A stretch of DNA of 59,542 bases, from the IMG/VR virus record IMGVR_UViG_3300030329_002202, positions 1 to 59,542 of that record. One strand, written 5' to 3'. This stretch comes from a virus (Duplodnaviria; Caudoviricetes). The notes beneath the pieces were generated by a model, which was not told the origin of the DNA, searched no databases, and was given only the letters and a program-made list of their open reading frames with translations. The position numbers and the translations under genes were made by a program. Of this stretch, positions 1 through 59,542 are shown piece after piece. The first letter of the stretch is position 1, and the number at the start of each line of letters is the position of its first letter.

Positions 1-229
1 AGTCAATAGCAAATAAATAAAGTTATTAACAATTCTATTAACAATCGTAAATGTAAAGAAATTTAACAGAGGGAAAACAATTCTAATCGAATAACAAAAA
101 CTTTTAATGGTAGAGGTTCAGAATAGATAGAAAGTCTGTTAGATGGCTTAAAAATGCCCTTCAAATTGATTTGGGGATAATTGCTTAAATGTTGGGGGGT
201 GTTATGCCAATGTGCTACACTTCTAAACA

Positions 230-319
230 GAACGAACGTTCTAAATAGTTTGTGGAACGACCATTCTAAAACAATCAACAGAACGACCATTCTAAAACAC
301 AGTAGAACAATCGTTCTAA
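230..319. repeat. Four ~25-bp-period copies of GAAC-N4-(G/A)TTCTAA, imperfect palindromes
   Basis: Copies start at 230 (gaacgaacgttctaa), 255 and 281 (gaacgaccattctaa) and 305 (gaacaatcgttctaa), in a non-coding region. Confidence 0.85.
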
Positions 320-667
320 TAAATAGTTGGGGTAATTGTCTTATAATATGTATTATGTTAAATAGACTTGGGGATATATAGTGTGTGATGCGTGATGTAT
401 TAATAGATGTACTGAAAGTCAATGCGTTATATGTGTGTTATATTGTTGGGGTGGGGTTAAAAATATCGACTTGGGGTTGGGCGTTAGCATTAGCATATTA
501 GTATATAATGCCACCCCTAAAAATTTCTAACAAAAAAATTTTAATCCAAAAAAAATATTGACTTAACATTACCTTAACATTAGAAATGTATATTGCAGCA
601 TGAGAGTAGATATATCAAAAATACTGTATATTTTAATGATGATAGGCGTTTTTTTAATGTCTGTGGT

Positions 668-976
668 CTAGCCTGCTGTATAAGTCATTATAGTTACATG
701 CTTATATATACCTGTAGATTGGCTATGTTTTATCTCATGATGTCCATTAAGATTTATATTCTCAGAAATATCTTTAACAATTCTAGAGGCAAATTGTTTG
801 GTAACTGTAAGAGTTATTAGGTCGTGGTCTATTAGATTGTTCTCAGCTTGAAATTCGATATATATATTACTAGTTGTTCCTGCACCAGCTAGAATATACA
901 TATATTTAAAATCTTTCTTATTAAATACGTACTCTGCTTCGTTAGCTGTTACAATAAAATTTATAGTTCCCCTCAT
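668..976 (-). CDS. Small putative capsid-associated protein, probable paralog of 24106 and 24530
   Basis: DLITLTVTKQFASRIVKDISENIN aligns with DVMVLTVTANTQKSVMASILDKIN of the ORF at 24106. Confidence 0.55.
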   Translation of the reverse strand: MRGTINFIVTANEAEYVFNKKDFKYMYILAGAGTTSNIYIEFQAENNLIDHDLITLTVTKQFASRIVKDISENINLNGHHEIKHSQSTGIYKHVTIMTYTAG

Positions 977-977
977 T

Positions 978-1517
978 TTAAATTATAATTCTTTTAGGTG
1001 GCTTTCTATTAGAGCCTCTGTATAGTTGCTCTTCCTTTACTTTAAAAACCCCCTTAAGTTTATTTGCTCCCCTTTTATCATGCATAACCCCTGCACCACT
1101 TAACATTTCATGCTCTAGTGTTTTTCCACCATTCTTATATTTACTAACCTTAACGCCATTTTTATTAAAAGGTTTTGGCTTCTTTTTTAATTTCACGCTA
1201 CCCCCTTTTTTCATAATACTCGCTGCAGCTCCTGCTTTTTTTAATGCATCATTATCACCTTGAGCCTCTTTTTTATCATTTATCTTATCAACTAAGGATT
1301 TACCACTCTTATCTCCTTGTGCTCCTCCACCAATTACTTTCACTCTCATTATATTTCCACCTCCTTCTCTTTGGCTCTGGTTAGCTTTTTCTTTTTCAGC
1401 CTCCCTTTTCTTGGCTCTAAGTTTTTTGGCCATCAATCCTATTGGTGTGATTGAGGCTGCAGCCTGCATTAAACCACCAAGAAAGTATTTGTTTATGTAT
1501 TTTCTATTTTTTGCCAT
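978..1517 (-). CDS. Lys/Gly-rich basic protein with xxGG motifs (putative internal virion protein)
   Basis: Start moved to ATG 1517 (MAKNRKY) because the longer ORF overlaps the upstream gene; contains KYFLGGL, MKKGGSV and YKNGGK. Confidence 0.65.
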   Translation of the reverse strand: MAKNRKYINKYFLGGLMQAAASITPIGLMAKKLRAKKREAEKEKANQSQREGGGNIMRVKVIGGGAQGDKSGKSLVDKINDKKEAQGDNDALKKAGAAASIMKKGGSVKLKKKPKPFNKNGVKVSKYKNGGKTLEHEMLSGAGVMHDKRGANKLKGVFKVKEEQLYRGSNRKPPKRIII

Positions 1518-1725
1518 TACCTGCAAATTTTTCAACGCCACTAATACCAAAACAGCCAAGAACAACCCACACAAATGAATCGTATACAAATTCATTGATA
1601 ACAAGGTCTTTTCCTACCCAGCCAGTTACTAAATCAGCAACCATAATTAAAACCATTATTAAGAATGCTATAAAACCTATTATAGCTTTCTCATTCCAAT
1701 TATTATCATTTTTAAATATATCCAT
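1504..1725 (-). CDS. Small two-TM membrane protein (holin-like)
   Basis: 73 aa with two hydrophobic helices and a basic C-terminus. Confidence 0.6.
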   Translation of the reverse strand: MDIFKNDNNWNEKAIIGFIAFLIMVLIMVADLVTGWVGKDLVINEFVYDSFVWVVLGCFGISGVEKFAGNGKK

Positions 1726-1781
1726 AATTAATTGTTTTTAATCTGCAAAGGGAACATCCTCATTTAAATCAAGAGGTTCCT

Positions 1782-2150
1782 CTATTTTTTTGCTTTTTTT
1801 TTACCACCATGATACTCTACTGCATGCCCTTCACTAATTAATGTTTCGTTTACATTAATTGGCATATCTAGGTTGTCAGGATATACAGTTAATACACCTA
1901 ATACCCTACCATATTTACCAACCTCCTTACTCTCTACCTGTAAATTACCCATATCAAGTATTTCAGTTAATCTATATTTAGCAGCTAAGCCAAGTTTTTT
2001 CTCCTCTAAATCTCTAGTTCTAGACTCTGGAGTATCAATACCTGCTAATCTTACCCTTTTATGAACTGATATATCAAATCCTAGGTCTATATTAACATCT
2101 ATAGTATCTCCATCAATAACCCTATCTAATTTAGCTTTATAAGTATACAT
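1782..2150 (-). CDS. Thermonuclease (SNase family)
   Basis: Motifs RVIDGDT, RLAGIDTPE and GKYGRVLG. Confidence 0.9.
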   Translation of the reverse strand: MYTYKAKLDRVIDGDTIDVNIDLGFDISVHKRVRLAGIDTPESRTRDLEEKKLGLAAKYRLTEILDMGNLQVESKEVGKYGRVLGVLTVYPDNLDMPINVNETLISEGHAVEYHGGKKKAKK

Positions 2151-2935
2151 TAGTTCATTATATATTTAATTTTACCATCCTGTATGTATATACTTTCTGG
2201 TCTTCGTATTGGTTGACCTAGAATATTATACATAAGACCATCATTTTCTGATTTTTCTAATATTTCCTGTATTGATGAGTTGCATGGCATACCTGTATCG
2301 CAGTCTATATATTCAGTTTGTATAACCTCAATATAGTCTATTACAGTATCAACAACAAATATTTCTATATATTCTGTCTCTACTATTGTATCATATATAG
2401 TAACCTCAACTTCCTCTATTACATCTATAAATAAGGTATCTAAAGCTCCTTCCATCCATAATGTGTCTGTCACATATACATATTCTGGAACCATAACTTC
2501 TACTTCAAATGTGTCAACCACTATTTGAGTTATATATTCAGTTTCAATAATTGTATCTAACTGTATAATTGTTTCATATATGTAAAAAGGAACTTCAACC
2601 TCTATAGTATCAGTAATAAATACATCAACATATTCTATTACAGGTATTTCCACATATACAGTATCGCATTCAGGTGGAGGAGGTGCACACTCCTCAGGAG
2701 AAGTAGGCACAGCACCATTTTCATCACCTGCATCCACACAATCGACCCACCCATCATTTAGCCATGAGTTTATAACACAACCATTAGGACTATACTGGGT
2801 CCAGTTAGATGGGTCATCGCCACAATAATAACCTTCTACCTCAACACAATCCATACATAATTGCTGAAAATCATAATCTTGACCCTTTAAAACAAAACTT
2901 AACAATGCAAGTAAAACAAATAAAACCTTTCTCAT
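2150..2935 (-). CDS. Secreted protein with LDL-receptor-A-like module, acidic beta repeats and a T9SS-like C-terminal tail
   Basis: Signal peptide followed by Q; WLNDGWVDCVDAGDE; repeated DT-I/V-I/V-E-T-E units; C-terminus YNILGQ...IYIQDGKIKY. Confidence 0.6.
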   Translation of the reverse strand: MRKVLFVLLALLSFVLKGQDYDFQQLCMDCVEVEGYYCGDDPSNWTQYSPNGCVINSWLNDGWVDCVDAGDENGAVPTSPEECAPPPPECDTVYVEIPVIEYVDVFITDTIEVEVPFYIYETIIQLDTIIETEYITQIVVDTFEVEVMVPEYVYVTDTLWMEGALDTLFIDVIEEVEVTIYDTIVETEYIEIFVVDTVIDYIEVIQTEYIDCDTGMPCNSSIQEILEKSENDGLMYNILGQPIRRPESIYIQDGKIKYIMN

Positions 2936-2937
2936 AA

Positions 2938-3966
2938 TTAAAATATTAAATAGTTAAAACCAAACTTTACCTCATATACTGGCTTCATCCAGTATCTCAT
3001 ATGAGTTCCTTCTACGAATATACCCAAATGTTTAGTTAAACGAGAACCAAGAACTAATCCTGCGTCCCATTCCATGTTGTCCCAATCTTCCTGGCCATAC
3101 TCAAATGAATAGTCATCTATACCATAATGTAAAGGCATACAATTAACCCACATATGCATCCACATTCTATCTGTATATCTATAATAAGCTAATCCTATAA
3201 CAGCACTTAACTGTTTCTGCATACCAAGTTTATCAAGCTCTCTTTCGTTAAATGATGCTACTGCATCACCAAAGTAGTGTTTATAAAACTCATCATTAGA
3301 TGTAGCTATTAACTCACCATCATTAAACCAGTGCCATCTTCCATTAACAAATTCAGTAGAATAACCAAACTCACCTGCTAATTGAGAAAAAGACTGCTCT
3401 CCAGGTGTCCAAAAATCCTCTATAGGGTTTATTCCATATGGGTCATGCATACGAAAAACACCACCTAGAGTTATATCCCAGTTACCTTTAGCTAGTCTAA
3501 ATCTAGTGTCAAAAGAGTTGTATCTTAAATCTACTCTTTGGTTATCTTTGTATTGGAGTTTTGTGACACACCAATCTCCAAGGTATCTAAGCCAGAAATT
3601 TTTCTCAGTATACTTATCCCCACGATTGCGTATAAATGAATAATTAAATAAATACTCCCAACCAATAGCGTTACCAATAGTAACATTATCTGCAACAGCT
3701 TTTTCAGTGCCATAATACCACGTTTTAACTTTATATTCATAATCAAATCTTGCTATTTTTCTCAAGCCTATTGTTAAATTATAGTCATAAGGATTGACTT
3801 GAGTTACATCCTCATATCCCCTATCTATAGCAATATAATCCTCATCTTCCATAAAAGATGTATTCATTGTCATTGAAGTATATATAGTGGAGTATTTAAA
3901 AAAATCTCGAATTTGTGCCTGTGCACAAATATTAATAAAGAGAAATAGTATTATTATCTTTTTCAT
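2938..3966 (-). CDS. Putative outer-membrane beta-barrel protein
   Basis: Signal peptide (AQA-Q), alternating aromatic beta-strands, C-terminal KFGFNYLIF resembling a BAM signal. Confidence 0.65.
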   Translation of the reverse strand: MKKIIILFLFINICAQAQIRDFFKYSTIYTSMTMNTSFMEDEDYIAIDRGYEDVTQVNPYDYNLTIGLRKIARFDYEYKVKTWYYGTEKAVADNVTIGNAIGWEYLFNYSFIRNRGDKYTEKNFWLRYLGDWCVTKLQYKDNQRVDLRYNSFDTRFRLAKGNWDITLGGVFRMHDPYGINPIEDFWTPGEQSFSQLAGEFGYSTEFVNGRWHWFNDGELIATSNDEFYKHYFGDAVASFNERELDKLGMQKQLSAVIGLAYYRYTDRMWMHMWVNCMPLHYGIDDYSFEYGQEDWDNMEWDAGLVLGSRLTKHLGIFVEGTHMRYWMKPVYEVKFGFNYLIF

Positions 3967-3984
3967 TGTTTTTATTTTTACCTG

Positions 3985-3992
3985 TAAATATA
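3985..3992 (-). promoter_or_regulatory. Bacteroidota -7 promoter element variant (TATATTTA)
   Basis: One mismatch from TAnnTTTG; intergenic, 18 bp upstream of the ATG at 3966. Confidence 0.45.
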
Positions 3993-4012
3993 CGAATTTT
4001 TAACTAAATTAA

Positions 4013-4573
4013 TTAATCAACCCCTATTACTTTTTCAATACTAGCTGTTGCTACACCTTTTACTTTTGCAATACTAGAGGCACCTACGTTATTAACCTCA
4101 TGTCCATATCCTGCTGGAGCAGCAGTATAATCTACTGTTACATATAGTTCAACCAATGTTATACCCTTATTATCAGGGTCTATTTTAACACTACAGTCAT
4201 TTATATATGCGTATGTTAAAGCTGATGAACCATCTTGTTGTGTTGTTCTAGCAGTTGTTGTTTGAGTTGTTTGTGAACTAGTCCAGTTTTCATTTTCAGC
4301 AGCAAAGGCACCATCACTTGAGTGTATTAAAGATAATTCACACGTTGAAGCTCCTGCTCTACCAGCAGCACCATTCGCTGATATTGTAAAACTATTTATT
4401 GTAGCTCCACTTAATGAGGAATCTAAATCTTCTAATACAGCAGTCCAATTACATGTTGTATTATTTTGCACTACAGCAGTTGTTGGGTTACCATCAGCAG
4501 CTTTTGGATATGGGTCTTGAGTCCACCCTGTTTGAGAAGTTGTTGATGTTGGTCTTAATATTACTGTTGCCAT
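4013..4573 (-). CDS. Putative virion structural / fibre-associated protein
   Basis: Thr/Ser/Ala-rich beta-type composition, directly downstream of a fibre-like gene. Confidence 0.5.
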   Translation of the reverse strand: MATVILRPTSTTSQTGWTQDPYPKAADGNPTTAVVQNNTTCNWTAVLEDLDSSLSGATINSFTISANGAAGRAGASTCELSLIHSSDGAFAAENENWTSSQTTQTTTARTTQQDGSSALTYAYINDCSVKIDPDNKGITLVELYVTVDYTAAPAGYGHEVNNVGASSIAKVKGVATASIEKVIGVD

Positions 4574-4576
4574 ATC

Positions 4577-6079
4577 TTACGCACTTACTACTACCCATGT
4601 ATTATCTGGACAAAACCACATTTCATCGTCATTACCCATCTTATATCCTATTACTCTTACCACATCATTATTTGAACTAGGTGCTGTTGATATTGTGTTG
4701 CCTGCTACTGTATCTGATAAATACACTGGAGTTCCATAGTTGTTGTCACCAGTATTATGGTCTAAAGTATACATACCTCTTAATAGCATTCCATCTGTAG
4801 CAGGGTCTGTTCCTAGGGCTATTGCTAATAAATTAGTTGATGTACTTTCAGCATTTGCTTGTGCAGCAGTCCAGATTGGGTTATTACTTCCATCTGTATT
4901 TAAATAACATATTTCCCCCTCAGTTGTAGAACCTGTTCCAAAATAAACAACATCTCCATCGTGGTCATTGTCAGTGCTTGATGAAACTGTCATTTTACGC
5001 CTTTTTATAGAGGTGGAATAATGCAGGTCAGGAGTTGTTAATGTTATATTACCATCAGCACTAATAGTTAAGTCTGCTGCTGTTGCAGCAGCATCAGTTG
5101 TAGAGATTGTTGTAGCTCCATGTTCTGCCACAGACACTTTAAACGTATCACTTGTACCATGTCCCCCTTCTGAGTACATAATTAAATCTGTTGTGTTAAT
5201 ATCTCCCTGTAAAGACATCCATGTTGCACTAGCTCTTACTGTGGTGCCACTCCCAGCATTTTGAAAAGCCCCTAGCCACCAGAATCTACCATTACTCCCA
5301 CTTCCAGTTGGTGTCCCAAGATAAAATTGCATATCTGAACCATTTTTATCAGTCCCTACACCATTACCAGACTTAATATAAAGCCTAGAACCATTATCAT
5401 CACCAGGAGAACCAACTTCAATAACATAGATAGAGTCTGATGCATCTCCTACTGTAAGGGTGTTCGAGCTCCATTTTAGCTTGGATTCAGATGTTACTGT
5501 ACCATCTCCATCGTCAGTTAATAATTGGTTGGCAGACCCATCAACACCTACAGGATGTAGGTCAGAAACAGATAGAACACCACTACTGGCAGACAAGCCT
5601 GTAGAAGATGCAGTTCCTGCAAATAAAGTAGCTACGTCATTTATACTTCCTTTTGAGGCAGTGCCTGATGCACCACCATCTAAAAATATTACATTATCAC
5701 CAACAGCGATAGTAGCTGCAGCAGCCTCAGTTAAATCTACATTAAATGTTGTTGTTGATAAATCTAGAAGTGTTCCAGCAGAGTAAGTTGTGTCAGACAA
5801 AGAAATTGTGCCACTTGCGTCAGGTAGCATAATTATTCTATCTACTGTTGGGTCAGTTGCTAGCAAAATTGTTTCATAATCATCAGCAGTACCTCCCTCA
5901 AATGTAATATTAGCAGAAATAGCTATACCATTAACAGAAAGGTCTGGAGAAGCACTTGTGGAATTTGCATTAAGTTGATTAACGTGAAGTGTATTGAAAT
6001 ATCCTTTATCCCAATATTTATCTGAAGAACCTATCTGTCCATCATTATTACTCTTGGGTTTAATTGTTCTAGTACCCAT
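4577..6079 (-). CDS. Tail/head fibre-like protein
   Basis: Gly/Ser/Thr/Asp-rich; C-terminal GEICYL..W..A.A..LAIALG..GTPVYLS..VVRVIG module typical of phage fibre/decoration proteins. Confidence 0.6.
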   Translation of the reverse strand: MGTRTIKPKSNNDGQIGSSDKYWDKGYFNTLHVNQLNANSTSASPDLSVNGIAISANITFEGGTADDYETILLATDPTVDRIIMLPDASGTISLSDTTYSAGTLLDLSTTTFNVDLTEAAAATIAVGDNVIFLDGGASGTASKGSINDVATLFAGTASSTGLSASSGVLSVSDLHPVGVDGSANQLLTDDGDGTVTSESKLKWSSNTLTVGDASDSIYVIEVGSPGDDNGSRLYIKSGNGVGTDKNGSDMQFYLGTPTGSGSNGRFWWLGAFQNAGSGTTVRASATWMSLQGDINTTDLIMYSEGGHGTSDTFKVSVAEHGATTISTTDAAATAADLTISADGNITLTTPDLHYSTSIKRRKMTVSSSTDNDHDGDVVYFGTGSTTEGEICYLNTDGSNNPIWTAAQANAESTSTNLLAIALGTDPATDGMLLRGMYTLDHNTGDNNYGTPVYLSDTVAGNTISTAPSSNNDVVRVIGYKMGNDDEMWFCPDNTWVVVSA

Positions 6080-6090
6080 CTAATAAGATT

Positions 6091-6813
6091 TTAGTATTCT
6101 ATATCTAACTTGAAAGAAAGAGAATGTGGTGTGAATAATTCTTCGTCATCTGCTAAAGCGTGAGCTGTAACTGCTGTAAATACTATTGACGTTGCAGTTA
6201 AAGATTCAATAACTCCAACAACATTATCATCCACATCTACTACAGTATCTCCAACTTTAAAGTGTAAAGTAGCATCAACAGTGTCTACTGCTACTGTTGC
6301 AGAAGCTCCAGCACTAACAGCACCATCAACAATAACACCTGTTGAACCTGTGAAGGTAGGTGTATCATTATCAGGACCAACAATTCCAGCCATATAAACA
6401 GTTCTGCTTCCTGCTTTTGGTTGAAGAACCATTGGAAGAGCAGAGACTGACTGATGAGTAGCTGCAGTGCCACTAAGACGATTGTCAGAAACCATAAAAT
6501 TGTCGAAATCATTTACCTGTGTGTCATACCTTCTAATAAATGTGTAACAAAGTAAACTATCTCTAGCCTGCATAGCTGTTACTGTGCCAGCAGTCGCATT
6601 TAAAGTTCCTAATGTTATATCTTCATCCCAAAAGGTTATTTGTACAGCCCCATCCCCAACTACATTCTCAGCCCTATCTACCATTTGAATACCTAATAAC
6701 TTACAAGCACCATTAGTTGGTAGCTCTATAGCAACACAGTTAAATAACACATCATTATCAGCATGTGCGTCTTGGTCTACAACAGGAGATACCTTTATTT
6801 GTCTTACTGCCAT
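6091..6813 (-). CDS. Putative structural protein with a shared beta module
   Basis: VDATLHFKVGDTVVD..VVGVIESLTATSIVFT is similar to the C-terminal module of the fibre at 12279. Confidence 0.55.
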   Translation of the reverse strand: MAVRQIKVSPVVDQDAHADNDVLFNCVAIELPTNGACKLLGIQMVDRAENVVGDGAVQITFWDEDITLGTLNATAGTVTAMQARDSLLCYTFIRRYDTQVNDFDNFMVSDNRLSGTAATHQSVSALPMVLQPKAGSRTVYMAGIVGPDNDTPTFTGSTGVIVDGAVSAGASATVAVDTVDATLHFKVGDTVVDVDDNVVGVIESLTATSIVFTAVTAHALADDEELFTPHSLSFKLDIEY

Positions 6814-6850
6814 TTTATTATAATTTTAAAGATTATCAATTAATTATTGT

Positions 6851-6879
6851 CAAATATAAGAATAATTTATTTATATTTG
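6851..6879. promoter_or_regulatory. Divergent pair of Bacteroidota -7 promoter elements (TATATTTG on both strands)
   Basis: caaatataa (6851-6859) and ttatatttg (6871-6879) form a 9-bp inverted repeat between divergent genes. Confidence 0.7.
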
Positions 6880-6897
6880 TCATAATATTTTAATTAA

Positions 6898-7221
6898 ATG
6901 AAAGAAAAAAATTATTTAAAGTATTATAGGGATACTCTATTTTACTTTAGAGATAACTATAGTTTGAAGGTTTCAGACATAGAATTTTTGTTCTTTGTGT
7001 ATGATTTAAAGTATTTCACAGGCACTGATATTAAAAACAACTATAAGTGCTCAATGACTTTTTTGACTAGAAATATGCCAGATTTGCTAAAAAAAGGCTA
7101 TCTTGCAATTTATCAAGAGAGAGCTAGACACAGGGCGAGAAAATATATGATTTCACACAGGGGTAAAATAATGATAACTAGGTTCTATAATATATTAGAA
7201 CAATTAGAAGCAAAAATATAA
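6898..7221 (+). CDS. Winged-helix (MarR-like) DNA-binding protein
   Basis: Pattern DIEFLFFVY...LLKKGYL...KYMISHRGK. Confidence 0.6.
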   Translation: MKEKNYLKYYRDTLFYFRDNYSLKVSDIEFLFFVYDLKYFTGTDIKNNYKCSMTFLTRNMPDLLKKGYLAIYQERARHRARKYMISHRGKIMITRFYNILEQLEAKI

Positions 7222-7224
7222 AAA

Positions 7225-8610
7225 ATGCCAAGAGTAGGAAAAAAGAAATTCCCATACACCAATAAGGGTTTAGCAGATGCAAAAGCTTATGCTAAGAAAA
7301 ACGATTTACCAATAATCTATACTGAAGATAATAAACCAAGCATGGCTATTCCAAGTTATGCTGAAGGTGGTGGTGTAAGATTTTATGAAACTCAGTCACC
7401 ATCAGGTGGTGGTGGGTTAGACCTTCATCAAGCTGAGGCCATGGATTGGTCAGGTGGTGCAAGAAATACAGAAAAATTTAAAGAAAAGCATAAAGAAAAA
7501 AAGATAAGCGAACTTGATAATACAACTGATGAAACTATTGAGGAAACGAATACATGTCCAGAGGGGCAAAAGCCAGATGGTCAAGGAGGTTGTATCCCAA
7601 TAGTAGAAGAAGAAGGTGATGAAACTGGGGGAGAAACTGGAGATGAAACTGGGGGAGAAACAGGTGGAGAAACAGGAGGAGAAACAGGAGATGAGACTGG
7701 TGGCGAGACAGGAGATGAGACTGGTGGTGAGACTGGTGGTGAAACAGGAGGTGAGACAGGCGATGAAACAGGAGGGGTTACTAATGAAACAGGAGGGGTT
7801 ACTAATGAAACTGGAGGAGCTACTGATAATGAAGGTGCGAGAAGCAGCGAGTATGTTCCACAAACAATTAGTAGAAGAGACATGGAAACAGATATAACTC
7901 CACAGTCTTCTATGCGTAGAGAAGAATATGTTCCTCAGTCTACATTTGGTCCAGGAGAAAATCCTAACATTGGAAGAGGAGAGGGTGATTATAGTCATGA
8001 AAAAAAGAACTTAATTCCTCAAGCTAAGAAGGCTGGTATAGGATTAGGTGGTTCAGGAGCAGGTGATGGTGGCCAAACATTAGGTGATTTAGGTGGAGGT
8101 GAAGGTTTTGGTAGTAAGTTAAAGGGGGATGGTGAGAGTCTTGCAGACAAGATAAAAGATAAAACCTCTGGAGGTGGAGGAGGAAATAACCCACTTGAGG
8201 CTATAAAAGAAAAGGCTGAAGAGGTAACAGATGAGGTCTCAGCTAAAAAAGGTGCTGTAATAAAGGTTAATAAGAAGAATGGTAATAATACTCAAGATGC
8301 TAATTATGTTTTTAGCGATGAATATAAAAGAGACATGAAGGAGTGGACAGCAGCTAAAAATCAAGAAACTGTTGACAAAATGGAGTTTAACAAAGTATTT
8401 CCTATGATGAGAAAATCATATGGTCCTGACCACACATTTAAATGGAGAGGTAAGATGTACACCACTGAAACAAAAGATGACCAAACAAATAAAGGTAAAA
8501 TGCATAAAGGTGGTAAGGTAAGAGTTAATAAAAAATCAGGAAAAAAAGCACAAGGAGTGGCTATCATTATAGCTATGGGTAAACCTAAAATTAATAGAAA
8601 GAAAAAATAA
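7225..8610 (+). CDS. Low-complexity putative internal virion protein
   Basis: 461 aa; G[GD]ET repeats, xxGG motifs, FNKVF..MRK...TFKWRGKMYTTE module, basic termini. Confidence 0.7.
   Translation: MPRVGKKKFPYTNKGLADAKAYAKKNDLPIIYTEDNKPSMAIPSYAEGGGVRFYETQSPSGGGGLDLHQAEAMDWSGGARNTEKFKEKHKEKKISELDNTTDETIEETNTCPEGQKPDGQGGCIPIVEEEGDETGGETGDETGGETGGETGGETGDETGGETGDETGGETGGETGGETGDETGGVTNETGGVTNETGGATDNEGARSSEYVPQTISRRDMETDITPQSSMRREEYVPQSTFGPGENPNIGRGEGDYSHEKKNLIPQAKKAGIGLGGSGAGDGGQTLGDLGGGEGFGSKLKGDGESLADKIKDKTSGGGGGNNPLEAIKEKAEEVTDEVSAKKGAVIKVNKKNGNNTQDANYVFSDEYKRDMKEWTAAKNQETVDKMEFNKVFPMMRKSYGPDHTFKWRGKMYTTETKDDQTNKGKMHKGGKVRVNKKSGKKAQGVAIIIAMGKPKINRKKK
7615..7812 (+). repeat. Coding tandem repeat: 13 x 12 bp (G[GD]ET) followed by 2 x 21 bp (GGVTNET)
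   Basis: Read directly in the DNA and the protein; copies differ at synonymous sites. Confidence 0.95.
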
Positions 8611-8615
8611 TAAAA

Positions 8616-11420
8616 ATGAAAAAAAATAATACATCATACACATTAACACAGGATGATATAAGAATTTTACAACAAAATCCTTGGATGTGGGAAGGTATGG
8701 GTGATTCATTAGAGTCAACATCAGGCAGTGGTTGGTTAATTAAAGATATACTTGGACCACATGCTAGGCCTAATAAAAATGTGCAAGTAATCACAGATGG
8801 TAGTGGTAAAAAAATATTAAGCTGGAGAGGTTATAGATTTGTTATACCTCAAGACAGTAATCTTTACAATGAACTTGGACCAAATCTTGTTGCTAATCAA
8901 GAGAATAGAACTAGAGAGGCTAATCTTAGAAAAAAAGAGGTTGTTGAAGCTGGACCTATAACAGGTGGTAAGGTTGTTGATGAAACGATTTCAATAAAAC
9001 CTAAAAAGATTAATACTGTAACTCCTCAAGATAACGAACCACAAAAATTACCTCCTCGACCAGAACCAGTAGTGGTTGATAGCACAACGACTAATATTAA
9101 TAATGATGGTGAAACTGTACCTGACAGAGAGGATAGAGAATATATTCCACAAACTAGAAGAAACGATGAGGACATGATTCCACAAAGTAGAAGAGACTAC
9201 TACGCTGGTGGTACTGTAGAGTCTTTTAGAAGACGTAGAGGTATGGGGTATAACCCTGATGCATATTACAGCAGAAGAGGTGGAGTTAACGAAGGTTGGG
9301 GTTTAAGAACAAATGAAATGTCTGATGTGCAAAGAGATAATAGAAGACAGGTTTCTGCAGAACATGATAGAAAAAGAGGAACAACTAGAACTTACGATGA
9401 CCAAAATAGACTGGTTCGTACTAATAAACGAGGCAAGGTTGTTGGTGGGACTAGAGAGCAAAGACTAGCTAGGAATAGAAAAAATGCACAACAAAATCAA
9501 AACACTGGATTGACTATTCCTAATGAAAGCATTCAACAAAAGAATGTACCAACAGTAGGTAAAACTCGTAAAACTGAAGCAACACGAAAACCATTAGGGG
9601 GTGATGAAAAAGTTTATCAAGGTGGGACTTTGGATGAGGTTACAGTTACTGCTAAAAGACCAGTACCAAATCCTGACAAAAGGTCTTACTGGGTTGGTGG
9701 AAAGCAAATAACAAAAGAAGAGCACGATAAGTTAACTGCAGGAAGTAAACCAAAACCAAGGTCAGAGTGGGTTACAGCAAGTAGTCCTGATAAATCTTAT
9801 AAAAATATAACTAAAGATATGTCAGACGCAGATAGAAAAAGATTTTACCCAAATGTGAAACCTGATAAAGAAGGAGAAAGGCAAGCTAAAAAGGGTGCTA
9901 TTGTAAAACCAAATAAAAATAATGAAACCATGAAAAATAAAACTAAACCTAGAAAACTTTCTAGATTTGAGAGAAGATTTAAAAAAGCTAGGGAAAAGGG
10001 TAAAGAAACATTTAAGTATAGAAAAAGAAGATTTGACTTAACTGAAAAGAGAGGGGTATATCATACAGGACTTAAAACTGAAGAAGGAGGCAAAAAGCCT
10101 GCTGATAAAGAAGAAAGAAGAGCTGATACAATTCCCAATGATGGTGATAGAGGCAAGGAGGGTACAAAGAGACCAGTAGATATAGGTACAGGAGGTCAAG
10201 GAACTGGAACTGATTATGACGATGGAGGTGTTACTAAAGGTAATTATGGTGGTGGCTCAGATACACCACAAGTTGTAAGAGATAAGGAAATTACGTATGA
10301 TAGAAGTTGGATTAGAAAACCAAAAAAACAATCTTCTAGCAATAATGATACTAACGATTCTAATGAAACGAATGACACTAATGTTACAAACGATTCTCAA
10401 CAAACAGAAAAGCTAACTAAGCAAGAGAAGTTTTACAGAAGACAACAAAGAAGAGAAGAAAGAGAAGCTAATAGATTAAAAAAGAAAGAAGAAAGGTTAG
10501 CTAGAAGAAAGTACAGAAAAGAGGCTAGACAGTATAGAAGAACAATGAGAAGAAAAGCTAGACAGGAAAGAAGAGAAGCTGCAGGCCATAAGTTTACAGG
10601 TGGTAGAAGAATTTCTCCAAGAAGATGGTGGAAAAACCTTAGAGATAAGCTTGGTATAGGTGCACCTGGTAGAGGTAATTTGAGAGATTGGGACTCACCA
10701 ACATCTTTTCCTACAACAAGAAAAGAAATGCCTGTAAGAACATATAAGGATGGAGGTAAACCAAAATCAGCTCAGTATATGTCTTATGATGATATGGTAA
10801 AAGACCCAAAGTATCAAAAAGCTTCAAAGAGTAAAGATTATTCTAATTTTACCTATTGGGAAGAAACTCAAGGTTATCCTGGTGGACCAAAAACTAAACA
10901 AGTCATGAATAAAGAATTTAATCCTAAAATGAAGCCATCAAATATGAAAGGTGGAGGAAAGGTAGCAAAAAGAAAATATCTTGGTGGTGGTAAAGTAAAA
11001 AAATACTCTAATGGGGGAAATATTCCTGACATGACCAAGAAAAATCTTACAATGAGTGATTATAAAAAGTTTTTAGATGCTAGAGATAGAGATGCAGCAA
11101 ATCTTAAAAGAATAAATGAATACAATGTTAAGAATAAGGTGGATGGCAAAACAACTCGTAAGATGGTTGACTCTAAAAACCTTAAACCTGGTGACTCTTG
11201 GAAGCAGTCATGGAAAAGCCCAAAAAAACCAAATAACAAGCAATTAGTTAGAATGCTTATGAAAAAAGGAGGAAGAACTTTGTTAAAAAGGCTAGGTTGG
11301 TTAGGTGCTGCAATAACTGCTGCTCAGGGTCTAGGTATTATTTATGAAGGTAGAAAAAATCTAATGCCATCTTTAAAAGATAGAGCAGAAAAGAATCCTA
11401 ACTTTGGTAGAAAAATATAA
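8616..11420 (+). CDS. Large Arg/Lys-rich, probably disordered protein (putative internal virion / DNA-condensing cargo)
   Basis: 934 aa, highly basic; at least seven xxGG/AKKGA motifs; LDEVTVTA segment. Confidence 0.7.
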   Translation: MKKNNTSYTLTQDDIRILQQNPWMWEGMGDSLESTSGSGWLIKDILGPHARPNKNVQVITDGSGKKILSWRGYRFVIPQDSNLYNELGPNLVANQENRTREANLRKKEVVEAGPITGGKVVDETISIKPKKINTVTPQDNEPQKLPPRPEPVVVDSTTTNINNDGETVPDREDREYIPQTRRNDEDMIPQSRRDYYAGGTVESFRRRRGMGYNPDAYYSRRGGVNEGWGLRTNEMSDVQRDNRRQVSAEHDRKRGTTRTYDDQNRLVRTNKRGKVVGGTREQRLARNRKNAQQNQNTGLTIPNESIQQKNVPTVGKTRKTEATRKPLGGDEKVYQGGTLDEVTVTAKRPVPNPDKRSYWVGGKQITKEEHDKLTAGSKPKPRSEWVTASSPDKSYKNITKDMSDADRKRFYPNVKPDKEGERQAKKGAIVKPNKNNETMKNKTKPRKLSRFERRFKKAREKGKETFKYRKRRFDLTEKRGVYHTGLKTEEGGKKPADKEERRADTIPNDGDRGKEGTKRPVDIGTGGQGTGTDYDDGGVTKGNYGGGSDTPQVVRDKEITYDRSWIRKPKKQSSSNNDTNDSNETNDTNVTNDSQQTEKLTKQEKFYRRQQRREEREANRLKKKEERLARRKYRKEARQYRRTMRRKARQERREAAGHKFTGGRRISPRRWWKNLRDKLGIGAPGRGNLRDWDSPTSFPTTRKEMPVRTYKDGGKPKSAQYMSYDDMVKDPKYQKASKSKDYSNFTYWEETQGYPGGPKTKQVMNKEFNPKMKPSNMKGGGKVAKRKYLGGGKVKKYSNGGNIPDMTKKNLTMSDYKKFLDARDRDAANLKRINEYNVKNKVDGKTTRKMVDSKNLKPGDSWKQSWKSPKKPNNKQLVRMLMKKGGRTLLKRLGWLGAAITAAQGLGIIYEGRKNLMPSLKDRAEKNPNFGRKI

Positions 11421-11423
11421 AAA

Positions 11424-11705
11424 ATGAAAGAATTATCAGAAGACTCAAAATTTGAGATAAGTGCTAAAACTTTAGGTGGTATAGCTTTTTTAATAGCCAC
11501 CTTGGTTGGTATGTGGTTTACGCTTCAGGCTGACATTGATGAGGCTAAGCTTTTACCAGAACCCCCAGCACCAGAGGTTACAAAAATGGAATTTGACATG
11601 AAGGACCAAATGGTTAGGCAGACTATTATGACTACCCAGGAGGATGTTACTGAGATAAAAGAAGATATTAAGTATCTTAGAGATAAGATAGACTCAATGG
11701 ATTAA
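11424..11705 (+). CDS. Single-TM protein with C-terminal coiled coil
   Basis: TM segment LGGIAFLIATLVGMWFTL, Pro-rich linker, heptad pattern in the tail. Confidence 0.7.
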   Translation: MKELSEDSKFEISAKTLGGIAFLIATLVGMWFTLQADIDEAKLLPEPPAPEVTKMEFDMKDQMVRQTIMTTQEDVTEIKEDIKYLRDKIDSMD

Positions 11706-11706
11706 T

Positions 11707-12099
11707 ATGAAATATTTAGATTTAAAATTATTACTGTTCTTAGTTATAACTATATTGTTTTCTGCTAAATCTTCTTCACAAGAATTTTTAACAGCAGATA
11801 ACTTTCAAAATAAAGTAGCAAAAGATATTGTTGCTGTTGAGTTTTGGGTTGAATGGAATAAGACAAATGAGTTCTCTGAATTTGTAGAACTCAATGATTG
11901 TGAAAAATATAGAGTAGATATAGGAAAATATCCTGAATTACAAAAAGAATATAATGTAACTTGTATACCTACTGTAATTATATTTGAAAGTGGGGAGGAA
12001 AAAGAGAGGTTTAAGGCAAATATAATGTTCGAGTTAGATGCAACAAAAAAGGATGTTCAAAATAGTATAGACAAAATAATGTTAGCAAAATTTAATTAG
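11707..12099 (+). CDS. Exported thioredoxin-fold protein lacking CxxC
   Basis: Signal peptide + Q; VEFWVEWNKTN at the WCxxC position; YNVTCIPTVIIFESGEEKERF. Confidence 0.75.
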   Translation: MKYLDLKLLLFLVITILFSAKSSSQEFLTADNFQNKVAKDIVAVEFWVEWNKTNEFSEFVELNDCEKYRVDIGKYPELQKEYNVTCIPTVIIFESGEEKERFKANIMFELDATKKDVQNSIDKIMLAKFN

Positions 12100-12101
12100 T
12101 T

Positions 12102-12275
12102 ATGAATTGGATAAACTCATGGAAAGCTGGAAATAAAAAAGAAAAATATGGTGTGTCTATAAGGCTTGGCACTATAACTGTATTTGAATTAAAATACTGC
12201 CCTTGCAGTATATGTGAAAAAACAAACTGTTCAAGGTTTAGATTTATGATTTTAAACTTTGGTGTAGAAATTTAA
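12102..12275 (+). CDS. 57-aa hypothetical protein with four Cys (not in ORF track)
   Basis: MNWINSWKAG...YCPCSICEKTNCS...NFGVEI exactly fills the gap between its neighbours. Confidence 0.65.
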   Translation: MNWINSWKAGNKKEKYGVSIRLGTITVFELKYCPCSICEKTNCSRFRFMILNFGVEI

Positions 12276-12278
12276 AAT

Positions 12279-14339
12279 ATGGGAACTTCATTAGCAGGAC
12301 AAAAAATATCAGCAAAATACCAGTATCTATTAAAGACTGCTGAAGCTGCATTTTCCACATCACTCACCAATATAGAGGATGGGGCTGGAAATGGTAGCGA
12401 CTTATCTGTGGCAACAAATAAGGTTAAGGTTGGAACAGCATTGGGTATTAACCAATCAGCACCAACCTATAAATTAGATATAAGTGGTACAACATCAGCA
12501 GTAAGAGTTGATAATGGAACGAACGCATCTTTCTTAGTTGGTAAAGGTAACACCTATGGTTTTTGTGCTGGTGACTGTAATCCTGCGACAACTGTAGGTG
12601 GAGGTTCTGCAGGTAGTACAACAGCTCAAGCAAACAAGAACTATATAGCTATTGACCCAACATTTGCATCAAGTGCAGGTAGAGTAACTATTATGAATGG
12701 GGCTTCTTCAGGAACAGGAGCTATAGGTATAGGTGCAGATGCTACAGCAACTGGATTTATAGAATTTGGTGCTTCTAATAAGATTTTTAAATTTACTGCT
12801 AAAACAGCAACTCAATCATTTTATGTATATGGAAATGGTGAGTCACAATTAAGTATAGATTCAACTAATAAAAGAGTTGGTTTAGGTGAAGATGTTACCA
12901 ATCCTGCTCATACTGTTGAAATTAGAGAAACAGGTAGTGCTAAAGCAAATACAGATATATTAGCGATAACAAATAAAACAAATGCTGCTGATATGGATGG
13001 AACAGAAGGTAGTATATTATTTAATCAATGGTATTATGACGCTTCTACACCTGCTGTAGCAGATGCAGGTAGAATATCTGTAGGAACTGAAACTGACTGG
13101 ACTTCTTCAGGGTCTACTCAAGATTCATATATGTCTTTAGAGACTGCTTTGGATGGTACAGTTGCAGAAAAGGTTAGAATAACTAGTGCAGGATATGTTG
13201 GTATAAATGCAGCAGTTCCAACATCTCACCTTCACGTTAATGGAAATATTTATGCATCAGGTTCTATAACTGCAGCAAAAGCTATAGTTGAGAGGACAAG
13301 GTATCAATTAGAAGAGTATTTTGATAGAAAACCCCAATTAAATGCAACATCTACAATAGACCCAGATGCTAATGACGCAACAGCTTTAGCAGCTTTTGTT
13401 AAGGCAAATAGACATTTTGAATTGGCCACAGGTGCTAATGCTGCAGATGCAAATGTTATTTACGATGGTGATAAAGCATGTGTTCAGCTTCAAACAGCAG
13501 GGTCACTCAATACTGACTCAATGATAATACAACCTCATACAGATTATTTAACATCGCAATACGCTGGTGCTCAAACAGCTTGGACAGGTATGTTATGGGG
13601 AACTGAGGACCAAGTTAGTTGGGAGTGTTCTATAACTACAGATTCTACTATAACTGACTGTATGTATTGGGCAGGTCTTAAATTGACCAACACTAATGTT
13701 TACACAACAAACAATGACCAAGCATATTTCTTTTATGACTCTAGTAAAACAATATTATCTCATGCTGGTACAGCCACAACTTGGCATTTTGTTTATAGCA
13801 ATAATGGAACTCATTATGTAACAAACTTAGGTGTAGTTGTTTCAACAGATGCAACATATCATTTTAAAATAGATATAAATAGTGAGAGAGAAACTTCAGT
13901 TTATATAAATGGAGACCAATATGGATTAACAACTATATCAGGTGTTGGTGCAACAGGAGTTTTAGTTGATGGTGGTGGTTCTTCAGTAAGTCTTAGTAAT
14001 GGGTCATCTCATGTGCTTACTGTTGATGGAACTGATGCTACAACAAAAATAGTGGTAGGAGATGTAATTGTAGATGATGGTTCAAGCCAAGTGTATGGAA
14101 CAGTTACTGCTGTAACTGCAACAAGTGTAACTATAACTGCTTCTGATACAGTTTCTTTACCTGACAATACGAATATACATATAAATGGGAGAGCTGCAGT
14201 TAGTTCAACAACTGATGGTTCAGCATTAAAAGATAATACAAACCTTATACCATATATAGGTATTCTTAAACATACTAACTCAACAGCTAGAGCACTAAGG
14301 GTTAGTTATCAAAAAATAAGTAGAGTAATAGGAACATAA
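12279..14339 (+). CDS. Tail fibre / receptor-binding protein
   Basis: Repeated (V/L)G(I/L)N..P...L.V fibre motifs (LGINQSAPTYKLDI, VGINAAVPTSHLHVNG); C-terminal lectin-like beta domain. Confidence 0.7.
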   Translation: MGTSLAGQKISAKYQYLLKTAEAAFSTSLTNIEDGAGNGSDLSVATNKVKVGTALGINQSAPTYKLDISGTTSAVRVDNGTNASFLVGKGNTYGFCAGDCNPATTVGGGSAGSTTAQANKNYIAIDPTFASSAGRVTIMNGASSGTGAIGIGADATATGFIEFGASNKIFKFTAKTATQSFYVYGNGESQLSIDSTNKRVGLGEDVTNPAHTVEIRETGSAKANTDILAITNKTNAADMDGTEGSILFNQWYYDASTPAVADAGRISVGTETDWTSSGSTQDSYMSLETALDGTVAEKVRITSAGYVGINAAVPTSHLHVNGNIYASGSITAAKAIVERTRYQLEEYFDRKPQLNATSTIDPDANDATALAAFVKANRHFELATGANAADANVIYDGDKACVQLQTAGSLNTDSMIIQPHTDYLTSQYAGAQTAWTGMLWGTEDQVSWECSITTDSTITDCMYWAGLKLTNTNVYTTNNDQAYFFYDSSKTILSHAGTATTWHFVYSNNGTHYVTNLGVVVSTDATYHFKIDINSERETSVYINGDQYGLTTISGVGATGVLVDGGGSSVSLSNGSSHVLTVDGTDATTKIVVGDVIVDDGSSQVYGTVTAVTATSVTITASDTVSLPDNTNIHINGRAAVSSTTDGSALKDNTNLIPYIGILKHTNSTARALRVSYQKISRVIGT

Positions 14340-14353
14340 CAATATAATATATA

Positions 14354-14839
14354 ATGGCAGATTTAACAGTAACAGTAAAAGAGGATGTAAAATTAAATGG
14401 ACAGCAGTATGGTTCGTCAAAATCATATACTCTAACAGGTGTAACTAATGTTTTTAAAAGAGTTGTAACTTGCACCAGAAATGTTGACACAACTATAGTA
14501 AAGTTTGGCCCAGATGATAATACATCAGATGGTGGGTTGAAGATAAGCACAACAAAATATATGAGAATAACTAATTTAAGTCTTACTGAAGATGTTAACT
14601 TATCTTTTCAAATAGATACAACAGAGCATGCATCAGATGCTAGCACTGCTGAGGAATCTGCTACATTTTTACTAAAAGCAAAACAAAGTTTTGTTATGGG
14701 AACTGCACATGACTCTTTATGTGTTCAAGATACAAATGCTACTATAGAGTTAACTCTACACGATTTGGAGAGTGTTATTGTTGATACACCTGCAGGAGCA
14801 GAAGTAGACATAGAAGTTTTTGTTGCTAGCTCTTCTTAA
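14354..14839 (+). CDS. Putative structural protein
   Basis: Beta-rich 161 aa protein co-transcribed with the fibre gene. Confidence 0.55.
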   Translation: MADLTVTVKEDVKLNGQQYGSSKSYTLTGVTNVFKRVVTCTRNVDTTIVKFGPDDNTSDGGLKISTTKYMRITNLSLTEDVNLSFQIDTTEHASDASTAEESATFLLKAKQSFVMGTAHDSLCVQDTNATIELTLHDLESVIVDTPAGAEVDIEVFVASSS

Positions 14840-14861
14840 TAACTTTGTTCATAACTTTTAT

Positions 14862-14892
14862 AAAGGGCTACTTTTTTAGTAGCTTTTTTTTT
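14862..14892 (+). terminator. Rho-independent terminator
   Basis: aaagggctac / gtagctttt stem with a 7-nt loop, followed by a U-run. Confidence 0.6.
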
Positions 14893-14894
14893 CA

Positions 14895-14902
14895 TATATT
14901 TA
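14895..14902 (+). promoter_or_regulatory. -7 promoter element variant (TATATTTA)
   Basis: Directly after the terminator, about 21 bp before ATG 14924. Confidence 0.45.
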
Positions 14903-14923
14903 TAGAAATTTAATTTAATAGAT

Positions 14924-15322
14924 ATGACAACAGAAGACTTAATAATAAAGGTCACAGAAGAAATGAAAGACCTTTTAATCGAAAAAAACAGGGCATATGG
15001 AGACAGTGCCACTAATCCATCAAACGTATTCTCATCAGGTTCACCAATAGACTCTTTATGTGCACGTATAGACGATAAGCTTATGCGTATACAAAATAAA
15101 GGCATCAATGATAAAACAGAAGATACTGTTTCAGACTTGATAGGATACCTTATTTTATTAAAAGTGGCTATATATAAAGAAAAATATGATGAATTTGATA
15201 TTATGTCTGATTCCATTAGCTCAGGTGGGTTTTGTAATATTAATGGAACCCCAATAGACAATATGGAAGACTTGAAGGTTCATTATGATATGGTAGATGA
15301 AGAAGTCAACGAGAAAAATTAA
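14924..15322 (+). CDS. Nucleotide-modification-associated domain 1 (DUF1599/Nmad1-like) protein
   Basis: EKNRAYGDS, RIDDKLMRI, EDTVSDLIGYLIL. Confidence 0.75.
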   Translation: MTTEDLIIKVTEEMKDLLIEKNRAYGDSATNPSNVFSSGSPIDSLCARIDDKLMRIQNKGINDKTEDTVSDLIGYLILLKVAIYKEKYDEFDIMSDSISSGGFCNINGTPIDNMEDLKVHYDMVDEEVNEKN

Positions 15323-15605
15323 AAAGATATTAAAAGACTTAGAGTCTTTAAGAGATGAAGCTAGTGTTAAATTTGCTTTTTCCTATATAGAGTTTGGAAA
15401 GGATTTAAATAGTTTAGATGCTGATGTTGTCCACAACATAGGTGCAGATTTAGCTTCAGAAACTTTAATGCATATAATAGAGGAAAGGATATTTGAAGAC
15501 CCATTTAGCCAGCAATCTATTGATGATGTTGTTAAAGAGAGGGAGACAATGGCAAAATTACACATGTTTAATTTATTTAATAAAGGTAAAAAATTTGAAG
15601 CATAA
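15297..15605 (+). CDS. Hypothetical protein
   Basis: Operonic ORF with overlapping start and stop. Confidence 0.6.
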   Translation: MKKSTRKIKKILKDLESLRDEASVKFAFSYIEFGKDLNSLDADVVHNIGADLASETLMHIIEERIFEDPFSQQSIDDVVKERETMAKLHMFNLFNKGKKFEA

Positions 15606-15877
15606 TGGAATTAATAAATGGAATAATAAGAAAAGTTACAGTAGGTGATATTAAAGATGGTATAACCTATGTTGTTGGTCAGCCTATAATGAGGGGTGCA
15701 GCAACTATCACAGCAATAGTTCAGGATGATTTATACTTCTATAAATATAATATATTAAAGTTTAATGTATTTATAAAAATGGAAGATAAAGAAGAATCAG
15801 AGATGTGGAAGTCTTTTTTTAAGATAACAGGAGTAGAATACAATTTAAATTACGAAGAAGAATATCAAGTTAATTAA
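15605..15877 (+). CDS. Conserved-type hypothetical phage protein
   Basis: IIRKVTVG..GITYVVGQ; located upstream of the GroES and terminase genes. Confidence 0.65.
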   Translation: MELINGIIRKVTVGDIKDGITYVVGQPIMRGAATITAIVQDDLYFYKYNILKFNVFIKMEDKEESEMWKSFFKITGVEYNLNYEEEYQVN

Positions 15878-15878
15878 T

Positions 15879-16529
15879 ATGAAGATACCAAAAAATTATT
15901 TTTTAGTTCAGGTTGAAAAACCATATGATGACACAATTGAATTTAATGGAAGAGAAATTACATTAGATATTAAATTTGACCCATATAAATTTGCTAGACA
16001 ATATGGTATTGTTTATGAGAATCCAGGATGGCTTCCAGAAGGTTTAGAGTTTGATGTTAAAAAAGGGGATAAAATATATTTTCACCATCTTGTTACAGGA
16101 GCTAAACCTGGAGTTACTATAGATAAAAAATTTGAGGATGAGTCTGGGCAGCAACATAAGAGTGCAAATCTTGTAGAGTGGGCAGATGATGAAAATGTGT
16201 ATAAAGTTCATTGGCAACAGATATATGCTAGAGTTAGAGATGGGGAGCTTAAAATGCTGCATCATTGGAATTTTGTGAAACAAAAGACTGAGTCTGAGGA
16301 TAGTATAAAAACAAAATCTGGAATCTTTATGAAACCTGAGGTTGAAGATATAACTCTACATGGAAATATAGTATATATGAACGATTGGTTAAAAGACCAG
16401 GGTGTTAAGATAGGAGATGAAGTTATATTTTCAGAAAACTCAGAATATGACATGAAAATAGAAGGAGAAAAACTTTTAAGAATGAGAAATGAAGATATAT
16501 TAGCATTATACAACAATGAAGGAAAGTAA
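15879..16529 (+). CDS. groES: GroES-like co-chaperonin with two GroES-like halves
   Basis: KTKSGIFM...GVKIGDEVIFSENSEYDMKIEGEKLLRMRNEDIL; N-terminal half has DVKKGDKIYF. Confidence 0.8.
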   Translation: MKIPKNYFLVQVEKPYDDTIEFNGREITLDIKFDPYKFARQYGIVYENPGWLPEGLEFDVKKGDKIYFHHLVTGAKPGVTIDKKFEDESGQQHKSANLVEWADDENVYKVHWQQIYARVRDGELKMLHHWNFVKQKTESEDSIKTKSGIFMKPEVEDITLHGNIVYMNDWLKDQGVKIGDEVIFSENSEYDMKIEGEKLLRMRNEDILALYNNEGK

Positions 16530-16800
16530 TAAATCATATGTACAAAGAACCTTACAGGACCTTATAGACTCTTCTAAAGAGGCTGTAGCAATACTTATAG
16601 AAGATATAAGAACACCATTAGACCCTGATTTATCAGATGAGAAAAGAAGGAATGCTATTAAAGCAAAAAAAGAATGTTTTTTAGATGCTCAAGAAATACT
16701 TATAGGTATATCTAAATTAGAAGCACAGATAGTAGAGGGAGATTTTAAAGAAGAAAAAGATTTTGAAAAGGGATTAGCAGAGAAATTCGCAAAAAGATAA
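16516..16800 (+). CDS. Probable terminase small subunit
   Basis: Small helical protein immediately upstream of the terminase large subunit (positional inference). Confidence 0.5.
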   Translation: MKESNKSYVQRTLQDLIDSSKEAVAILIEDIRTPLDPDLSDEKRRNAIKAKKECFLDAQEILIGISKLEAQIVEGDFKEEKDFEKGLAEKFAKR

Positions 16801-16803
16801 AAT

Positions 16804-18873
16804 ATGTCTAAACAAATTATTCTAAATGTAAGAAGTTTAGGGGACATAATAGAAATCCAAGGATTAAAAATACAACTACCAAAAAAGCCTAAAAAAAAAG
16901 ATATATTATTTTCTGATAAGAAAAAGGCTGAACAAAGGTGGGTTAGGGAAGAAATGCCCAAAAATTTAAATAGAGATACAGCAGTAGATTATTACGATTA
17001 TATTGAACGAGAGTTCATAAGAAGAAGAGAGGGATTGTGGTTTATGAATAATGGTGAGGCTACCTACATAACAGGTAGTCATTATATGTTTATACAGTGG
17101 TCTAATATAGATGTTGGTTACCCTGATTATAGAGATGCTAATAGAAAGTTTTTTTTATTCTGGGAAGCTTGTAAAATAGACCCAAATTCTATGGGTATGT
17201 GTTTCCTTAAAAATAGACGTTCTGGATTCTCATATATGGCTAGTGCTGAGATGGTTAACTTAGCAACACAAACCTACGAGTCTAACTTTGGTTTATTATC
17301 TAAAACAGGTTCTGATGCTAAGACAATGTTTACAGACAAGGTTGTTAGGATATATAGAAGGTATCCATTTTTTTTCCAACCTATACAGGATGGTTCCAGT
17401 AATCCAAGAGTAGAATTAGCATTTAGGGAACCAGCTAAAAAAATAACAAAGAAAAGTAAATATATACAAAAATCAGATGCTCTTAATACTGTTATTGACT
17501 GGAGAAATACAGCAGATAATAGTTATGATGGTATGAAACTAAAACTACTTGTTCATGATGAGGCAGGGAAATGGACAGGCTCTACTTCTATAGCTAAAAA
17601 CTGGTCAGTAACACAAACATGTCTTCTTCTTGGTAGAAAAATTGTAGGTAAATGTATGATGGGTTCTACTGCTAATAAATTAGAAGATGGTGGTTTAGAA
17701 TATAAAAATTTATATTATGATTCTGATGTAACAGACAAAGATTTAAATAGAAGAACTAAATCTGGGTTATATTCTTTGTTTATACCTGCAGAAGAAAATC
17801 TAGAAGGCTTTATTGATGAGTATGGTTTTTCTGTAACAGAAACTCCTAAAAAACCAGTAATGGGGATGGATGGTGTAAATATAGATGTTGGTTCAAGGGA
17901 TTATATAAAAAACAGAAGAGATGGGTTAAAGAATAATACTAATGAGCTGTCTGAGTTTAAAAGACAGTTTCCATTTACTTCAGAAGAGGCTTTTAGAAAT
18001 GACTCATTGTCTAGCGTTTTTGATGTTGAAAGAATATATCAACAAATGGACTATAACGAGGTGACAGAAAATCTAACAACAAAAGGAGATTTTATTTGGA
18101 AGAATGGTGTTCAAGATAGTGAAGTTATATGGATACCTAACAATAAGGGGAAGTGGGAGATATGCTGGGTTCCTGATGAAGATAAAAGAAATCTTATAAA
18201 CGTAAAGTATACTAAAAAAACCCCAGGAAATTCATTAAATCTTGTTGCTGGTTGTGACCCCTATGACCACGACACAACAACAGATGGTAGAAGGTCTAAC
18301 GCTGCTTGTCATGTTTATCATAAATTCACCATGGATGAGAATGCCCCCTCTCAACAATTTGTCTGCGAATATATTTATAGACCACCTAAAGCAGATATAT
18401 TTTATGAAGACATGATAAAGCAGTGTGTATTTTATGGATGCCCAATACTTATTGAGAATAATAAAATAGGTATAATAAAGTATTTTGAAAGAAGAGGTTA
18501 TTATGAATACTTAATGGATAGGCCTGAATCTACTCACACAGATTTTAGTAAGAAACAACAAACAAAGGGTATACCTGGTTCAGGGGTGGCTGTAATTAAT
18601 GCTCAAGCTGAAGCTGTAGCCACCTATATATATGACCATGTTGGTATAAAACCTGATACAGGAGAGATTGGAAAATGCTATTTTAATAGGCTTTTAGATG
18701 ACTGGAGTAGGTTCGATATAGGAAATAGAACTAAATTTGATGCAACAATTAGTTCTAGCCTGGCATTATTGGCATCACAAAAATTCGTTAAAATTAAGGA
18801 AGAATTGCCAAAATTTGTTAAATTTGTAAAAACTTATAATAATATGGGTAATCTATCTAAAAAAATACGATAA
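16804..18873 (+). CDS. terL: Terminase large subunit
   Basis: Walker A-like LKNRRSGFS, Walker B LLVHDEAGKW, coupling motif GSTAN, nuclease GCDPYD, IENN and C-terminal KFDATIS. Confidence 0.93.
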   Translation: MSKQIILNVRSLGDIIEIQGLKIQLPKKPKKKDILFSDKKKAEQRWVREEMPKNLNRDTAVDYYDYIEREFIRRREGLWFMNNGEATYITGSHYMFIQWSNIDVGYPDYRDANRKFFLFWEACKIDPNSMGMCFLKNRRSGFSYMASAEMVNLATQTYESNFGLLSKTGSDAKTMFTDKVVRIYRRYPFFFQPIQDGSSNPRVELAFREPAKKITKKSKYIQKSDALNTVIDWRNTADNSYDGMKLKLLVHDEAGKWTGSTSIAKNWSVTQTCLLLGRKIVGKCMMGSTANKLEDGGLEYKNLYYDSDVTDKDLNRRTKSGLYSLFIPAEENLEGFIDEYGFSVTETPKKPVMGMDGVNIDVGSRDYIKNRRDGLKNNTNELSEFKRQFPFTSEEAFRNDSLSSVFDVERIYQQMDYNEVTENLTTKGDFIWKNGVQDSEVIWIPNNKGKWEICWVPDEDKRNLINVKYTKKTPGNSLNLVAGCDPYDHDTTTDGRRSNAACHVYHKFTMDENAPSQQFVCEYIYRPPKADIFYEDMIKQCVFYGCPILIENNKIGIIKYFERRGYYEYLMDRPESTHTDFSKKQQTKGIPGSGVAVINAQAEAVATYIYDHVGIKPDTGEIGKCYFNRLLDDWSRFDIGNRTKFDATISSSLALLASQKFVKIKEELPKFVKFVKTYNNMGNLSKKIR

Positions 18874-21360
18874 ATGGAATTTATAGAAAATGCTTTTGAA
18901 AAAATAAAAAAGGTAGGTGGATACCCAAGTCCATTCGCAACACCAGAAGAAAAGGAAAAAAACGAATATGGATTAGCTTATTTCAAAAAAATGTATCATG
19001 ACTGGAAAGATAATGCTGACATGAAAGTTGACAGCAGAAGGTCTAGGTATGTTAAATCTAGAAGTTACGCACAAGGTTCTCAAAATGTTTCTAAGTATAA
19101 AGATTTGTTGGATGCACAAGGAGATACATCATATTTAAATCTAGACTGGACACCAGTAAATATAATTCCTAAATTTGTTGATTTAATAGTTAACGACTTA
19201 TCTAATCAAGAATATGAAATTGTAGCAAATGCTATAGACCCTATATCAGAGACATTAAGGGAAAGAGATAAGAAATCTCTTTTTGCTAAAATGTTGGTTC
19301 ATCCAGGAATGAAAGAATTGAGTAAAGCTACTGGATACGATTTACAAAAAAAGGGATATGTCCCCCAAAACCAAGAGGAGTTAGATATTCATATGGCTCT
19401 TAACTATAAGCAGTCAACAGAAATAGCTGTAGAAAATGGTATCAAATTTGTTATGGACATTAATAATTATGATGGAATTAAGAAATCAATGATTAGAGAC
19501 CTAGTTGTTTGTGGTATTGGTGCTTGTAAAACAACTATAGACCCAAACACTGGGGTTAAGATAAAACATGTAGACCCTGCTAATCTAGTTACATCTTACA
19601 CAAACAATGAAGATTACAGTGATATTCAACACGCTGGAGAAGTGTATACCATAACTATAGGTGAATTAAAAAGAATAGCAGGAGACCAATTGAGTGAGCA
19701 GGATTATGAGAAGATAGCAAAAGAGTTTGCAGGAAAAAATCACAATGACCAGATAAGTCCTAATTATGAATCATACATGAATGAGTATCAAGATGAGTTT
19801 GAATATGATAAATATAGGGTGACAATAATGGACGCTGAGTTTATGTCTGTTAATCAAATCAAGTATGAAAAAAAGAAAAATGCTTATGGTGGTTATACTG
19901 TAACTAAGAAAAAGGGTAAATATAAAAAGCCTAAGAAATCTAAATTTGAAAGAGAACTTATACAAACATCTGTTAAAGTTGTTTATTCAGGAAAATGGAT
20001 TGTTGGAACTGATTATGTTATAAACTATGGTTTGGCTAAAAACATGATGAGAAATAAATCTAACTTAACAGAAACAAAATTATCATATATTATATATGCA
20101 CCAGGCACACATAAAATGGTGAATAAGTCAATGGTCGAAAGAATGATTCCATTTGCAGACCAAATACAGCTTGCACATTTAAAACTTCAACAGGTAATAG
20201 CAAAAGCTAGACCTAAGGGGGCAGCATTTGAATTAGGCTCATTAGAAAATGTATCTAAAGGTGATGGTGGTTCATTCACCCCTTTAGAGTTGCAGGAAAT
20301 ATATGACCAGACAGGTAATATATATTATAGAACAATGAGTGACACAGGAGAGGCCTCTGGTGCAGTTCCTGTTCAAGAATTAGAGAATGGTATTGGTGGA
20401 GATATGGAAAAGCTTATATCTATATATGCTCATAATTTAAATATGATTCGTGATGTGACTGGTGTTAATGAAGCTAGGGAGGGTGCTAAACCACCAAGTG
20501 AAGCTTTGGTTGGTGTTCAAAAATTACAAATAATAGCGTCTAATAATGCTACTAAGAATATAAATGATGGTTATTTAAGTATAACAAAGAGGGTCTCTGA
20601 GTGTACTGTTATGAGACTACAAGACGTTTTAGAAAGCAAAAAGAAGAAGAAGTCTTATATGAATGCTTTAGGTAAATCAACAGTATCTATGTTTGGGGTT
20701 AATAAAGATATATCTTTACATGAGTTTGGAATAACTCTTGATGTAGCACCAGATGAGGAGGAGAAGCAACAGTTAGAAGCTAACCTACAAATGTCTTTAG
20801 CTCAAAAGGAAATAAGACTAGAAGATGTTATAACAATAAGAAGAGTTAAAAATGTAAAGCTTGCTAATCAGGTTTTAATGTTTAGAAGAAAGAAGTATCA
20901 AGAAGAGGAAGAGAGAAAAGCTAAAGAGGCACAAAAAATGAATGCTGAAATACAGAGACAAGCTAATGAACAACAGTCTCAGTTAAAGATGCAGGAAGTA
21001 CAAAGCATGGCTCAAGTTGAACAAGCTAAAATAAATTCAAAAGCTCAAGCTGAGTTACAAAGGTTGGAAGCAGAATTTACTTTAAAGAATCAACTAGAAG
21101 ACATGAATCACCAAAGAAGGATGAAAGAGATTGCTCTTAATAATTCTGGAAAAAAAGATGTAGCTGACGTATCAGGTAAAATAAAATTAGATGCACAAGA
21201 TAAAGCTGCCTATAATCAATCTAGGTTGGTGGAGCAAAAAAGAGATAGGGCACTGCCTTTAACTGATGTTGTATCAGACCCTAGCATGCCTAAAGCTATG
21301 CCTAGGATTATAGAGGAATCAGGTCCAAAAGAAAACCCAATGCCAAATATTTTAAAATAA
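18874..21360 (+). CDS. Portal protein
   Basis: 828 aa directly after terL; IIPKFVD, IRDVTGVNEAREG, long Gln-rich coiled-coil barrel. Confidence 0.88.
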   Translation: MEFIENAFEKIKKVGGYPSPFATPEEKEKNEYGLAYFKKMYHDWKDNADMKVDSRRSRYVKSRSYAQGSQNVSKYKDLLDAQGDTSYLNLDWTPVNIIPKFVDLIVNDLSNQEYEIVANAIDPISETLRERDKKSLFAKMLVHPGMKELSKATGYDLQKKGYVPQNQEELDIHMALNYKQSTEIAVENGIKFVMDINNYDGIKKSMIRDLVVCGIGACKTTIDPNTGVKIKHVDPANLVTSYTNNEDYSDIQHAGEVYTITIGELKRIAGDQLSEQDYEKIAKEFAGKNHNDQISPNYESYMNEYQDEFEYDKYRVTIMDAEFMSVNQIKYEKKKNAYGGYTVTKKKGKYKKPKKSKFERELIQTSVKVVYSGKWIVGTDYVINYGLAKNMMRNKSNLTETKLSYIIYAPGTHKMVNKSMVERMIPFADQIQLAHLKLQQVIAKARPKGAAFELGSLENVSKGDGGSFTPLELQEIYDQTGNIYYRTMSDTGEASGAVPVQELENGIGGDMEKLISIYAHNLNMIRDVTGVNEAREGAKPPSEALVGVQKLQIIASNNATKNINDGYLSITKRVSECTVMRLQDVLESKKKKKSYMNALGKSTVSMFGVNKDISLHEFGITLDVAPDEEEKQQLEANLQMSLAQKEIRLEDVITIRRVKNVKLANQVLMFRRKKYQEEEERKAKEAQKMNAEIQRQANEQQSQLKMQEVQSMAQVEQAKINSKAQAELQRLEAEFTLKNQLEDMNHQRRMKEIALNNSGKKDVADVSGKIKLDAQDKAAYNQSRLVEQKRDRALPLTDVVSDPSMPKAMPRIIEESGPKENPMPNILK

Positions 21361-21384
21361 TCGTTGTTTGTTAATAAATTTTAA

Positions 21385-21392
21385 TATATTTG
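21385..21392 (+). promoter_or_regulatory. Bacteroidota sigma-A promoter -7 element (TATATTTG)
   Basis: TTG at 21364-21366, 18-bp spacer, upstream of the scaffold/capsid genes. Confidence 0.7.
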
Positions 21393-21424
21393 CAAAAAGT
21401 AATAACAATTTAATTTAATACAAT

Positions 21425-22630
21425 ATGAGTGAAGAAAAACTAGATGTAGCCAGTGAATTTGCAGATTTAACTGGTGCAGATATAGAGATTTCACATGAAT
21501 CTCAGTCAAATGAAAATAACGAAGATTCTCAATTAGGTAATAATATAATTGATTTGACTGGAGATGTAAGTGAAACAGAACAATCAAAATCGCCTTTGGA
21601 AATGGCTATTGAAAGCGAAAGTCCAGAGGAGGTGGTAGAAAGCTCTTTGAAATCAGATTCTCGTACTGATGAGAATGAACCAGAAGTTACCCCTGAGGCC
21701 CAGGAAGCACCTGAGGAGCAGGAGTATCGTGAGCCAGATAATGATTCGTATGATAAAACTCTATCTATGTTAAACGAAACGTATAACACAGATTATGATA
21801 ATTTAGACGATTTATTAGATGACTTAGAAGGCGAGAATAGGCCAGGTTTTGCTAGCGAACAGCTAGAAGAACTTAATAGATTTGTTTCTGAAACAGGAAG
21901 GAGTGCACAGGATTACTTTAAAACACAAACTCAGAATTATGACGAAATGTCTGACGCTGAGGTTATAAAGGAATACTTGTCTCTAGAAAACCCAGAACTT
22001 AATCAGGAAGAAATAGACCTATTTTACAATAGTACATACAAGCAGGATGAGGATAAATACAGCTCAGAAGAAACCCAGTTGGGAAAAATTCATCTTAAAA
22101 GAGATGTCTCTAAAGCAAGAGGTGAGTTGAAAGAACTTCAGGAAGAGTATTGGTCACCAGACGAAACTAGTGACACATATTCTGATGAAGAAATTCAACA
22201 AATTGAAAGGCAACATGAGGAATCAAGAGAGGAATTTTATGACCAAATGGATAAGGAGTTAGATAGCATTGAATCTTTAACTTTTCAAATTAATGAAAAT
22301 GAAAGTTTTGATTATAAACTAACAGAAGAAGATAAACAAGTTGTAGGAGAGGCATTATCTAATTTAGATGATTTTTTCTCTCCATATATGGATGAGCAGG
22401 GAAATATAGATAGAGAAAGTTTAGCTTTAGACATGATGGCTATGAAGCTGCAAGGCAATATAGTTAAAAGTGTTGCTAGTCAATACAGGTCTAAAGGTTC
22501 TGAACAAGTCCTTAAACAGATTAAGAATCCATCTTTTGAACCTGCTAAAGTAACTGATAACAAGAGTAATAACTCTGTAGATAAACAAATAAGTGACCAA
22601 ATTTTTGGTGACTCAACTCTATGGGGTTAA
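21425..22630 (+). CDS. Probable capsid scaffolding protein
   Basis: Very acidic helical protein between the portal and the major capsid gene. Confidence 0.7.
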   Translation: MSEEKLDVASEFADLTGADIEISHESQSNENNEDSQLGNNIIDLTGDVSETEQSKSPLEMAIESESPEEVVESSLKSDSRTDENEPEVTPEAQEAPEEQEYREPDNDSYDKTLSMLNETYNTDYDNLDDLLDDLEGENRPGFASEQLEELNRFVSETGRSAQDYFKTQTQNYDEMSDAEVIKEYLSLENPELNQEEIDLFYNSTYKQDEDKYSSEETQLGKIHLKRDVSKARGELKELQEEYWSPDETSDTYSDEEIQQIERQHEESREEFYDQMDKELDSIESLTFQINENESFDYKLTEEDKQVVGEALSNLDDFFSPYMDEQGNIDRESLALDMMAMKLQGNIVKSVASQYRSKGSEQVLKQIKNPSFEPAKVTDNKSNNSVDKQISDQIFGDSTLWG

Positions 22631-22674
22631 AAGTGTATTAAAATAAATTATTAAAAACTTAAAATTATTAAATT

Positions 22675-24078
22675 ATGGCAAGTGTAAGTTTAGGTTCTGG
22701 GATGATATTAAATCCAACAAGTGTTGCATTAGCAACCCAGGACAATTACGTAAGTGCTCTAACTACTGCTGCTTTAGCTATGCATAAGCGAGACGTAGAC
22801 GAGAACTTTGTCAAGAGGTATGGTAATCAAGGTATTACTGGACTTCTTGAATTAGTGGGTGCTAAAAAAGAATGTACCCAAACAAAATTTGAACATTATG
22901 AAGAGGCGTTTATTCACAACGTTGTAAAATTATCAACAACAGGAACAGGTTTTTCTGCTAATACTGCATACCACTTTGAGTATACAGAGCAGGACAATAC
23001 AGACCAGTTAAATGGCGACCAATCTATTGGTTCTAATACTGATACACCAGTGAGAGCTGGAGACATCTTATTAGCTCCTAATGGAGAGTTAGGTTATGTA
23101 ACTGCTGTTGCTTCTGATGGTGATGTTGATGCTCAAGCATTTGATGGAACTTGGTCTCTAAGTGCTTCTACAGAATATGAATTTGCTATTATAGGTAACA
23201 TGTGGGCTGAGAATACAGACCAACCTTCATCTTTAATGCCTAGAATCCATACATATACAAATGAATGTATGATTATTAAGGAATCGTTTGAGGTGTCAGG
23301 TACTGAAGCTACTAACGTGGTCTATTTTAAAGTAGATAACGAAAAGATGGGTTCAGGTTATTTATGGTACCTAAAAGGTGAGGCTGATACTTATAAAAGA
23401 TTCTTAGATTATTGTGAGTTGCAATTAATCATGGGTCAAACAAATTCTAATACTGGTATTTCAACTTTAACTTCAACTGAAGGTTTACTTTCTTTCATTG
23501 AGAATAAAGGTCAGTCTATGGATTTAGGTTCTGCTTCAATTACTATGGCAGACTTTGACGCTATGGTTAAGTCTTTAGATAAATATAGAGGTGCTAAAGA
23601 GATGGCTCTTTACGCTGGTATTGATTTATCTTTAGATATTGACGATTTATTAGCTGCTCAAGGTGCTTATGCTGCTGGTGGTGCTAACTATGGTACGTTC
23701 CAAAATAAGAAAGATATGGCTCTAAACTTAGGGTTTAACTCTTTCACTAGAGGTGGATATACATTCCATAAGAAAACTTATGATGTGTTTAATCACCCTA
23801 AATTATTAGGAGCTTCTGGTATGAACTACGCAGGATATGGTATGTGTATTCCTATGGATACTCAAAGAGATGCTAAGAGTGGTTCAAAGATACCATCACT
23901 TAGAATCAGATATAAAGCTGCAAATGGTTATTCAAGAGAAATGGAGCACTGGTTAACAGGTTCTGCTGTTCTTAAGAATAAGACTAATTCTGAAGATAAC
24001 TTGAAGTCTCACTATAGAACTGAGAGAGGATTTGAAGGGTTTGCACCTAACAGATTTATGTTAATCAAGAAATCTTAA
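22675..24078 (+). CDS. Major capsid protein
   Basis: 467 aa after the scaffold; TNECMIIKESFEVSGT, TEGLLSFIE, GFNSFTRGGYTFH, HYRTERG; HK97-like layout. Confidence 0.85.
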   Translation: MASVSLGSGMILNPTSVALATQDNYVSALTTAALAMHKRDVDENFVKRYGNQGITGLLELVGAKKECTQTKFEHYEEAFIHNVVKLSTTGTGFSANTAYHFEYTEQDNTDQLNGDQSIGSNTDTPVRAGDILLAPNGELGYVTAVASDGDVDAQAFDGTWSLSASTEYEFAIIGNMWAENTDQPSSLMPRIHTYTNECMIIKESFEVSGTEATNVVYFKVDNEKMGSGYLWYLKGEADTYKRFLDYCELQLIMGQTNSNTGISTLTSTEGLLSFIENKGQSMDLGSASITMADFDAMVKSLDKYRGAKEMALYAGIDLSLDIDDLLAAQGAYAAGGANYGTFQNKKDMALNLGFNSFTRGGYTFHKKTYDVFNHPKLLGASGMNYAGYGMCIPMDTQRDAKSGSKIPSLRIRYKAANGYSREMEHWLTGSAVLKNKTNSEDNLKSHYRTERGFEGFAPNRFMLIKKS

Positions 24079-24105
24079 TTATTAACCTTTTAAAAGTTTT
24101 ATAAC

Positions 24106-24504
24106 ATGGAAAAAAATGTTGAAAAGTTTTTCTACTTTCAAGAAGCTAAGGCAGGGGGAAATGTAGCAGCAGATGAAGTTGCTATGTACAAGGTCTCTGA
24201 CTTTTTGGGTTTTGATACTCAAGCTGGCGACACTAATGGCACAACTCTAAATATGAGATTCAAACCTATGAAAAGGTCTGCTCTTGTTACTGATGAGGGT
24301 GGTGTTGGTGAAGAAACAGATGTTATGGTGTTAACTGTTACAGCTAATACTCAGAAATCTGTTATGGCTAGTATTCTTGATAAGATAAACGAACCTTTTT
24401 CCAGGGATAATGGTTTTATTGTGGTTGCAGATGTAGTTGGGTCTGAGTTTTTAAATAGTAATATAACAAGTGTTGTAGCGACATTAAGAGCTGCTACAGC
24501 TTAG
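24106..24504 (+). CDS. Putative capsid auxiliary/decoration protein
   Basis: Follows the major capsid gene; similar to 24530 (FYF..A / LYF..A; IN.P...NGF.V). Confidence 0.6.
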   Translation: MEKNVEKFFYFQEAKAGGNVAADEVAMYKVSDFLGFDTQAGDTNGTTLNMRFKPMKRSALVTDEGGVGEETDVMVLTVTANTQKSVMASILDKINEPFSRDNGFIVVADVVGSEFLNSNITSVVATLRAATA

Positions 24505-24529
24505 TATTAATCTTTAAAATTATATAAAT

Positions 24530-24910
24530 ATGAAAATGTTATATTTTATGAACGCCTCAGATGGAAACTTCAACTCAAACACAAGCACTGCACCAGACGC
24601 AGTGTGCTATCCACTTTCTAAATTGAAAGGTGTGGTATCTAAAGATGCTGATGAACTTGATTTGTACTTTGACTCTGCTCAAGCAGCAGGTACAGATGAA
24701 GCTAACGACACTTCAGGTACTGACAAGATAACTATAGAATTTACTACTGACGATGCTCACAAAGCAGCGTTTAGAGATATTGTAGAAGTTATTAATACAC
24801 CTAACAATAAGAGTAATGGATTTGCTGTGATTATGGACGCTGCCAACTCTATCAAGCCTAGTGCTGATATTGTTCAAGCTTTCACAATACTGACTGATAA
24901 CCCTGCTTAA
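24530..24910 (+). CDS. Putative capsid auxiliary/decoration protein (paralog of 24106)
   Basis: INTPNNKSNGFAVIMD versus INEPFSRDNGFIVVAD. Confidence 0.6.
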   Translation: MKMLYFMNASDGNFNSNTSTAPDAVCYPLSKLKGVVSKDADELDLYFDSAQAAGTDEANDTSGTDKITIEFTTDDAHKAAFRDIVEVINTPNNKSNGFAVIMDAANSIKPSADIVQAFTILTDNPA

Positions 24911-24960
24911 TAGGTAACTGTCTTGAAATGATATATAGGCAGTCTAAAGAACATATCTAA

Positions 24961-24983
24961 GGAGGGGGAGTTTCTCCTCCTCC
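24961..24983 (+). other. GC-rich RNA hairpin in the intergenic region after the capsid genes
   Basis: ggagggggag-ttt-ctcctcctcc; 10-bp stem with one G-U pair and no immediate U-tract. Confidence 0.6.
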
Positions 24984-25024
24984 AAAGGTATCTTAATTTA
25001 ATTTTTAATTTAATATTTAATAAA

Positions 25025-25954
25025 ATGACAAAGAAAAAAACATTCCCAAAGAAAAAGACCACAGAAGATGTATCAGTAGCTACTGAAACTGTTGTGGCAA
25101 CTCCAGCAGAGGAGAGCTTTGAAGTTCCTCCAATGCCTAAAAAATCTAACCCTTTTGTTAATCAATCTTTTGGTAAGAAGTCAGAAAAACCAAGCCTATA
25201 TAGGTTAACTGGTGGTAAAAGAATTAAAGGAACAAATAGAAAACAGTTTCCTGTTGTTTATATGATGAGAGCAGAAGATGTTATATATGACCCAATAAAA
25301 AGAGTAAATAGAAAGATTAGATATATACCTGGAGAATCTTCTATCTATGAAGATGAACAGAAAGATGACGCTAAAGTAAAATCACCTATTATATTTACTG
25401 AGGGTGTTTTAGCTGTGAATCATCAAAATCCAACTCTAAAAAACTTTTTAGATAATTGTAATGCTAATGGAAGCAACCCAAATAGAATGAGAGATAAAAG
25501 AATTTCATTTAAAATGGTTGATAAAGCTTCTACTGCTAAAGAAATGTTAACTAAAGAAATGAAAGAAATGGATGCTATGAATCTTGCTCTTAAAATGCCT
25601 ATTAGCAAGCTTATTGGTTATGCTAAAGTATTGGGTGTTAATGTTGACAAAAGCACAGAGGAGATTAGATATGACATGAAGGTATTAGCTAAGAAAGCTC
25701 CAAATTCTTTTATTGCAGGATTAGATGACCCTATGACAGACATTAAAGAAACAATATTAAATGCTGAAGATTATGGTATTATATCTATTCAGTCAAATAG
25801 AGTTTCTTGGAAAAGAGGTAATGAACTTAATTTAATTTGTCATGTCCCTGTTGGCATAAAACCTTTAGACCATTTTTCTGGATACTGCTTACAAGAGGAT
25901 GGGCAGCTTGTTTTAGATGAAATGAGAAAACAAATAGATAAATTTAACAGTTAA
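25025..25954 (+). CDS. Conserved-type phage morphogenesis-region protein
   Basis: RKIRYIPGESSIYEDEQ...PIIFTEG.L.V...NPTL; lies between capsid and tail genes. Confidence 0.65.
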   Translation: MTKKKTFPKKKTTEDVSVATETVVATPAEESFEVPPMPKKSNPFVNQSFGKKSEKPSLYRLTGGKRIKGTNRKQFPVVYMMRAEDVIYDPIKRVNRKIRYIPGESSIYEDEQKDDAKVKSPIIFTEGVLAVNHQNPTLKNFLDNCNANGSNPNRMRDKRISFKMVDKASTAKEMLTKEMKEMDAMNLALKMPISKLIGYAKVLGVNVDKSTEEIRYDMKVLAKKAPNSFIAGLDDPMTDIKETILNAEDYGIISIQSNRVSWKRGNELNLICHVPVGIKPLDHFSGYCLQEDGQLVLDEMRKQIDKFNS

Positions 25955-25978
25955 TAAAATTACCCATATCTGTTTTTT

Positions 25979-26011
25979 AAGGGGGGTTACTTTTGTAGCC
26001 CCCTTTTTTTT
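25979..26011 (+). terminator. Rho-independent terminator
   Basis: aaggggggttac-tttt-gtagcccccttttttt. Confidence 0.8.
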
Positions 26012-26013
26012 AT

Positions 26014-26021
26014 TATATTTG
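26014..26021 (+). promoter_or_regulatory. Bacteroidota promoter -7 element (TATATTTG)
   Basis: TTTG at 25992-25995 in the terminator loop, 18-bp spacer. Confidence 0.6.
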
Positions 26022-26027
26022 TACATT

Positions 26028-26696
26028 ATGACAATAGATGAATTATATAGGTTTGTACAATTAATGGCTAACAAGGAGAATAGAGGTTGGATTAGACCAA
26101 CTGAATTTAACTTATTAGCTACAAGAGCACAATTAGATTTAATAAAGGATAGGGTAGGTAATCCATCACCAGATGGTATGGTTAATGGATTTAGAGAAAA
26201 CTCTCAATTACACGATGAGATTAGAGAAGTTATAACTTTTGAAACCAACTTAACACCTGATGCAAATGGTAATTTTGCTTTTCCAGCAAACTATCTGTAT
26301 TTTTTAGGTGCAAGTTTTAATGGTTTAGAAGTAGATATGATTGGACATGGAGATGTAAACACAAGAAGAAATAGTTTTTTAAACCCACCTTCAGATGATT
26401 TTCCTGTTGGAACCATAACAAGTGATGGTATACAAATATTTACATCTGGTGTAACTAATCAGACTACTGGGACTTTATTATTAACATATATATCTGAACC
26501 AACTGCTCCAGTTTGGGCATTCTCAACTGTGAATAATATAGAAATATATAATGTCACAAACTCAACACAGTTAGTATTACCACCAACAACTCATCAAGAA
26601 ATTGCTCATAGAATATTATCTTACTTAGGTGTAGCATTAAGAGAGGCAACAGTAGTTGAATATGGTACAGCTAAAGTATTAGAAACAAAACAATAA
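26028..26696 (+). CDS. Tail ring / head-tail adaptor protein
   Basis: ATG 26028 (MTIDELY); FNLLATRAQ, FPANYLY, LTYISEP and HQEIA pattern of podovirus ring proteins. Confidence 0.6.
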   Translation: MTIDELYRFVQLMANKENRGWIRPTEFNLLATRAQLDLIKDRVGNPSPDGMVNGFRENSQLHDEIREVITFETNLTPDANGNFAFPANYLYFLGASFNGLEVDMIGHGDVNTRRNSFLNPPSDDFPVGTITSDGIQIFTSGVTNQTTGTLLLTYISEPTAPVWAFSTVNNIEIYNVTNSTQLVLPPTTHQEIAHRILSYLGVALREATVVEYGTAKVLETKQ

Positions 26697-28483
26697 TGGC
26701 ACTAAAAGGACAAATAGTAGAACAGGTATTAAAAATTGTAAATGGAGGTCAGTTAAATGATGACTCAAAAATTACAAAACAAGAAGTGGGTGCTCTATTA
26801 GAGCAAGAGAGAGACGCTTTAGTTAGAAAAACAATACTAGAAAATGCTACTCTAGGAGAACATGAATTGCCAAATGAATTTATAAGTGTTCATAGATGTC
26901 AGATATACGTTGACCACCTATATGGTGGTGGTGGTAGACCTTATGTTTATTTACCTCATCAACCAGTTAATCTACCAAATGATGGTGGTATATATAGAGT
27001 TTGTAAAATAACTGATGTTTATGAAGGAACCAATACAACATCTGGATATGATGTTAGAAGGGATAAGCTTGATATTTTAATTGCATCAGATGATTCAGAA
27101 ACACATAACTTGGGTGCTGATAGTGAGTATCAAATTAAGTTTCAAAATAAAAAGGCAGGTGGTCATCATGATATAGGAAACAAATTTGTGTTTTCATTGT
27201 TGTTTGGACAAACTGAAGCTAACGCTAAAAAATATAGCTTTCAATTTACCTATAAAAATCAATCAGGAAGAGGTTCTGATGAAACAACTTTACACAACTT
27301 AAATGCAAATGCTTTACTATCAAGCCTTAATAGAAATAAAGACTTCCAGCAGTTTTTAAATACAAACAGGTTGAGAATGACCTGGGCACAAGATGAAATA
27401 GCAACAGAAAATTTCCCAACAATATCTCTTCATTTCCACAGTACATATACTGATTTTTATATGGGTCCCACTCTAAGTACAATGCCAAGCGAATGGGCTA
27501 TCAAATCTGTTCTAACAAACTCTGAGGTTGTTGACTTTTTAGATGGTGGTGCAGGTGATGGTGCTCAAGGAGTAGGAACAAGAAAGGTTTCAACACTTAC
27601 TGAAGCTACTGATACAGCAGGAATATACCCTGCAAGAGGTTTTGGTATTACAATAGAATACTCTAAGAACAGCAGACTAAAAGAGCTTGGAGATGATATT
27701 CATGGAGTTAAATCTAAAGGGTCTACTGTTTTACACACCTATATTGAACTTACTCATGAAGACATGATTGCATTAAACTTTGGTGATGTTGGTTATGGAG
27801 TTCCTACTGTGCAGAACTTAGCTAAAATGTGGGTAAATAAATATGCTAGTATATTAAAAATATATGGCATAAGGGCATATATAAACCCAGCAAGTGGTTC
27901 TGGTGCTGAAATATCAATAGAAGAGGAAACTCCATTAGGTGGATTTGACGATGTTAGATTTCAGCCACAGGGCACAATATCTGGAGCAATAAGTGCTGAC
28001 GATTTTGGTGGTCAGCATATGCATAAATCATCAGAGAGGTTAAATTATAGAGAGCTGTATTGTTACTCTAGGATGCCTAATCCTGGCATGTATTCTAGAA
28101 TGTATGATGACGCAATACTTCTTAGTGGTAAAAAGTTTTGGTATAGACAAGATAGTTTAACAGGTCCAGATAGATTTCATCAAAGTGATAATCCTGGTCC
28201 ATTTTCAGATACAGGAGACCATGGGAGAGCAAAGCTATATCTATACAATGAGAATCCTAGAGATGTTGTTGCAAATACCAATATGGAATATAGTGACCCA
28301 AACAGGTATCCAATGCACATAAATGTTTGGATGGTTGCTAAATCAGGTGTTTATGAAATGAATGAAGAGTTCCCAGTTCCAGAAGATGCTTTGTCAGAAA
28401 TAATAAAATCCTTAGTTGCTACATTTACAACAATGAGAGCAGCCAAAGAGGATGTAGTAAATGATAACATAGATATAGTATAA
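26696..28483 (+). CDS. Tail ring-like protein with a large central insertion
   Basis: N-terminal GQIVEQV..GG...DDSKI and C-terminal EEFPVPED...IIK resemble ring proteins; located in the tail cluster. Confidence 0.5.
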   Translation: MALKGQIVEQVLKIVNGGQLNDDSKITKQEVGALLEQERDALVRKTILENATLGEHELPNEFISVHRCQIYVDHLYGGGGRPYVYLPHQPVNLPNDGGIYRVCKITDVYEGTNTTSGYDVRRDKLDILIASDDSETHNLGADSEYQIKFQNKKAGGHHDIGNKFVFSLLFGQTEANAKKYSFQFTYKNQSGRGSDETTLHNLNANALLSSLNRNKDFQQFLNTNRLRMTWAQDEIATENFPTISLHFHSTYTDFYMGPTLSTMPSEWAIKSVLTNSEVVDFLDGGAGDGAQGVGTRKVSTLTEATDTAGIYPARGFGITIEYSKNSRLKELGDDIHGVKSKGSTVLHTYIELTHEDMIALNFGDVGYGVPTVQNLAKMWVNKYASILKIYGIRAYINPASGSGAEISIEEETPLGGFDDVRFQPQGTISGAISADDFGGQHMHKSSERLNYRELYCYSRMPNPGMYSRMYDDAILLSGKKFWYRQDSLTGPDRFHQSDNPGPFSDTGDHGRAKLYLYNENPRDVVANTNMEYSDPNRYPMHINVWMVAKSGVYEMNEEFPVPEDALSEIIKSLVATFTTMRAAKEDVVNDNIDIV

Positions 28484-29196
28484 TGTATATAGAGTTAGAA
28501 GAAATAATAAACGAGCTTCTTATTGAAGAAGGAAAAACAAGTGAGAATGATTTTCTTAGATACTTTAAGTTAGGTATGAGAGGAATGAAAGAGCTCAGTT
28601 TTGATGTTGGTGGAGGAAATAAAACAGTAGAGCTTGTTGTTGATTCTAACACTTTAACTGTCAATTTACCAAGTGATTATGTTAAGTATATAAAAATAGC
28701 TGTATATGGTAAAGATGGTGATTTACACCCTCTTGGTCTTAGAAATAAAAAGTCACTAATATCCACTGTAGCTAATTCTGTTCAATCTAATGACGATGAA
28801 TTAAATCCATCATATTTTGAATATTCTCAAGAATATGGAATTGGTGGAGGAAATAATGCTAATGGATATTATAGAGTTGATTTAGAGAACTCCACTATAC
28901 AATTTACCTCTGCACTATCTGGTAAAAAGATAATTTTAGAATATATATCTAATTCTCTTATACACCCAAAAGAAGGAAAAGTTGTTATACATGAGTTTAT
29001 GGCTGATGCGATGAGAGCATATATATATTGGAAGTCTATACATAGAAAGAGGGCTGTGGACCCAGGAGAAAAGACTTCTGCTAAAACAGATTATTATAAC
29101 CAAAAGAGGCTTGCTAGAGCAAGAATGTTGAGTTTCACAAAACAAGAAGCTTTACAAACAATAAGAAAACCATTCAAGCAAGCTCCTAAAATATAA
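28483..29196 (+). CDS. Tail tubular/ring protein
   Basis: LPSDYVKYIKI, IILEYIS, AMRAYIYWK, KRLARAR. Confidence 0.6.
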   Translation: MYIELEEIINELLIEEGKTSENDFLRYFKLGMRGMKELSFDVGGGNKTVELVVDSNTLTVNLPSDYVKYIKIAVYGKDGDLHPLGLRNKKSLISTVANSVQSNDDELNPSYFEYSQEYGIGGGNNANGYYRVDLENSTIQFTSALSGKKIILEYISNSLIHPKEGKVVIHEFMADAMRAYIYWKSIHRKRAVDPGEKTSAKTDYYNQKRLARARMLSFTKQEALQTIRKPFKQAPKI

Positions 29197-29200
29197 ATAA

Positions 29201-32200
29201 ATGCAAGATAAAAGGAATTTTCAAGGTGGACTTAACAGAGATGATGATGCCAGGGTTATGCCTGATGGAGATTATTTCTATGCCCAAAATATAAGAATAT
29301 TATCTTCTGAGGATAATACAACTATGCTTGTTGAAAATGTAAGGGGTACAACCAGTGAAACTTATTCAGAAGCAACATTAGGTTCTGCACGTGAATATAA
29401 AGTTATTGGTTCTTATGAAGATAAGAAAAAGGAGTGTCTTTATTATTTTATATGGAACGTTCAAGCATATCACCTTATATTAGAGTATAATATCAACACA
29501 GACACAATATCTACTGTGTATAGGGATGCAGGTGAAGAAATCAATAATGTTCTTAGATTTGATAAAAATACCCTTATAACAGGTATTAACAAAATTGATG
29601 ATTTATTATATTGGACTTGTGATAATACATATATAGACAATAAGGGGGAGCTTAGAAATAATGAACCAAAGTATATTAACGTAGAAAAAGCTAAAACAGG
29701 TTGGTCTGCTTATTACGCAAATGGAAATTACAATGCTAATCCAAGAACAGCATTTCCCATAGAGACATCTTACCCATTTGAGTTTTTCGCAGCAGCAGAT
29801 GGTTCAACTTATAGTCTTGTTGATTTTGAGCATAAATTAAAATATATTGATGTGTGTAAATATAAACCACCACCTCCAATATATAAAAACCAGACACCAA
29901 TTAGAAATGTATCTACCAGCCCTTATACACCAATAGGTCCTGTTGGACCAATAATTTTACAACAAACTATGCAATATGGGCCAGAAATACCTGCAAATGG
30001 TATAAGTTATTCAAATATACCACTTAGTCTAGTGGAGAGTAGGGACGAGTTAGAATTTGCTTATAAGAAAAATAATCTATATGGTCACGTTTGGCAGTTT
30101 GCTTATAGATATATATATAAAAACAATGAGCAAGGTGCTTATTCTGAATGGAGCTGGGTTCTTCCACCACCACAATATGGAACAAACATGGTGGATGAAG
30201 GTAAACAGAACTTATATAACGAAATAAGAGTGTGGTATCACAATGGGCCTGCTGATGTTGAGAAAATAGAGATAGTTGCTAGAAAGTGTTCTTATATAGA
30301 GACATCTCCAGATGAGGGTAATAAGGGTGAGTTTTACCTTATAGCAACTGTAGATAATTATTATTATGATTCAACATGGTCTGAAACTACTGATACTTCT
30401 GATACTGGTGGTCTATATTATGGCTACACATCTATGCAAAATGCAAACACTCCATATATAAATACTTACAATACAGATGGTTCAAGCACACAGCATCAAG
30501 ACCAACCAACAGGATATATAGATTTTAGAAACGATGGTGTGTACAGTCAAGTTGACCCTGTTGCTTTTGGAAAGTTGTTTGACCAGGTTCCTTTAAGGGC
30601 AAAAGCTCAAGAGATAATTGGAAAAAATAGATTGGCTTATGGTAATTATGTAGATGGATTTGACCAAGTAAAGCCACATTTTGAACTAATGCCTGAATAT
30701 GGAAATGAAATCCAGTTTACAATAATAAACCCAACAAGCGATAATAGTGATACTAATTGGTACACTTTAGGTGGTTCTAGTTTTGATGCTGGTATAATAC
30801 AGGAATACGATTTGACTGAAGAAAATTTTGGTGGTAGCACAAAACTTGGTGCTGACTCTATAAATGCCCACCCAAACTGGAATGGATGGATGTATCTCCC
30901 TGACCACCCAGAGATGACTTATGATTCTCAGGCACAACCAAGAGAGGCTCTGGCGATTGATGCGAGAGCTTTTCAATTACAAAGTATAATAACCTTTCCA
31001 ACAGTAGCACAGTTTGGTCAAAAATTTAGAATTAGAGTTGGACAGAAGCTTAGGTATAAGCAAGATTGTAAAGGTGCTTGGTGGCCTAATTATTTTAGTG
31101 ATGGATTTCTTGATTATAAATATTTTGGTTATCAAATAGATTTAGAAAAAACAGTAGGTGGAGGTGGAATACCTGCTCTTATTGATGAATTTATTGAAGA
31201 TATAAAAATAATATGTAACTACGACCAGGTGGCTAACCCCCCAACTATACCAGACTATAGAGGCACTGAAGAGACTAACCCTTACTGGGGAGAACCAATA
31301 AGACCTTATTGGAGGGGTAGTGATAGTTGCGATTCTGATTGCACTCCTAACTATGGAGATTGGGATGCTCCACTCCAAACATCAGCAGAGATGCATTTAA
31401 AAACAATAGAGAAGGTTGATAGTGATTTTGGAAATGATAATGTTATAAGAATGTTTTGGCACCCATTTGGACAAACTATAAGCGAAAGCACTGGTTACCC
31501 AAATGGTAACTGTTCTCAAAATTATCCAATAATATATTATAGAAGGTGTACTGGGGAAGAAACAACCAATCTACATGTTATGAAAAGTAGTAATGGAACT
31601 TATAGAGATTTTACTGAATGTGGTAGTTGTAATTGTTCATCAGGATACAGGACTTTTGACTGTAATGATTTTGCTTGTCAACCATGTGATTTTTGTTGTC
31701 GAGCTAAAGCTTGGGATGATACTGAAAGGTACATGCCTAGTGCTCCAGAGTGGCACTCTAAATTTACATATTCCCCTGCACTAGAGCAAGGAACTATATG
31801 GGAAGACTCAAATAACACAAATGATACATTAGAAAACAATATTAAAATTGTAGATGATGCATCTACTTTTAAGTCTGGTGCTTGGCATAGATTTGGTTTG
31901 GTTTATTATGACGAAAAGGGAAGAAGTTCTACTGTTATGTTAAATGAACCTACCCCTGCTGCCCCTGACAGAAACTCTTCTGTTTATGTAGCATTCCCAA
32001 CAGAAAGAAAATATAAGCAGTTTCTAGATGAGGATGGTAGTTTTAATTATACAAACAATGCATTAAGTAATGCAGAAAAACTACAACCTGCTGATATTGC
32101 GTGGAAGATATATCATAAACCACCTGTTTGGGCGAGGTATTATCATTGGGTATACGCAAGAAACTCTTCTGTTGGTGAGTTTCTGCAATTTATGATTGAC

Positions 32201-34885
32201 GCTGCTTATGTTAATAAAGGAGCAAAAGCTGGAACCTCCCAAGGTGAGGCAACTGCAGATTCAAAAATATACATATCATTAAACACAATGGATGGTAGAG
32301 ATTGGAGTTATGGAAATAGAAATAGGTCTCTTGTTGGTAAGTGGAGTTTTGCTGAGGGCGATAGAATAAGGATATTAACAGATTCTAATGGTACTGTAAT
32401 GACAAATCCTGATACAGATGTTCAAACATATTATGATTTTAAAATCAGTGAAGTTGGTCACTATCCTGGTAGGTTTGATTATGACCCAAATGCCCCTGAA
32501 GATATGGAGGATGGTAGGTCAGGTAAAGTTAAATTAAGTCCTGACTCCCCTGCTGGTGGTGAATTAAATCAACCAGCTAAAGCAAAACCTGGAAAGTTTA
32601 TTATATTAGATGACCCAAAAGTGCCAGGATATAATATAGACAGTGAGGTGGATGGTGAAATAACAAAATGGGCTGGGGTTAGAGTTGAAATATATAGGCC
32701 TAAGAAAAACACAAATGAAGAAGAAAGTTTATATTATGAATTTTCTGAAAGGCATGCTATAGTTGAACCTGGAACAGAAGCCAGAAGACATGCAGGTGGT
32801 GCAGGAGGGCAGGTTCAACAACCAGATGCTGACTATATAGCTGGAGACAATGTTGATTCAGACGTTCCTGCAACAGGTAGATTTAGGAGAGGTGATGTAT
32901 GGTATAAATCTAGGGACCTCAGCACTGCTGCTGTAACTGTCCCTGGTCAGTTTTTTGAAGATTATTTCTTAAACGACTTTATGCAAACTAATCATAATAA
33001 TATAGGTAGGCCACATATATCTAGTCCTTATGCTAAAGCTAAAAGAAGAGAGGCTACTATAACATATTCTGATGTATATACTCTTGACACACAATTTAAT
33101 GGATTGCATTCTTTTAATTTTAGTCAAAGACCATATATGGATTATGATATAACAAAGGGTTCTATACAAAAACTTGTAGCTACAGAAACAAACCTTGTTA
33201 TGATGCAAGAAAATAAATGTTCTACACTAATGATTAGTAAGAATATTATAAATTCTCCTGATGGAGATGCTGGATTAACACTATCTACAAATATTCTACC
33301 TGAAGAGCAGACTTACACAAGTGGTGATTTTGGTCCATGCTTAAACCCAGAATCTGTTGCTGTTCATGAACAGACAATATATTTTATAGATATAAGGAGA
33401 GGGGCTGCTATTAGAATAGGTGGTGATGGCATTACAGTCATTTCTGATTATAAAATGAAGGACTTCTTTAGAGACAAGATGGATTTATATGAAAATATAT
33501 TAGAATCCCAATATGATGATTTACTAGATGGTGGATTATTTATACTAGGTGGGTATGATAGGAGACATGGTGAGTATGTTGTCACATTCCCAAATGTTTA
33601 CTCAAACACTGTAGGAACAACAGATGAGGAGTTGGCTGTTTGGACAACTAGTGATAGGGATTTTGACACAAACTCATTAAGGGAAGATGGAGTTACAGCC
33701 CTCAACTTAAATACTGATGTGTTAAGAGACAACGTAAGAGATGCAATTTATGATGAAGATGTACCAATTATGATAAGAGATGGAGGTAGACGTGTCACAA
33801 TAGCAAACAAAGCTGAAACCATAGCCTTCAATGAGGGGGCTAATAAATGGACTAGCTTCTACACTTTTTACCCTGATTACTATGCGACATTAAATAGAAT
33901 ATTTATATCATTTAAAAATGGTATATTATACAAGCATGATTCTGACGCTACTAATCACACAATGTTTTACGACAATCCATACCCAGATGAATCCATAATA
34001 GAGTTTCCTTTTAATGGAGATGTTTCTTCTGTAAAAACCTGGAACAACTTAACCTTAGAGGGTGCAGATAAACAAGAGGTTATTCCACTTGTTAACACAT
34101 CTACAAATGGTGGTAACGCATCAGTGGTAGCTACAACAGGTAGTGCAAATATAGAGGCTACAAATATAAACTTCCAAGCAAACGATATAGCTGTTGGAGA
34201 TTCTTTATGGTATAACGATAATGGAACTCTTAGAACTTTAGGTGTTATTACTGCTATAACTGATGCAGACACAATTGTTACAAGTGTTGGTGAAGTTAAT
34301 GCTTTTATTGCAGCTAGTAGTACATCATCTGGAAATGCTTTATTTGATGTGTTTGTGATAACTGCTGACACAACAATGTATAAAGCAAAGTTTGAAACAA
34401 ATATCAACAGCTCTGAAGTAACACACAGAACATCTTATGAGAACACAGCTACAAATGCAGGAACTTGGGTAACAAGAGAAGAGGTTGCTAGCACACATAT
34501 ACCATTTGGTAATACAAACACATCAGGTGGAGAATATTTTGGTATTGGAAGCTGTACATGTGCTGACGATTCAACAACATTAACAGGTGCTTCGTTTTTG
34601 TCTGCAGGATTACAAAGTGGTGATATTATTTATTATGATAACAGTGGAACAGAAACCATAATTGGAACAATAGATAGTATAACTGACACTGTAATAACAC
34701 TAACTGGTAATGCTTCTGCAAGTTTAACAAATACATTTATGTTTGTTGTAAAAAATGCCTCAATAGATGGAGACAGGTTAAAGGGTCATTATATGTGGAC
34801 AAGGTTAACGAAAAGAACAAAAGATAAAGTTCACTTATTTGCTGCAAATGCAAATGTAATTAACAGCGAACTTACTAATAAATAA
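29201..34885 (+). CDS. Tail stabilization / muzzle-nozzle protein (P22 gp10 / crAss-like)
   Basis: N-terminal NFQGGLNRDDD..PDGDY.YAQNIR; VPLRAKAQE..NRLAYGNY; FGLVYYDEKGRSS; GPCLNPES; W.SFY.F.P. Confidence 0.8.
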   Translation: MQDKRNFQGGLNRDDDARVMPDGDYFYAQNIRILSSEDNTTMLVENVRGTTSETYSEATLGSAREYKVIGSYEDKKKECLYYFIWNVQAYHLILEYNINTDTISTVYRDAGEEINNVLRFDKNTLITGINKIDDLLYWTCDNTYIDNKGELRNNEPKYINVEKAKTGWSAYYANGNYNANPRTAFPIETSYPFEFFAAADGSTYSLVDFEHKLKYIDVCKYKPPPPIYKNQTPIRNVSTSPYTPIGPVGPIILQQTMQYGPEIPANGISYSNIPLSLVESRDELEFAYKKNNLYGHVWQFAYRYIYKNNEQGAYSEWSWVLPPPQYGTNMVDEGKQNLYNEIRVWYHNGPADVEKIEIVARKCSYIETSPDEGNKGEFYLIATVDNYYYDSTWSETTDTSDTGGLYYGYTSMQNANTPYINTYNTDGSSTQHQDQPTGYIDFRNDGVYSQVDPVAFGKLFDQVPLRAKAQEIIGKNRLAYGNYVDGFDQVKPHFELMPEYGNEIQFTIINPTSDNSDTNWYTLGGSSFDAGIIQEYDLTEENFGGSTKLGADSINAHPNWNGWMYLPDHPEMTYDSQAQPREALAIDARAFQLQSIITFPTVAQFGQKFRIRVGQKLRYKQDCKGAWWPNYFSDGFLDYKYFGYQIDLEKTVGGGGIPALIDEFIEDIKIICNYDQVANPPTIPDYRGTEETNPYWGEPIRPYWRGSDSCDSDCTPNYGDWDAPLQTSAEMHLKTIEKVDSDFGNDNVIRMFWHPFGQTISESTGYPNGNCSQNYPIIYYRRCTGEETTNLHVMKSSNGTYRDFTECGSCNCSSGYRTFDCNDFACQPCDFCCRAKAWDDTERYMPSAPEWHSKFTYSPALEQGTIWEDSNNTNDTLENNIKIVDDASTFKSGAWHRFGLVYYDEKGRSSTVMLNEPTPAAPDRNSSVYVAFPTERKYKQFLDEDGSFNYTNNALSNAEKLQPADIAWKIYHKPPVWARYYHWVYARNSSVGEFLQFMIDAAYVNKGAKAGTSQGEATADSKIYISLNTMDGRDWSYGNRNRSLVGKWSFAEGDRIRILTDSNGTVMTNPDTDVQTYYDFKISEVGHYPGRFDYDPNAPEDMEDGRSGKVKLSPDSPAGGELNQPAKAKPGKFIILDDPKVPGYNIDSEVDGEITKWAGVRVEIYRPKKNTNEEESLYYEFSERHAIVEPGTEARRHAGGAGGQVQQPDADYIAGDNVDSDVPATGRFRRGDVWYKSRDLSTAAVTVPGQFFEDYFLNDFMQTNHNNIGRPHISSPYAKAKRREATITYSDVYTLDTQFNGLHSFNFSQRPYMDYDITKGSIQKLVATETNLVMMQENKCSTLMISKNIINSPDGDAGLTLSTNILPEEQTYTSGDFGPCLNPESVAVHEQTIYFIDIRRGAAIRIGGDGITVISDYKMKDFFRDKMDLYENILESQYDDLLDGGLFILGGYDRRHGEYVVTFPNVYSNTVGTTDEELAVWTTSDRDFDTNSLREDGVTALNLNTDVLRDNVRDAIYDEDVPIMIRDGGRRVTIANKAETIAFNEGANKWTSFYTFYPDYYATLNRIFISFKNGILYKHDSDATNHTMFYDNPYPDESIIEFPFNGDVSSVKTWNNLTLEGADKQEVIPLVNTSTNGGNASVVATTGSANIEATNINFQANDIAVGDSLWYNDNGTLRTLGVITAITDADTIVTSVGEVNAFIAASSTSSGNALFDVFVITADTTMYKAKFETNINSSEVTHRTSYENTATNAGTWVTREEVASTHIPFGNTNTSGGEYFGIGSCTCADDSTTLTGASFLSAGLQSGDIIYYDNSGTETIIGTIDSITDTVITLTGNASASLTNTFMFVVKNASIDGDRLKGHYMWTRLTKRTKDKVHLFAANANVINSELTNK

Positions 34886-34896
34886 ATAATAATTAC

Positions 34897-34904
34897 TATA
34901 TTTG
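34897..34904 (+). promoter_or_regulatory. Bacteroidota promoter -7 element (TATATTTG)
   Basis: Intergenic, just upstream of the internal virion protein genes. Confidence 0.6.
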
Positions 34905-34911
34905 TAAAATT

Positions 34912-36141
34912 ATGGCTAAAACTAGAAAAAATTTCAAAAAACATATGATGTATAGCAAATCAGGTGAAGGCAAAATGGCTAAAACCTATGAAGAGCATAT
35001 GTTGTTAAAAAAGAAAGGATGGGGTCATACAAAGCCAAAAAGAAAATTAAAAGGTTTACAGGCTGCTAAATACTTTATTGGTGGGCTTATTTCTGGTATA
35101 AAGGGAGCTAAACAGTCTAAGCAGGATATAGCTAAGGCTGAAGCTGATAGGCAGGCTCAATTAGCTAAAGAGGAAGAGCTTAGAAACAGTAGGCAAAAAT
35201 TAACCATGTCTCCTGAAATCGAGAAGATGAAAGAGGGACTTGGTGGTACAGAGATACAAAGAAGACAAGAGGCTGCTGAAAGAGCAAGAGCAGGTGCTAT
35301 GGCTGCTGCCACTAGGGGTGGTTCTAGGGTAGACCCATTTGCTGCTGCTAGAGCTGGAGAAGCACAGGAAAGTAAGTTAGCAACTGAACAAGCCACTGCA
35401 CAGAGAGCTGGATTAAAAGCAGGCGTTGAAGAAAGAGGAAAATTAAGAACTATGCAGGAAGATAGGCAAAAGGCTGATTATGCTAGACAAGCTCAATTGG
35501 CTGATTATGCTAGAGAAGATGTGATGGCTGCTCAATCTAATTTAGCATCTTACCAACAACAACAATATGGTGCTATTGACGCAGGTATTGGTACAGTTAC
35601 CAGTATGTTTGCTAAAAGTGGGGCTAGAGTAAAATTAAAAGATAAAATGAGAAAAAAATATAGAGAGGGTGGAAAACCAAATAATAATAAAATGCCAAAT
35701 CTTCCACCAGAAGGACTAGAGCAGGCTATACCTGTTGGACCAAACCCTTCAAAAGACCAGATGGATGCAGGTGAAGCTGAAGTTACTCCAGGAAAATTCT
35801 CTCATGAAAAGAACCCTATTGATTTAGTTCAGAAAAATGGAGAAGAGGGAAAGCCTGAAAAGATAGGTGAAATGACAGGTGGTGAAGCAATAGTTCCACC
35901 TAAAAATGTAAAACAAATCAGAAACATGATTAAAACCAATGATGGTCAGGGTTTAGTTAGATTAATGAACAGATTGTTAACTAAGTGGGATAAGGAGGCT
36001 GGAGAAGACCCAGAGTCAGAAGCTGAATTTGGAAAAACAATGAAAGCTAAACATGGTCACGTAATTAAACCAAGGGTGCCATCAGGTAAACAAAAGTTTA
36101 AGTGGAGAAACTTAGGTAGAGGAACAATAGGTAAACTTTAA
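34912..36141 (+). CDS. Internal virion (ejection) protein
   Basis: Ala/Gln-rich helical core; KYFIGGL, YREGGK and EMTGGEAIV motifs; follows the muzzle gene. Confidence 0.65.
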   Translation: MAKTRKNFKKHMMYSKSGEGKMAKTYEEHMLLKKKGWGHTKPKRKLKGLQAAKYFIGGLISGIKGAKQSKQDIAKAEADRQAQLAKEEELRNSRQKLTMSPEIEKMKEGLGGTEIQRRQEAAERARAGAMAAATRGGSRVDPFAAARAGEAQESKLATEQATAQRAGLKAGVEERGKLRTMQEDRQKADYARQAQLADYAREDVMAAQSNLASYQQQQYGAIDAGIGTVTSMFAKSGARVKLKDKMRKKYREGGKPNNNKMPNLPPEGLEQAIPVGPNPSKDQMDAGEAEVTPGKFSHEKNPIDLVQKNGEEGKPEKIGEMTGGEAIVPPKNVKQIRNMIKTNDGQGLVRLMNRLLTKWDKEAGEDPESEAEFGKTMKAKHGHVIKPRVPSGKQKFKWRNLGRGTIGKL

Positions 36142-36153
36142 ATAACATAACAT

Positions 36154-38037
36154 ATGCCAATAGCTAATGTATCACAAATAGTAGGGAAAAGAGACCTTGT
36201 TGCTGAGGCACAGGGTTGGGCTGACATTTATCTGAGAAGAAAAAAGATGGAGGCAGAATTAGCAGAAGAAGAACGTGCTAAACAACCTAAGCCATACGAT
36301 TTCAGTGTTGCCACATTTGGGACAAAGAATGAGAATATGTTGAAAATTCAAGAAGACCTTAATGACCAGGCTTATGAATATGCTATGGCCAACACTCATT
36401 TATTAAACATAGACCCTCGTTCTGAGGATTGTGGTCCTGAATGTAAAAATGCACACAGAACGCTTCATAATATGCAAGGAGCTGCATCAACCTTTAACAC
36501 TTATGGTGATGATTTAAAACAGAGATATGATGCTCTAGCTGAATTAATGCGTACAGACCCAGATAATTACGATAACGCAGAAAATCATCAAAGGCTAGAA
36601 GACATGAAAAACATCTGGGAAAATGGTATGGGTGGTGAGAATTTTACTTTTTCTTTCGCTGATAATGGTCGTTTAGTTGTCAATACAAGAAAGAGGAATA
36701 AGACTCAAAAAATAAAAACAGATTTAGATGGTAGGACTGTGTTTCAAGCAGATGGTGTTACCCCTGTTTATCTATATCAAGATGCTAATTGTTCTATTTG
36801 TGAGACAGATGACCCCACAAAGGCTGCATTAGATGGTAATGGAAACCCTATTCCTATTATGGTTGATATGGATACAGGTCAGGAAACTGACTGGGAGACT
36901 GGTCAATTAGGTTTTGCAGACTGGTTGACAGACCTAGGTTTTAGTGATAAAATAGTAAATGCCAATAGTTCTAATTTTTCAAATACAAACAAAGAATATG
37001 CTAACTTGGTTTTTCATGATGGTCAAGGTAATTATCAGGATTATGAAAAAAAATCCCACGAAGCTCTAGAGTTTCACATATTTGGTAACAATGGATATTG
37101 GGATGATAGAACTGGAACTGGTAGAACTAATGGCCACTCTAAGTATCTTGAAGTGTTAGTGAGACAAGATAAGGGTCCTGACCATATTATAACTAAAGCA
37201 GACCTTGTTCAAAAAGCATATGAACTTGGACATGCACATCAAACAGGTCAAACAACTACTGATAAGAAAAAGCAGGTAGAGTCTATCTATAATTTTGAAG
37301 TAAGCACAATTGGTGGAACAGACTTTAATCAAGACTTGGTGTATGATAAAGATAATAATTATATTCTATCACAAACACAAAACCCTGATTATAAAACAGA
37401 TATATCAGAATCTAGTCACACATTTGAGGGTAGTTATATAGACACTGGAGAGACAGGATATGTTAATCTTAATGTTCAGGTAAATCCAAAAGAAGTAACT
37501 CTTATAAGTGGTGACAGTAGATTTAAACAGGTAGAAAACACCAATCAATTATCGTCTTATCTAGACCAAGCTACATTTAGAACAAACACATATGGTGTGG
37601 CTTTATTTTATAAAGGTAGAGCTATTTCTGATGAAGCTTATTTAAAATTAAGTGACGAGGAAAAGAAGAATGTTAGCTATGAAAGAGCTTTATATGGTGA
37701 AATGTTATTACCTAAAGCTGATGAAAGCTACCTACTACAAATGGGGATAATATCAAAACCATATAAAACAACTGCAGATGGGGAATATATTGTTATACCA
37801 GCAATTACAAAAGCAAATAGATATGATAGAAGAATTGGTGGTTTAGGTGCCTCTAAAGAGGGTCAAGGAACTATTAATGAGAATATGATAAAAGATGCTG
37901 AATTATTAAGGAAACAAAAAAATCTAATGCATCAATGCTCTTTAAACCCTGATTTCCATGCAGATTGTAAAAAACTAACAAGTGGCAGCAGTAGTAGTAG
38001 TGGTTCTAATATAAACACAGGTGTATATAATCAATAA
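36154..38037 (+). CDS. Probable internal virion protein
   Basis: 627 aa, between the ejection protein and the giant protein (positional inference). Confidence 0.55.
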   Translation: MPIANVSQIVGKRDLVAEAQGWADIYLRRKKMEAELAEEERAKQPKPYDFSVATFGTKNENMLKIQEDLNDQAYEYAMANTHLLNIDPRSEDCGPECKNAHRTLHNMQGAASTFNTYGDDLKQRYDALAELMRTDPDNYDNAENHQRLEDMKNIWENGMGGENFTFSFADNGRLVVNTRKRNKTQKIKTDLDGRTVFQADGVTPVYLYQDANCSICETDDPTKAALDGNGNPIPIMVDMDTGQETDWETGQLGFADWLTDLGFSDKIVNANSSNFSNTNKEYANLVFHDGQGNYQDYEKKSHEALEFHIFGNNGYWDDRTGTGRTNGHSKYLEVLVRQDKGPDHIITKADLVQKAYELGHAHQTGQTTTDKKKQVESIYNFEVSTIGGTDFNQDLVYDKDNNYILSQTQNPDYKTDISESSHTFEGSYIDTGETGYVNLNVQVNPKEVTLISGDSRFKQVENTNQLSSYLDQATFRTNTYGVALFYKGRAISDEAYLKLSDEEKKNVSYERALYGEMLLPKADESYLLQMGIISKPYKTTADGEYIVIPAITKANRYDRRIGGLGASKEGQGTINENMIKDAELLRKQKNLMHQCSLNPDFHADCKKLTSGSSSSSGSNINTGVYNQ

Positions 38038-38039
38038 TA

Positions 38040-41000
38040 ATGAACGAACAAGCTTTAAAAGACGCATACGAACTATTTAAAAGTGGTGGTTATAATGGAA
38101 GTATAGAAGATTTTACAGGTCTTATAGCTTCTAACCCTAACGCTTTAAAAGACTCTTATAATCTCTTTAAAGGAGGTGGCTATACAGGTTCTCTTGAAGA
38201 TTACTCCACTCTTATTGGATTAAAAAAAAAAGTCGAAGGAGAAGCACCAGAGGGGGAAGTACCAGAAGGAGGGGAACCTTTGGATGTGGATGGTGGTACA
38301 TCAGATGTGGAAGATGGTGGTTTGGCCTCTTCAGAGATTGAGCAACCAACTCCAACAACTCCACAATATCAATTATTCCACAAAAATGGTGGTGCTACAC
38401 CAATAACTAGAAATAGAATACTTACATCTATCACTGATGAAGATTTCCTGTTAAGCTTGTCTACAAAAGAATTATCATTAAGCATAACAAACGATGACCC
38501 ACTGCAAGAGATGGTTAATAGTGCTATTGCTGGATATGAGAAAAAAATATCTGAAGAGGAGCCAGAGATAAGTCCATCAAATGAGTCTGATAGAATTAAT
38601 TATAGTAAAGCTGTAAATGAAGAGACTTTAGTTCCTTTATCAAAGGAAAATGACAGAATATCTTTAAACCCAACATTATCAAAAAATTTAGTAAACCCTA
38701 TAGTTAATGATGCATTAAGAGAGCTAAATGAGGTTTGGCTAGAAAATCCAGGGCTAAACGTTGAAAGCACATATAGAGATGAGGAATTAAATACCAGTGT
38801 AGGTGGCGATGTAAATTCTTACCACTTGCATGGATTAGCTATTGACCTTACTGGACCAAATGCTAAAAAGTTTCTAGAATGGGTAAACACAACAAAAGAG
38901 GGTAAAGCCTGGGCTGAAAAATGGACTGAGGGTGCTGCTGGTGGATTAGGGGTTATTTTAGAAGATGAGGCAGGTAAAGGTGAGCATGTTCATATTCAAT
39001 TTAAAAGAGGTCTCAGCACTGTAGCTAATCAAGCAACTGTATTACCATCTGATGGGTATAGTTCTGTGTCTAGGTCAAATGATGGATTAGGTGAGTATGT
39101 AGATGGAATGTGGGTTCCATCAGCAACAAGTCCAGTTGTTGATATTGGTTTTGATGATGATGATAGATTATCTTGGCTAGATAGAAGTGGTATAGATTTA
39201 GGTGATGGCGAAGATGAAGAAGAGGTGGTGGAAGGAGACGTTTTTGACCAAGACTCTTCATTTGAAACTTGGTGGGATGAAACCTTTGGGCCAAAAGAGG
39301 GAAGACACCATAGAAACACCCTTAATGATATTAGACATTTATTAACTGAACAGGAAATTCAGGATTTAAATAATATTATAGAAACATCTAAATGGCAAAA
39401 AGGATTTTGGGGATTTATGAAACACCCATTTAGGTGGCTTGGTGTGACAAATAAAGAGTTGCAGGAGGAGGGTTTTGCAGGGTTTAATGAAACCCAAGTT
39501 GCAAGAGCTTTTATCTATGATAAGATAATGGACAAGGTTCAGGCCCATATTGAGGGGTATTTAGCTAGTGGCTGGGAGCACCTTGGAAATCAAGTATATA
39601 AACACACTGAGTCAGGTGTTGTTATATCTCCAGAAAACACGCAAGGAAGACATCCACTTTTAGCATATTCATCTGCACTACCAACCCTTATAGAGAGAAT
39701 ACATAAAAACCCTGATTATCTTAATGTATTTGAGCTCAAGGAAGGTGTTGAAAATGGTGATTTACTAGCAGACAAGATAATGGAGATTTATAAGGAGTTT
39801 AATCCAGAGATGCACGAATATTATACTCAACAAATTGGAACAATGCGTGAGGTGTGGGAAACAGAAGTTGGTGATTATCATTTAATGATAGATGCAAATG
39901 GAGAGATAACAGATATGAGTGTGAAAGTGGGGAAGAAAAAGAAAAGGTATAAGGTGATAAAAAAAGACTCTAAAGAATTTAACAAGATAGCTCACCAGTA
40001 CCACTCAAATAGAGACGAATACCCCTTAAGGTATTCTACTGACATGATTGGACAAAAGCAGAATGAGTATGGGGAGGTTTCTTACGCAACTGATGAAGAG
40101 GGTGAGGGTTTTGAGAGAAAAAAGGTTTTAGAGGGTGAGTTAAAAGAAAGAGCTACAGGTTTTGTGCTAAATTCTCTAATGCCTATACTAGATTCTAATG
40201 AGAAAAATATGAGCAACAGTGGTGTTAATCAAAAAACAGCAGCATTAGGAGCTCAATTATCTGCTGGATTAGATTGGTTGGAAAAACAAGAATCTCTAAT
40301 ACGTGATTTTCCAAGACATGCTACTGGACAAGTAGATACTAGAAATATGTCTAATTCAGATATAGAGAGGTATAATCAATTAATTACTGACTATAATGCT
40401 TTTTTTAATGGCAGGTGGCAAGAACTACTAAAAGAGCATGAAATATTTAAAAAAGAAAATAGCGAGGTTCCTGAACACAGTACACTAATAGACTCATTTA
40501 ATAATGTTGCAGCATACTACCAGTCATTAGATGATGGTGAAGATGACTATGCTAGATATGTTAAAGCTATAAGAGCTAAACAAAACCAAGCTAATAAAAG
40601 TTTTGAAGAAGCAACTTGGGTAGGAAAACAAATTAGACAAGGGGCTGTAATAACAAATGACTTATTTAACACATTTGTTAGAAATGTTGCTGCTTCTCCA
40701 AGGTGGATTAAAGGTGTTTTTACTGATGAGAATATATATGATGGGGCAGATATGCTGGCAGACAATATTACTGCAAATTTAGATGCTAATACTTATTTTA
40801 ATGCGATGAACCCATCTTGGTCTCTTAAAGCTTCTCAATTAAATACAGAGGCTTGGGGAAAATATTGGTACACAGACGTTGAGGGAAAAAGGTTGACTTT
40901 TAATAAGCAGGGGCAAGTCACAAATATATTTGGAGATGATGGAAGAATTATTCAGCCTGGTTCTGATGAATATAAAGAAATTATTAGTGAGTATAATTCA

Positions 41001-44000
41001 AATCAAGATAAATACCCTATACAATACGATAAAAGGTGGGGAAGTGTTCTTTATAATACTGTTCATGCTGGTGGGGGTTTTGCCATAGACATGACAATAG
41101 GTAGATTGGCTATGGGTAGAGCAAAGGTTCTAGGATATGGTCAAAGGGGTCAGAGATATGCTTTCATGGGTGGTCTTTCTGGAGCAACTCACTTAAGGGT
41201 TTATGATGATTTTTATAGAGAGGGTTTAGACCAGGGTATGCTTCCTGGAGAGGCTACTGATTTTGCTTCTCAAGCATCATTTGTAACATCTCTTGTTGAG
41301 ATAATAACCCCTGATGTAGGTATGATTTCTGCTTCTGTAAGGGGTGGGGTTAAGAAACAGCTTAGGGATAAAATGATGGATAACATACAGGGCAGGGTTA
41401 CTACTAGTGCTGTTAATAGAGCATATAGAAAAAAAGTTTTAGGTAATGTAGCTTATTATGGGACAATGGAAGGTCTTGAAGAGGTTGGTCAACATTATGG
41501 TGTAGACCAAATAAAAGACAAGTATTATGGAGAGTTTAATTTCAATACAAATTGGGATTGGGACGTTGCTAAGGAAGAGTTTGTCATTGGAGCTTTATTG
41601 GGTGGTGGAACAACTGCTGTTTCAACATATACCTCTGGTAAAGACCATATAATGGGTGGATTATACAAAGAAGCGTGGTTTAATGCATACTTAAACCAAC
41701 AGGGTTATTATGACGCTTTAGATGGTATGTTAGGTAAGACAATGATGATAAATGGTTTAGAGGTTGAAATGACTCAAGCTAAAATAGATAAACTCAAAAC
41801 AGAAGGAAAATCTAAATTTGAAGCATTAAATAAAATATTAAAATCAAACAACGCAACCAACTTATCTGAATCTTCAAAAATGGAGATTATGCATCTACTA
41901 GAAATGAAGGGTTATGCAGAGGCTTTCCAGGGTTCCTTAGATGCAAATGAGAAAAGTGAAGCTGAGTTGATGATAAAGGAGACAGAGTCTGCTATTCAGA
42001 AAATATTAACTGGTCAAGATGTTGGTGATGCTTTATATACTTACTATGAGAATTTAGATGGAGGGGTTAAAGAATATTTAGGCAAGTATATGAAAGGGAG
42101 AGATGTTCCTTTTGGTGTTAAAGCTCTTATAAGAAAAATAGTTAAGGGAGAGTCTTTGACAGAAAGCGAGAAGGCAGCATATTTATCTTCTATAAACCAA
42201 GATATAACAGAACTAGATGCTAAGGAAAATTTAACAAAAGAAGAGAAAAATTACCTAAGTATATTAAAGAAATTAGAAAATGACGTTACTAACTTAACAA
42301 CTAAAAAAGATGAAACAACTACCACTAGAGATACAGGAAAGGCTGAACGAACTGCCAGAGGAGCTAAAGGTAAAAGTATTAGAGAAGCTATTGAAGATGC
42401 TGCAAACGAACAAGATAGAACAACCCTCAACCAAAACATTGGAAAACCAGTCTCCTACAAAGGAAAAAAAGGAATCTTAGAGAAAAATAAAAAAGGTGAG
42501 TTTATTTTAAAAACTCCAGGTAAAGGTAGAGGTATAAAAATAAAAGATGCTGGAACTGGTAGAAAAAGACTATCAACTGTAGGGTTGAAATATGAAGGTA
42601 AAACCTTATCAGTAACACCTAATAATGAATTAATTGTAGAAGGAGATAATAAAGGAGAGATTTTAGGATTATCTAAGGATACATCAGGAAAACTTGGTGG
42701 TGTTGTTATGTTAGATAATGAACAAAATGAATCTATAAAAAAGAAAGCTAGGGCAAAGTTCAGAAGACTTCAAAAGCAAAGAAATGAGGGAAAAATAACG
42801 CAACAACAATTCATAGATGGTATAAATAATACAGCAGGTTTAAGTATAGAATCTAATAATGAAATAAGAGCTAAATCAGCAGCAGACTTCCTTGTTAATT
42901 CAATAATTAACACTGGTAAAGCTGATGTTATAAGCATGAAGGATGTTGAGAAAATGATAAAAGAAGCTACAGAAGAGTCTGGTGTTGAAGAGCAGAAAAA
43001 AAAGGAAGAAACTAGTAGAAAAAAATCAACTACATCTAAAAGAAATAAGAGAAAGAAAATTAAAGAACAAAAAGTTTCTCCTGACCCACTCTGGGATAGC
43101 AGAGAGATGACTATTGAAGATATAGATGCATTAATAGCAAAATATGATAAATATGCTGGTGATGTTTATAAAAGAAAAGTTGCAGTTTTAAAAATAGTCA
43201 AGAAGCTGTATAATTCATTAGGATTTGATGTAACTGTTCATATGGATAGAGCACAGTTAGAATCTTACTTTTCTAGTATTGGTCAACCAGTGGTGACAAC
43301 AAGTAGAGGTATATCTTTTGAAGCTGGTTTGGAGGGTGCAACACCACAAATGCATATCAATCTAGATATTGCAAATCCTAATACAATGTTCCATGAGTCA
43401 GCACATCCATTTGTGACTTCATTACATAAGTTGGCTGAAACAAACCCAGAAGTTAAAAAATTACTTGCCAATATTAAAAAAGACCTAGGAAAAATAAAAG
43501 ATGGTTATTATATAAAATGGGCTAAAAAAGGATATGGTGTAGATAAAAATGGTTTCCCAACAGATAATGAGGCTGATATAGTTAATATGGATAAGGTTAT
43601 GCAAGAAGCTCTATCTGAGTTTTTAGCTGATGTAGGATTACAAAAATATGAAGATGACCAGTCTATTTTAGGTAAAGCTAAATCATATATTAAATCTATA
43701 GTAAAATACCTGTTTGGGAAAGATATAGGCACCCCACCATTAGAACTAACCTTAGAGGATTTAAGTAATTTAACAGACCTTGAGGGCGTTCAAAAGGTGT
43801 TTACTCAAGCTACATCACGTGGTTTAAATATAAACGAGAAATCAGAAGGAACAAACCCTATTGAAGCAAAATATCAATTGGCACCACCAGAAAACTCCTC
43901 TGAGTTTGAAGAATGGTTTGGCAATTCTAAAATTGTGGATAAAAATGGAAATCCTGTAGTGTATTATCATAGAACTAAAAATGAATTTGACGCATTTAGA

Positions 44001-47000
44001 GCAAATGTAATAACTGGTGAACAGCTTACTGCTTATGTGAGTCCTAGTGAGTCTTGGGCCAACGAGTTTATGGATATAATAGAGAGTGAAACATTACGTA
44101 AAGATAGATACACAAATCTAAGAACGATTCCTTTGTATGTTAAAGCAGAGAATCCATTTGATTTTAGAAATAAAGAGCATACAGATATGCTTTTTGATGC
44201 TTACGTAAAAGAATATGCTGGAGATTATGAGCTTGGGGGAAAAGAATATACTAGTCAGGAAAGGATAATTCCTCAACCAACTTTAGACGATAAGGTTGAT
44301 AAAAAAACTTTCTTTGATAGTCTTCAAAATAATGACAACTGGGCCTTAATTGAATCACATGAATATCTTATAAGTCAAATTCTAGGATTTGATTCAATGT
44401 TTATTAGTGAAACCAATAGGAGGGACGATGTAGAGTTAGAATCTGCAGTAAATCTAGCAGTATTTAATCCTCAACAACAATTAAAATCTGTTGATAGAAC
44501 AACTGACTTTGACTCACCTAAATACCAGTATGATATTAATGAGCAATTAGAAGCACATAATACTGGTGGTGGTTCAAGTTTTAATAATTTCTTTGGAAAA
44601 GTTGAAGGGGCATATGCTGCTGTATCTATATTTAACGATAGAAATAAGCAGATACCAGGAAACAAGCTAAATAAATCAGACTTAGATAGTTTTAGAAGTG
44701 AAAATCAATTTATATTAGACCAGCATGAATCTATAGTGGTGGGAACTTGGTATGATGAAGAAAACAACTTAATTGACCTAGATGTTTCTGTAGCTATACC
44801 TAAAGCTAAACTTGATGAGGCTATAAAACTTGGGGTGGAGTTTAATCAAAAATCTATTTGGGACCTAGAGTTAAACAAACCTATTCCAACAGGGGGAACA
44901 GGAAAGGTGACAACGCAGGATGCATCTAATCTACAAGAGAGAATAGATAAGATTAAAGAGATAGTTGGAAAATTAGACCCTAAATATCAAAGAAACATAG
45001 AGCTTGAAGGTAAACCTGGCTTCTCAACATTAAATAATGCTTTAAAATTCTCAACCATGTCCCATGGAACTCCTAAGCAGTGGATTAAGGAGATTAAAAA
45101 ATATGGTGGTAAAAATATAGATAATGAGATGGCATTTATGGGAATTAAAGATTTCTTAGAGTCTGTTGAAACATCTTATCCTGGTGGTATACCAAAAGTT
45201 GCTATAGAGGACTATATAGAAATGCACCAAACATCAATGAACTTTGATGGAAATACTATGAGTATTATGTTGGGTAACGAAACACTTGGTAATTTATCTT
45301 ATGAGCTAAAAACAAATGAAGATGGTGAGGTAGTTTTATTTATAAAGGATATAAAATCACCAGCAGACAGAATGATGTCTAATCTAGCTCCTATTATTAG
45401 ACACGTTATTAGATTTGCTACTGAACAAAATTATGATGCTATTGCTTTTGAGGATGGCTCTACATTTAAAGGACCAAAAGTAGAGTTCTTTAACAGCGTT
45501 GTGCCAGAGGTTATTAGTGATATATTATCCAGTATAGATTCAAAAGCTGGTCCAGTATTGACAGAGGTTGATGGTCAGGGAAAGGTTTCTATGGATATAA
45601 CCAACAGTGTATTATCTAATGTTCTAGATGTAACACTACCTAGTAACGATACAAAGAACAATGACAACTTCAACGAAGAAGCTAAGATAGCATATTCAAC
45701 AGACCCTAAATATCAAACATACACAACTTTTAATGGAATAAAAGACCTTTTTACAAACTTCAACCTAAAAAGAGAGTTTGCCCCAATGGGTAATATACCT
45801 AAAGAGGTATTTGACAAAGGATGGAGACATAAGTCTAGAATAAAGGCTGAGAAGTTTAAATTAATGAAGCTGATAGATAGACTTAGGGTTGCTATACAAG
45901 CAAACCAAGAAGGAGATAATCCTGTGTCAATAGAGGCTATAAACGAGATGCTATCTGACCCATCAGTAAAAATTCAAGAGTTAGAATCTTTAATAGAGAA
46001 TTATGAGCTCGATTTAGAGACCTTAGATAGAGATGGAAAGAGATATTTAGCTGGAGATGTTTTAAATAAAATAAGAGCTACAGAAGCTGACATAAAAGAA
46101 CTAAAAGAAAAAGCTGTTGGTAAGGCTAAAATGAAAGATTTAGATGGAGACCCTGAATTGCAAAAAATAATTAAACAAGTAAGAAGAAAAATAGATTCTT
46201 TTAGTAGAAAAATAAAAACCCTAGTCAACGATAAGTTAGGTATAACTATAGATAAAAATTTAGGAGTATACTTAAATAGACAGTATAGAATACATCACGA
46301 CCCTAAATATAATGATAAAATGATTAAGGTTATTGATGATATGATTAAGGCAGGTGAAAATCCAGTTAAAATAGCTAAAGTGATGAATAGGTTTAAAAAA
46401 GAATATGACTTAATCCAAGCTGCCTCAGTTGTTGTTAGAGAAGGTTTAGAGAAACACTACAAAGGAAGGGATGTTTCTGAAACAGCAGTTTTACAAGACA
46501 TAAGAAGAATGTTTCAAGATGGTCCTGAATCTAGTGATTTTGTTCAAGCTGTTAGAAGGTCTAATGATGTTAACACAGGTATTTTAAAAAAGAGAGTGGA
46601 TATGCCTGATGCTATAATGGAACTATTCTCTCCAGTAAAGAATCCATTATTTAATATAGTTAGTACAATAACTAAACAAGTGTCTGAAATGGAAACTATG
46701 GCTTTTAAAGCAGAGGCTGTTGCCATGTTAAATGGTTCTCTTCTGTTTGATAAACTATCAATACCACCTGGGCAAGAATCCTTATATAGTGAAGAGGTTA
46801 AATTAAAATATTCAGATGAGGTCTATTATACAACAAAAGAGATTAAAGAGTTTATTGATGGAGAGGTCTATGACCCATCTCTATTCCTTAAGAGTATGCA
46901 GAGAATTAATGGTGCTATTAAACTTGGAAAAACTGTATGGTCTTTTAAAACACACGCAAGAAACTTTATAGGTAATATGTATTTTGCATCTATAAATGGT

Positions 47001-48806
47001 CACTTTAATCCTAGAGACCTCATAGAGAGTATTAGAACGATGCAGAATTTATATAATAATTCAACAACACAGGAAAGAGAACAAATGTTTACAGCCATGG
47101 TTGAGAATGGTATTGTTGATGGTGTGTACGCAGATGAGTTAGCAGATGTATTAAATGATGCTCAACTTTCTAACATGGTGGAGGAATTTTTTGATTCTGG
47201 TTTAGATATGGAAAGTATTAAAAAGAGAAAACCAAATTTATTTAAAAGAATTAACAACTGGGTTAGTAAAACATATTTATGGGAAGATGTTGTTTGGAAG
47301 GGTGCTGGATTTATAAGTGAGATTAAATTATACGAAGATGCAGGCTTTGGTAGGGATGAGGCTATAGCTAAAGCAGCAGATAGTGTAAGGAATGGGTATG
47401 CTACATATTCTCTTGTTCCAAAACTTGGTAAGAGACTTAGAAGAATGATTCTTGTTGGTGACTTTATATCCTTCAACGCTGAGGTTATAAGAACAGGTAT
47501 AGGCTCTTTAATACAAGCTCAGAAAATGATTACATCAGGAAATAGGGTTTTATTCCAAGCAGGGTTAAAAAGAATTTTTGGAACCATATTTGCTTGGACA
47601 GCATTACCAACAATGTATACAGCTATGGCTGGTGGAATTGCTTCTGCTATATCTATGTTAAAAGACTGGAATGATGAAGATGATGAAGAAATGTCAAACA
47701 ATGATATAATGGACCATAAGCTAATGAATGGTGAAGAGAGAAGAATTGACCCTAACTTTATGTTATATGATAGCTATTCTGATTGGTACAATGCAACACA
47801 TGGTGCTGATAAATTCGAAGACCTTGGTATACCAGACATGACAAGAGATGAAATGATTCAACTATTTTTACCACACTACATGAAATATGGAGATGTTAAA
47901 TTAGTGTCAGCCAACAAGGATAAAAATGGTAATTTTGATGGAACTTATTACATATGGAACTCATCAGATAATCTATCTCAGAATTATTTTACAAGGATTT
48001 TAAGTGCAATATTCAACCCACCTGAAGATGACCCAACATGGAAATATCCTTCTAGATATATCCCACAGGTAAATGGAATACTTGATGACGTTCTTCACGC
48101 TATGATGGAGCCATTTTTAAGACAAAGTATGATGGTAAAAATATTGGATGAGTCTCTTTCTGGAGAAACCCAAGAGGGTAAAGACTTAAATGAGATTACT
48201 GATACTGGTATTGAGAGATGGGTAAACAGTCTTAAACACGCATTAAAAGAGGGCCAACCAGGTTTTTCTGAACAAATATATGATATGTTAGAAAGCTGGC
48301 ACCCAGACTTCTTTTTAGATGAAGACGAAATGCATAGAAGAAAAAGCCCTATCCATGAAACTATGGCACTAGGAGGGTTTAGATTTAGTAGATTTAATTT
48401 AGCAGAAAATTTAAATTTTAAAACCATATTTGTTGCTAATGTACTCACAAGACTAAACCCAGAAGAGGATAGTCCAAGAAGAATAAGAAAAGAGGTTAAA
48501 AGACATTTAACATATTTAGATAAACTGTGGTCGTACTCAGAATTTTTAGGCATAGAAGAAAATCATGTCATTGTATATGATAGAGAAAATGAGCCAATAT
48601 ATAATACCAAAACAAATAGAGACAATATTGTGGGTAAACACATTAAAGGCTTTAATCCTGGTAATGCTGTTTATGATTTTCTACACAGAGATAGGTCTGT
48701 TTTTCCTACATTTGATGACTGGGTTAAAGGAAGAGGGGATTTAGACTTTGCTGACTTTTTAAAAGACTGGCAAGTAGAAGAATTAGAAAAACAATTAATT
48801 GAATAA
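38040..48806 (+). CDS. Giant polyvalent virion protein (M15 peptidase, zincin peptidase, ART-like and further modules)
   Basis: 3588 aa; STYR...SYHLHGLAID...HVH; FHESAH; FEEWFGNSKIVDKNGNPVVYYH; helical C-terminus with THARNFIGN. Confidence 0.85.
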   Translation: MNEQALKDAYELFKSGGYNGSIEDFTGLIASNPNALKDSYNLFKGGGYTGSLEDYSTLIGLKKKVEGEAPEGEVPEGGEPLDVDGGTSDVEDGGLASSEIEQPTPTTPQYQLFHKNGGATPITRNRILTSITDEDFLLSLSTKELSLSITNDDPLQEMVNSAIAGYEKKISEEEPEISPSNESDRINYSKAVNEETLVPLSKENDRISLNPTLSKNLVNPIVNDALRELNEVWLENPGLNVESTYRDEELNTSVGGDVNSYHLHGLAIDLTGPNAKKFLEWVNTTKEGKAWAEKWTEGAAGGLGVILEDEAGKGEHVHIQFKRGLSTVANQATVLPSDGYSSVSRSNDGLGEYVDGMWVPSATSPVVDIGFDDDDRLSWLDRSGIDLGDGEDEEEVVEGDVFDQDSSFETWWDETFGPKEGRHHRNTLNDIRHLLTEQEIQDLNNIIETSKWQKGFWGFMKHPFRWLGVTNKELQEEGFAGFNETQVARAFIYDKIMDKVQAHIEGYLASGWEHLGNQVYKHTESGVVISPENTQGRHPLLAYSSALPTLIERIHKNPDYLNVFELKEGVENGDLLADKIMEIYKEFNPEMHEYYTQQIGTMREVWETEVGDYHLMIDANGEITDMSVKVGKKKKRYKVIKKDSKEFNKIAHQYHSNRDEYPLRYSTDMIGQKQNEYGEVSYATDEEGEGFERKKVLEGELKERATGFVLNSLMPILDSNEKNMSNSGVNQKTAALGAQLSAGLDWLEKQESLIRDFPRHATGQVDTRNMSNSDIERYNQLITDYNAFFNGRWQELLKEHEIFKKENSEVPEHSTLIDSFNNVAAYYQSLDDGEDDYARYVKAIRAKQNQANKSFEEATWVGKQIRQGAVITNDLFNTFVRNVAASPRWIKGVFTDENIYDGADMLADNITANLDANTYFNAMNPSWSLKASQLNTEAWGKYWYTDVEGKRLTFNKQGQVTNIFGDDGRIIQPGSDEYKEIISEYNSNQDKYPIQYDKRWGSVLYNTVHAGGGFAIDMTIGRLAMGRAKVLGYGQRGQRYAFMGGLSGATHLRVYDDFYREGLDQGMLPGEATDFASQASFVTSLVEIITPDVGMISASVRGGVKKQLRDKMMDNIQGRVTTSAVNRAYRKKVLGNVAYYGTMEGLEEVGQHYGVDQIKDKYYGEFNFNTNWDWDVAKEEFVIGALLGGGTTAVSTYTSGKDHIMGGLYKEAWFNAYLNQQGYYDALDGMLGKTMMINGLEVEMTQAKIDKLKTEGKSKFEALNKILKSNNATNLSESSKMEIMHLLEMKGYAEAFQGSLDANEKSEAELMIKETESAIQKILTGQDVGDALYTYYENLDGGVKEYLGKYMKGRDVPFGVKALIRKIVKGESLTESEKAAYLSSINQDITELDAKENLTKEEKNYLSILKKLENDVTNLTTKKDETTTTRDTGKAERTARGAKGKSIREAIEDAANEQDRTTLNQNIGKPVSYKGKKGILEKNKKGEFILKTPGKGRGIKIKDAGTGRKRLSTVGLKYEGKTLSVTPNNELIVEGDNKGEILGLSKDTSGKLGGVVMLDNEQNESIKKKARAKFRRLQKQRNEGKITQQQFIDGINNTAGLSIESNNEIRAKSAADFLVNSIINTGKADVISMKDVEKMIKEATEESGVEEQKKKEETSRKKSTTSKRNKRKKIKEQKVSPDPLWDSREMTIEDIDALIAKYDKYAGDVYKRKVAVLKIVKKLYNSLGFDVTVHMDRAQLESYFSSIGQPVVTTSRGISFEAGLEGATPQMHINLDIANPNTMFHESAHPFVTSLHKLAETNPEVKKLLANIKKDLGKIKDGYYIKWAKKGYGVDKNGFPTDNEADIVNMDKVMQEALSEFLADVGLQKYEDDQSILGKAKSYIKSIVKYLFGKDIGTPPLELTLEDLSNLTDLEGVQKVFTQATSRGLNINEKSEGTNPIEAKYQLAPPENSSEFEEWFGNSKIVDKNGNPVVYYHRTKNEFDAFRANVITGEQLTAYVSPSESWANEFMDIIESETLRKDRYTNLRTIPLYVKAENPFDFRNKEHTDMLFDAYVKEYAGDYELGGKEYTSQERIIPQPTLDDKVDKKTFFDSLQNNDNWALIESHEYLISQILGFDSMFISETNRRDDVELESAVNLAVFNPQQQLKSVDRTTDFDSPKYQYDINEQLEAHNTGGGSSFNNFFGKVEGAYAAVSIFNDRNKQIPGNKLNKSDLDSFRSENQFILDQHESIVVGTWYDEENNLIDLDVSVAIPKAKLDEAIKLGVEFNQKSIWDLELNKPIPTGGTGKVTTQDASNLQERIDKIKEIVGKLDPKYQRNIELEGKPGFSTLNNALKFSTMSHGTPKQWIKEIKKYGGKNIDNEMAFMGIKDFLESVETSYPGGIPKVAIEDYIEMHQTSMNFDGNTMSIMLGNETLGNLSYELKTNEDGEVVLFIKDIKSPADRMMSNLAPIIRHVIRFATEQNYDAIAFEDGSTFKGPKVEFFNSVVPEVISDILSSIDSKAGPVLTEVDGQGKVSMDITNSVLSNVLDVTLPSNDTKNNDNFNEEAKIAYSTDPKYQTYTTFNGIKDLFTNFNLKREFAPMGNIPKEVFDKGWRHKSRIKAEKFKLMKLIDRLRVAIQANQEGDNPVSIEAINEMLSDPSVKIQELESLIENYELDLETLDRDGKRYLAGDVLNKIRATEADIKELKEKAVGKAKMKDLDGDPELQKIIKQVRRKIDSFSRKIKTLVNDKLGITIDKNLGVYLNRQYRIHHDPKYNDKMIKVIDDMIKAGENPVKIAKVMNRFKKEYDLIQAASVVVREGLEKHYKGRDVSETAVLQDIRRMFQDGPESSDFVQAVRRSNDVNTGILKKRVDMPDAIMELFSPVKNPLFNIVSTITKQVSEMETMAFKAEAVAMLNGSLLFDKLSIPPGQESLYSEEVKLKYSDEVYYTTKEIKEFIDGEVYDPSLFLKSMQRINGAIKLGKTVWSFKTHARNFIGNMYFASINGHFNPRDLIESIRTMQNLYNNSTTQEREQMFTAMVENGIVDGVYADELADVLNDAQLSNMVEEFFDSGLDMESIKKRKPNLFKRINNWVSKTYLWEDVVWKGAGFISEIKLYEDAGFGRDEAIAKAADSVRNGYATYSLVPKLGKRLRRMILVGDFISFNAEVIRTGIGSLIQAQKMITSGNRVLFQAGLKRIFGTIFAWTALPTMYTAMAGGIASAISMLKDWNDEDDEEMSNNDIMDHKLMNGEERRIDPNFMLYDSYSDWYNATHGADKFEDLGIPDMTRDEMIQLFLPHYMKYGDVKLVSANKDKNGNFDGTYYIWNSSDNLSQNYFTRILSAIFNPPEDDPTWKYPSRYIPQVNGILDDVLHAMMEPFLRQSMMVKILDESLSGETQEGKDLNEITDTGIERWVNSLKHALKEGQPGFSEQIYDMLESWHPDFFLDEDEMHRRKSPIHETMALGGFRFSRFNLAENLNFKTIFVANVLTRLNPEEDSPRRIRKEVKRHLTYLDKLWSYSEFLGIEENHVIVYDRENEPIYNTKTNRDNIVGKHIKGFNPGNAVYDFLHRDRSVFPTFDDWVKGRGDLDFADFLKDWQVEELEKQLIE

Positions 48807-48808
48807 TT

Positions 48809-49309
48809 ATGAAATTAGAAGTGTTAAGAATATCAAGTGGACCAGATTCAACATCTGGAGTATTATTTATAGTAGACGATGTAGCAGATAGCCCATATAG
48901 TGAGGGTTTTAGATGTAAAAGAAGTTTTGTGTGCTATACACTAGAAGATGAATATAGAAAAGAAAAAAAATATGGAGAAACGAGAATCCCAGCAGGGACC
49001 TATAAACTTAAACTTAGAACAGAGGGTGGATACCATCAAAAGTATTCTAAACGATTTCCTGGTATTCATAGGGGTATGCTTCATGTCACTGATGTTCCTG
49101 GCTTTGAGTATATTCTCATTCATTGTGGCAATACTGATGAACATACTGCAGGCTGTCTACTCGTTGGTGACTCGCAAGAAAACAACCAATTAAAGAAAGA
49201 TGGGTTTATTGGAAAATCAACCCAAGCTTATAAGAGGATATACCCAAAGATAGCAGAAGCTATACTTAATAACAATGAAGTGTTGATAACTTACAAAGAT
49301 ATTGCGTAA
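48809..49309 (+). CDS. DUF5675 family protein (L,D-transpeptidase-like, endolysin candidate)
   Basis: CYTLED, ETRIPAGTY, ILIHCGNTDEHTAGCLLVG. Confidence 0.85.
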   Translation: MKLEVLRISSGPDSTSGVLFIVDDVADSPYSEGFRCKRSFVCYTLEDEYRKEKKYGETRIPAGTYKLKLRTEGGYHQKYSKRFPGIHRGMLHVTDVPGFEYILIHCGNTDEHTAGCLLVGDSQENNQLKKDGFIGKSTQAYKRIYPKIAEAILNNNEVLITYKDIA

Positions 49310-49354
49310 GTAATAAATATTTTTACTATATTTACGTCACATAATGTTTAGTTT

Positions 49355-49396
49355 TGGGGGTGGATTTGATTCTGTATTAGGTCCCCCCCATTTTTT
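49355..49396 (+). terminator. Rho-independent terminator
   Basis: tgggggtggatttgat / attaggtccccccca stem followed by tttttt. Confidence 0.7.
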
Positions 49397-49406
49397 AAAG
49401 TAAATA

Positions 49407-49724
49407 ATGAGAGATTACAAAGACGAATATAAGAAGTTTCAGTCCAGTCCTAAACAGAGAGCTGATAATAGGAAAAGGAAGAGGGATAGGTATAAACTAG
49501 AGAAAGGTGGAAAAGTATCTAAGGGTGATGGAAAAGAGGTTCACCATGTTGGTGGTATAAACTCTAATAATCTTGTTGTTTCTAATAAATCTGAAAATAG
49601 GGGAAAGAAGAATGAGGGTGGAAGAAAGAAGGGTGTTGAACACAAATACCCTAAAAAAAGAAAATATGTCAATAAAAGAAAAAAAGACAAAACAACTGGG
49701 GATGAATCCAGGGACTGCTGCTAA
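49407..49724 (+). CDS. Small HNH-like endonuclease
   Basis: KGDGKEVHH...NLVVSNKSENRG. Confidence 0.7.
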   Translation: MRDYKDEYKKFQSSPKQRADNRKRKRDRYKLEKGGKVSKGDGKEVHHVGGINSNNLVVSNKSENRGKKNEGGRKKGVEHKYPKKRKYVNKRKKDKTTGDESRDCC

Positions 49725-50106
49725 TAGACTCAGAAAATCAATACTATTTAGTTTTGCTCAGAAACTTGGTTATGCATGGTGTTATCAGTGTGCTACAGAA
49801 ATAAAAGATATAGATAGGTTTACGATAGAACATAAAGAACCCTGGTTGGATTCAGAAAATCCACCTGAGTTTTTTTTTGATTTAGATAATATAGCGTTTT
49901 CTCACGCTGAATGTAATTATGGTGCAGCCAGAGCTAAATATGGTATGCCATGCCCATCAGTGACAGCATATAGAAAAGGATGCAGATGTGATGGGTGTAA
50001 GGAAGCTAGGAGAGAGTATAGAAAAAAAAGAAAACAATTAAAAGGAAGAGAAGATGGAAAACAAAAAGAAACCAAGCCTAATACAGAGGGCGAAAAACCT
50101 TGTTAA
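49666..50106 (+). CDS. HNH endonuclease with Zn-binding motifs
   Basis: Start moved to ATG 49666; CYQC, IEHKEPW, NIAFSHAECN, GCRCDGC. Confidence 0.75.
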   Translation: MSIKEKKTKQLGMNPGTAANRLRKSILFSFAQKLGYAWCYQCATEIKDIDRFTIEHKEPWLDSENPPEFFFDLDNIAFSHAECNYGAARAKYGMPCPSVTAYRKGCRCDGCKEARREYRKKRKQLKGREDGKQKETKPNTEGEKPC

Positions 50107-50398
50107 AGAGACAGCCAAACACTTAGCTAATGGTGCTCAAAATGTGACAAAAAAAGAATACTTGAATAGAATGGATATTTGCAACTCCTGTGTTCACTTT
50201 ATTCATAAAGATAGCACTTGTGGTGTGTGTGGATGTTTAATGCATATAAAAGCTAAGTGGAAAACTTCAGAGTGTCCAAAAGGAAAGTGGGAAGAATTAA
50301 ATTACGAAGTACCAATACAATTAGACCCAAGAAAAAAGGCTTATAAGTGGGATGCTTACAACGAAAATGGAAAATTAAAGAATTATGAGGAAGATTAA
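50054..50398 (+). CDS. Cys-rich Zn-finger protein (DUF6171-like)
   Basis: RMDICNSC..TCGVCGCLM..K....CPKGKW. Confidence 0.75.
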   Translation: MENKKKPSLIQRAKNLVKETAKHLANGAQNVTKKEYLNRMDICNSCVHFIHKDSTCGVCGCLMHIKAKWKTSECPKGKWEELNYEVPIQLDPRKKAYKWDAYNENGKLKNYEED

Positions 50399-50537
50399 AA
50401 GATTAGGTTTTGGATGGCAATTCTCACATGGATTATTGCTTGGCATTAGGCATTATGAGCCAGATGATACTTATGATTACTATGAGATACATTTTTACTG
50501 GGGGCTAATTGTTTTATTTATTACAATAGAATATTAA
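50385..50537 (+). CDS. 50-aa aromatic/hydrophobic small protein (not in ORF track)
   Basis: MRKIKRLGFGWQFSHGLLLGIRHY...LFITIEY; overlaps the upstream stop. Confidence 0.55.
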   Translation: MRKIKRLGFGWQFSHGLLLGIRHYEPDDTYDYYEIHFYWGLIVLFITIEY

Positions 50538-50680
50538 AGCTTTGACTTTATAGAATTATACTTAGCTTTAAGCTCATTCACTTTAGACTCAAACTTAGAC
50601 CTCTTAATCTTCTTTCTAAGTATATTAAGCATGGTTAACTTATCTCTTCTTGCTTTATTTCTCGCATTAGCTTTTCCCAT
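50534..50680 (-). CDS. 48-aa basic protein (not in ORF track)
   Basis: MGKANARNKARRDK...SKL; coupled to the upstream gene; stop overlaps the convergent gene. Confidence 0.5.
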   Translation of the reverse strand: MGKANARNKARRDKLTMLNILRKKIKRSKFESKVNELKAKYNSIKSKL

Positions 50681-50960
50681 CGTTTTTCTCTAATGGAGTA
50701 AAGGTACCTTTATCTAGATTAACTGTACCATCACCATATTTCTTTTTGAGTTTTTCAGATATTTTATTTTCTTTTGTTTGATTTCCTTTAAACCTAGCAG
50801 TTAAGTCATCTTCTATTTTTTCCATCTCCATAAGTTTAGCCTTAATCATTATTAGCTCAACTCTTACTCTTCCAAAATCAACCATCATCCTACTATTATC
50901 CTCTCTAATTTGTTTAATTTCTTTTAGTTCTTTTTCTTCTAATTTAATTGTTTTTTCCAT
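50667..50960 (-). CDS. Coiled-coil hypothetical protein
   Basis: Heptad pattern and C-terminal KKYGDGTVNLDKGTF. Confidence 0.7.
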   Translation of the reverse strand: MEKTIKLEEKELKEIKQIREDNSRMMVDFGRVRVELIMIKAKLMEMEKIEDDLTARFKGNQTKENKISEKLKKKYGDGTVNLDKGTFTPLEKNDGKS

Positions 50961-51348
50961 TGTCTTTAATTTTATTATTAGTTTTTATTTTCTCGATTGA
51001 ACGACCAGCAAAGTAGGCTGAGTAGACAACCATAAGCAAAGTTTGATACACAGGGACGTAGACAGGATTCATTTGGAACCCACCAACATTACCATCAAAG
51101 AATGACATAACAACCAACATTATAGTCAAAAAAGCCATTGTTAATGGTCTGATATTTGCTGGCAACCATCCAGCCTTAGCATCAGCCTCCCACCTTCTAG
51201 TAACTTGTTCTTGAGCATTGGATTCTGCCTTAGCCAATATCTCTTTCATTTTATTTTTTAGGGTTAACTTCTCCTCTTTAGTAGTCACCACCTCATCAAT
51301 AATACCTGAAGCATTACCAATTAAACTTTTAAAAATTCCTCCTAGCAT
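50944..51348 (-). CDS. Holin (GTA 3TM holin-like)
   Basis: EQVTRRWEAD..WLPANIRPL, TM segments, YFAGRSIEK. Confidence 0.8.
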   Translation of the reverse strand: MLGGIFKSLIGNASGIIDEVVTTKEEKLTLKNKMKEILAKAESNAQEQVTRRWEADAKAGWLPANIRPLTMAFLTIMLVVMSFFDGNVGGFQMNPVYVPVYQTLLMVVYSAYFAGRSIEKIKTNNKIKDNGKNN

Positions 51349-51931
51349 CGTGCTTTGTTTTACGTGTGTATTTTTTCTTATTCTTATATGGCTTAGACCT
51401 TAAGTCCATTCCATTATTCTTAGCCTCAACCTCAGAATTTCTTCTGGTCATTTTAGCTATCCTTTTTTTATCTGCCTCTGATATTCTAAGTTTCTCTTTA
51501 ATCATATCAATACATTGAAGTATTTGTTTTTTACTTCCAGGCATGTAAAGTTCGTAATTTAGATTGTTTTTTACAAGGTATTGCTTAAAAAGTTTCCATT
51601 TAAGACTGAATACATCTGTCTTCATTCCCTTAACCTCTATTATCCATCCATCCTCTAGGTTGGTGAAGTCAGGCAAGTAGGTCGTGGACCTGATACTCGT
51701 CAAAGCCTGGTCAAACACCAACTTACCTTTCTTCTTCCTCTTTTCTATACTTACATTTTCGTATTTAAACTTCTCCATGAGAACAAATTTCTCCTTCTCA
51801 TAATCAAATTTAATACCCTCTTTCTTTAATTCAGAATAGGTGAAAGCTTCAAGCCTAGACCTAAATTCTATGCCATCTATCTTTGTTGACTTTACATTCT
51901 TTACCCTACCCTTCTTTCTTCTAATTTTCAT
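51329..51931 (-). CDS. DUF1064-like PD-(D/E)XK endonuclease
   Basis: IDGIEFRSRLEA, YLPDF, IIEVKG. Confidence 0.8.
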   Translation of the reverse strand: MKIRRKKGRVKNVKSTKIDGIEFRSRLEAFTYSELKKEGIKFDYEKEKFVLMEKFKYENVSIEKRKKKGKLVFDQALTSIRSTTYLPDFTNLEDGWIIEVKGMKTDVFSLKWKLFKQYLVKNNLNYELYMPGSKKQILQCIDMIKEKLRISEADKKRIAKMTRRNSEVEAKNNGMDLRSKPYKNKKKYTRKTKHDARRNF

Positions 51932-52337
51932 ACTCTAATATAGGAACTTTGGAAACATATTCCAAACCTCTCCATTCTGTAGAGCTCTCATACCATCCTG
52001 TGTCATTGTTGAAGTTAAAGAAAAATACTGCAATATCATCTTTCATTTCAAACCTATCACCAAATGGAACAGCATATATATGGTACCCATCTGGGTCTAA
52101 TCCCATATAAACCATTGGATAGCTGTTTCCTGTATCAGCATGTTTACGATAAATTCTAAAGCCATTGTCTGCTATGTGCATTAAAAATGGTTCATTAGAG
52201 AGGTAAGCGTCACCCACTTGTTCTCCATTTTTCCATGTAAAATCTAGTGTTTCATTGATTTTATAAACACCACTTTTAACTTGTGAAAACCCCTGTAACG
52301 CCAGAGAAATAATCACTAAAAAAATTACTTTCTTCAT
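51921..52337 (-). CDS. Exported beta-rich protein
   Basis: Signal peptide MKKVIFLVIISLALQGFS followed by Q. Confidence 0.65.
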   Translation of the reverse strand: MKKVIFLVIISLALQGFSQVKSGVYKINETLDFTWKNGEQVGDAYLSNEPFLMHIADNGFRIYRKHADTGNSYPMVYMGLDPDGYHIYAVPFGDRFEMKDDIAVFFFNFNNDTGWYESSTEWRGLEYVSKVPILEYEN

Positions 52338-52391
52338 AATAAATTAAATTAAATTAACACTATATACTTAAAGGACTTTCCTATAAGGTTT

Positions 52392-52487
52392 TTATTTTCT
52401 ATTCATCCATTCCACAATCTTACTAACCATATAAATTGTGACAGCAAAACCTATCATGCTGGACATTATCAATATTACTTTAATCAT
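52392..52487 (-). CDS. 31-aa single-TM peptide (not in ORF track)
   Basis: MIKVILIMSSMIGFAVTIYMVSKIVEWMNRK; overlaps the upstream stop. Confidence 0.35.
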   Translation of the reverse strand: MIKVILIMSSMIGFAVTIYMVSKIVEWMNRK

Positions 52488-52713
52488 TTTTTGGTTCTTT
52501 ATTTAATTTTTTACTCAATATTGTTTCTAAGAAATAAGAATAATGTTTCTCATAATCTTTTTCTGCCTCTTCTGTATACCTACAACCCACGTATTGGTCA
52601 ATAGTTTCTATGTATGGAGACCATCCTAAAGCCTCCCACTTCTTCTCAACCTTTTTTTGAGCAAGTATAGCTGCTAGTTGTTCAGCATGTATTTCAATAG
52701 TTGTATAACACAT
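52480..52713 (-). CDS. Hypothetical protein
   Basis: ORF in the minus-strand block with an A-rich start context. Confidence 0.6.
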   Translation of the reverse strand: MCYTTIEIHAEQLAAILAQKKVEKKWEALGWSPYIETIDQYVGCRYTEEAEKDYEKHYSYFLETILSKKLNKEPKND

Positions 52714-52822
52714 AATAATATATATTAATTAATACTCAGTTAATATAAGGGCATCTGTGTTGAACAAATCGAGGTTTGGAGACGACCTTGTTTAAAAACC
52801 TCTCACAGATACCCTTATTTAG

Positions 52823-52896
52823 TACACCCAGTAGGACTTGAACCTACAACCTACAGCTTAGAAGGCTGTTGCTCTATCCAATTGAGCTATGGGTGC
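52823..52896 (-). tRNA. tRNA-Arg (anticodon UCU), CCA not encoded
   Basis: GCACCCA/TGGGTGT acceptor stem, D-arm GCTCAATTGGATAGAGC, anticodon arm ACAGC-CTTCTAA-GCTGT, T-arm GTAGG-TTCAAGT-CCTAC. Confidence 0.96.
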
Positions 52897-52898
52897 AT

Positions 52899-53162
52899 TT
52901 AGTAAACATCATTACTCACACCACATTTTTTTCTCCACTTCCATCCAGTGATTTTAATATCTACATTTTGACTGGATTTTATTTTATTTTTTATACAGGA
53001 AATTAAATACTCCCTATTATTTAATTCCTCCACAGTATCCCCAACACACGCAGTTATGAATGTTCCTTTATTTTTCTTCTTTGTATCTTTCCTTACACCT
53101 TTCACATTTCTCCATGTATTCCACTCATATTCAAGCTCTATATGCCATATCTGTTTTCTCAT
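52899..53162 (-). CDS. Hypothetical protein
   Basis: Translationally coupled ORF (ATGA overlap). Confidence 0.6.
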   Translation of the reverse strand: MRKQIWHIELEYEWNTWRNVKGVRKDTKKKNKGTFITACVGDTVEELNNREYLISCIKNKIKSSQNVDIKITGWKWRKKCGVSNDVY

Positions 53163-53629
53163 TTTTTCTTTTTCATTTTACCTATATAGCAAAGGTCTAT
53201 TGTTTTAACTTTAGTAAACAAATCTTTGGCTCCAGGCCTGCTGGACAACTCGTAAAAATCCCAGCCCTTAACCTTGTCTATGCATTTGTCATGAACCATC
53301 TCTTGCAAGCTATCCTTAGTGACCTCAATCCAATAATCTCTTGTCTCAAAAGCAAAGCCATCTGCATCACCATACAACCACCCTTTATTTCCTAACACAT
53401 TCTTAAACTCAACAAAATGTATATTCTCGTTTTCTTTTTTTATAGCTTTAACATCTATTTTAACACCATTTATTTTAACGTCCCAGTGTTGATGTATGTC
53501 CTCTTTTTCTGTGGAAAACTCTATATTATTAAAGTCTTTAACCCCATTATAGAGTCTAGCATACTCTTTTTCAGCTTTACCACCTCTAATCATGTCTTCC
53601 CTCTTCTTTTCTTTACTCTTGTATTTCAT
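53159..53629 (-). CDS. PD-(D/E)XK-type nuclease-like protein
   Basis: GGKAEKEY...HWDV...IDVKA...VEFKN..G..GWLYG. Confidence 0.65.
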   Translation of the reverse strand: MKYKSKEKKREDMIRGGKAEKEYARLYNGVKDFNNIEFSTEKEDIHQHWDVKINGVKIDVKAIKKENENIHFVEFKNVLGNKGWLYGDADGFAFETRDYWIEVTKDSLQEMVHDKCIDKVKGWDFYELSSRPGAKDLFTKVKTIDLCYIGKMKKKK

Positions 53630-54914
53630 GAAACTTAGTTAATTCCCTTTGAAACCTGAGCCCTAGAACGCCTGTTCCAATATTTCTACCTTTGGCAAAT
53701 ATTATTTCTGCTAAACCATCTGTACTATTGCCTTTATCATCCTGCGTTATACCATAATATTCTGGTCTATATACCAACACAACCACATCAGCAGCTTGTT
53801 CTATTTCTCCAGACTCTCTAAGGTCAGCTATAGTTGGCCTACTCTCTGACCTTTGACCAACACCCCTATTTAACTGAGATAAAGCTATAATAGTTATGTT
53901 AAGTTCTTTTGCTATATTTTTTAATGCCCTAGCTACCTCAGAGACCTCTTGCTCCCTACTCCTCCCTTTTTTATCGTTAGATACTAGCTGTAGATAGTCA
54001 ACCATAAATAACTTCACCTTCTTGGTTATAACATACTGTCTTATCCTGTTAAGAAGGTATTTAAGGGAGGAAGAGGAGCATTCATCAACATACAGGGGCA
54101 CCTTTTCTATTCTTCCTACACTTTCATGTATTTTACTTAATTCTGTTTGGTCTAATGTTCCTTTCATTATCCATTTATTATCTATTCCAGAGTCAGATGA
54201 CACAAGCCTACTTAATAATTGTTGTGAGCTCATCTCATAAGAGAATAAACAAGTGGGTGTTTTACCATAAAAAGCACTATTAAAAGCGAAGGCTAAAGCA
54301 AGGGAGGTTTTACCCATAGAACTAGCACCCCCAATGATGACTAGGTCTGTCCCCTGCCAGCCTCCTGTAAACTTATCAAGGCTCTCAAATCCAGTTGTTA
54401 TACCATTGAGCCCCTCGTTATTCATTTTATGCTCTATACTTTTTAGAAGGCCACCAAGCTGCTCTGATACATTAATAATTCCATCTTTACTAACATCTCC
54501 TATCTTTCCAACCTCTTGCTCCACATATTCTATTATTTCAAAAACATCATCGTCTTCTTGAAGCATTCTAGCTATCTTATGATTTAAATTAAATAGCTGT
54601 TCTTTCTTTTTTCTCTCACTTAATATAAGTATACATGTCAAGGCTTCTGTTTGTATATAAGCCTCTTCATGCATCATTTTCGCTAAATCGTAAGTCAGGT
54701 TTTCACCTTTGTTTTTTACAGTTTCATTCAAGCTCATTAAATCTATCTTGTTCCCATTCTGGAGCTCTTCTGATATGTATTTAAATATTTTCTTATTCTT
54801 AGGGTCCTCAAATAATTCATCACTAATCAATGAATGATTATTATAATACTCTTGAGGATTATTAATAAGCTTCCCTATAAGTGTTCTTTCTACTTGTATA
54901 CTATCTACTGACAT
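53613..54914 (-). CDS. dnaB: DnaB-like replicative helicase
   Basis: Start probably ATG 54914; ITTGFESLD, GASSMGKTS, SYEMS, VDYLQL, LSQLNR, DLRESGEIEQAAD, KGRN. Confidence 0.95.
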   Translation of the reverse strand: MSVDSIQVERTLIGKLINNPQEYYNNHSLISDELFEDPKNKKIFKYISEELQNGNKIDLMSLNETVKNKGENLTYDLAKMMHEEAYIQTEALTCILILSERKKKEQLFNLNHKIARMLQEDDDVFEIIEYVEQEVGKIGDVSKDGIINVSEQLGGLLKSIEHKMNNEGLNGITTGFESLDKFTGGWQGTDLVIIGGASSMGKTSLALAFAFNSAFYGKTPTCLFSYEMSSQQLLSRLVSSDSGIDNKWIMKGTLDQTELSKIHESVGRIEKVPLYVDECSSSSLKYLLNRIRQYVITKKVKLFMVDYLQLVSNDKKGRSREQEVSEVARALKNIAKELNITIIALSQLNRGVGQRSESRPTIADLRESGEIEQAADVVVLVYRPEYYGITQDDKGNSTDGLAEIIFAKGRNIGTGVLGLRFQRELTKFHEIQE

Positions 54915-55398
54915 TTGTAAAATTTGGTGTTTTATATTGTGTTTTATTTTGTTCAACTCTGGTTATTACTTCATTTCTCCAACCCTTTTGATATATCCAT
55001 GTGCTAGGATTTTTCCTATATTGTTTATCAGGTGTTGACTTAACGTATATATCAACCATCTTTAATGCTTCATTCATATCTGACACTGACAACTTCCTCC
55101 ATTTCTTTAAACAATCATCTCTATTTATTTTTTTATCATACCTGTCCCAAAAATCATTAAACATATCCATTTTTTCTGATAATATTTTTTCACTTGGCTT
55201 AATTATGTTAGTGTCTAATGTTGCGTCCCTAAAAGAATTAGCAACCCTATTAAAAACATTACTAGCAAAGCTCTCAGTTGGATATATCTCCTCATGTTTC
55301 CTAGAGGATATATAAAAAACAATCTTTTTACCATCTAAGTAATACTGGTCTATTTTATTACTCTCTATAAAAGAGTCTGTGTTTATCTTTATAAGCAT
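54901..55398 (-). CDS. Replication initiator / helicase-loader-like protein
   Basis: FNDFWDRYDKK...KKWRKL...YRKNPSTWIYQKGW; directly upstream of dnaB. Confidence 0.65.
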   Translation of the reverse strand: MLIKINTDSFIESNKIDQYYLDGKKIVFYISSRKHEEIYPTESFASNVFNRVANSFRDATLDTNIIKPSEKILSEKMDMFNDFWDRYDKKINRDDCLKKWRKLSVSDMNEALKMVDIYVKSTPDKQYRKNPSTWIYQKGWRNEVITRVEQNKTQYKTPNFTNVSR

Positions 55399-55437
55399 AT
55401 GTTCGTTTGTTTATTTATCATAGTGATTTGTGTTCGT

Positions 55438-55466
55438 AAAGGGGATGACATTAACCAATCACCCCC
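55438..55466 (-). terminator. Hairpin / weak terminator downstream of the SSB-like gene
   Basis: Minus strand reads gggggtgat-tggttaat-gtcatcccc-ttt. Confidence 0.45.
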
Positions 55467-55494
55467 AATACATGAACAAATAAAAAATGAATAA

Positions 55495-55767
55495 TTAAAA
55501 TGGGAGGTTATCTCCACCTGATGATGCTGTCTCCTTTTGAGGCTCAGGCTTGAAATCATTAATCTTAACATAATGTGTTTTACCATATTCATTAGCACCA
55601 CCTTTGTTAGCACCAATAGTTAAGTTAACATACTTCTTGCCCTCGTACTCATAAACATGCTCTCCAATCTTATCAAGATGAACAGTCATATTAATAATTG
55701 AGCCACCATCGTCAAATTTGACTTCTTTTCCATTTCCACAAAAAATTGTTTCTTTTTGATTTTCCAT
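55495..55767 (-). CDS. Single-stranded DNA-binding-like protein
   Basis: Start ATG 55767 (MENQKE); GKKYVNLTI..NEYGKTH; C-terminal tail GGDNLPF. Confidence 0.7.
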   Translation of the reverse strand: MENQKETIFCGNGKEVKFDDGGSIINMTVHLDKIGEHVYEYEGKKYVNLTIGANKGGANEYGKTHYVKINDFKPEPQKETASSGGDNLPF

Positions 55768-55786
55768 AATTAAAATAATTAAAAGG

Positions 55787-55978
55787 TTAAATAAATAAAT
55801 TGTTATACGCCCATGTGTCATCAACATTCATCATCTCAGAAATTAATCTAATTTCTTGTGCTGAAAATGTATCAGGAGAATTTAATCTCTTTGATATTGT
55901 TGGTCTGGACACGCCAACATATTCTGCTACTTCTAGTTGTGATATTTTTCTTGTTTTGAGTTCGTTTTTTAGTTTCAT
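55787..55978 (-). CDS. XRE/Cro-like HTH regulator
   Basis: ISQLEVAEYVGVSRPTISKRLN. Confidence 0.85.
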   Translation of the reverse strand: MKLKNELKTRKISQLEVAEYVGVSRPTISKRLNSPDTFSAQEIRLISEMMNVDDTWAYNNLFI

Positions 55979-55990
55979 GATATATTAATT

Positions 55991-56755
55991 TTAAATAATT
56001 GACTCGACATAATAGTCCTTGATTTCTTTTTCTTGGCTTATAAAGTAGTGGTCATAAAGATTTAGCAGGTTCTTATACTTTTCTCTACCATATTCAATAA
56101 ATTCTTTACTACACATATATATACCCACATCATAGGGTTCAGTTTTTTCTATAACAATAAACCAAAACTCATCAGCATCAAATCCATCTAAATAAAAGGC
56201 AGACTGTCTATCATATCCATATTTCATACAAGAGCCTTTAAAAGAGTTCATTGTGTGGTTTTGTGTGGTTTTTATATCAACCATTATTTTTACGCCATTC
56301 TCCTCTTTATAATAGTCAGTCTTCCCCTTACAATAAACGCCAGTATCTCTATCCTCCCAACAATTAACAACCTCTGCTTTACCACCTGATAGTAGGTTTA
56401 TAACTCTTGGTATTGATAATAGTTTTTCCCTCATCTTCAATAAAGACTTGTTCTCGCTTTGTGTTATAATTGTTTTGTCCTCATTTGCAGATTTAAACTC
56501 GTCCCAAGCCTTACCCCTCCTTGTTCCATCATAAGATATAACCTGTTCTTTATATTTCTCAGGTTCTAATATGTTTAAGTGAAAAGCTCTACCAAACAAC
56601 AAGGCGTTAGTGTCATCTTGACCATACTTTCTGTAATGCTCTAGTTTTGCAGGGGAGTGTTCAAGTTTACCAAGTTGTGAATTGGTGATGAAATTCTTAT
56701 CCCCATAATACAAGCTGTCGCTTTCAAAGTCTTTTATATATTTAGAAAAGTCCAT
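55991..56755 (-). CDS. RecE/ExoVIII-like PD-(D/E)XK exonuclease (DUF3799-like)
   Basis: FGRAFHLNILEP, CKGKTD, VDIKTT, YGYDRQSAFY, FIVIEKTEPY. Confidence 0.85.
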   Translation of the reverse strand: MDFSKYIKDFESDSLYYGDKNFITNSQLGKLEHSPAKLEHYRKYGQDDTNALLFGRAFHLNILEPEKYKEQVISYDGTRRGKAWDEFKSANEDKTIITQSENKSLLKMREKLLSIPRVINLLSGGKAEVVNCWEDRDTGVYCKGKTDYYKEENGVKIMVDIKTTQNHTMNSFKGSCMKYGYDRQSAFYLDGFDADEFWFIVIEKTEPYDVGIYMCSKEFIEYGREKYKNLLNLYDHYFISQEKEIKDYYVESII

Positions 56756-56758
56756 ATA

Positions 56759-57274
56759 CTATTTGTTTATTTCATTCATTAATATCTTTCGTTGGTCTTC
56801 TGTCATTGAGTAGTTATTCATTCTCTGCTTAACAACCAAACTCTCTCCATCTTTTATAGCTTTCATCATAGCATCAAACTGACTACTTGTTAGTTTTTTT
56901 TTACCACTAACTTTTGGCTTCTTAGGTGCTTCTGATTGTGCTATTGCATTTGCAACCTCATGTGCTGAAGCAACTTGACTATCTATACCTATACCAAAGT
57001 TTGCCAAAGCCCTACCCCACGCTGATGTTTCACAAACCTCAACAAAAGATGTTTTATTAATAAAGTTTGCTGACCTCACTTCGTGTGCGTGTCCTGTCGC
57101 TATAACTCTTTCACCATGAGCTATCATAGCTTTTATAACACAATGCTCATCTGTACATTGTATAATCTCTGTTATTAATGAGTGTTCTGGGTAATTTTCT
57201 CTAAAGTATTTAAGTCTTTCGTTAACTTCTACATACTCCTTTCCTTTAATGTTTATTGTTTTTAGTTTAGCCAT
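56759..57274 (-). CDS. ssDNA-annealing recombinase (Rad52/Sak-like)
   Basis: YVEVNERLKYFRE...CETSAWGRALANFGIG; paired with the exonuclease. Confidence 0.7.
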   Translation of the reverse strand: MAKLKTINIKGKEYVEVNERLKYFRENYPEHSLITEIIQCTDEHCVIKAMIAHGERVIATGHAHEVRSANFINKTSFVEVCETSAWGRALANFGIGIDSQVASAHEVANAIAQSEAPKKPKVSGKKKLTSSQFDAMMKAIKDGESLVVKQRMNNYSMTEDQRKILMNEINK

Positions 57275-57300
57275 AATTAAATTAAATTAAATTGTTTTTA

Positions 57301-57308
57301 CAAATATA
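57301..57308 (-). promoter_or_regulatory. Bacteroidota promoter -7 element (TATATTTG)
   Basis: Intergenic, upstream of the recombination/replication operon. Confidence 0.65.
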
Positions 57309-57330
57309 TTAAAATAAGTTTACAATAACC

Positions 57331-57810
57331 CTACTTTAGCATATATTTTTTCTTAAAACTTATTAACAGGTCGTGAAATCTCTCCCTCTCTGACTTCTCT
57401 TTTATCCACAAGTTTTTATACCTGTCAATTTCTTTATTTTGCTCTTGAATTTTATCTTTCATCGTTAGATTTAGGTCTGCCTGTTCATCTTTATCATTTA
57501 CATATAAACCTAATAAGTCCATAGCTTTATCGTACATTTTTCTGTATGAAGCATCGTATTGATAATCTGTATCATGCATGTTTCTAGCGTGGACAATAGA
57601 GGCGTGATTTTTATATCCCACCACATCTCTAACCATGTGATTTGTATAATTAAAGTTTCTGAATAATATGTTTACAAGTAGTTGTCTTGATATAACAACA
57701 TTCGAGTGTCTTGTTGCTCTCTTGTTTCTTATTATTTTATCAACAGGAACATTAGATACATCAGATACTATTTCTACTATATTCTTTTCTATAATTTTCA
57801 TAATTTTCAT
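57331..57810 (-). CDS. DnaA domain IV-like HTH protein with coiled-coil tail
   Basis: RHSNVVISRQLL..L......VGYKNHASIVHA matches the DnaA C-terminal R...V..RQ...G..DH.TV.HA pattern. Confidence 0.7.
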   Translation of the reverse strand: MKIMKIIEKNIVEIVSDVSNVPVDKIIRNKRATRHSNVVISRQLLVNILFRNFNYTNHMVRDVVGYKNHASIVHARNMHDTDYQYDASYRKMYDKAMDLLGLYVNDKDEQADLNLTMKDKIQEQNKEIDRYKNLWIKEKSERERFHDLLISFKKKYMLK

Positions 57811-57923
57811 TTTTTTATAATCATTAACATTATTATTATCATACCTACTATTATCATTAAGTCTAAGCCATCAGGTGTACAACCATAATCAGCTAACCAA
57901 TAATCTTCCCAGTATTTTTTCAT
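57807..57923 (-). CDS. 38-aa peptide with C-terminal TM (not in ORF track)
   Basis: MKKYWEDYW...IIVGMIIIMLMIIKK; ATGA overlap with the downstream gene. Confidence 0.45.
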   Translation of the reverse strand: MKKYWEDYWLADYGCTPDGLDLMIIVGMIIIMLMIIKK

Positions 57924-57929
57924 AGTGAT

Positions 57930-58133
57930 TTATTTTTTTAATTTATTAATATATTCTTGAGCTTCATTTCTGGTTTTAAATAACTTTCTTACAGGTTCTA
58001 CTTTATATATCTCCTCGCTAACATCGTCCCAACAAGACCACATAATCTCGTACTTATGCAGGTTATATAGGTCATCTTTATATTTGATTACGATATAATA
58101 ATCATCGCCTTCTTTAAATGGATATTTATTCAT
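57930..58133 (-). CDS. Hypothetical early protein
   Basis: YPFKEGDDYY...WSCWDDVSEE; coupled ORF. Confidence 0.65.
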   Translation of the reverse strand: MNKYPFKEGDDYYIVIKYKDDLYNLHKYEIMWSCWDDVSEEIYKVEPVRKLFKTRNEAQEYINKLKK

Positions 58134-58255
58134 GATATTAGGTATAAAATTAACATTATTGTTCCCCCAACAGATATTAGTTTAGCTAAGTGTTTAATGT
58201 CTTCATCTGCCTCTTTACATTCTTCTTCCCATTCTTGTAGTTCTTTATCTGTCAT
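58130..58255 (-). CDS. 41-aa peptide with C-terminal TM (not in ORF track)
   Basis: MTDKELQEW...GGTIMLILYLIS; ATGA overlap with the downstream gene. Confidence 0.5.
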   Translation of the reverse strand: MTDKELQEWEEECKEADEDIKHLAKLISVGGTIMLILYLIS

Positions 58256-58257
58256 AA

Positions 58258-58569
58258 TTAATAAGTATCTTCGTCATAATTTTCCTTAAGCCCCATATCT
58301 TCTGCAAAATATGTCATACTTTCCCATATTTGATTTGCAGTCCCATCATTATCTATTGCCAAATCTATTATCTCCATAGCTTGTGCGTCAGTACACTTAT
58401 AGTGAGACTGTACATCGTCAATATGATATAGTGTATCTATATAATATCCATTTTTTCTTAATAGTTCTTTTGCGTCTGCGATTTTATCGTTAGTCGATAT
58501 TATATCCTCAGGTAATTCATTCTCGTTTGGTTGCGAGTTTGCGTATTCTAAATCGTTTCTTGTTTCCAT
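58258..58569 (-). CDS. Acidic hypothetical early protein
   Basis: ORF with AAAATTATGGAA start context. Confidence 0.7.
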   Translation of the reverse strand: METRNDLEYANSQPNENELPEDIISTNDKIADAKELLRKNGYYIDTLYHIDDVQSHYKCTDAQAMEIIDLAIDNDGTANQIWESMTYFAEDMGLKENYDEDTY

Positions 58570-58577
58570 AATTTTAT

Positions 58578-58766
58578 TTATTTATTTAATACTACTAATT
58601 TGCTATATAAGTCTTGTACCATATTAAGTTCTTTTTCTTCCCCCTCATCTAAACCCTCATATCTTTCTTCCATTCTTTCTAATTCAATTTCTGTTAAAGA
58701 CTTAATAAATTCTAATTCTTTTTTACTTAACACTTGATAAAGTGGTTTTGTCGCTAAATTTTCCAT
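58578..58766 (-). CDS. Hypothetical early protein
   Basis: ORF in a tightly packed array. Confidence 0.65.
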   Translation of the reverse strand: MENLATKPLYQVLSKKELEFIKSLTEIELERMEERYEGLDEGEEKELNMVQDLYSKLVVLNK

Positions 58767-58778
58767 AATGTTTATTTA

Positions 58779-58904
58779 TTAATCGTTCCAATATGCTTTC
58801 GCACATTCATCAGAACAAAATTTATATTCAGTTAATTTCTCACAGAATGCACATTCTGTTTTGTCTACTAGGTCTTGATATGGTTCTCTATCGTAATCGT
58901 TCAT
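58779..58904 (-). CDS. 41-aa Zn-finger peptide (CxxC...FCSxxC; not in ORF track)
   Basis: MNDYDREPYQDLVDKTECAFCEKLTEYKFCSDECAKAYWND. Confidence 0.6.
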   Translation of the reverse strand: MNDYDREPYQDLVDKTECAFCEKLTEYKFCSDECAKAYWND

Positions 58905-59025
58905 ATCCTAATTTTCTTTTAAGGTTTTCAATTTCAGTTTCGTACTTGTGTTGTATGTTATCGTATTCTTCTATTGTGAACACATAATAACCATTTTTAA
59001 ACATATCAAATTTATTTATCTCCAT
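58888..59025 (-). CDS. 45-aa hypothetical protein (not in ORF track)
   Basis: MEINKFDMFKNGYY...YERLR; AATTATGGA start context. Confidence 0.55.
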   Translation of the reverse strand: MEINKFDMFKNGYYVFTIEEYDNIQHKYETEIENLKRKLGYERLR

Positions 59026-59030
59026 AATTA

Positions 59031-59255
59031 TTAATCGTTGTTTTTGCGAGTTATAAATTCCTGTTCATCAGTAAAGGGTAATTCCTCATTATTAGTTAAT
59101 TCTTTTTTAATTCTGTTCATTTTATTGTTCAGTTCTATTATCATATCAACAAACTCCTCATCATCTTCTATATATCTTTCATCATCTAAATTCTGTTGTA
59201 TTATCATTTGTATATACAAAACCTCATCTATATTTAATTTATTTTCTTCTTCCAT
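59031..59255 (-). CDS. Acidic hypothetical early protein
   Basis: ORF with AAAATTATGGAA start context. Confidence 0.65.
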   Translation of the reverse strand: MEEENKLNIDEVLYIQMIIQQNLDDERYIEDDEEFVDMIIELNNKMNRIKKELTNNEELPFTDEQEFITRKNND

Positions 59256-59259
59256 AATT

Positions 59260-59364
59260 TTATTTATTAAATTCTATTATACATTCTTTACAACATTGTC
59301 TTGTTTCTCCATTTTCATTTGTAGGTGTAAACTTATCCCTACATATACAACATTCTTTTTCCAT
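59260..59364 (-). CDS. 34-aa Zn-ribbon peptide (not in ORF track)
   Basis: MEKECCICRDKFTPTNENGETRQCCKECIIEFNK. Confidence 0.55.
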   Translation of the reverse strand: MEKECCICRDKFTPTNENGETRQCCKECIIEFNK

Positions 59365-59368
59365 AATT

Positions 59369-59521
59369 TTAGTTATTATATATTTTTACAATTTCTTCTA
59401 TAACTTTATCTACATTATCATCATTAACTTCTACATCATAAGCTATTAAATAATCAGATATTTGCTCAAAAAATGTATCAGTAAATTTGTCTGCTATCTT
59501 GTATGCTAATTGTTTTTCCAT
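59369..59521 (-). CDS. 50-aa acidic hypothetical protein (not in ORF track)
   Basis: MEKQLAYKIADKFTDTFFEQ...; same start context as its neighbours. Confidence 0.55.
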   Translation of the reverse strand: MEKQLAYKIADKFTDTFFEQISDYLIAYDVEVNDDNVDKVIEEIVKIYNN

Positions 59522-59542
59522 AATTTTAGTTTTTTAATTCAT

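Follow-up and report, generated by a model that had tools for sequence, protein, structure and literature searches.

A short glycine-glycine motif enriched in four proteins of a marine crAss-like podophage and its link to the C1-like cargo gene

What does a short glycine-containing peptide do when it recurs in four dissimilar proteins of a single phage? The window (the whole stretch of DNA analysed, the complete 59.5-kb genome of a marine crAss-like podophage) encodes four such carriers. A sequence-only reading had listed 17 copies of the peptide in them, and all 17 were found in the translations of ORFs 978–1517 (minus strand), 7225–8610 (plus), 8616–11420 (plus) and 34912–36141 (plus). The carriers are otherwise unrelated, as had been stated: the best BLASTP E values in the six carrier pairs range from 0.03 to 6 and the matches are motif-sized only. 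Their description as basic proteins holds for three of them (pI 9.9–10.4) and fails for ORF 7225, which has a pI of 5.24 because of an acidic Gly/Glu/Thr repeat.

Enrichment and definition of the motif

The pattern as first written, [YMA]-x-x-G-[GA]-x-[VI], fits 11 of the 17 listed peptides and one unlisted copy, giving 12 matches in the 1,983 residues of the four ORFs versus one in the 16,750 residues of the other 52. Shuffling whole proteins gave a mean of 0.42 matches for the four ORFs and shuffling within 40-residue blocks a mean of 0.38, and none of the 5000 shuffles of either kind reached 12. For the simpler core Y-x-x-G-G, 11 copies were observed in the four ORFs and 0.77 were expected (0/5000 shuffles). 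The other 52 ORFs show no enrichment of the original pattern (one observed, 2.56 expected). These figures for the window overstate significance, since the pattern was defined from the same data after they had been seen; sounder support comes from conservation among homologues and from the related record G001, in which the four homologous carriers contain seven matches of the original pattern (0.62 expected; 0/2000 shuffles) and 26 of [YFM]-x-x-G-G (3.10 expected; 0/2000 shuffles).

The 17 copies fall into three sub-types: K-Y-F-[LI]-G-G-L with hydrophobic residues after it, [AM]-K-x-G-[GA]-x-[VI]-K, and K-Y-x-x-G-G-K. The refined core is [KR][KR]-[YFM]-x-x-G-G, often coupled to the second sub-type; in the motif logo Lys and Arg prevail at positions −1, −2 and +7, and the residue after G-G is variable. 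The copies might be a functionless by-product of slippage-prone, Lys/Gly-rich sequence: the carriers are of low complexity, tandem arrays grow and shrink between homologues, and ORF 7225 contains an obvious Gly/Glu/Thr repeat. This we regard as very improbable, since the observed counts lie beyond every shuffle that preserves local composition, homologues that are only 30–45% identical have invariant copies at aligned positions, and the motif also occurs in nonrepetitive contexts and in crAss001 gp45. The shuffles and the aligned invariance largely refute an artefact of low-complexity composition, and the motif is a genuine short linear motif under purifying selection, which has kept the copies as their flanks diverged.

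The carriers and their gene neighbourhood

ORF 978 (978..1517, minus strand; 179 residues, pI 10.4) is encoded on the opposite strand to the other three carriers, in the leftward arm and surrounded by nuclease and replication genes. Its start was set at the ATG at 1517, which is supported by the match to residues 1–113 of an 837-residue G001 protein; residues 331–384 of that protein are also matched. No Pfam or PHROG family was matched by ORF 978. Pattern matching placed its copies at residues 10–16 (1470..1490, minus; K-Y-F-[LI]-G-G-L type, with a hydrophobic stretch after it), 102–108 (1194..1214, minus; [AM]-K-x-G-G-x-V-K type) and 127–132 (1122..1139, minus; K-Y-x-x-G-G-K type). An eight-residue stretch at the first of these is the sole near-significant match between ORFs 978 and 34912. 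Within the window only ORF 978 has a copy in its first 30 residues; ORF 34912 has its first at residue 53, and an N-terminal copy is absent from ORFs 7225 and 8616.

Among the large genes of the rightward, structural arm, ORF 7225 (7225..8610, plus; 461 residues, pI 5.2) comes first. Its ends are basic, with the acidic repeat between them, and residues 1–29 match PHROG 33179, a family without assigned function. The pattern places copies at residues 45–51 (7357..7377, plus), 340–347 (8242..8265, plus; [AM]-K-K-G-A-x-[VI]-K type) and 426–432 (8500..8520, plus). The first is retained in the G001 homologue, a protein of 768 residues with six copies.

ORF 8616 (8616..11420, plus; 934 residues, pI 10.2) contains eight [YFM]-x-x-G-G copies, an Arg-rich helix-like block and a hydrophobic stretch near the C-terminus. 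Together with 12 metagenomic homologues it forms a family in which all 13 members have 4–12 copies and nine have an N-terminal [YFM]-x-x-G-G. Copies lie at residues 195–201 (9198..9218, plus), 424–431 (9885..9908, plus; [AM]-K-K-G-A-x-V-K type) and 710–715 (10743..10760, plus); the mean column identity of the 13-member alignment is 30%, yet Gly713 and Gly714 are invariant in 13/13 members. Three tandem copies at residues 777–803 (10944..11024, plus) are matched by longer arrays at the same place in homologues, and a copy at residues 882–887 (11259..11276, plus), in which Gly886 is nearly invariant, directly precedes the C-terminal hydrophobic stretch.

With such carriers, the motif could be a favoured glycine turn bearing an aromatic or Met side chain, without a dedicated reader, in polycationic unfolded head proteins that neutralise and condense the packaged DNA; the turn would merely help these chains to lie along it. 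The high pI of three of the four carriers, their Lys plus Arg content of 20–25%, the basic logo positions −1, −2 and +7, and a copy number that varies freely, as multivalent polymer binding would predict, all favour this. We nevertheless consider it unlikely: ORF 7225 has a net acidic composition, a generic turn would need neither the exact x-x spacing nor the invariant positions, and a strict N-terminal placement is left unexplained. Many conserved copies also have acidic or neutral surroundings, both in crAss001 gp45 and in distant C1-like proteins, and the acidic contexts argue against the core being just a basic patch that binds DNA.

ORF 34912 (34912..36141, plus; 409 residues, pI 9.9) lies directly 3′ of the gene for a muzzle-domain tail protein (29201..34885, plus; 1,894 residues; Pfam crAss_MUZ PF25731, E 5.7e-20). 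It is followed by a C2-like gene (36154..38037, plus; 627 residues) without motif copies and by the gene for a giant polyvalent protein (38040..48806, plus; 3,588 residues) with ART-PolyVal and Peptidase_M15_3 domains and a match to PHROG 22602, 'virion structural protein'; the giant product is probably ejected cargo. Related loci have the same order, with a C1-like gene after the muzzle gene and before the C2 and giant cargo genes.

The C1-like carrier and crAss001 gp45

By gene position, ORF 34912 is the analogue of crAss001 cargo protein 1, gp45 (Pfam PF25725, crAss_CARG1; PDB 7QOG and four further entries; Bayfield et al., 2023, PMC10172136). As in gp45, the gene directly follows the muzzle gene; the N-terminal leader is basic, contains a hydrophobic-x-x-G-G copy and is followed by a Gly-rich hydrophobic helix and a long helical or disordered middle; and a later block reads S-H-E-x-N-P and then G-x-P ... 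G-E-[AV]-[IV], with motif copies on both flanks. Unlike gp45, ORF 34912 is about half as long (409 versus 842 residues).

The first copy in ORF 34912, at residues 53–59 (35068..35088, plus), lies at the onset of the long helical region, and Tyr54 and Gly57 are invariant in all 20 of the homologues aligned, out of 84 found. A pair of copies at residues 234–241 and 250–255 (35611..35676, plus) marks the site at which many homologues have an inserted Peptidase_S74 domain. The conserved block at residues 290–363 (35779..36000, plus), T-P-G-x-F-S-H-E-x-N-P-I-D ... K-I-G-E-M-T-G-G-E and then helices, has 13 invariant residues across 51 sequences, and the copy at residues 379–386 (36046..36069, plus; A-K-H-G-x-V-x-K-P type) is kept across the family. 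At least one copy is present in 79 of the 84 homologues, and a copy adjoins the block in 54 of 80 C1-like ORFs. PHROG 13764, 'virion structural protein', is matched by eight of 42 family members; ORF 34912 itself falls below its threshold.

In several unrelated families the motif stands in an N-terminal leader. Among IMG/VR loci, [YFM]-x-x-G-G occurs within residues 2–30 of 46/80 C1-like ORFs versus 10/1,022 other ORFs, and seven of those ten are the gene directly downstream in one lineage. At the C2-like position in seven distant loci the gene begins M-K-x-S-K-R-[KN]-F-x-x-G-G, and an N-terminal motif leader is also present in the 837-residue G001 protein and in further ORFs of records G003 and G004.

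In the C1-like family the N-terminal copy leads at once into a hydrophobic segment, rich in Gly and Ala and about 20 residues long. This would suit a role after ejection, in which the motif contacts a host envelope component or protein, or forms the junction for a Gly-rich hydrophobic helix that inserts into the membrane as a DNA conduit. The location of ORF 978 and its 837-residue G001 relative in the nonstructural arm points the same way, as does the trans-envelope channel that gp45 is proposed to build in the available text on crAss001 (PMC10172136). However, in the families of ORFs 8616 and 7225 a hydrophobic segment is missing beside most copies, no host partner can be named, and the motif-free C1-like proteins of related phages retain the hydrophobic helix without the leader, so that such a role seems distinctly unlikely. 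These motif-poor relatives (MW202828, elemovirus F and phi38:1) have 0.3–0.4 matches per 1000 residues against 1.8–2.1, and their C1-like proteins have neither the leader nor the C-terminal block.

The motif is present in gp45 itself, with four copies, one of them 17 residues from the N-terminus and two within the 246–424 linker. In the available text of Bayfield et al. (PMC10172136), this linker connects the tail barrel and a portal-bound domain (425–552), ejection proceeds N-to-C, and only residues 214–245 and 425–552 are resolved; as far as that text goes, the flanking copies are thus not rigidly and symmetrically docked. The word 'glycine' has 0 occurrences there and the motif was not found under it. 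In nine diverse crAss C1 proteins, [FY]-x-x-G-G directly follows the portal-bound domain in eight, and G-G-x-I-x-I-K-K-x-N-R-G-K, which resembles the second sub-type of the window, lies ahead of that domain in five. Ten of the 11 crAss001 structural or cargo proteins checked have no motif, among them the cargo protein gp46 with zero copies; the exception, gp47, has five in 2,341 residues. Thus the motif in crAss001 is largely restricted to gp45 and gp47, whereas the window has three further carriers.

Profile comparisons between ORF 34912 and gp45 gave no significant similarity. PF25725 matched gp45 with an E value of 2.3e-66, did not match ORF 34912 at E values up to 1 and matched none of 44 diverse sequences of the conserved-block domain. 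In hmmsearch the block and the gp45 portal-bound domain were paired at an E value of 0.61, which is not significant; hhalign landed on the S-H-E-x-N-P stretch of gp45 each time, with probabilities of 1.8–8.6%, the best of them over 11 columns. The nearest named Atlas cluster to the block was crAss_CARG1, weakly, at 0.77, and a PDB profile search found nothing. In AlphaFold2 monomer models all motif copies and the strand part of the block have pLDDT values below 50, and no hairpin was modelled at any copy.

Possible roles and comparison with known systems

The proposed tie between the motif and virion cargo is supported by the position of ORF 34912 after the muzzle gene, as for gp45, by the PHROG 13764 matches in its family, by the four copies in gp45 and by the N-terminal motif leaders of several unrelated families. 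The wider proposal of the sequence-only reading, that internal virion proteins share a general addressing system, is unsupported, because the giant and C2-like cargo proteins show no enrichment and one carrier, ORF 978, lies in the replication arm. The giant ORF 38040 has four copies (2.15 expected) and no match of the original pattern, the C2-like ORF 36154 has none (0.40 expected), and crAss001 gp46 is likewise unenriched; the muzzle ORF has two (1.31 expected), which is no enrichment.

In the reading that we prefer, with a probability of about 0.35, extended cargo chains use the motif near the portal-tail channel as a flexible element for docking or threading; as part of the same explanation, the motif is a hallmark of the C1-type cargo (ejection) protein in crAss-like podophages. 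The motif sites in the C1-like protein are the basic N-terminal leader, the linker and the position directly against the conserved C-terminal block, the strand part of which is unfolded in the monomer models. Acting as a flexible turn or, possibly, a hairpin, the motif would allow extended chains to make weak repeated contacts with a part of the virion at or near the channel, which might be the portal wing, the tail lumen or the capsid wall; the portal protein (18874..21360, plus; PHROG 6547, E 1.4e-139) is a candidate docking partner. We propose that, through such contacts, the chains would be stored beside the exit and released N-terminus first. In the marine clade the motif would also have spread into three further unrelated, largely low-complexity and probably unfolded proteins.

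A bolder extension, which we think unlikely, is that the basic leader and [YFM]-x-x-G-G, with the internal repeats, form a portable signal for ejection or threading in crAss-like phages that recruits unrelated unfolded proteins into the portal-tail channel and orders their exit, with the T-P-G-x-F-S-H-E-x-N-P-I-D block of the C1-like protein as a portal-side anchor. Its counterpart would be the disordered N-terminal signal on substrates of type III secretion.

Alternatively, a protease of the phage or the host may cleave the copies during assembly, at G-G or next to it, so that the carriers are chopped or lose their leaders. T4 internal proteins and adenovirus core proteins are precedents for chopping to small basic peptides or for leader loss, and adenain, papain-like and African swine fever virus proteases cleave G-G-type sites, which for adenain-like enzymes are [MIL]-x-G-G or [MIL]-x-G-x-G. 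The motif resembles these in that a hydrophobic residue stands shortly before G-G; what comes next to G-G on the C-terminal side varies, and removal would be in keeping with tandem arrays and an N-terminal leader. A further precedent is the T5 tape-measure protein, which according to the available text is cleaved after Arg1127 (PMC10038345); the residues directly after the cut are A-E-G-G. We judge processing quite unlikely, however. The hydrophobic-x-x-G-G spacing is one residue longer than in the G-G-type sites, and neither domain family shows profile similarity to T5 pb2C (E 0.38 and 0.28). A scan of the 56 ORFs (Pfam on 52, PHROG on 37 + 8, many ORFs being unannotated) found only an M15 cell-wall peptidase domain and no prohead protease. 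The gp45 I-x-x-G-G copy lies inside domain 425–552, which is modelled contiguously in mature virions and is therefore uncut there, as far as the available structural account extends (PMC10172136). Nor do the copies fit the class of G-G-type protease substrates: the logo is [YFM]-x-x-G-G and not [MIL]-x-G-G, and no clan CE or similar protease was found in the ORFs scanned.

Returning to docking near the channel, several known systems can be compared. Cellulophaga phage phi38:1 gp99 and Flavobacterium elemovirus gp20 are taken, by position and annotation, to be examples of PHROG 13764. These short C1-like proteins share with ORF 34912 a Gly-rich hydrophobic N-terminal helix, a helical body and a gene position after a muzzle-like gene; unlike ORF 34912, they start with the hydrophobic helix and have no basic leader, motif or C-terminal block.

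The cargo-loading peptides of encapsulins are usually single and C-terminal and have a defined pocket on the shell protein. The motif in the window is multi-copy, and the capsid protein as its partner is conjecture; like the encapsulin peptides, it is short, contains Gly and hydrophobic residues, and would serve to dock unrelated cargo inside an HK97-fold shell. The capsid targeting sequence of T4 IPI–IPIII is a short N-terminal peptide on unrelated basic head proteins that are injected with the DNA; it is present as a single copy and is removed by the prohead protease. In the window the copies are multiple and also internal and C-terminal, and the scanned ORFs contain no such protease; the T4 internal proteins are head cargo, whereas three of the four carriers are candidate cargo only. 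The likeness to the T4 tag is that of a short peptide common to otherwise unrelated, mostly basic proteins.

The motif and its carriers

All 17 peptides that the sequence-only reading had named in ORF 978, ORF 7225, ORF 8616 and ORF 34912 are confirmed in the translations of these four ORFs, and its pattern, [YMA]-x-x-G-[GA]-x-[VI], occurs 12 times in them (1,983 aa) and once in the other 52 ORFs (16,750 aa). Shuffling the four ORFs gave a mean of 0.42 matches over whole proteins and 0.38 within 40-aa blocks, with none of 5000 shuffles reaching 12; corrected for composition, the other 52 ORFs are at or below expectation (one match seen against 2.56 expected). Because the pattern was chosen after viewing the data, a better test is the replicate in G001, a related record of 52.7 kb, whose four homologous carriers hold seven matches against 0.62 expected, and 26 matches to the simple form [YFM]-x-x-G-G against 3.10 expected (0 of 2000 shuffles in each case). 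The G003 and G004 sets, from two further records, were chosen for having matches and are not independent. Coordinates of motif copies were derived by hand from residue numbers. The carriers had been described as basic and otherwise unrelated. The second part holds (BLASTP E values of 0.03 to 6 in all six pairs), whereas the first applies to three of them (pI 9.9–10.4), ORF 7225 being net acidic (pI 5.24) owing to a Gly/Glu/Thr repeat. This acidic G-E-T-G-[GD]-E-T repeat lies at ~7,590–7,830 of the window (ORF 7225 residues ~125–200), where the G001 homologue has a G-D/G-N repeat.

The 17 copies form three sub-types. The first, K-Y-F-[LI]-G-G-L followed by hydrophobic residues, lies near the N-termini of ORF 978 and ORF 34912; the second is [AM]-K-x-G-[GA]-x-[VI]-K, with further Lys or Asn after it, and the third K-Y-x-x-G-G-K. 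The second precedes the third, with a few to 20 residues between, in three of the carriers (ORFs 978, 8616 and 34912), and the G001 carriers show this arrangement repeatedly. Combining 101 unique sites from the 84 homologues of ORF 34912 with 80 unique ones from the 13 members of the ORF 8616 family gives the logo [KR]-[KR]-[YFM]-x-[KDEG]-G-G-[VKML]-x-K. To judge by this pattern, the motif may form a hairpin turn ([ND]-G type) in which hydrophobic residues pair across the strands. Two likenesses were dropped: that to the GroES mobile loop, since motif-free relatives also encode GroES or GroEL, and that to the KOW motif, since an SH3-like fold is not predicted. The window encodes a GroES-like protein (15,879–16,529; Cpn10 at residues 125–211) with a 124-aa N-terminal extension and no recognised GroEL gene, while MW202828, one of the closest GenBank phages, and the Flavobacterium elemoviruses encode both. 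A second short repeat, E-Y-[VI]-P-Q-[ST]-x(2-3)-R-R with variants ending T-P-Q or I-P-Q, is common to ORF 7225 (window 7,830–7,940, residues ~205–240) and ORF 8616 (9,120–9,200, residues ~170–195) and occurs in greater numbers in their homologues from G001 and metagenomes.

ORF 34912 has 84 metagenomic homologues, of which 79 contain at least one [YFM]-x-x-G-G and 44 two or more. Across 20 of these that were aligned, the first copy has invariant Y54 and G57. Those with no Peptidase_S74 domain inserted at the second copy retain it as F-[GA]-[KR]-x-G-[AS]-x-V-[VK]-K; eight of the 20 retain the third, and the last is retained as A-K-H-G-x-V-x-K-P-R. With its 12 homologues (28–46% identity), ORF 8616 forms a family in which all 13 members have 4–12 copies, including tandem arrays of varying length, and in which G713 and G714 are invariant. 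The G001 homologue of ORF 7225 (768 aa) has six copies, and an 837-aa G001 protein matches ORF 978 over residues 1–113 and 331–384, with the three copies retained. The same 837-aa protein ends in an H-[WM]-M-x-x-G-E-G-K stretch similar to one in the N-terminal module of ORF 34912 and carries a C-terminal PHROG 7595 domain of unassigned function (locus L090 9,510–9,775, residues 687–774; E value 1.8e-35), which is absent from ORF 978 of the window. Searches with tblastn using ORF 34912 and ORF 8616 gave no matches in 50,697 phage records, and an IMG/VR scan with ORF 8616 gave no relatives.

Genome context and distribution

The window of 59,542 bases is the entire virus record and has a G+C content of 31–38%. 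Its rightward arm (6,898–50,398) encodes the large terminase (PHROG 6681, E value 7e-166), the portal (PHROG 6547, 1e-139), an SU10/crAss-type capsid protein, several 'virion structural protein' families, a 1,894-aa protein with a crassvirus muzzle domain (29,201–34,885; PF25731, 5.7e-20) and a 3,588-aa polyvalent protein with Peptidase_M15_3 and ART-PolyVal domains (38,040–48,806, the giant ORF). The leftward arm encodes an SNase-like nuclease, a DnaB helicase, a DUF1064 protein, a PDDEXK nuclease and a DnaA-like protein. The closest GenBank phages are distant, with terminase identities of 48.7% (MW202828) and 38.4% (elemoviruses) and lower values for Cellulophaga phages; identity is below 60% in all 118 matching records.

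For every 1000 aa of ORF sequence, matches to the combined pattern number 1.84 in the window, 2.08 in G001, 1.54 in G003 and 1.17 in G004, against 0.33 in MW202828, 0.40 in the first 50 kb of elemovirus F and 0.32 in phi38:1 (bases 30,000–72,534). With the first pattern set, no ORF of MW202828 or of the first 50 kb of elemovirus F had two matches; the combined pattern, by contrast, occurs twice in each of three large ORFs belonging to elemovirus F and phi38:1. Too many genes differ between motif-bearing and motif-free genomes for a comparison of gene content to single out a 'reader'.

The proposed general addressing of internal proteins by the motif is not supported, since likely packaged cargo in the window is not enriched: the giant ORF has four copies against 2.15 expected (none of the original pattern) and ORF 36154, which resembles the second cargo protein (C2) of crAss-like phages, has none against 0.40. 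The muzzle protein has two against 1.31, the portal none against 0.24 and the capsid protein two against 0.52. Two F-K-x-G-G sequences at the N-terminus of the giant ORF were rejected as copies; they belong to a separate 30-aa repeat whose G-G is not conserved in relatives. This repeat comprises two tandem units of ~30 aa, A-L-K-D-x-Y-x-L-F-K-x-G-G-Y-x-G-S-x-E-D (window 38,040–38,230, residues 1–60), and, minus the G-G, also heads the giant proteins of several related loci. Muzzle-like proteins (window 29,201–29,260; loci L004–L023) open with a conserved K-R-x-F-x-G-G-L-[ND]-[RK]-D-x-D, in which the gap from the aromatic residue to G-G is one residue shorter than in the motif studied here.

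ORF 34912 and cargo protein 1

ORF 34912 follows the muzzle gene, as does gp45, cargo protein 1 (C1) of Bacteroides phage crAss001. According to PMC10172136, gp45, the virion protein encoded after muzzle gene gp44, has an N-terminal membrane helix; its helix 214–245 is bound in the tail barrel, its compact domain 425–552 interdigitates with the SH3-like wing loops of the portal, and the chain is proposed to exit N-terminus first. An IMG/VR scan with the conserved C-terminal block of ORF 34912 gave 147 relatives in 167 candidate stretches, from which 80 loci were kept; related loci share the gene order of the window (muzzle-like, C1-like, a gene of ~450–780 aa, giant gene), and eight of 42 members of the family match PHROG 13764, a 'virion structural protein'. 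Thirteen residues of the block, T-P-G-x-F-S-H-E-x-N-P-I-D-[IL]-V ... K-I-G-E-M-T-G-G-E, are invariant across 51 sequences, and gp45 has at 449–475 an S-H-E-E-N-P followed by G-x-P-N-L-V-E-x-G-E that is invariant in nine diverse crAss phages. Alignment of the block to gp45 with hhalign always selects the S-H-E-E-N-P stretch, at a weak probability of 0.7–8.6%, and hmmsearch is also weak (E value 0.61); the family matched neither Pfam PF25725 (crAss_CARG1) nor any entry in a PDB profile search. Because these statistics are weak, we treat ORF 34912 as C1-like, with a function presumed analogous to that of C1, rather than as a demonstrated member of the C1 family. A homologue search seeded with gp45 400–560 listed only sequences of 98% identity or more; GenBank phages served instead as the source of diverse crAss C1 domains. 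In many ORF 34912 homologues (P0014, P0015, P0032 and others), a self-cleaving Peptidase_S74 chaperone domain (PF13884) separates the helical body from the C-terminal block at the point that corresponds to window 35,611–35,634, which suggests that in those phages a trimeric helical stalk is cut from the C-terminal part.

The AlphaFold2 model of ORF 34912 (51 sequences; mean pLDDT 67) is confident for an N-terminal module (residues 10–34) and for C-terminal helices (330–380), with long helices at 53–233; pLDDT falls below 50 at 46–61, 229–239, 252–303 and 381–403, regions that take in all the motif copies as well as the strand part of the block. In a family member of 262 aa, in which the motif lies directly against the block (mean pLDDT 57), the copies and the strand part are again below 50, and neither model has a hairpin at the motif copies. 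Judging by these models, the failure of a conserved segment to fold alone would be expected of a piece that folds on a partner. A Foldseek search of the PDB with the ORF 34912 model gave no match at E values up to 0.001 and the fold was not assigned; the best match (2.7), an ejectosome chain of phage PhiM1, was taken as coiled-coil noise. The N-terminal module before the first copy (window 34,939–35,025, residues 10–38), a strand hairpin and a helix with pLDDT ~90, is present in 7 of 20 aligned homologues.

Two positions recur in the C1-like ORFs. A copy lies within 16 residues before T-P-G in 54 of the 80 (examples of this abutment occur in 43 diverse sequences left after 63 unique ones had been thinned at 80% similarity), and 46 of the 80 have [YFM]-x-x-G-G at residues 2–30, behind a Lys/Arg run, as a leader that is followed in many by a Gly/Ala-rich hydrophobic segment. 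N-terminal [YFM]-x-x-G-G occurs in just 10 of the 1,022 other ORFs of those loci, seven of which are the ~600-aa gene directly after the C1-like gene in one lineage (L038, L042, L055, L061, L062, L067 and L071). These genes, at the C2 position, start M-K-x-S-K-R-[KN]-F-x-x-G-G-[YFS]-Y-E-N-K, the leader here standing on a second, unrelated family. It also heads 9 of 13 members of the ORF 8616 family and further ORFs of G001, G003 and G004.

Possible roles: docking, coating or cleavage

In gp45 copies lie at residues 17, 260, 370 and 559, that is, as a leader, twice in the 246–424 linker and just after the portal-bound domain; ten of eleven crAss001 structural or cargo proteins checked have none, and gp47 has five in 2,341 aa. 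Among nine diverse crAss C1 proteins, [FY]-x-x-G-G follows the domain in eight, and G-G-x-I-x-I-K-K-x-N-R-G-K, which resembles the second sub-type of the window, precedes it in five. Relatives that lack the motif have C1-like proteins (phi38:1 gp99, elemovirus gp20 and MW202828 14,291–15,199) that begin directly with the hydrophobic helix and possess neither leader nor block.

We put at roughly one in three the probability that the motif is a docking or threading element of cargo chains. Such a role is favoured by the connection to C1, by the placement of copies in the leader and next to the conserved block, and by the multivalency; copies in acidic contexts in distant lineages also speak for it and argue against a purely DNA-binding one. 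Cargo without the motif exists, however, ORF 978 lies in the replication arm, and, with gp45 resolved in crAss001 just at 214–245 and 425–552, the flanking copies are not docked rigidly. An unlikely alternative, a turn within DNA-coating proteins, would suit the charge of three carriers but fits neither the acidic copies nor the N-terminal rule.

That the copies are protease cleavage sites seems quite improbable. Phage T5 offers a precedent of sorts in a cut after R1127, followed by A-E-G-G (PMC10038345), but the spacing is off by one residue from the G-G sites of viral maturation proteases, one copy is uncut inside the modelled gp45 domain, and no cognate protease was found among the window ORFs, the Peptidase_M15_3 domain aside. 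A relationship to T5 pb2C was rejected for lack of similarity.

A conserved and easily spotted peptide would provide a concrete handle on how podophages choose the proteins they load, where these are stored and in what order they are ejected. In gut crassviruses and marine relatives alike, the motif is a mark of the C1-type cargo protein; in one clade it has spread to other unfolded proteins, and it could be used to predict cargo in uncultured phages. Were it just a DNA-coating turn or a cleavage site, the motif would still single out, as a new group, internal proteins that evolve fast in abundant marine phages. A literature search with motif terms found no prior description, and the word 'glycine' does not occur in PMC10172136. 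The cryo-EM atlas of crAss-like phages places cargo in capsid and tail and gives no loading rule. Cargo and ejection proteins, like short targeting peptides, are of a known kind; what appears to be new is the motif itself, along with its leader form and its extension to additional unfolded proteins.

Follow-up and report, generated by a model that had tools for sequence, protein, structure and literature searches.

We describe a giant phage protein in which a short motif ending in glutamine recurs at the boundaries between modules of an effector array. The motif is non-random, and it marks the exact points at which cassettes are gained, lost and reordered among related proteins. We assign a probability of about 50% to the interpretation that these joints are putative processing sites, probably cut by the zincin-like domain that resides in the same chain. 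The protein is encoded in a stretch of viral DNA of 59,542 nucleotides (hereafter the window), in which the following features are relevant.

29201-34885: crAss muzzle-protein homologue (Pfam PF25731 crAss_MUZ, E 5.7e-20, 71.5 bits against a cut-off of 27)
38040-48806, + strand: giant ORF, 3588 aa, polyvalent or virion cargo-type protein
38718-38900, + strand: N-terminal Peptidase_M15_3 domain, cell-wall peptidase-like, aa 227-287 (Pfam PF08291, E 6.1e-06, 26.8 bits against a cut-off of 23.2)
43287-43865, + strand: zincin-like HExxH domain, about aa 1750-1942
43866-43877, + strand: joint 1, AKYQ, aa 1943-1946, ending the zincin module
43878-44528, + strand: cassette A, ART-PolyVal ADP-ribosyltransferase module, aa 1947-2163 (Pfam PF18760, E 4.6e-14)
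44517-44528, + strand: joint 2, PKYQ, aa 2160-2163, tail of the ART module
44529-44990, + strand: cassette B, phage-specific domain with no function assigned, aa 2164-2317
44979-44990, + strand: joint 3, PKYQ, ending cassette B
44991-45716, + strand: cassette C, aa 2318-2559
45705-45716, + strand: joint 4, PKYQ, ending cassette C
45717-48803, + strand: conserved C-terminal scaffold region of ~1030 aa (PHROG 22602 'virion structural protein', E 5.9e-24)

A giant polyvalent protein in a virion gene block

Directly 5' of the giant ORF, on the same strand, lie homologues of terminase, portal, capsid, virion structural and muzzle proteins, with the crAss muzzle-protein homologue and two small ORFs immediately upstream. 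This position in a virion gene block suggests that the product may be packaged and delivered. Judged from the muzzle Pfam match alone, the phage appears to be distantly crAss-like; we call the relationship distant because neither the capsid nor the muzzle protein has a sequence match in the PDB. The 3588-aa protein likewise has no sequence match among PDB chains. Its M15 domain also matches PHROG 894 (endolysin, E 8.7e-07), and its C-terminal scaffold shares 25-33% identity with the C-terminal regions of polyvalent proteins that bear other effector domains. With an M15 peptidase, an HExxH domain, an ART-PolyVal, module B and module C, the protein joins several unrelated domains in a single giant chain, as polyvalent proteins do.

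The joint motif

Copies of the tetrapeptide [AP]KYQ begin at aa 1943, 2160, 2314 and 2556 (nt 43866, 44517, 44979 and 45705), exactly where an earlier note on this DNA had placed four AKYQ/PKYQ copies. KYQ occurs in the protein exactly four times (aa 1944, 2161, 2315 and 2557), always preceded by A or P, and there is no other [KR][YF]Q. The expected numbers are 0.40 for KYQ and 0.035 for [AP]KYQ, and at least four copies of [AP]KYQ were seen in 0 of 20000 composition shuffles. An unbiased scan of 4-mers put PKYQ at the top of the over-representation in the protein (3 observed against 0.012 expected), and the same kind of scan ranked PKFQ top in the relative P0006.

Across 15 proteins, glutamine was the terminal residue in all 42 of the joints examined. 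These comprise 28 distinct pentapeptides with the consensus [DE]-P-K-[FY]-Q, of which 22 have K at P3 and 13 have P at P4. The joint peptide drifts to forms like MSNQ or IQNQ, only the final Gln being invariant; the equivalents of joint 1 in the relatives read FNHQ, MKSQ, MSNQ, PKFQ, ANSQ, AKNQ, IKKQ or IKRQ, and Q2559, at the end of cassette C, is invariant (8/8). Because zincin, ART, B, C and X2, five module types without relation to one another, all end in the motif, it belongs to no single fold, and it is kept even in P0162 and P0027, where module C has an identity of only about 20%. Relatives whose likeness is confined to the C-terminal scaffold are without the motif, which we count against processing. 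We also count against cleavage by a zincin the variation of the P1' residue after the joints (Y, K, V, R, A, T, L or F); many zincins owe their selectivity mainly to P1'.

Modules between the joints

The match of cassette A to PF18760 scores 53.8 bits, above the gathering cut-off of 31.2, and bears out the label 'ART-like' that this module had been given from the sequence. In an alignment with other ART-PolyVal copies, its residues H1977, Y1999 and D2118 fall at the YHGT, xYF and YDG positions, and the H-Y-D triad of ART-PolyVal (Tox-ART-HYD2 clade) is described in PMC5512222. By its Pfam model and its H-Y-D configuration, cassette A is an ART-PolyVal domain.

For cassette B we found no Pfam match at E <= 0.01 (only DUF3293, E 0.038), no PHROG family, no PDB sequence at E <= 10 and no PDB fold match (best E 0.2). 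In BFVD it matches 20 phage proteins at E <= 1e-3, all uncharacterised. Modeled by itself with AlphaFold, it has a mean pLDDT of 89.8 and a pTM of 0.83, which marks out module B as a confident phage-specific fold. The module had earlier been labeled 'SAM-lyase-like', a label with no support in Pfam, PHROG, PDB sequence, PDB fold or BFVD; no SAM lyase stood among the fold matches listed.

The confident portion of cassette C in the AlphaFold model covers aa ~2328-2521. A Foldseek search with the whole 860-aa model returned many GNAT acetyltransferases at E 1e-3 to 3e-2, in output that does not give the aligned residues. Cassette C has no Pfam GNAT match, and the acetyl-CoA binding motif of GNATs, Q/RxxGxG/A, was not seen in it by eye; its fold is possibly GNAT-like.

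In the AlphaFold models, joint 3 falls in a 16-residue linker of low pLDDT that separates two confident domains, and joint 2 stands immediately before module B, which is confidently modeled. When module B is modeled by itself, with high confidence, PKYQ forms a low-confidence tail past the last helix (pLDDT 59 for the last block). The question of whether KYQ lies within folded domains, raised earlier, is thus answered in the negative for joints 2 and 3, and the joints sit in apparently unstructured linkers.

In distant polyvalent proteins the ART-PolyVal copies have a ...QIKSAxGNxGxFDxxNPDIRFS tail with which joint 2 aligns, and on this alignment joint 2 is homologous to the 'NPDIRFS' tail behind those copies. 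A QIKS-like sequence stands upstream of the NPDIRFS tail at 145 of 160 sites in the distant proteins, where this tail could be a structural tail of ART-PolyVal. Its near-exclusive tie to ART-PolyVal is a point that we count against processing.

The HExxH domain

HESAH occupies aa 1785-1789 (nt 43392-43406) and EALSE aa 1856-1860 (nt 43605-43619), the latter downstream of HExxH as had been described. The earlier note had given the first of these ranges to FHESAH; the motif is present, but the range is that of HESAH, with F at 43389-43391. The residues H1785, E1786, H1789, E1856 and E1860 do not vary among the full-length family proteins (8 of 8) or in A3, and the zincin ligand residues are the same in every relative. 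In the AlphaFold model (pLDDT about 50-84), strands are followed by a helix bearing HExxH and later by a helix bearing EALSE, a predicted layout of the gluzincin type in which Glu on the later helix would be the third ligand. At E <= 0.1 the domain has no sequence or profile match in Pfam (MPTase-PolyVal included) or among PDB sequences, and Foldseek of the multi-domain model returned folds other than zincin. The missing Pfam and PDB matches and the only moderately confident model are counted here against processing by a zincin. In all relatives, without exception, the HExxH domain lies directly upstream of the cassette array.

Cassette exchange at the joints

We compared the window with about 14 distinct metagenomic relatives and found six architectures from the zincin to module C: pep-ART-B-C, pep-B-C, pep-C, pep-B-ART-C, pep-X1-ART-C and pep-X2-C. 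Cassette A is missing from P0004, P0005, P0007 and others, and it follows module B in P0006, L008 and L023, while cassette C is found in every relative whose sequence reaches the region. The modules delimited by the motif align over their full length and adjoin one another without a gap, for example at 609/610 and 763/764 in L001 and at 1941/1942 and 2110/2111 in P0006. Module content, which the earlier note had suggested comparing with relatives, varies by loss, addition and reordering, and the breakpoints lie exactly at the joints.

Proposed processing and alternative explanations

In the mechanism that we favor, the 3588-aa protein would be polyvalent cargo packaged in the virion and delivered to the host. 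It is made up from N to C terminus of a cell-wall peptidase, a long conserved middle, the zincin-like HExxH domain, variable effector cassettes and a conserved scaffold of ~1000 aa. Each module of the array, zincin included, closes with the linker motif of consensus [D/E]-P-K-[F/Y]-Q, and the chain would be cut endoproteolytically at the joints with Gln as P1. The cutting would be done by the resident zincin, in cis or in trans, within the capsid or after ejection; effectors packaged through fusion to the scaffold would then be freed as separate enzymes, in a mode of working that we liken to MARTX toxins or a viral polyprotein. Autoproteolytic release of domains has been proposed on general grounds for the zincin domains of polyvalent proteins (PMC5512222, 2017), and from the same literature we infer a putative role as an 'anti-defence payload' (PMC5512222).

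A bolder version, which strikes us as doubtful, would make the Q joints a cleavage code for the built-in zincin and the protein a phage counterpart of MARTX, with the same code, as [K/R]-[F/Y]-[Q/S] ('NPDIRFS' behind ART-PolyVal copies), at work in the polyvalent proteins of many other phages and conjugative elements. Were it true, any effector could slot into a self-processing delivery polyprotein, given a joint, and proteins in which as many as 13 ART-PolyVal copies stand in tandem would be explained as precursors of many separate enzymes.

The joints may instead be non-proteolytic linker motifs in a protein that stays intact, where they would contact a partner that organizes the capsid cargo, punctuate a stepwise unfolding and refolding on ejection through the tail, or be inherited from the tail of ART-PolyVal. 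In favor of this reading, ART-PolyVal precedes the NPDIRFS tail in 145 of 160 distant cases and the tail could be structural, and the vRNAP of phage N4 is packaged unprocessed despite its zincin domain (PMC5512222), an observation also counted against processing. Cargo proteins of PhicrAss001 are furthermore thought to be partly unfolded on passage through the tail (PMC10172136). We nevertheless consider intact linkers somewhat unlikely, for the motif is common to five unrelated folds and lies within low-confidence, apparently unstructured segments, a single fixed residue amid a drifting linker is what one typically sees where an enzyme recognizes its site, and no candidate partner is known. 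It is less likely still that another phage or host protease cleaves the joints and that the HExxH domain is an effector or has the cell wall or host proteins as its target. P1-Gln with a variable P1' is better known for 3C-like or chymotrypsin-fold viral proteases than for zincins. An effector role has also been proposed for the zincins of polyvalent proteins (PMC5512222). However, no protease family was recognized in the 33 other window ORFs scanned (Pfam 26, PHROGs 18, or both), a scan that left out about 14 ORFs of at least 80 aa; a 401-aa ORF located between the genes for portal and capsid yielded nothing beyond leads below threshold (scaffolding 0.83, Prp protease 0.81), and the zincin stands directly upstream of the array in every relative.

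The earlier note had also proposed a recombination joint, and the exchange of cassettes at the joints stands. The 15-mer GACCCTAAATATCAA, which it reported as identical at the last two copies, is found exactly twice (44976-44990 and 45702-45716), in favor of reading the motif as microhomology or a recombinase site for cassette exchange, acting at the DNA level with no protein function. We regard this as highly improbable, and the DNA-level part of the proposal is not borne out. Synonymous codons at the joints match ORF-wide usage (CAA 18 : CAG 6 against 624 : 187 for Q; AAA 14 : AAG 7 against 1692 : 508 for K), which points to selection on the protein and not to a DNA recombination signal. The DNA identity of the 15-mer adds little, since copies of DPKYQ would share all five codons by chance with a probability of 0.08, given the same peptide and the codon usage of this ORF. 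The motif degenerates in DNA and in peptide while Q stays fixed, we saw no nucleotide motif conserved beyond the peptide across relatives, and joint 4 retains the motif though no relative varies there.

Comparison with known systems

The proposed cleavage at the joints by the resident zincin-like domain can be set beside several known systems. In viral polyproteins, 3C-like or NIa-type proteases cut Q-terminated sites, and the likeness lies in short conserved P1-Gln junctions between functional units. Those enzymes come from RNA viruses and are chymotrypsin-like in fold; no such protease was found among the window ORFs scanned here. In phage T4, Alt and the internal proteins are cleaved by the prohead protease gp21, after Glu. 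Alt resembles the putative cargo here as a head-packaged ADP-ribosyltransferase delivered with the DNA, and as packaged cargo that is proteolytically matured, but it belongs to the R-S-E ART clade, is encoded by a gene of its own, has a dedicated prohead protease and does not come from a polyprotein. Its packaging in the head and its injection are noted in PMC5512222.

MARTX (multifunctional autoprocessing repeats-in-toxin) proteins are toxins that bacteria secrete, and they carry a cysteine protease domain, whereas here we have a phage virion protein with a zincin-like domain and Gln joints. The MARTX cysteine protease domain is activated by inositol hexakisphosphate and cuts after Leu in the linkers between domains. 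As in the giant protein, conserved delivery regions flank a modular effector array; in MARTX the built-in protease domain frees the effectors after entry, and effector content depends on the strain (PMC4453568, PMC5218395 and PMC6315884). The two have no sequence relationship, and the comparison is an analogy only. Among crAss-like phages, gp45-gp50 of PhicrAss001, which are cargo and RNAP-associated proteins, occupy the same gene position downstream of the muzzle-protein gene (PMC10172136, in part); in the text of that paper on PhicrAss001 that was searched, neither 'cleav' nor 'protease' occurs.

The closest likeness is to the polyvalent proteins themselves (Iyer et al. 2017, PMC5512222, in the parts describing them), which are giant and multi-domain, lie in the virion gene block and combine ART-PolyVal and HExxH zincin-like domains with variable effectors. 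In the sections of that literature consulted, PMC5512222 included, we found no joint or cleavage motif and no test of zincin autoproteolysis; here a Q-terminated joint bounds every cassette and marks the points of exchange. The HExxH domain differs as well, in that it matches no Pfam family, MPTase-PolyVal included. Polyvalent proteins are widespread across phages and conjugative elements, and for the zincin release proposed for them this family supplies P-K-[F/Y]-Q as a concrete candidate site, found at every module boundary with its Gln invariant. The family is also a natural experiment, because its six cassette arrangements swap exactly at the joint site. If cleavage is true, the joints would define a plug-in architecture for phage-delivered effectors and a rule for dividing giant phage proteins into mature products.

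A motif cluster delimits exchangeable cassettes

A non-random, linker-located motif with an invariant Gln, constrained at the protein level, delimits exchangeable cassettes downstream of a zincin-like domain in the product of the giant ORF. The window, a complete virus record of 59,542 bases with a G+C content of 34%, encodes this 3,588-aa member of the polyvalent-protein class, whose features are as follows.

38040..48806 (+): giant ORF
aa 227-287 (+): N-terminal Peptidase_M15_3 domain (Pfam)
43392-43406 (+), aa 1785-1789: HESAH of the zincin-like domain (pep)
aa 1856-1860 (+): EALSE of the same domain
nt 43866, 44517, 44979 and 45705 (+): motif starts, joints 1 to 4
aa 1967-2153 (+): ART-PolyVal domain (Pfam), in module A
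44529-44990 (+), aa 2164-2317: module B
aa 2318-2559 (+): module C
45717-48803 (+): C-terminal region of ~1030 aa

The tripeptide KYQ occurs exactly four times in the giant protein, at aa 1944, 2161, 2315 and 2557, always preceded by A or P, and [KR][YF]Q is found nowhere else in it. Composition predicts 0.40 copies of KYQ and 0.035 of [AP]KYQ by chance, and none of 20,000 shuffles gave four. When all 4-mers were scanned without bias, PKYQ came out as the most over-represented one in this protein (three copies versus 0.012 expected), as PKFQ did in a relative, P0006. The four motif starts listed in an earlier note on this sequence proved exact, and the HESAH and EALSE motifs that it named are both present. 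The identical 15-mer that it described at the last two joints is also real (44976-44990 and 45702-45716), but weighs little because, given the same pentapeptide and the codon usage of the ORF, all five codons would be identical with probability 0.08.

DPKYQ is also present at aa 730-734 of the product of ORF 8616-11420 (+), an extremely basic, low-complexity protein of 934 aa without a family match. We considered it as a site for a trans-acting virion protease and rejected it; it is not conserved in its relatives from two other phage records, so we treat it as chance.

Cassette arrangements and joint sequences

We compared the window protein with six full-length close relatives, further representatives, and loci on contigs of viral and metagenomic origin. 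The earlier note had placed each motif copy at a module boundary, and the relatives bear this out: their module content varies, and BLAST alignments of the window protein against them break exactly at the KYQ positions. The modules so delimited align along their entire length and directly adjoin one another in the relatives; six arrangements occur.

Arrangements between the zincin-like domain (pep) and module C. P and L numbers denote other proteins and loci, mostly relatives; X1 and X2 are cassettes found in relatives only.
pep-ART-B-C: window, P0003
pep-B-C: P0004/L002, P0005, L001, P0015
pep-C: P0007, L018, divergent P0162
pep-B-ART-C: P0006/L023, L008
pep-X1-ART-C: P0008
pep-X2-C: P0016/L004/L014/L020/L021, L005, L006

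Neither X1 (~180 aa) nor X2 (~333 aa) matched a Pfam family. The ART of the lineages with B before ART is only 28% identical to that of the window, whereas the flanking modules are ~45% identical, so ART cassettes were probably inserted independently at different joints. An indel at aa ~603-691 relative to P0003 was rejected as a break of the joint type; its position is not a K[YF]Q site, as the protein has no further [KR][YF]Q.

The joints collected number 42, from 15 proteins, omitting the zincin-X1 joint of P0008, whose placement is uncertain (candidate 'EQYQ'). All 42 end in Q. They comprise 28 different pentapeptides, of which 16 have D or E at P5, 13 have P at P4 (the others a hydrophobic residue) and 22 have K at P3; at P2, F or Y occurs in 13 and N in seven. 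P1' is variable. PKFQ is kept at both joints of P0162 and P0027 even though their module C is only ~20% identical to the window's. At joint 4, Q2559 is invariant in an eight-sequence full-length alignment, and no relative varies its content there. The five module types that end in the motif (zincin, ART, B, C and X2) are unrelated to one another, so it cannot belong to a single fold. AlphaFold models place joint 3 within a 16-residue low-confidence linker with confident domains on either side and joint 2 directly before module B, and PKYQ is the sole low-confidence block in the model of that module. Less can be read from joints 1 and 4, which fall in long low-confidence stretches, as a shallow alignment left the ART module and its flanks poorly modelled.

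The motif had also been proposed as a recombination joint for swapping cassettes. Cassettes do change places at the joints, but a nucleotide signal of recombination is unsupported: at the 24 joints with DNA, Gln is encoded by CAA and CAG in the ratio 18:6 (624:187 in the same ORFs) and Lys by AAA and AAG in the ratio 14:7 (1,692:508). These ratios resemble those of the whole ORFs, so synonymous sites are free and the constraint lies on the peptide, which makes a DNA-level joint very improbable.

The cassettes

In module A, alignment with other copies places H1977, Y1999 and D2118 at the H-Y-D positions of the ART-PolyVal clade, a triad described in PMC5512222. The sequence leading up to joint 2 (FNPQQQLKSVDRTTDFDSPKYQ) can be aligned with the ART-PolyVal tail ...PEQIKSAxGNxGxFDxxNPDIRFS, such that K, Y and Q of the joint align with R, F and S of NPDIRFS; in distant polyvalent proteins, this tail follows the ART-PolyVal copies, 6-10 residues past the end of the Pfam model. 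A conserved ...QIKSAxGNxGxFDxxNPDIRFS tail follows each ART-PolyVal copy in P0018, P0023, P0031 and others, and P0018 alone has 13 ART-PolyVal stretches. Across 152 distant proteins, a QIKS-like element lies upstream of 145 of the 160 D[IVL]R[FY] sites, which ties the motif in those proteins to ART-PolyVal. In 125 distant polyvalent proteins, exact KYQ and KFQ showed no enrichment (ratios 1.21 and 0.84). In the giant-ORF family, every cassette has come to carry the motif.

Module B, modelled alone, gave a confident AlphaFold model with a pLDDT of 89.8 and a pTM of 0.83. Twenty predicted phage proteins, all uncharacterised, match it at E <= 1e-3; they include standalone actinophage proteins of ~120-140 aa as well as domains within larger proteins that bear the annotation XkdF or Zeta toxin. 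Apart from P0027, its homologues in distant proteins have no flanking motif. The label 'SAM-lyase-like' that had been attached to module B found no support, since it has no Pfam match below E 0.01, no PHROG match and no match in PDB by sequence or by fold (best E 0.2), and in the protein atlas it falls in unnamed viral clusters only. Module B is a phage-specific domain. Module C has a confident AlphaFold fold over aa ~2328-2521; in a fold search with the entire 860-aa model, GNAT acetyltransferases came up with weak E-values, so that a GNAT-like module C is a lead only.

The rest of the giant protein and its genome context

The C-terminal region has a match in a virion structural protein PHROG and is 25-33% identical to other giant proteins, whose effector domains are very different (SNF2/methylase, RadC, ATLF-like peptidase, DUF3293 and ART). 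It contains a conserved, joint-like DPKYN without the Q (aa 2754-2758), in which D2754 and Y2757 are invariant. No repeated PK[YF]Q was found in 15 relatives that share this scaffold only. In a distant relative, P0175, the pentapeptide LNRAI occurs four times, at aa 483, 1975, 2486 and 3581, and the 4-mers LNRA and NRAI have four copies each versus 0.107 and 0.075 expected; LNRAI may be a different repeated motif of another lineage. At the extreme N-terminus of the giant protein (aa 5-48; 38052-38183, +), a motif of ~30 aa, ALKDxYxLFKxGGYxGSxED, is present in two tandem copies. Upstream of the zincin-like domain (42537-43319, +; aa ~1571-1606), in a Gly/Lys-rich segment that is highly conserved, lies a weak, sub-threshold similarity to GH-E HNH/EndoVII nucleases (E 2.8e-4; 21.9 bits, cut-off 25). 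In a scan for hydrophobic or transmembrane segments, no 19-residue stretch exceeded a Kyte-Doolittle mean of 1.32.

Upstream of the giant ORF, on the same strand, lie the following genes.

large terminase, portal and virion structural proteins
SU10-type capsid protein and P22-like portal domain
crassvirus muzzle protein homologue, 1,894 aa (PF25731, E 5.7e-20)
two ORFs of 409 aa and 627 aa, without family matches

According to PMC10172136, the muzzle gene of PhicrAss001 is followed by those for the cargo proteins gp45 and gp46 and the giant RNAP-associated gp47, gp49 and gp50, all of which were found in virions and are thought likely to be ejected. From gene position and size, we infer that the 3,588-aa protein is a virion cargo protein. 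Kinship to known crassviruses is distant. A PDB sequence search with the capsid, muzzle and whole giant proteins gave no match; deposited annotated phages gave no near DNA match and one weak protein match, a Pseudomonas phage hypothetical protein (25.9% identity). Just upstream of the terminase gene, ORF 15879-16529 (+; 216 aa) encodes a co-chaperonin whose C-terminal part is a Cpn10/GroES domain (PF00166, E 5.8e-11).

A possible role in processing

The zincin-like domain is invariably present upstream of the cassettes. H1785, E1786, H1789, E1856 and E1860 are invariant across all relatives, and the AlphaFold model has the zincin order of elements: strands, HExxH helix, later Glu helix. Searches of Pfam (with the segment and the six members of A3, a protein set containing the domain) and of PDB profiles returned nothing relevant that would name it as a zincin. 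A complex prediction of the domain (A3 residues 30-226) with Zn and a 40-aa joint 3 peptide scored 0.00, which is no verdict and weighs neither way. Lineages with Asn or Ser at P2 are set apart in this domain only by V1792I, which adjoins HExxHPF, and a two-residue insertion; we dropped this co-variation as evidence because it is a single, phylogenetically confounded event.

The joints would be processing sites with Gln at P1, cut most simply by the resident zincin-like domain, so that effectors packaged within one cargo polypeptide would be released as separate enzymes. We put the probability of cleavage by the resident zincin at roughly one half. The variable P1' and a domain without family assignment argue against the zincin as the protease; cutting by another protease is improbable. 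A non-proteolytic role of the joints as linkers is rather unlikely. Autoprocessing of polyvalent proteins by their zincin domains was proposed in 2017 in PMC5512222, which also records that N4 vRNAP is packaged unprocessed. Neither literature text searches nor the passages of PMC5512222 examined describe such a motif, for joints or for cleavage, in polyvalent proteins; the supplementary alignments of that paper may show the ART-PolyVal tail.

A defined joint makes the standing autoprocessing hypothesis addressable by a one-construct experiment. If cleavage by the resident zincin holds, the giant protein would work like the MARTX toxins (PMC4453568, PMC5218395 and PMC6315884) or viral polyproteins, to neither of which it is related.
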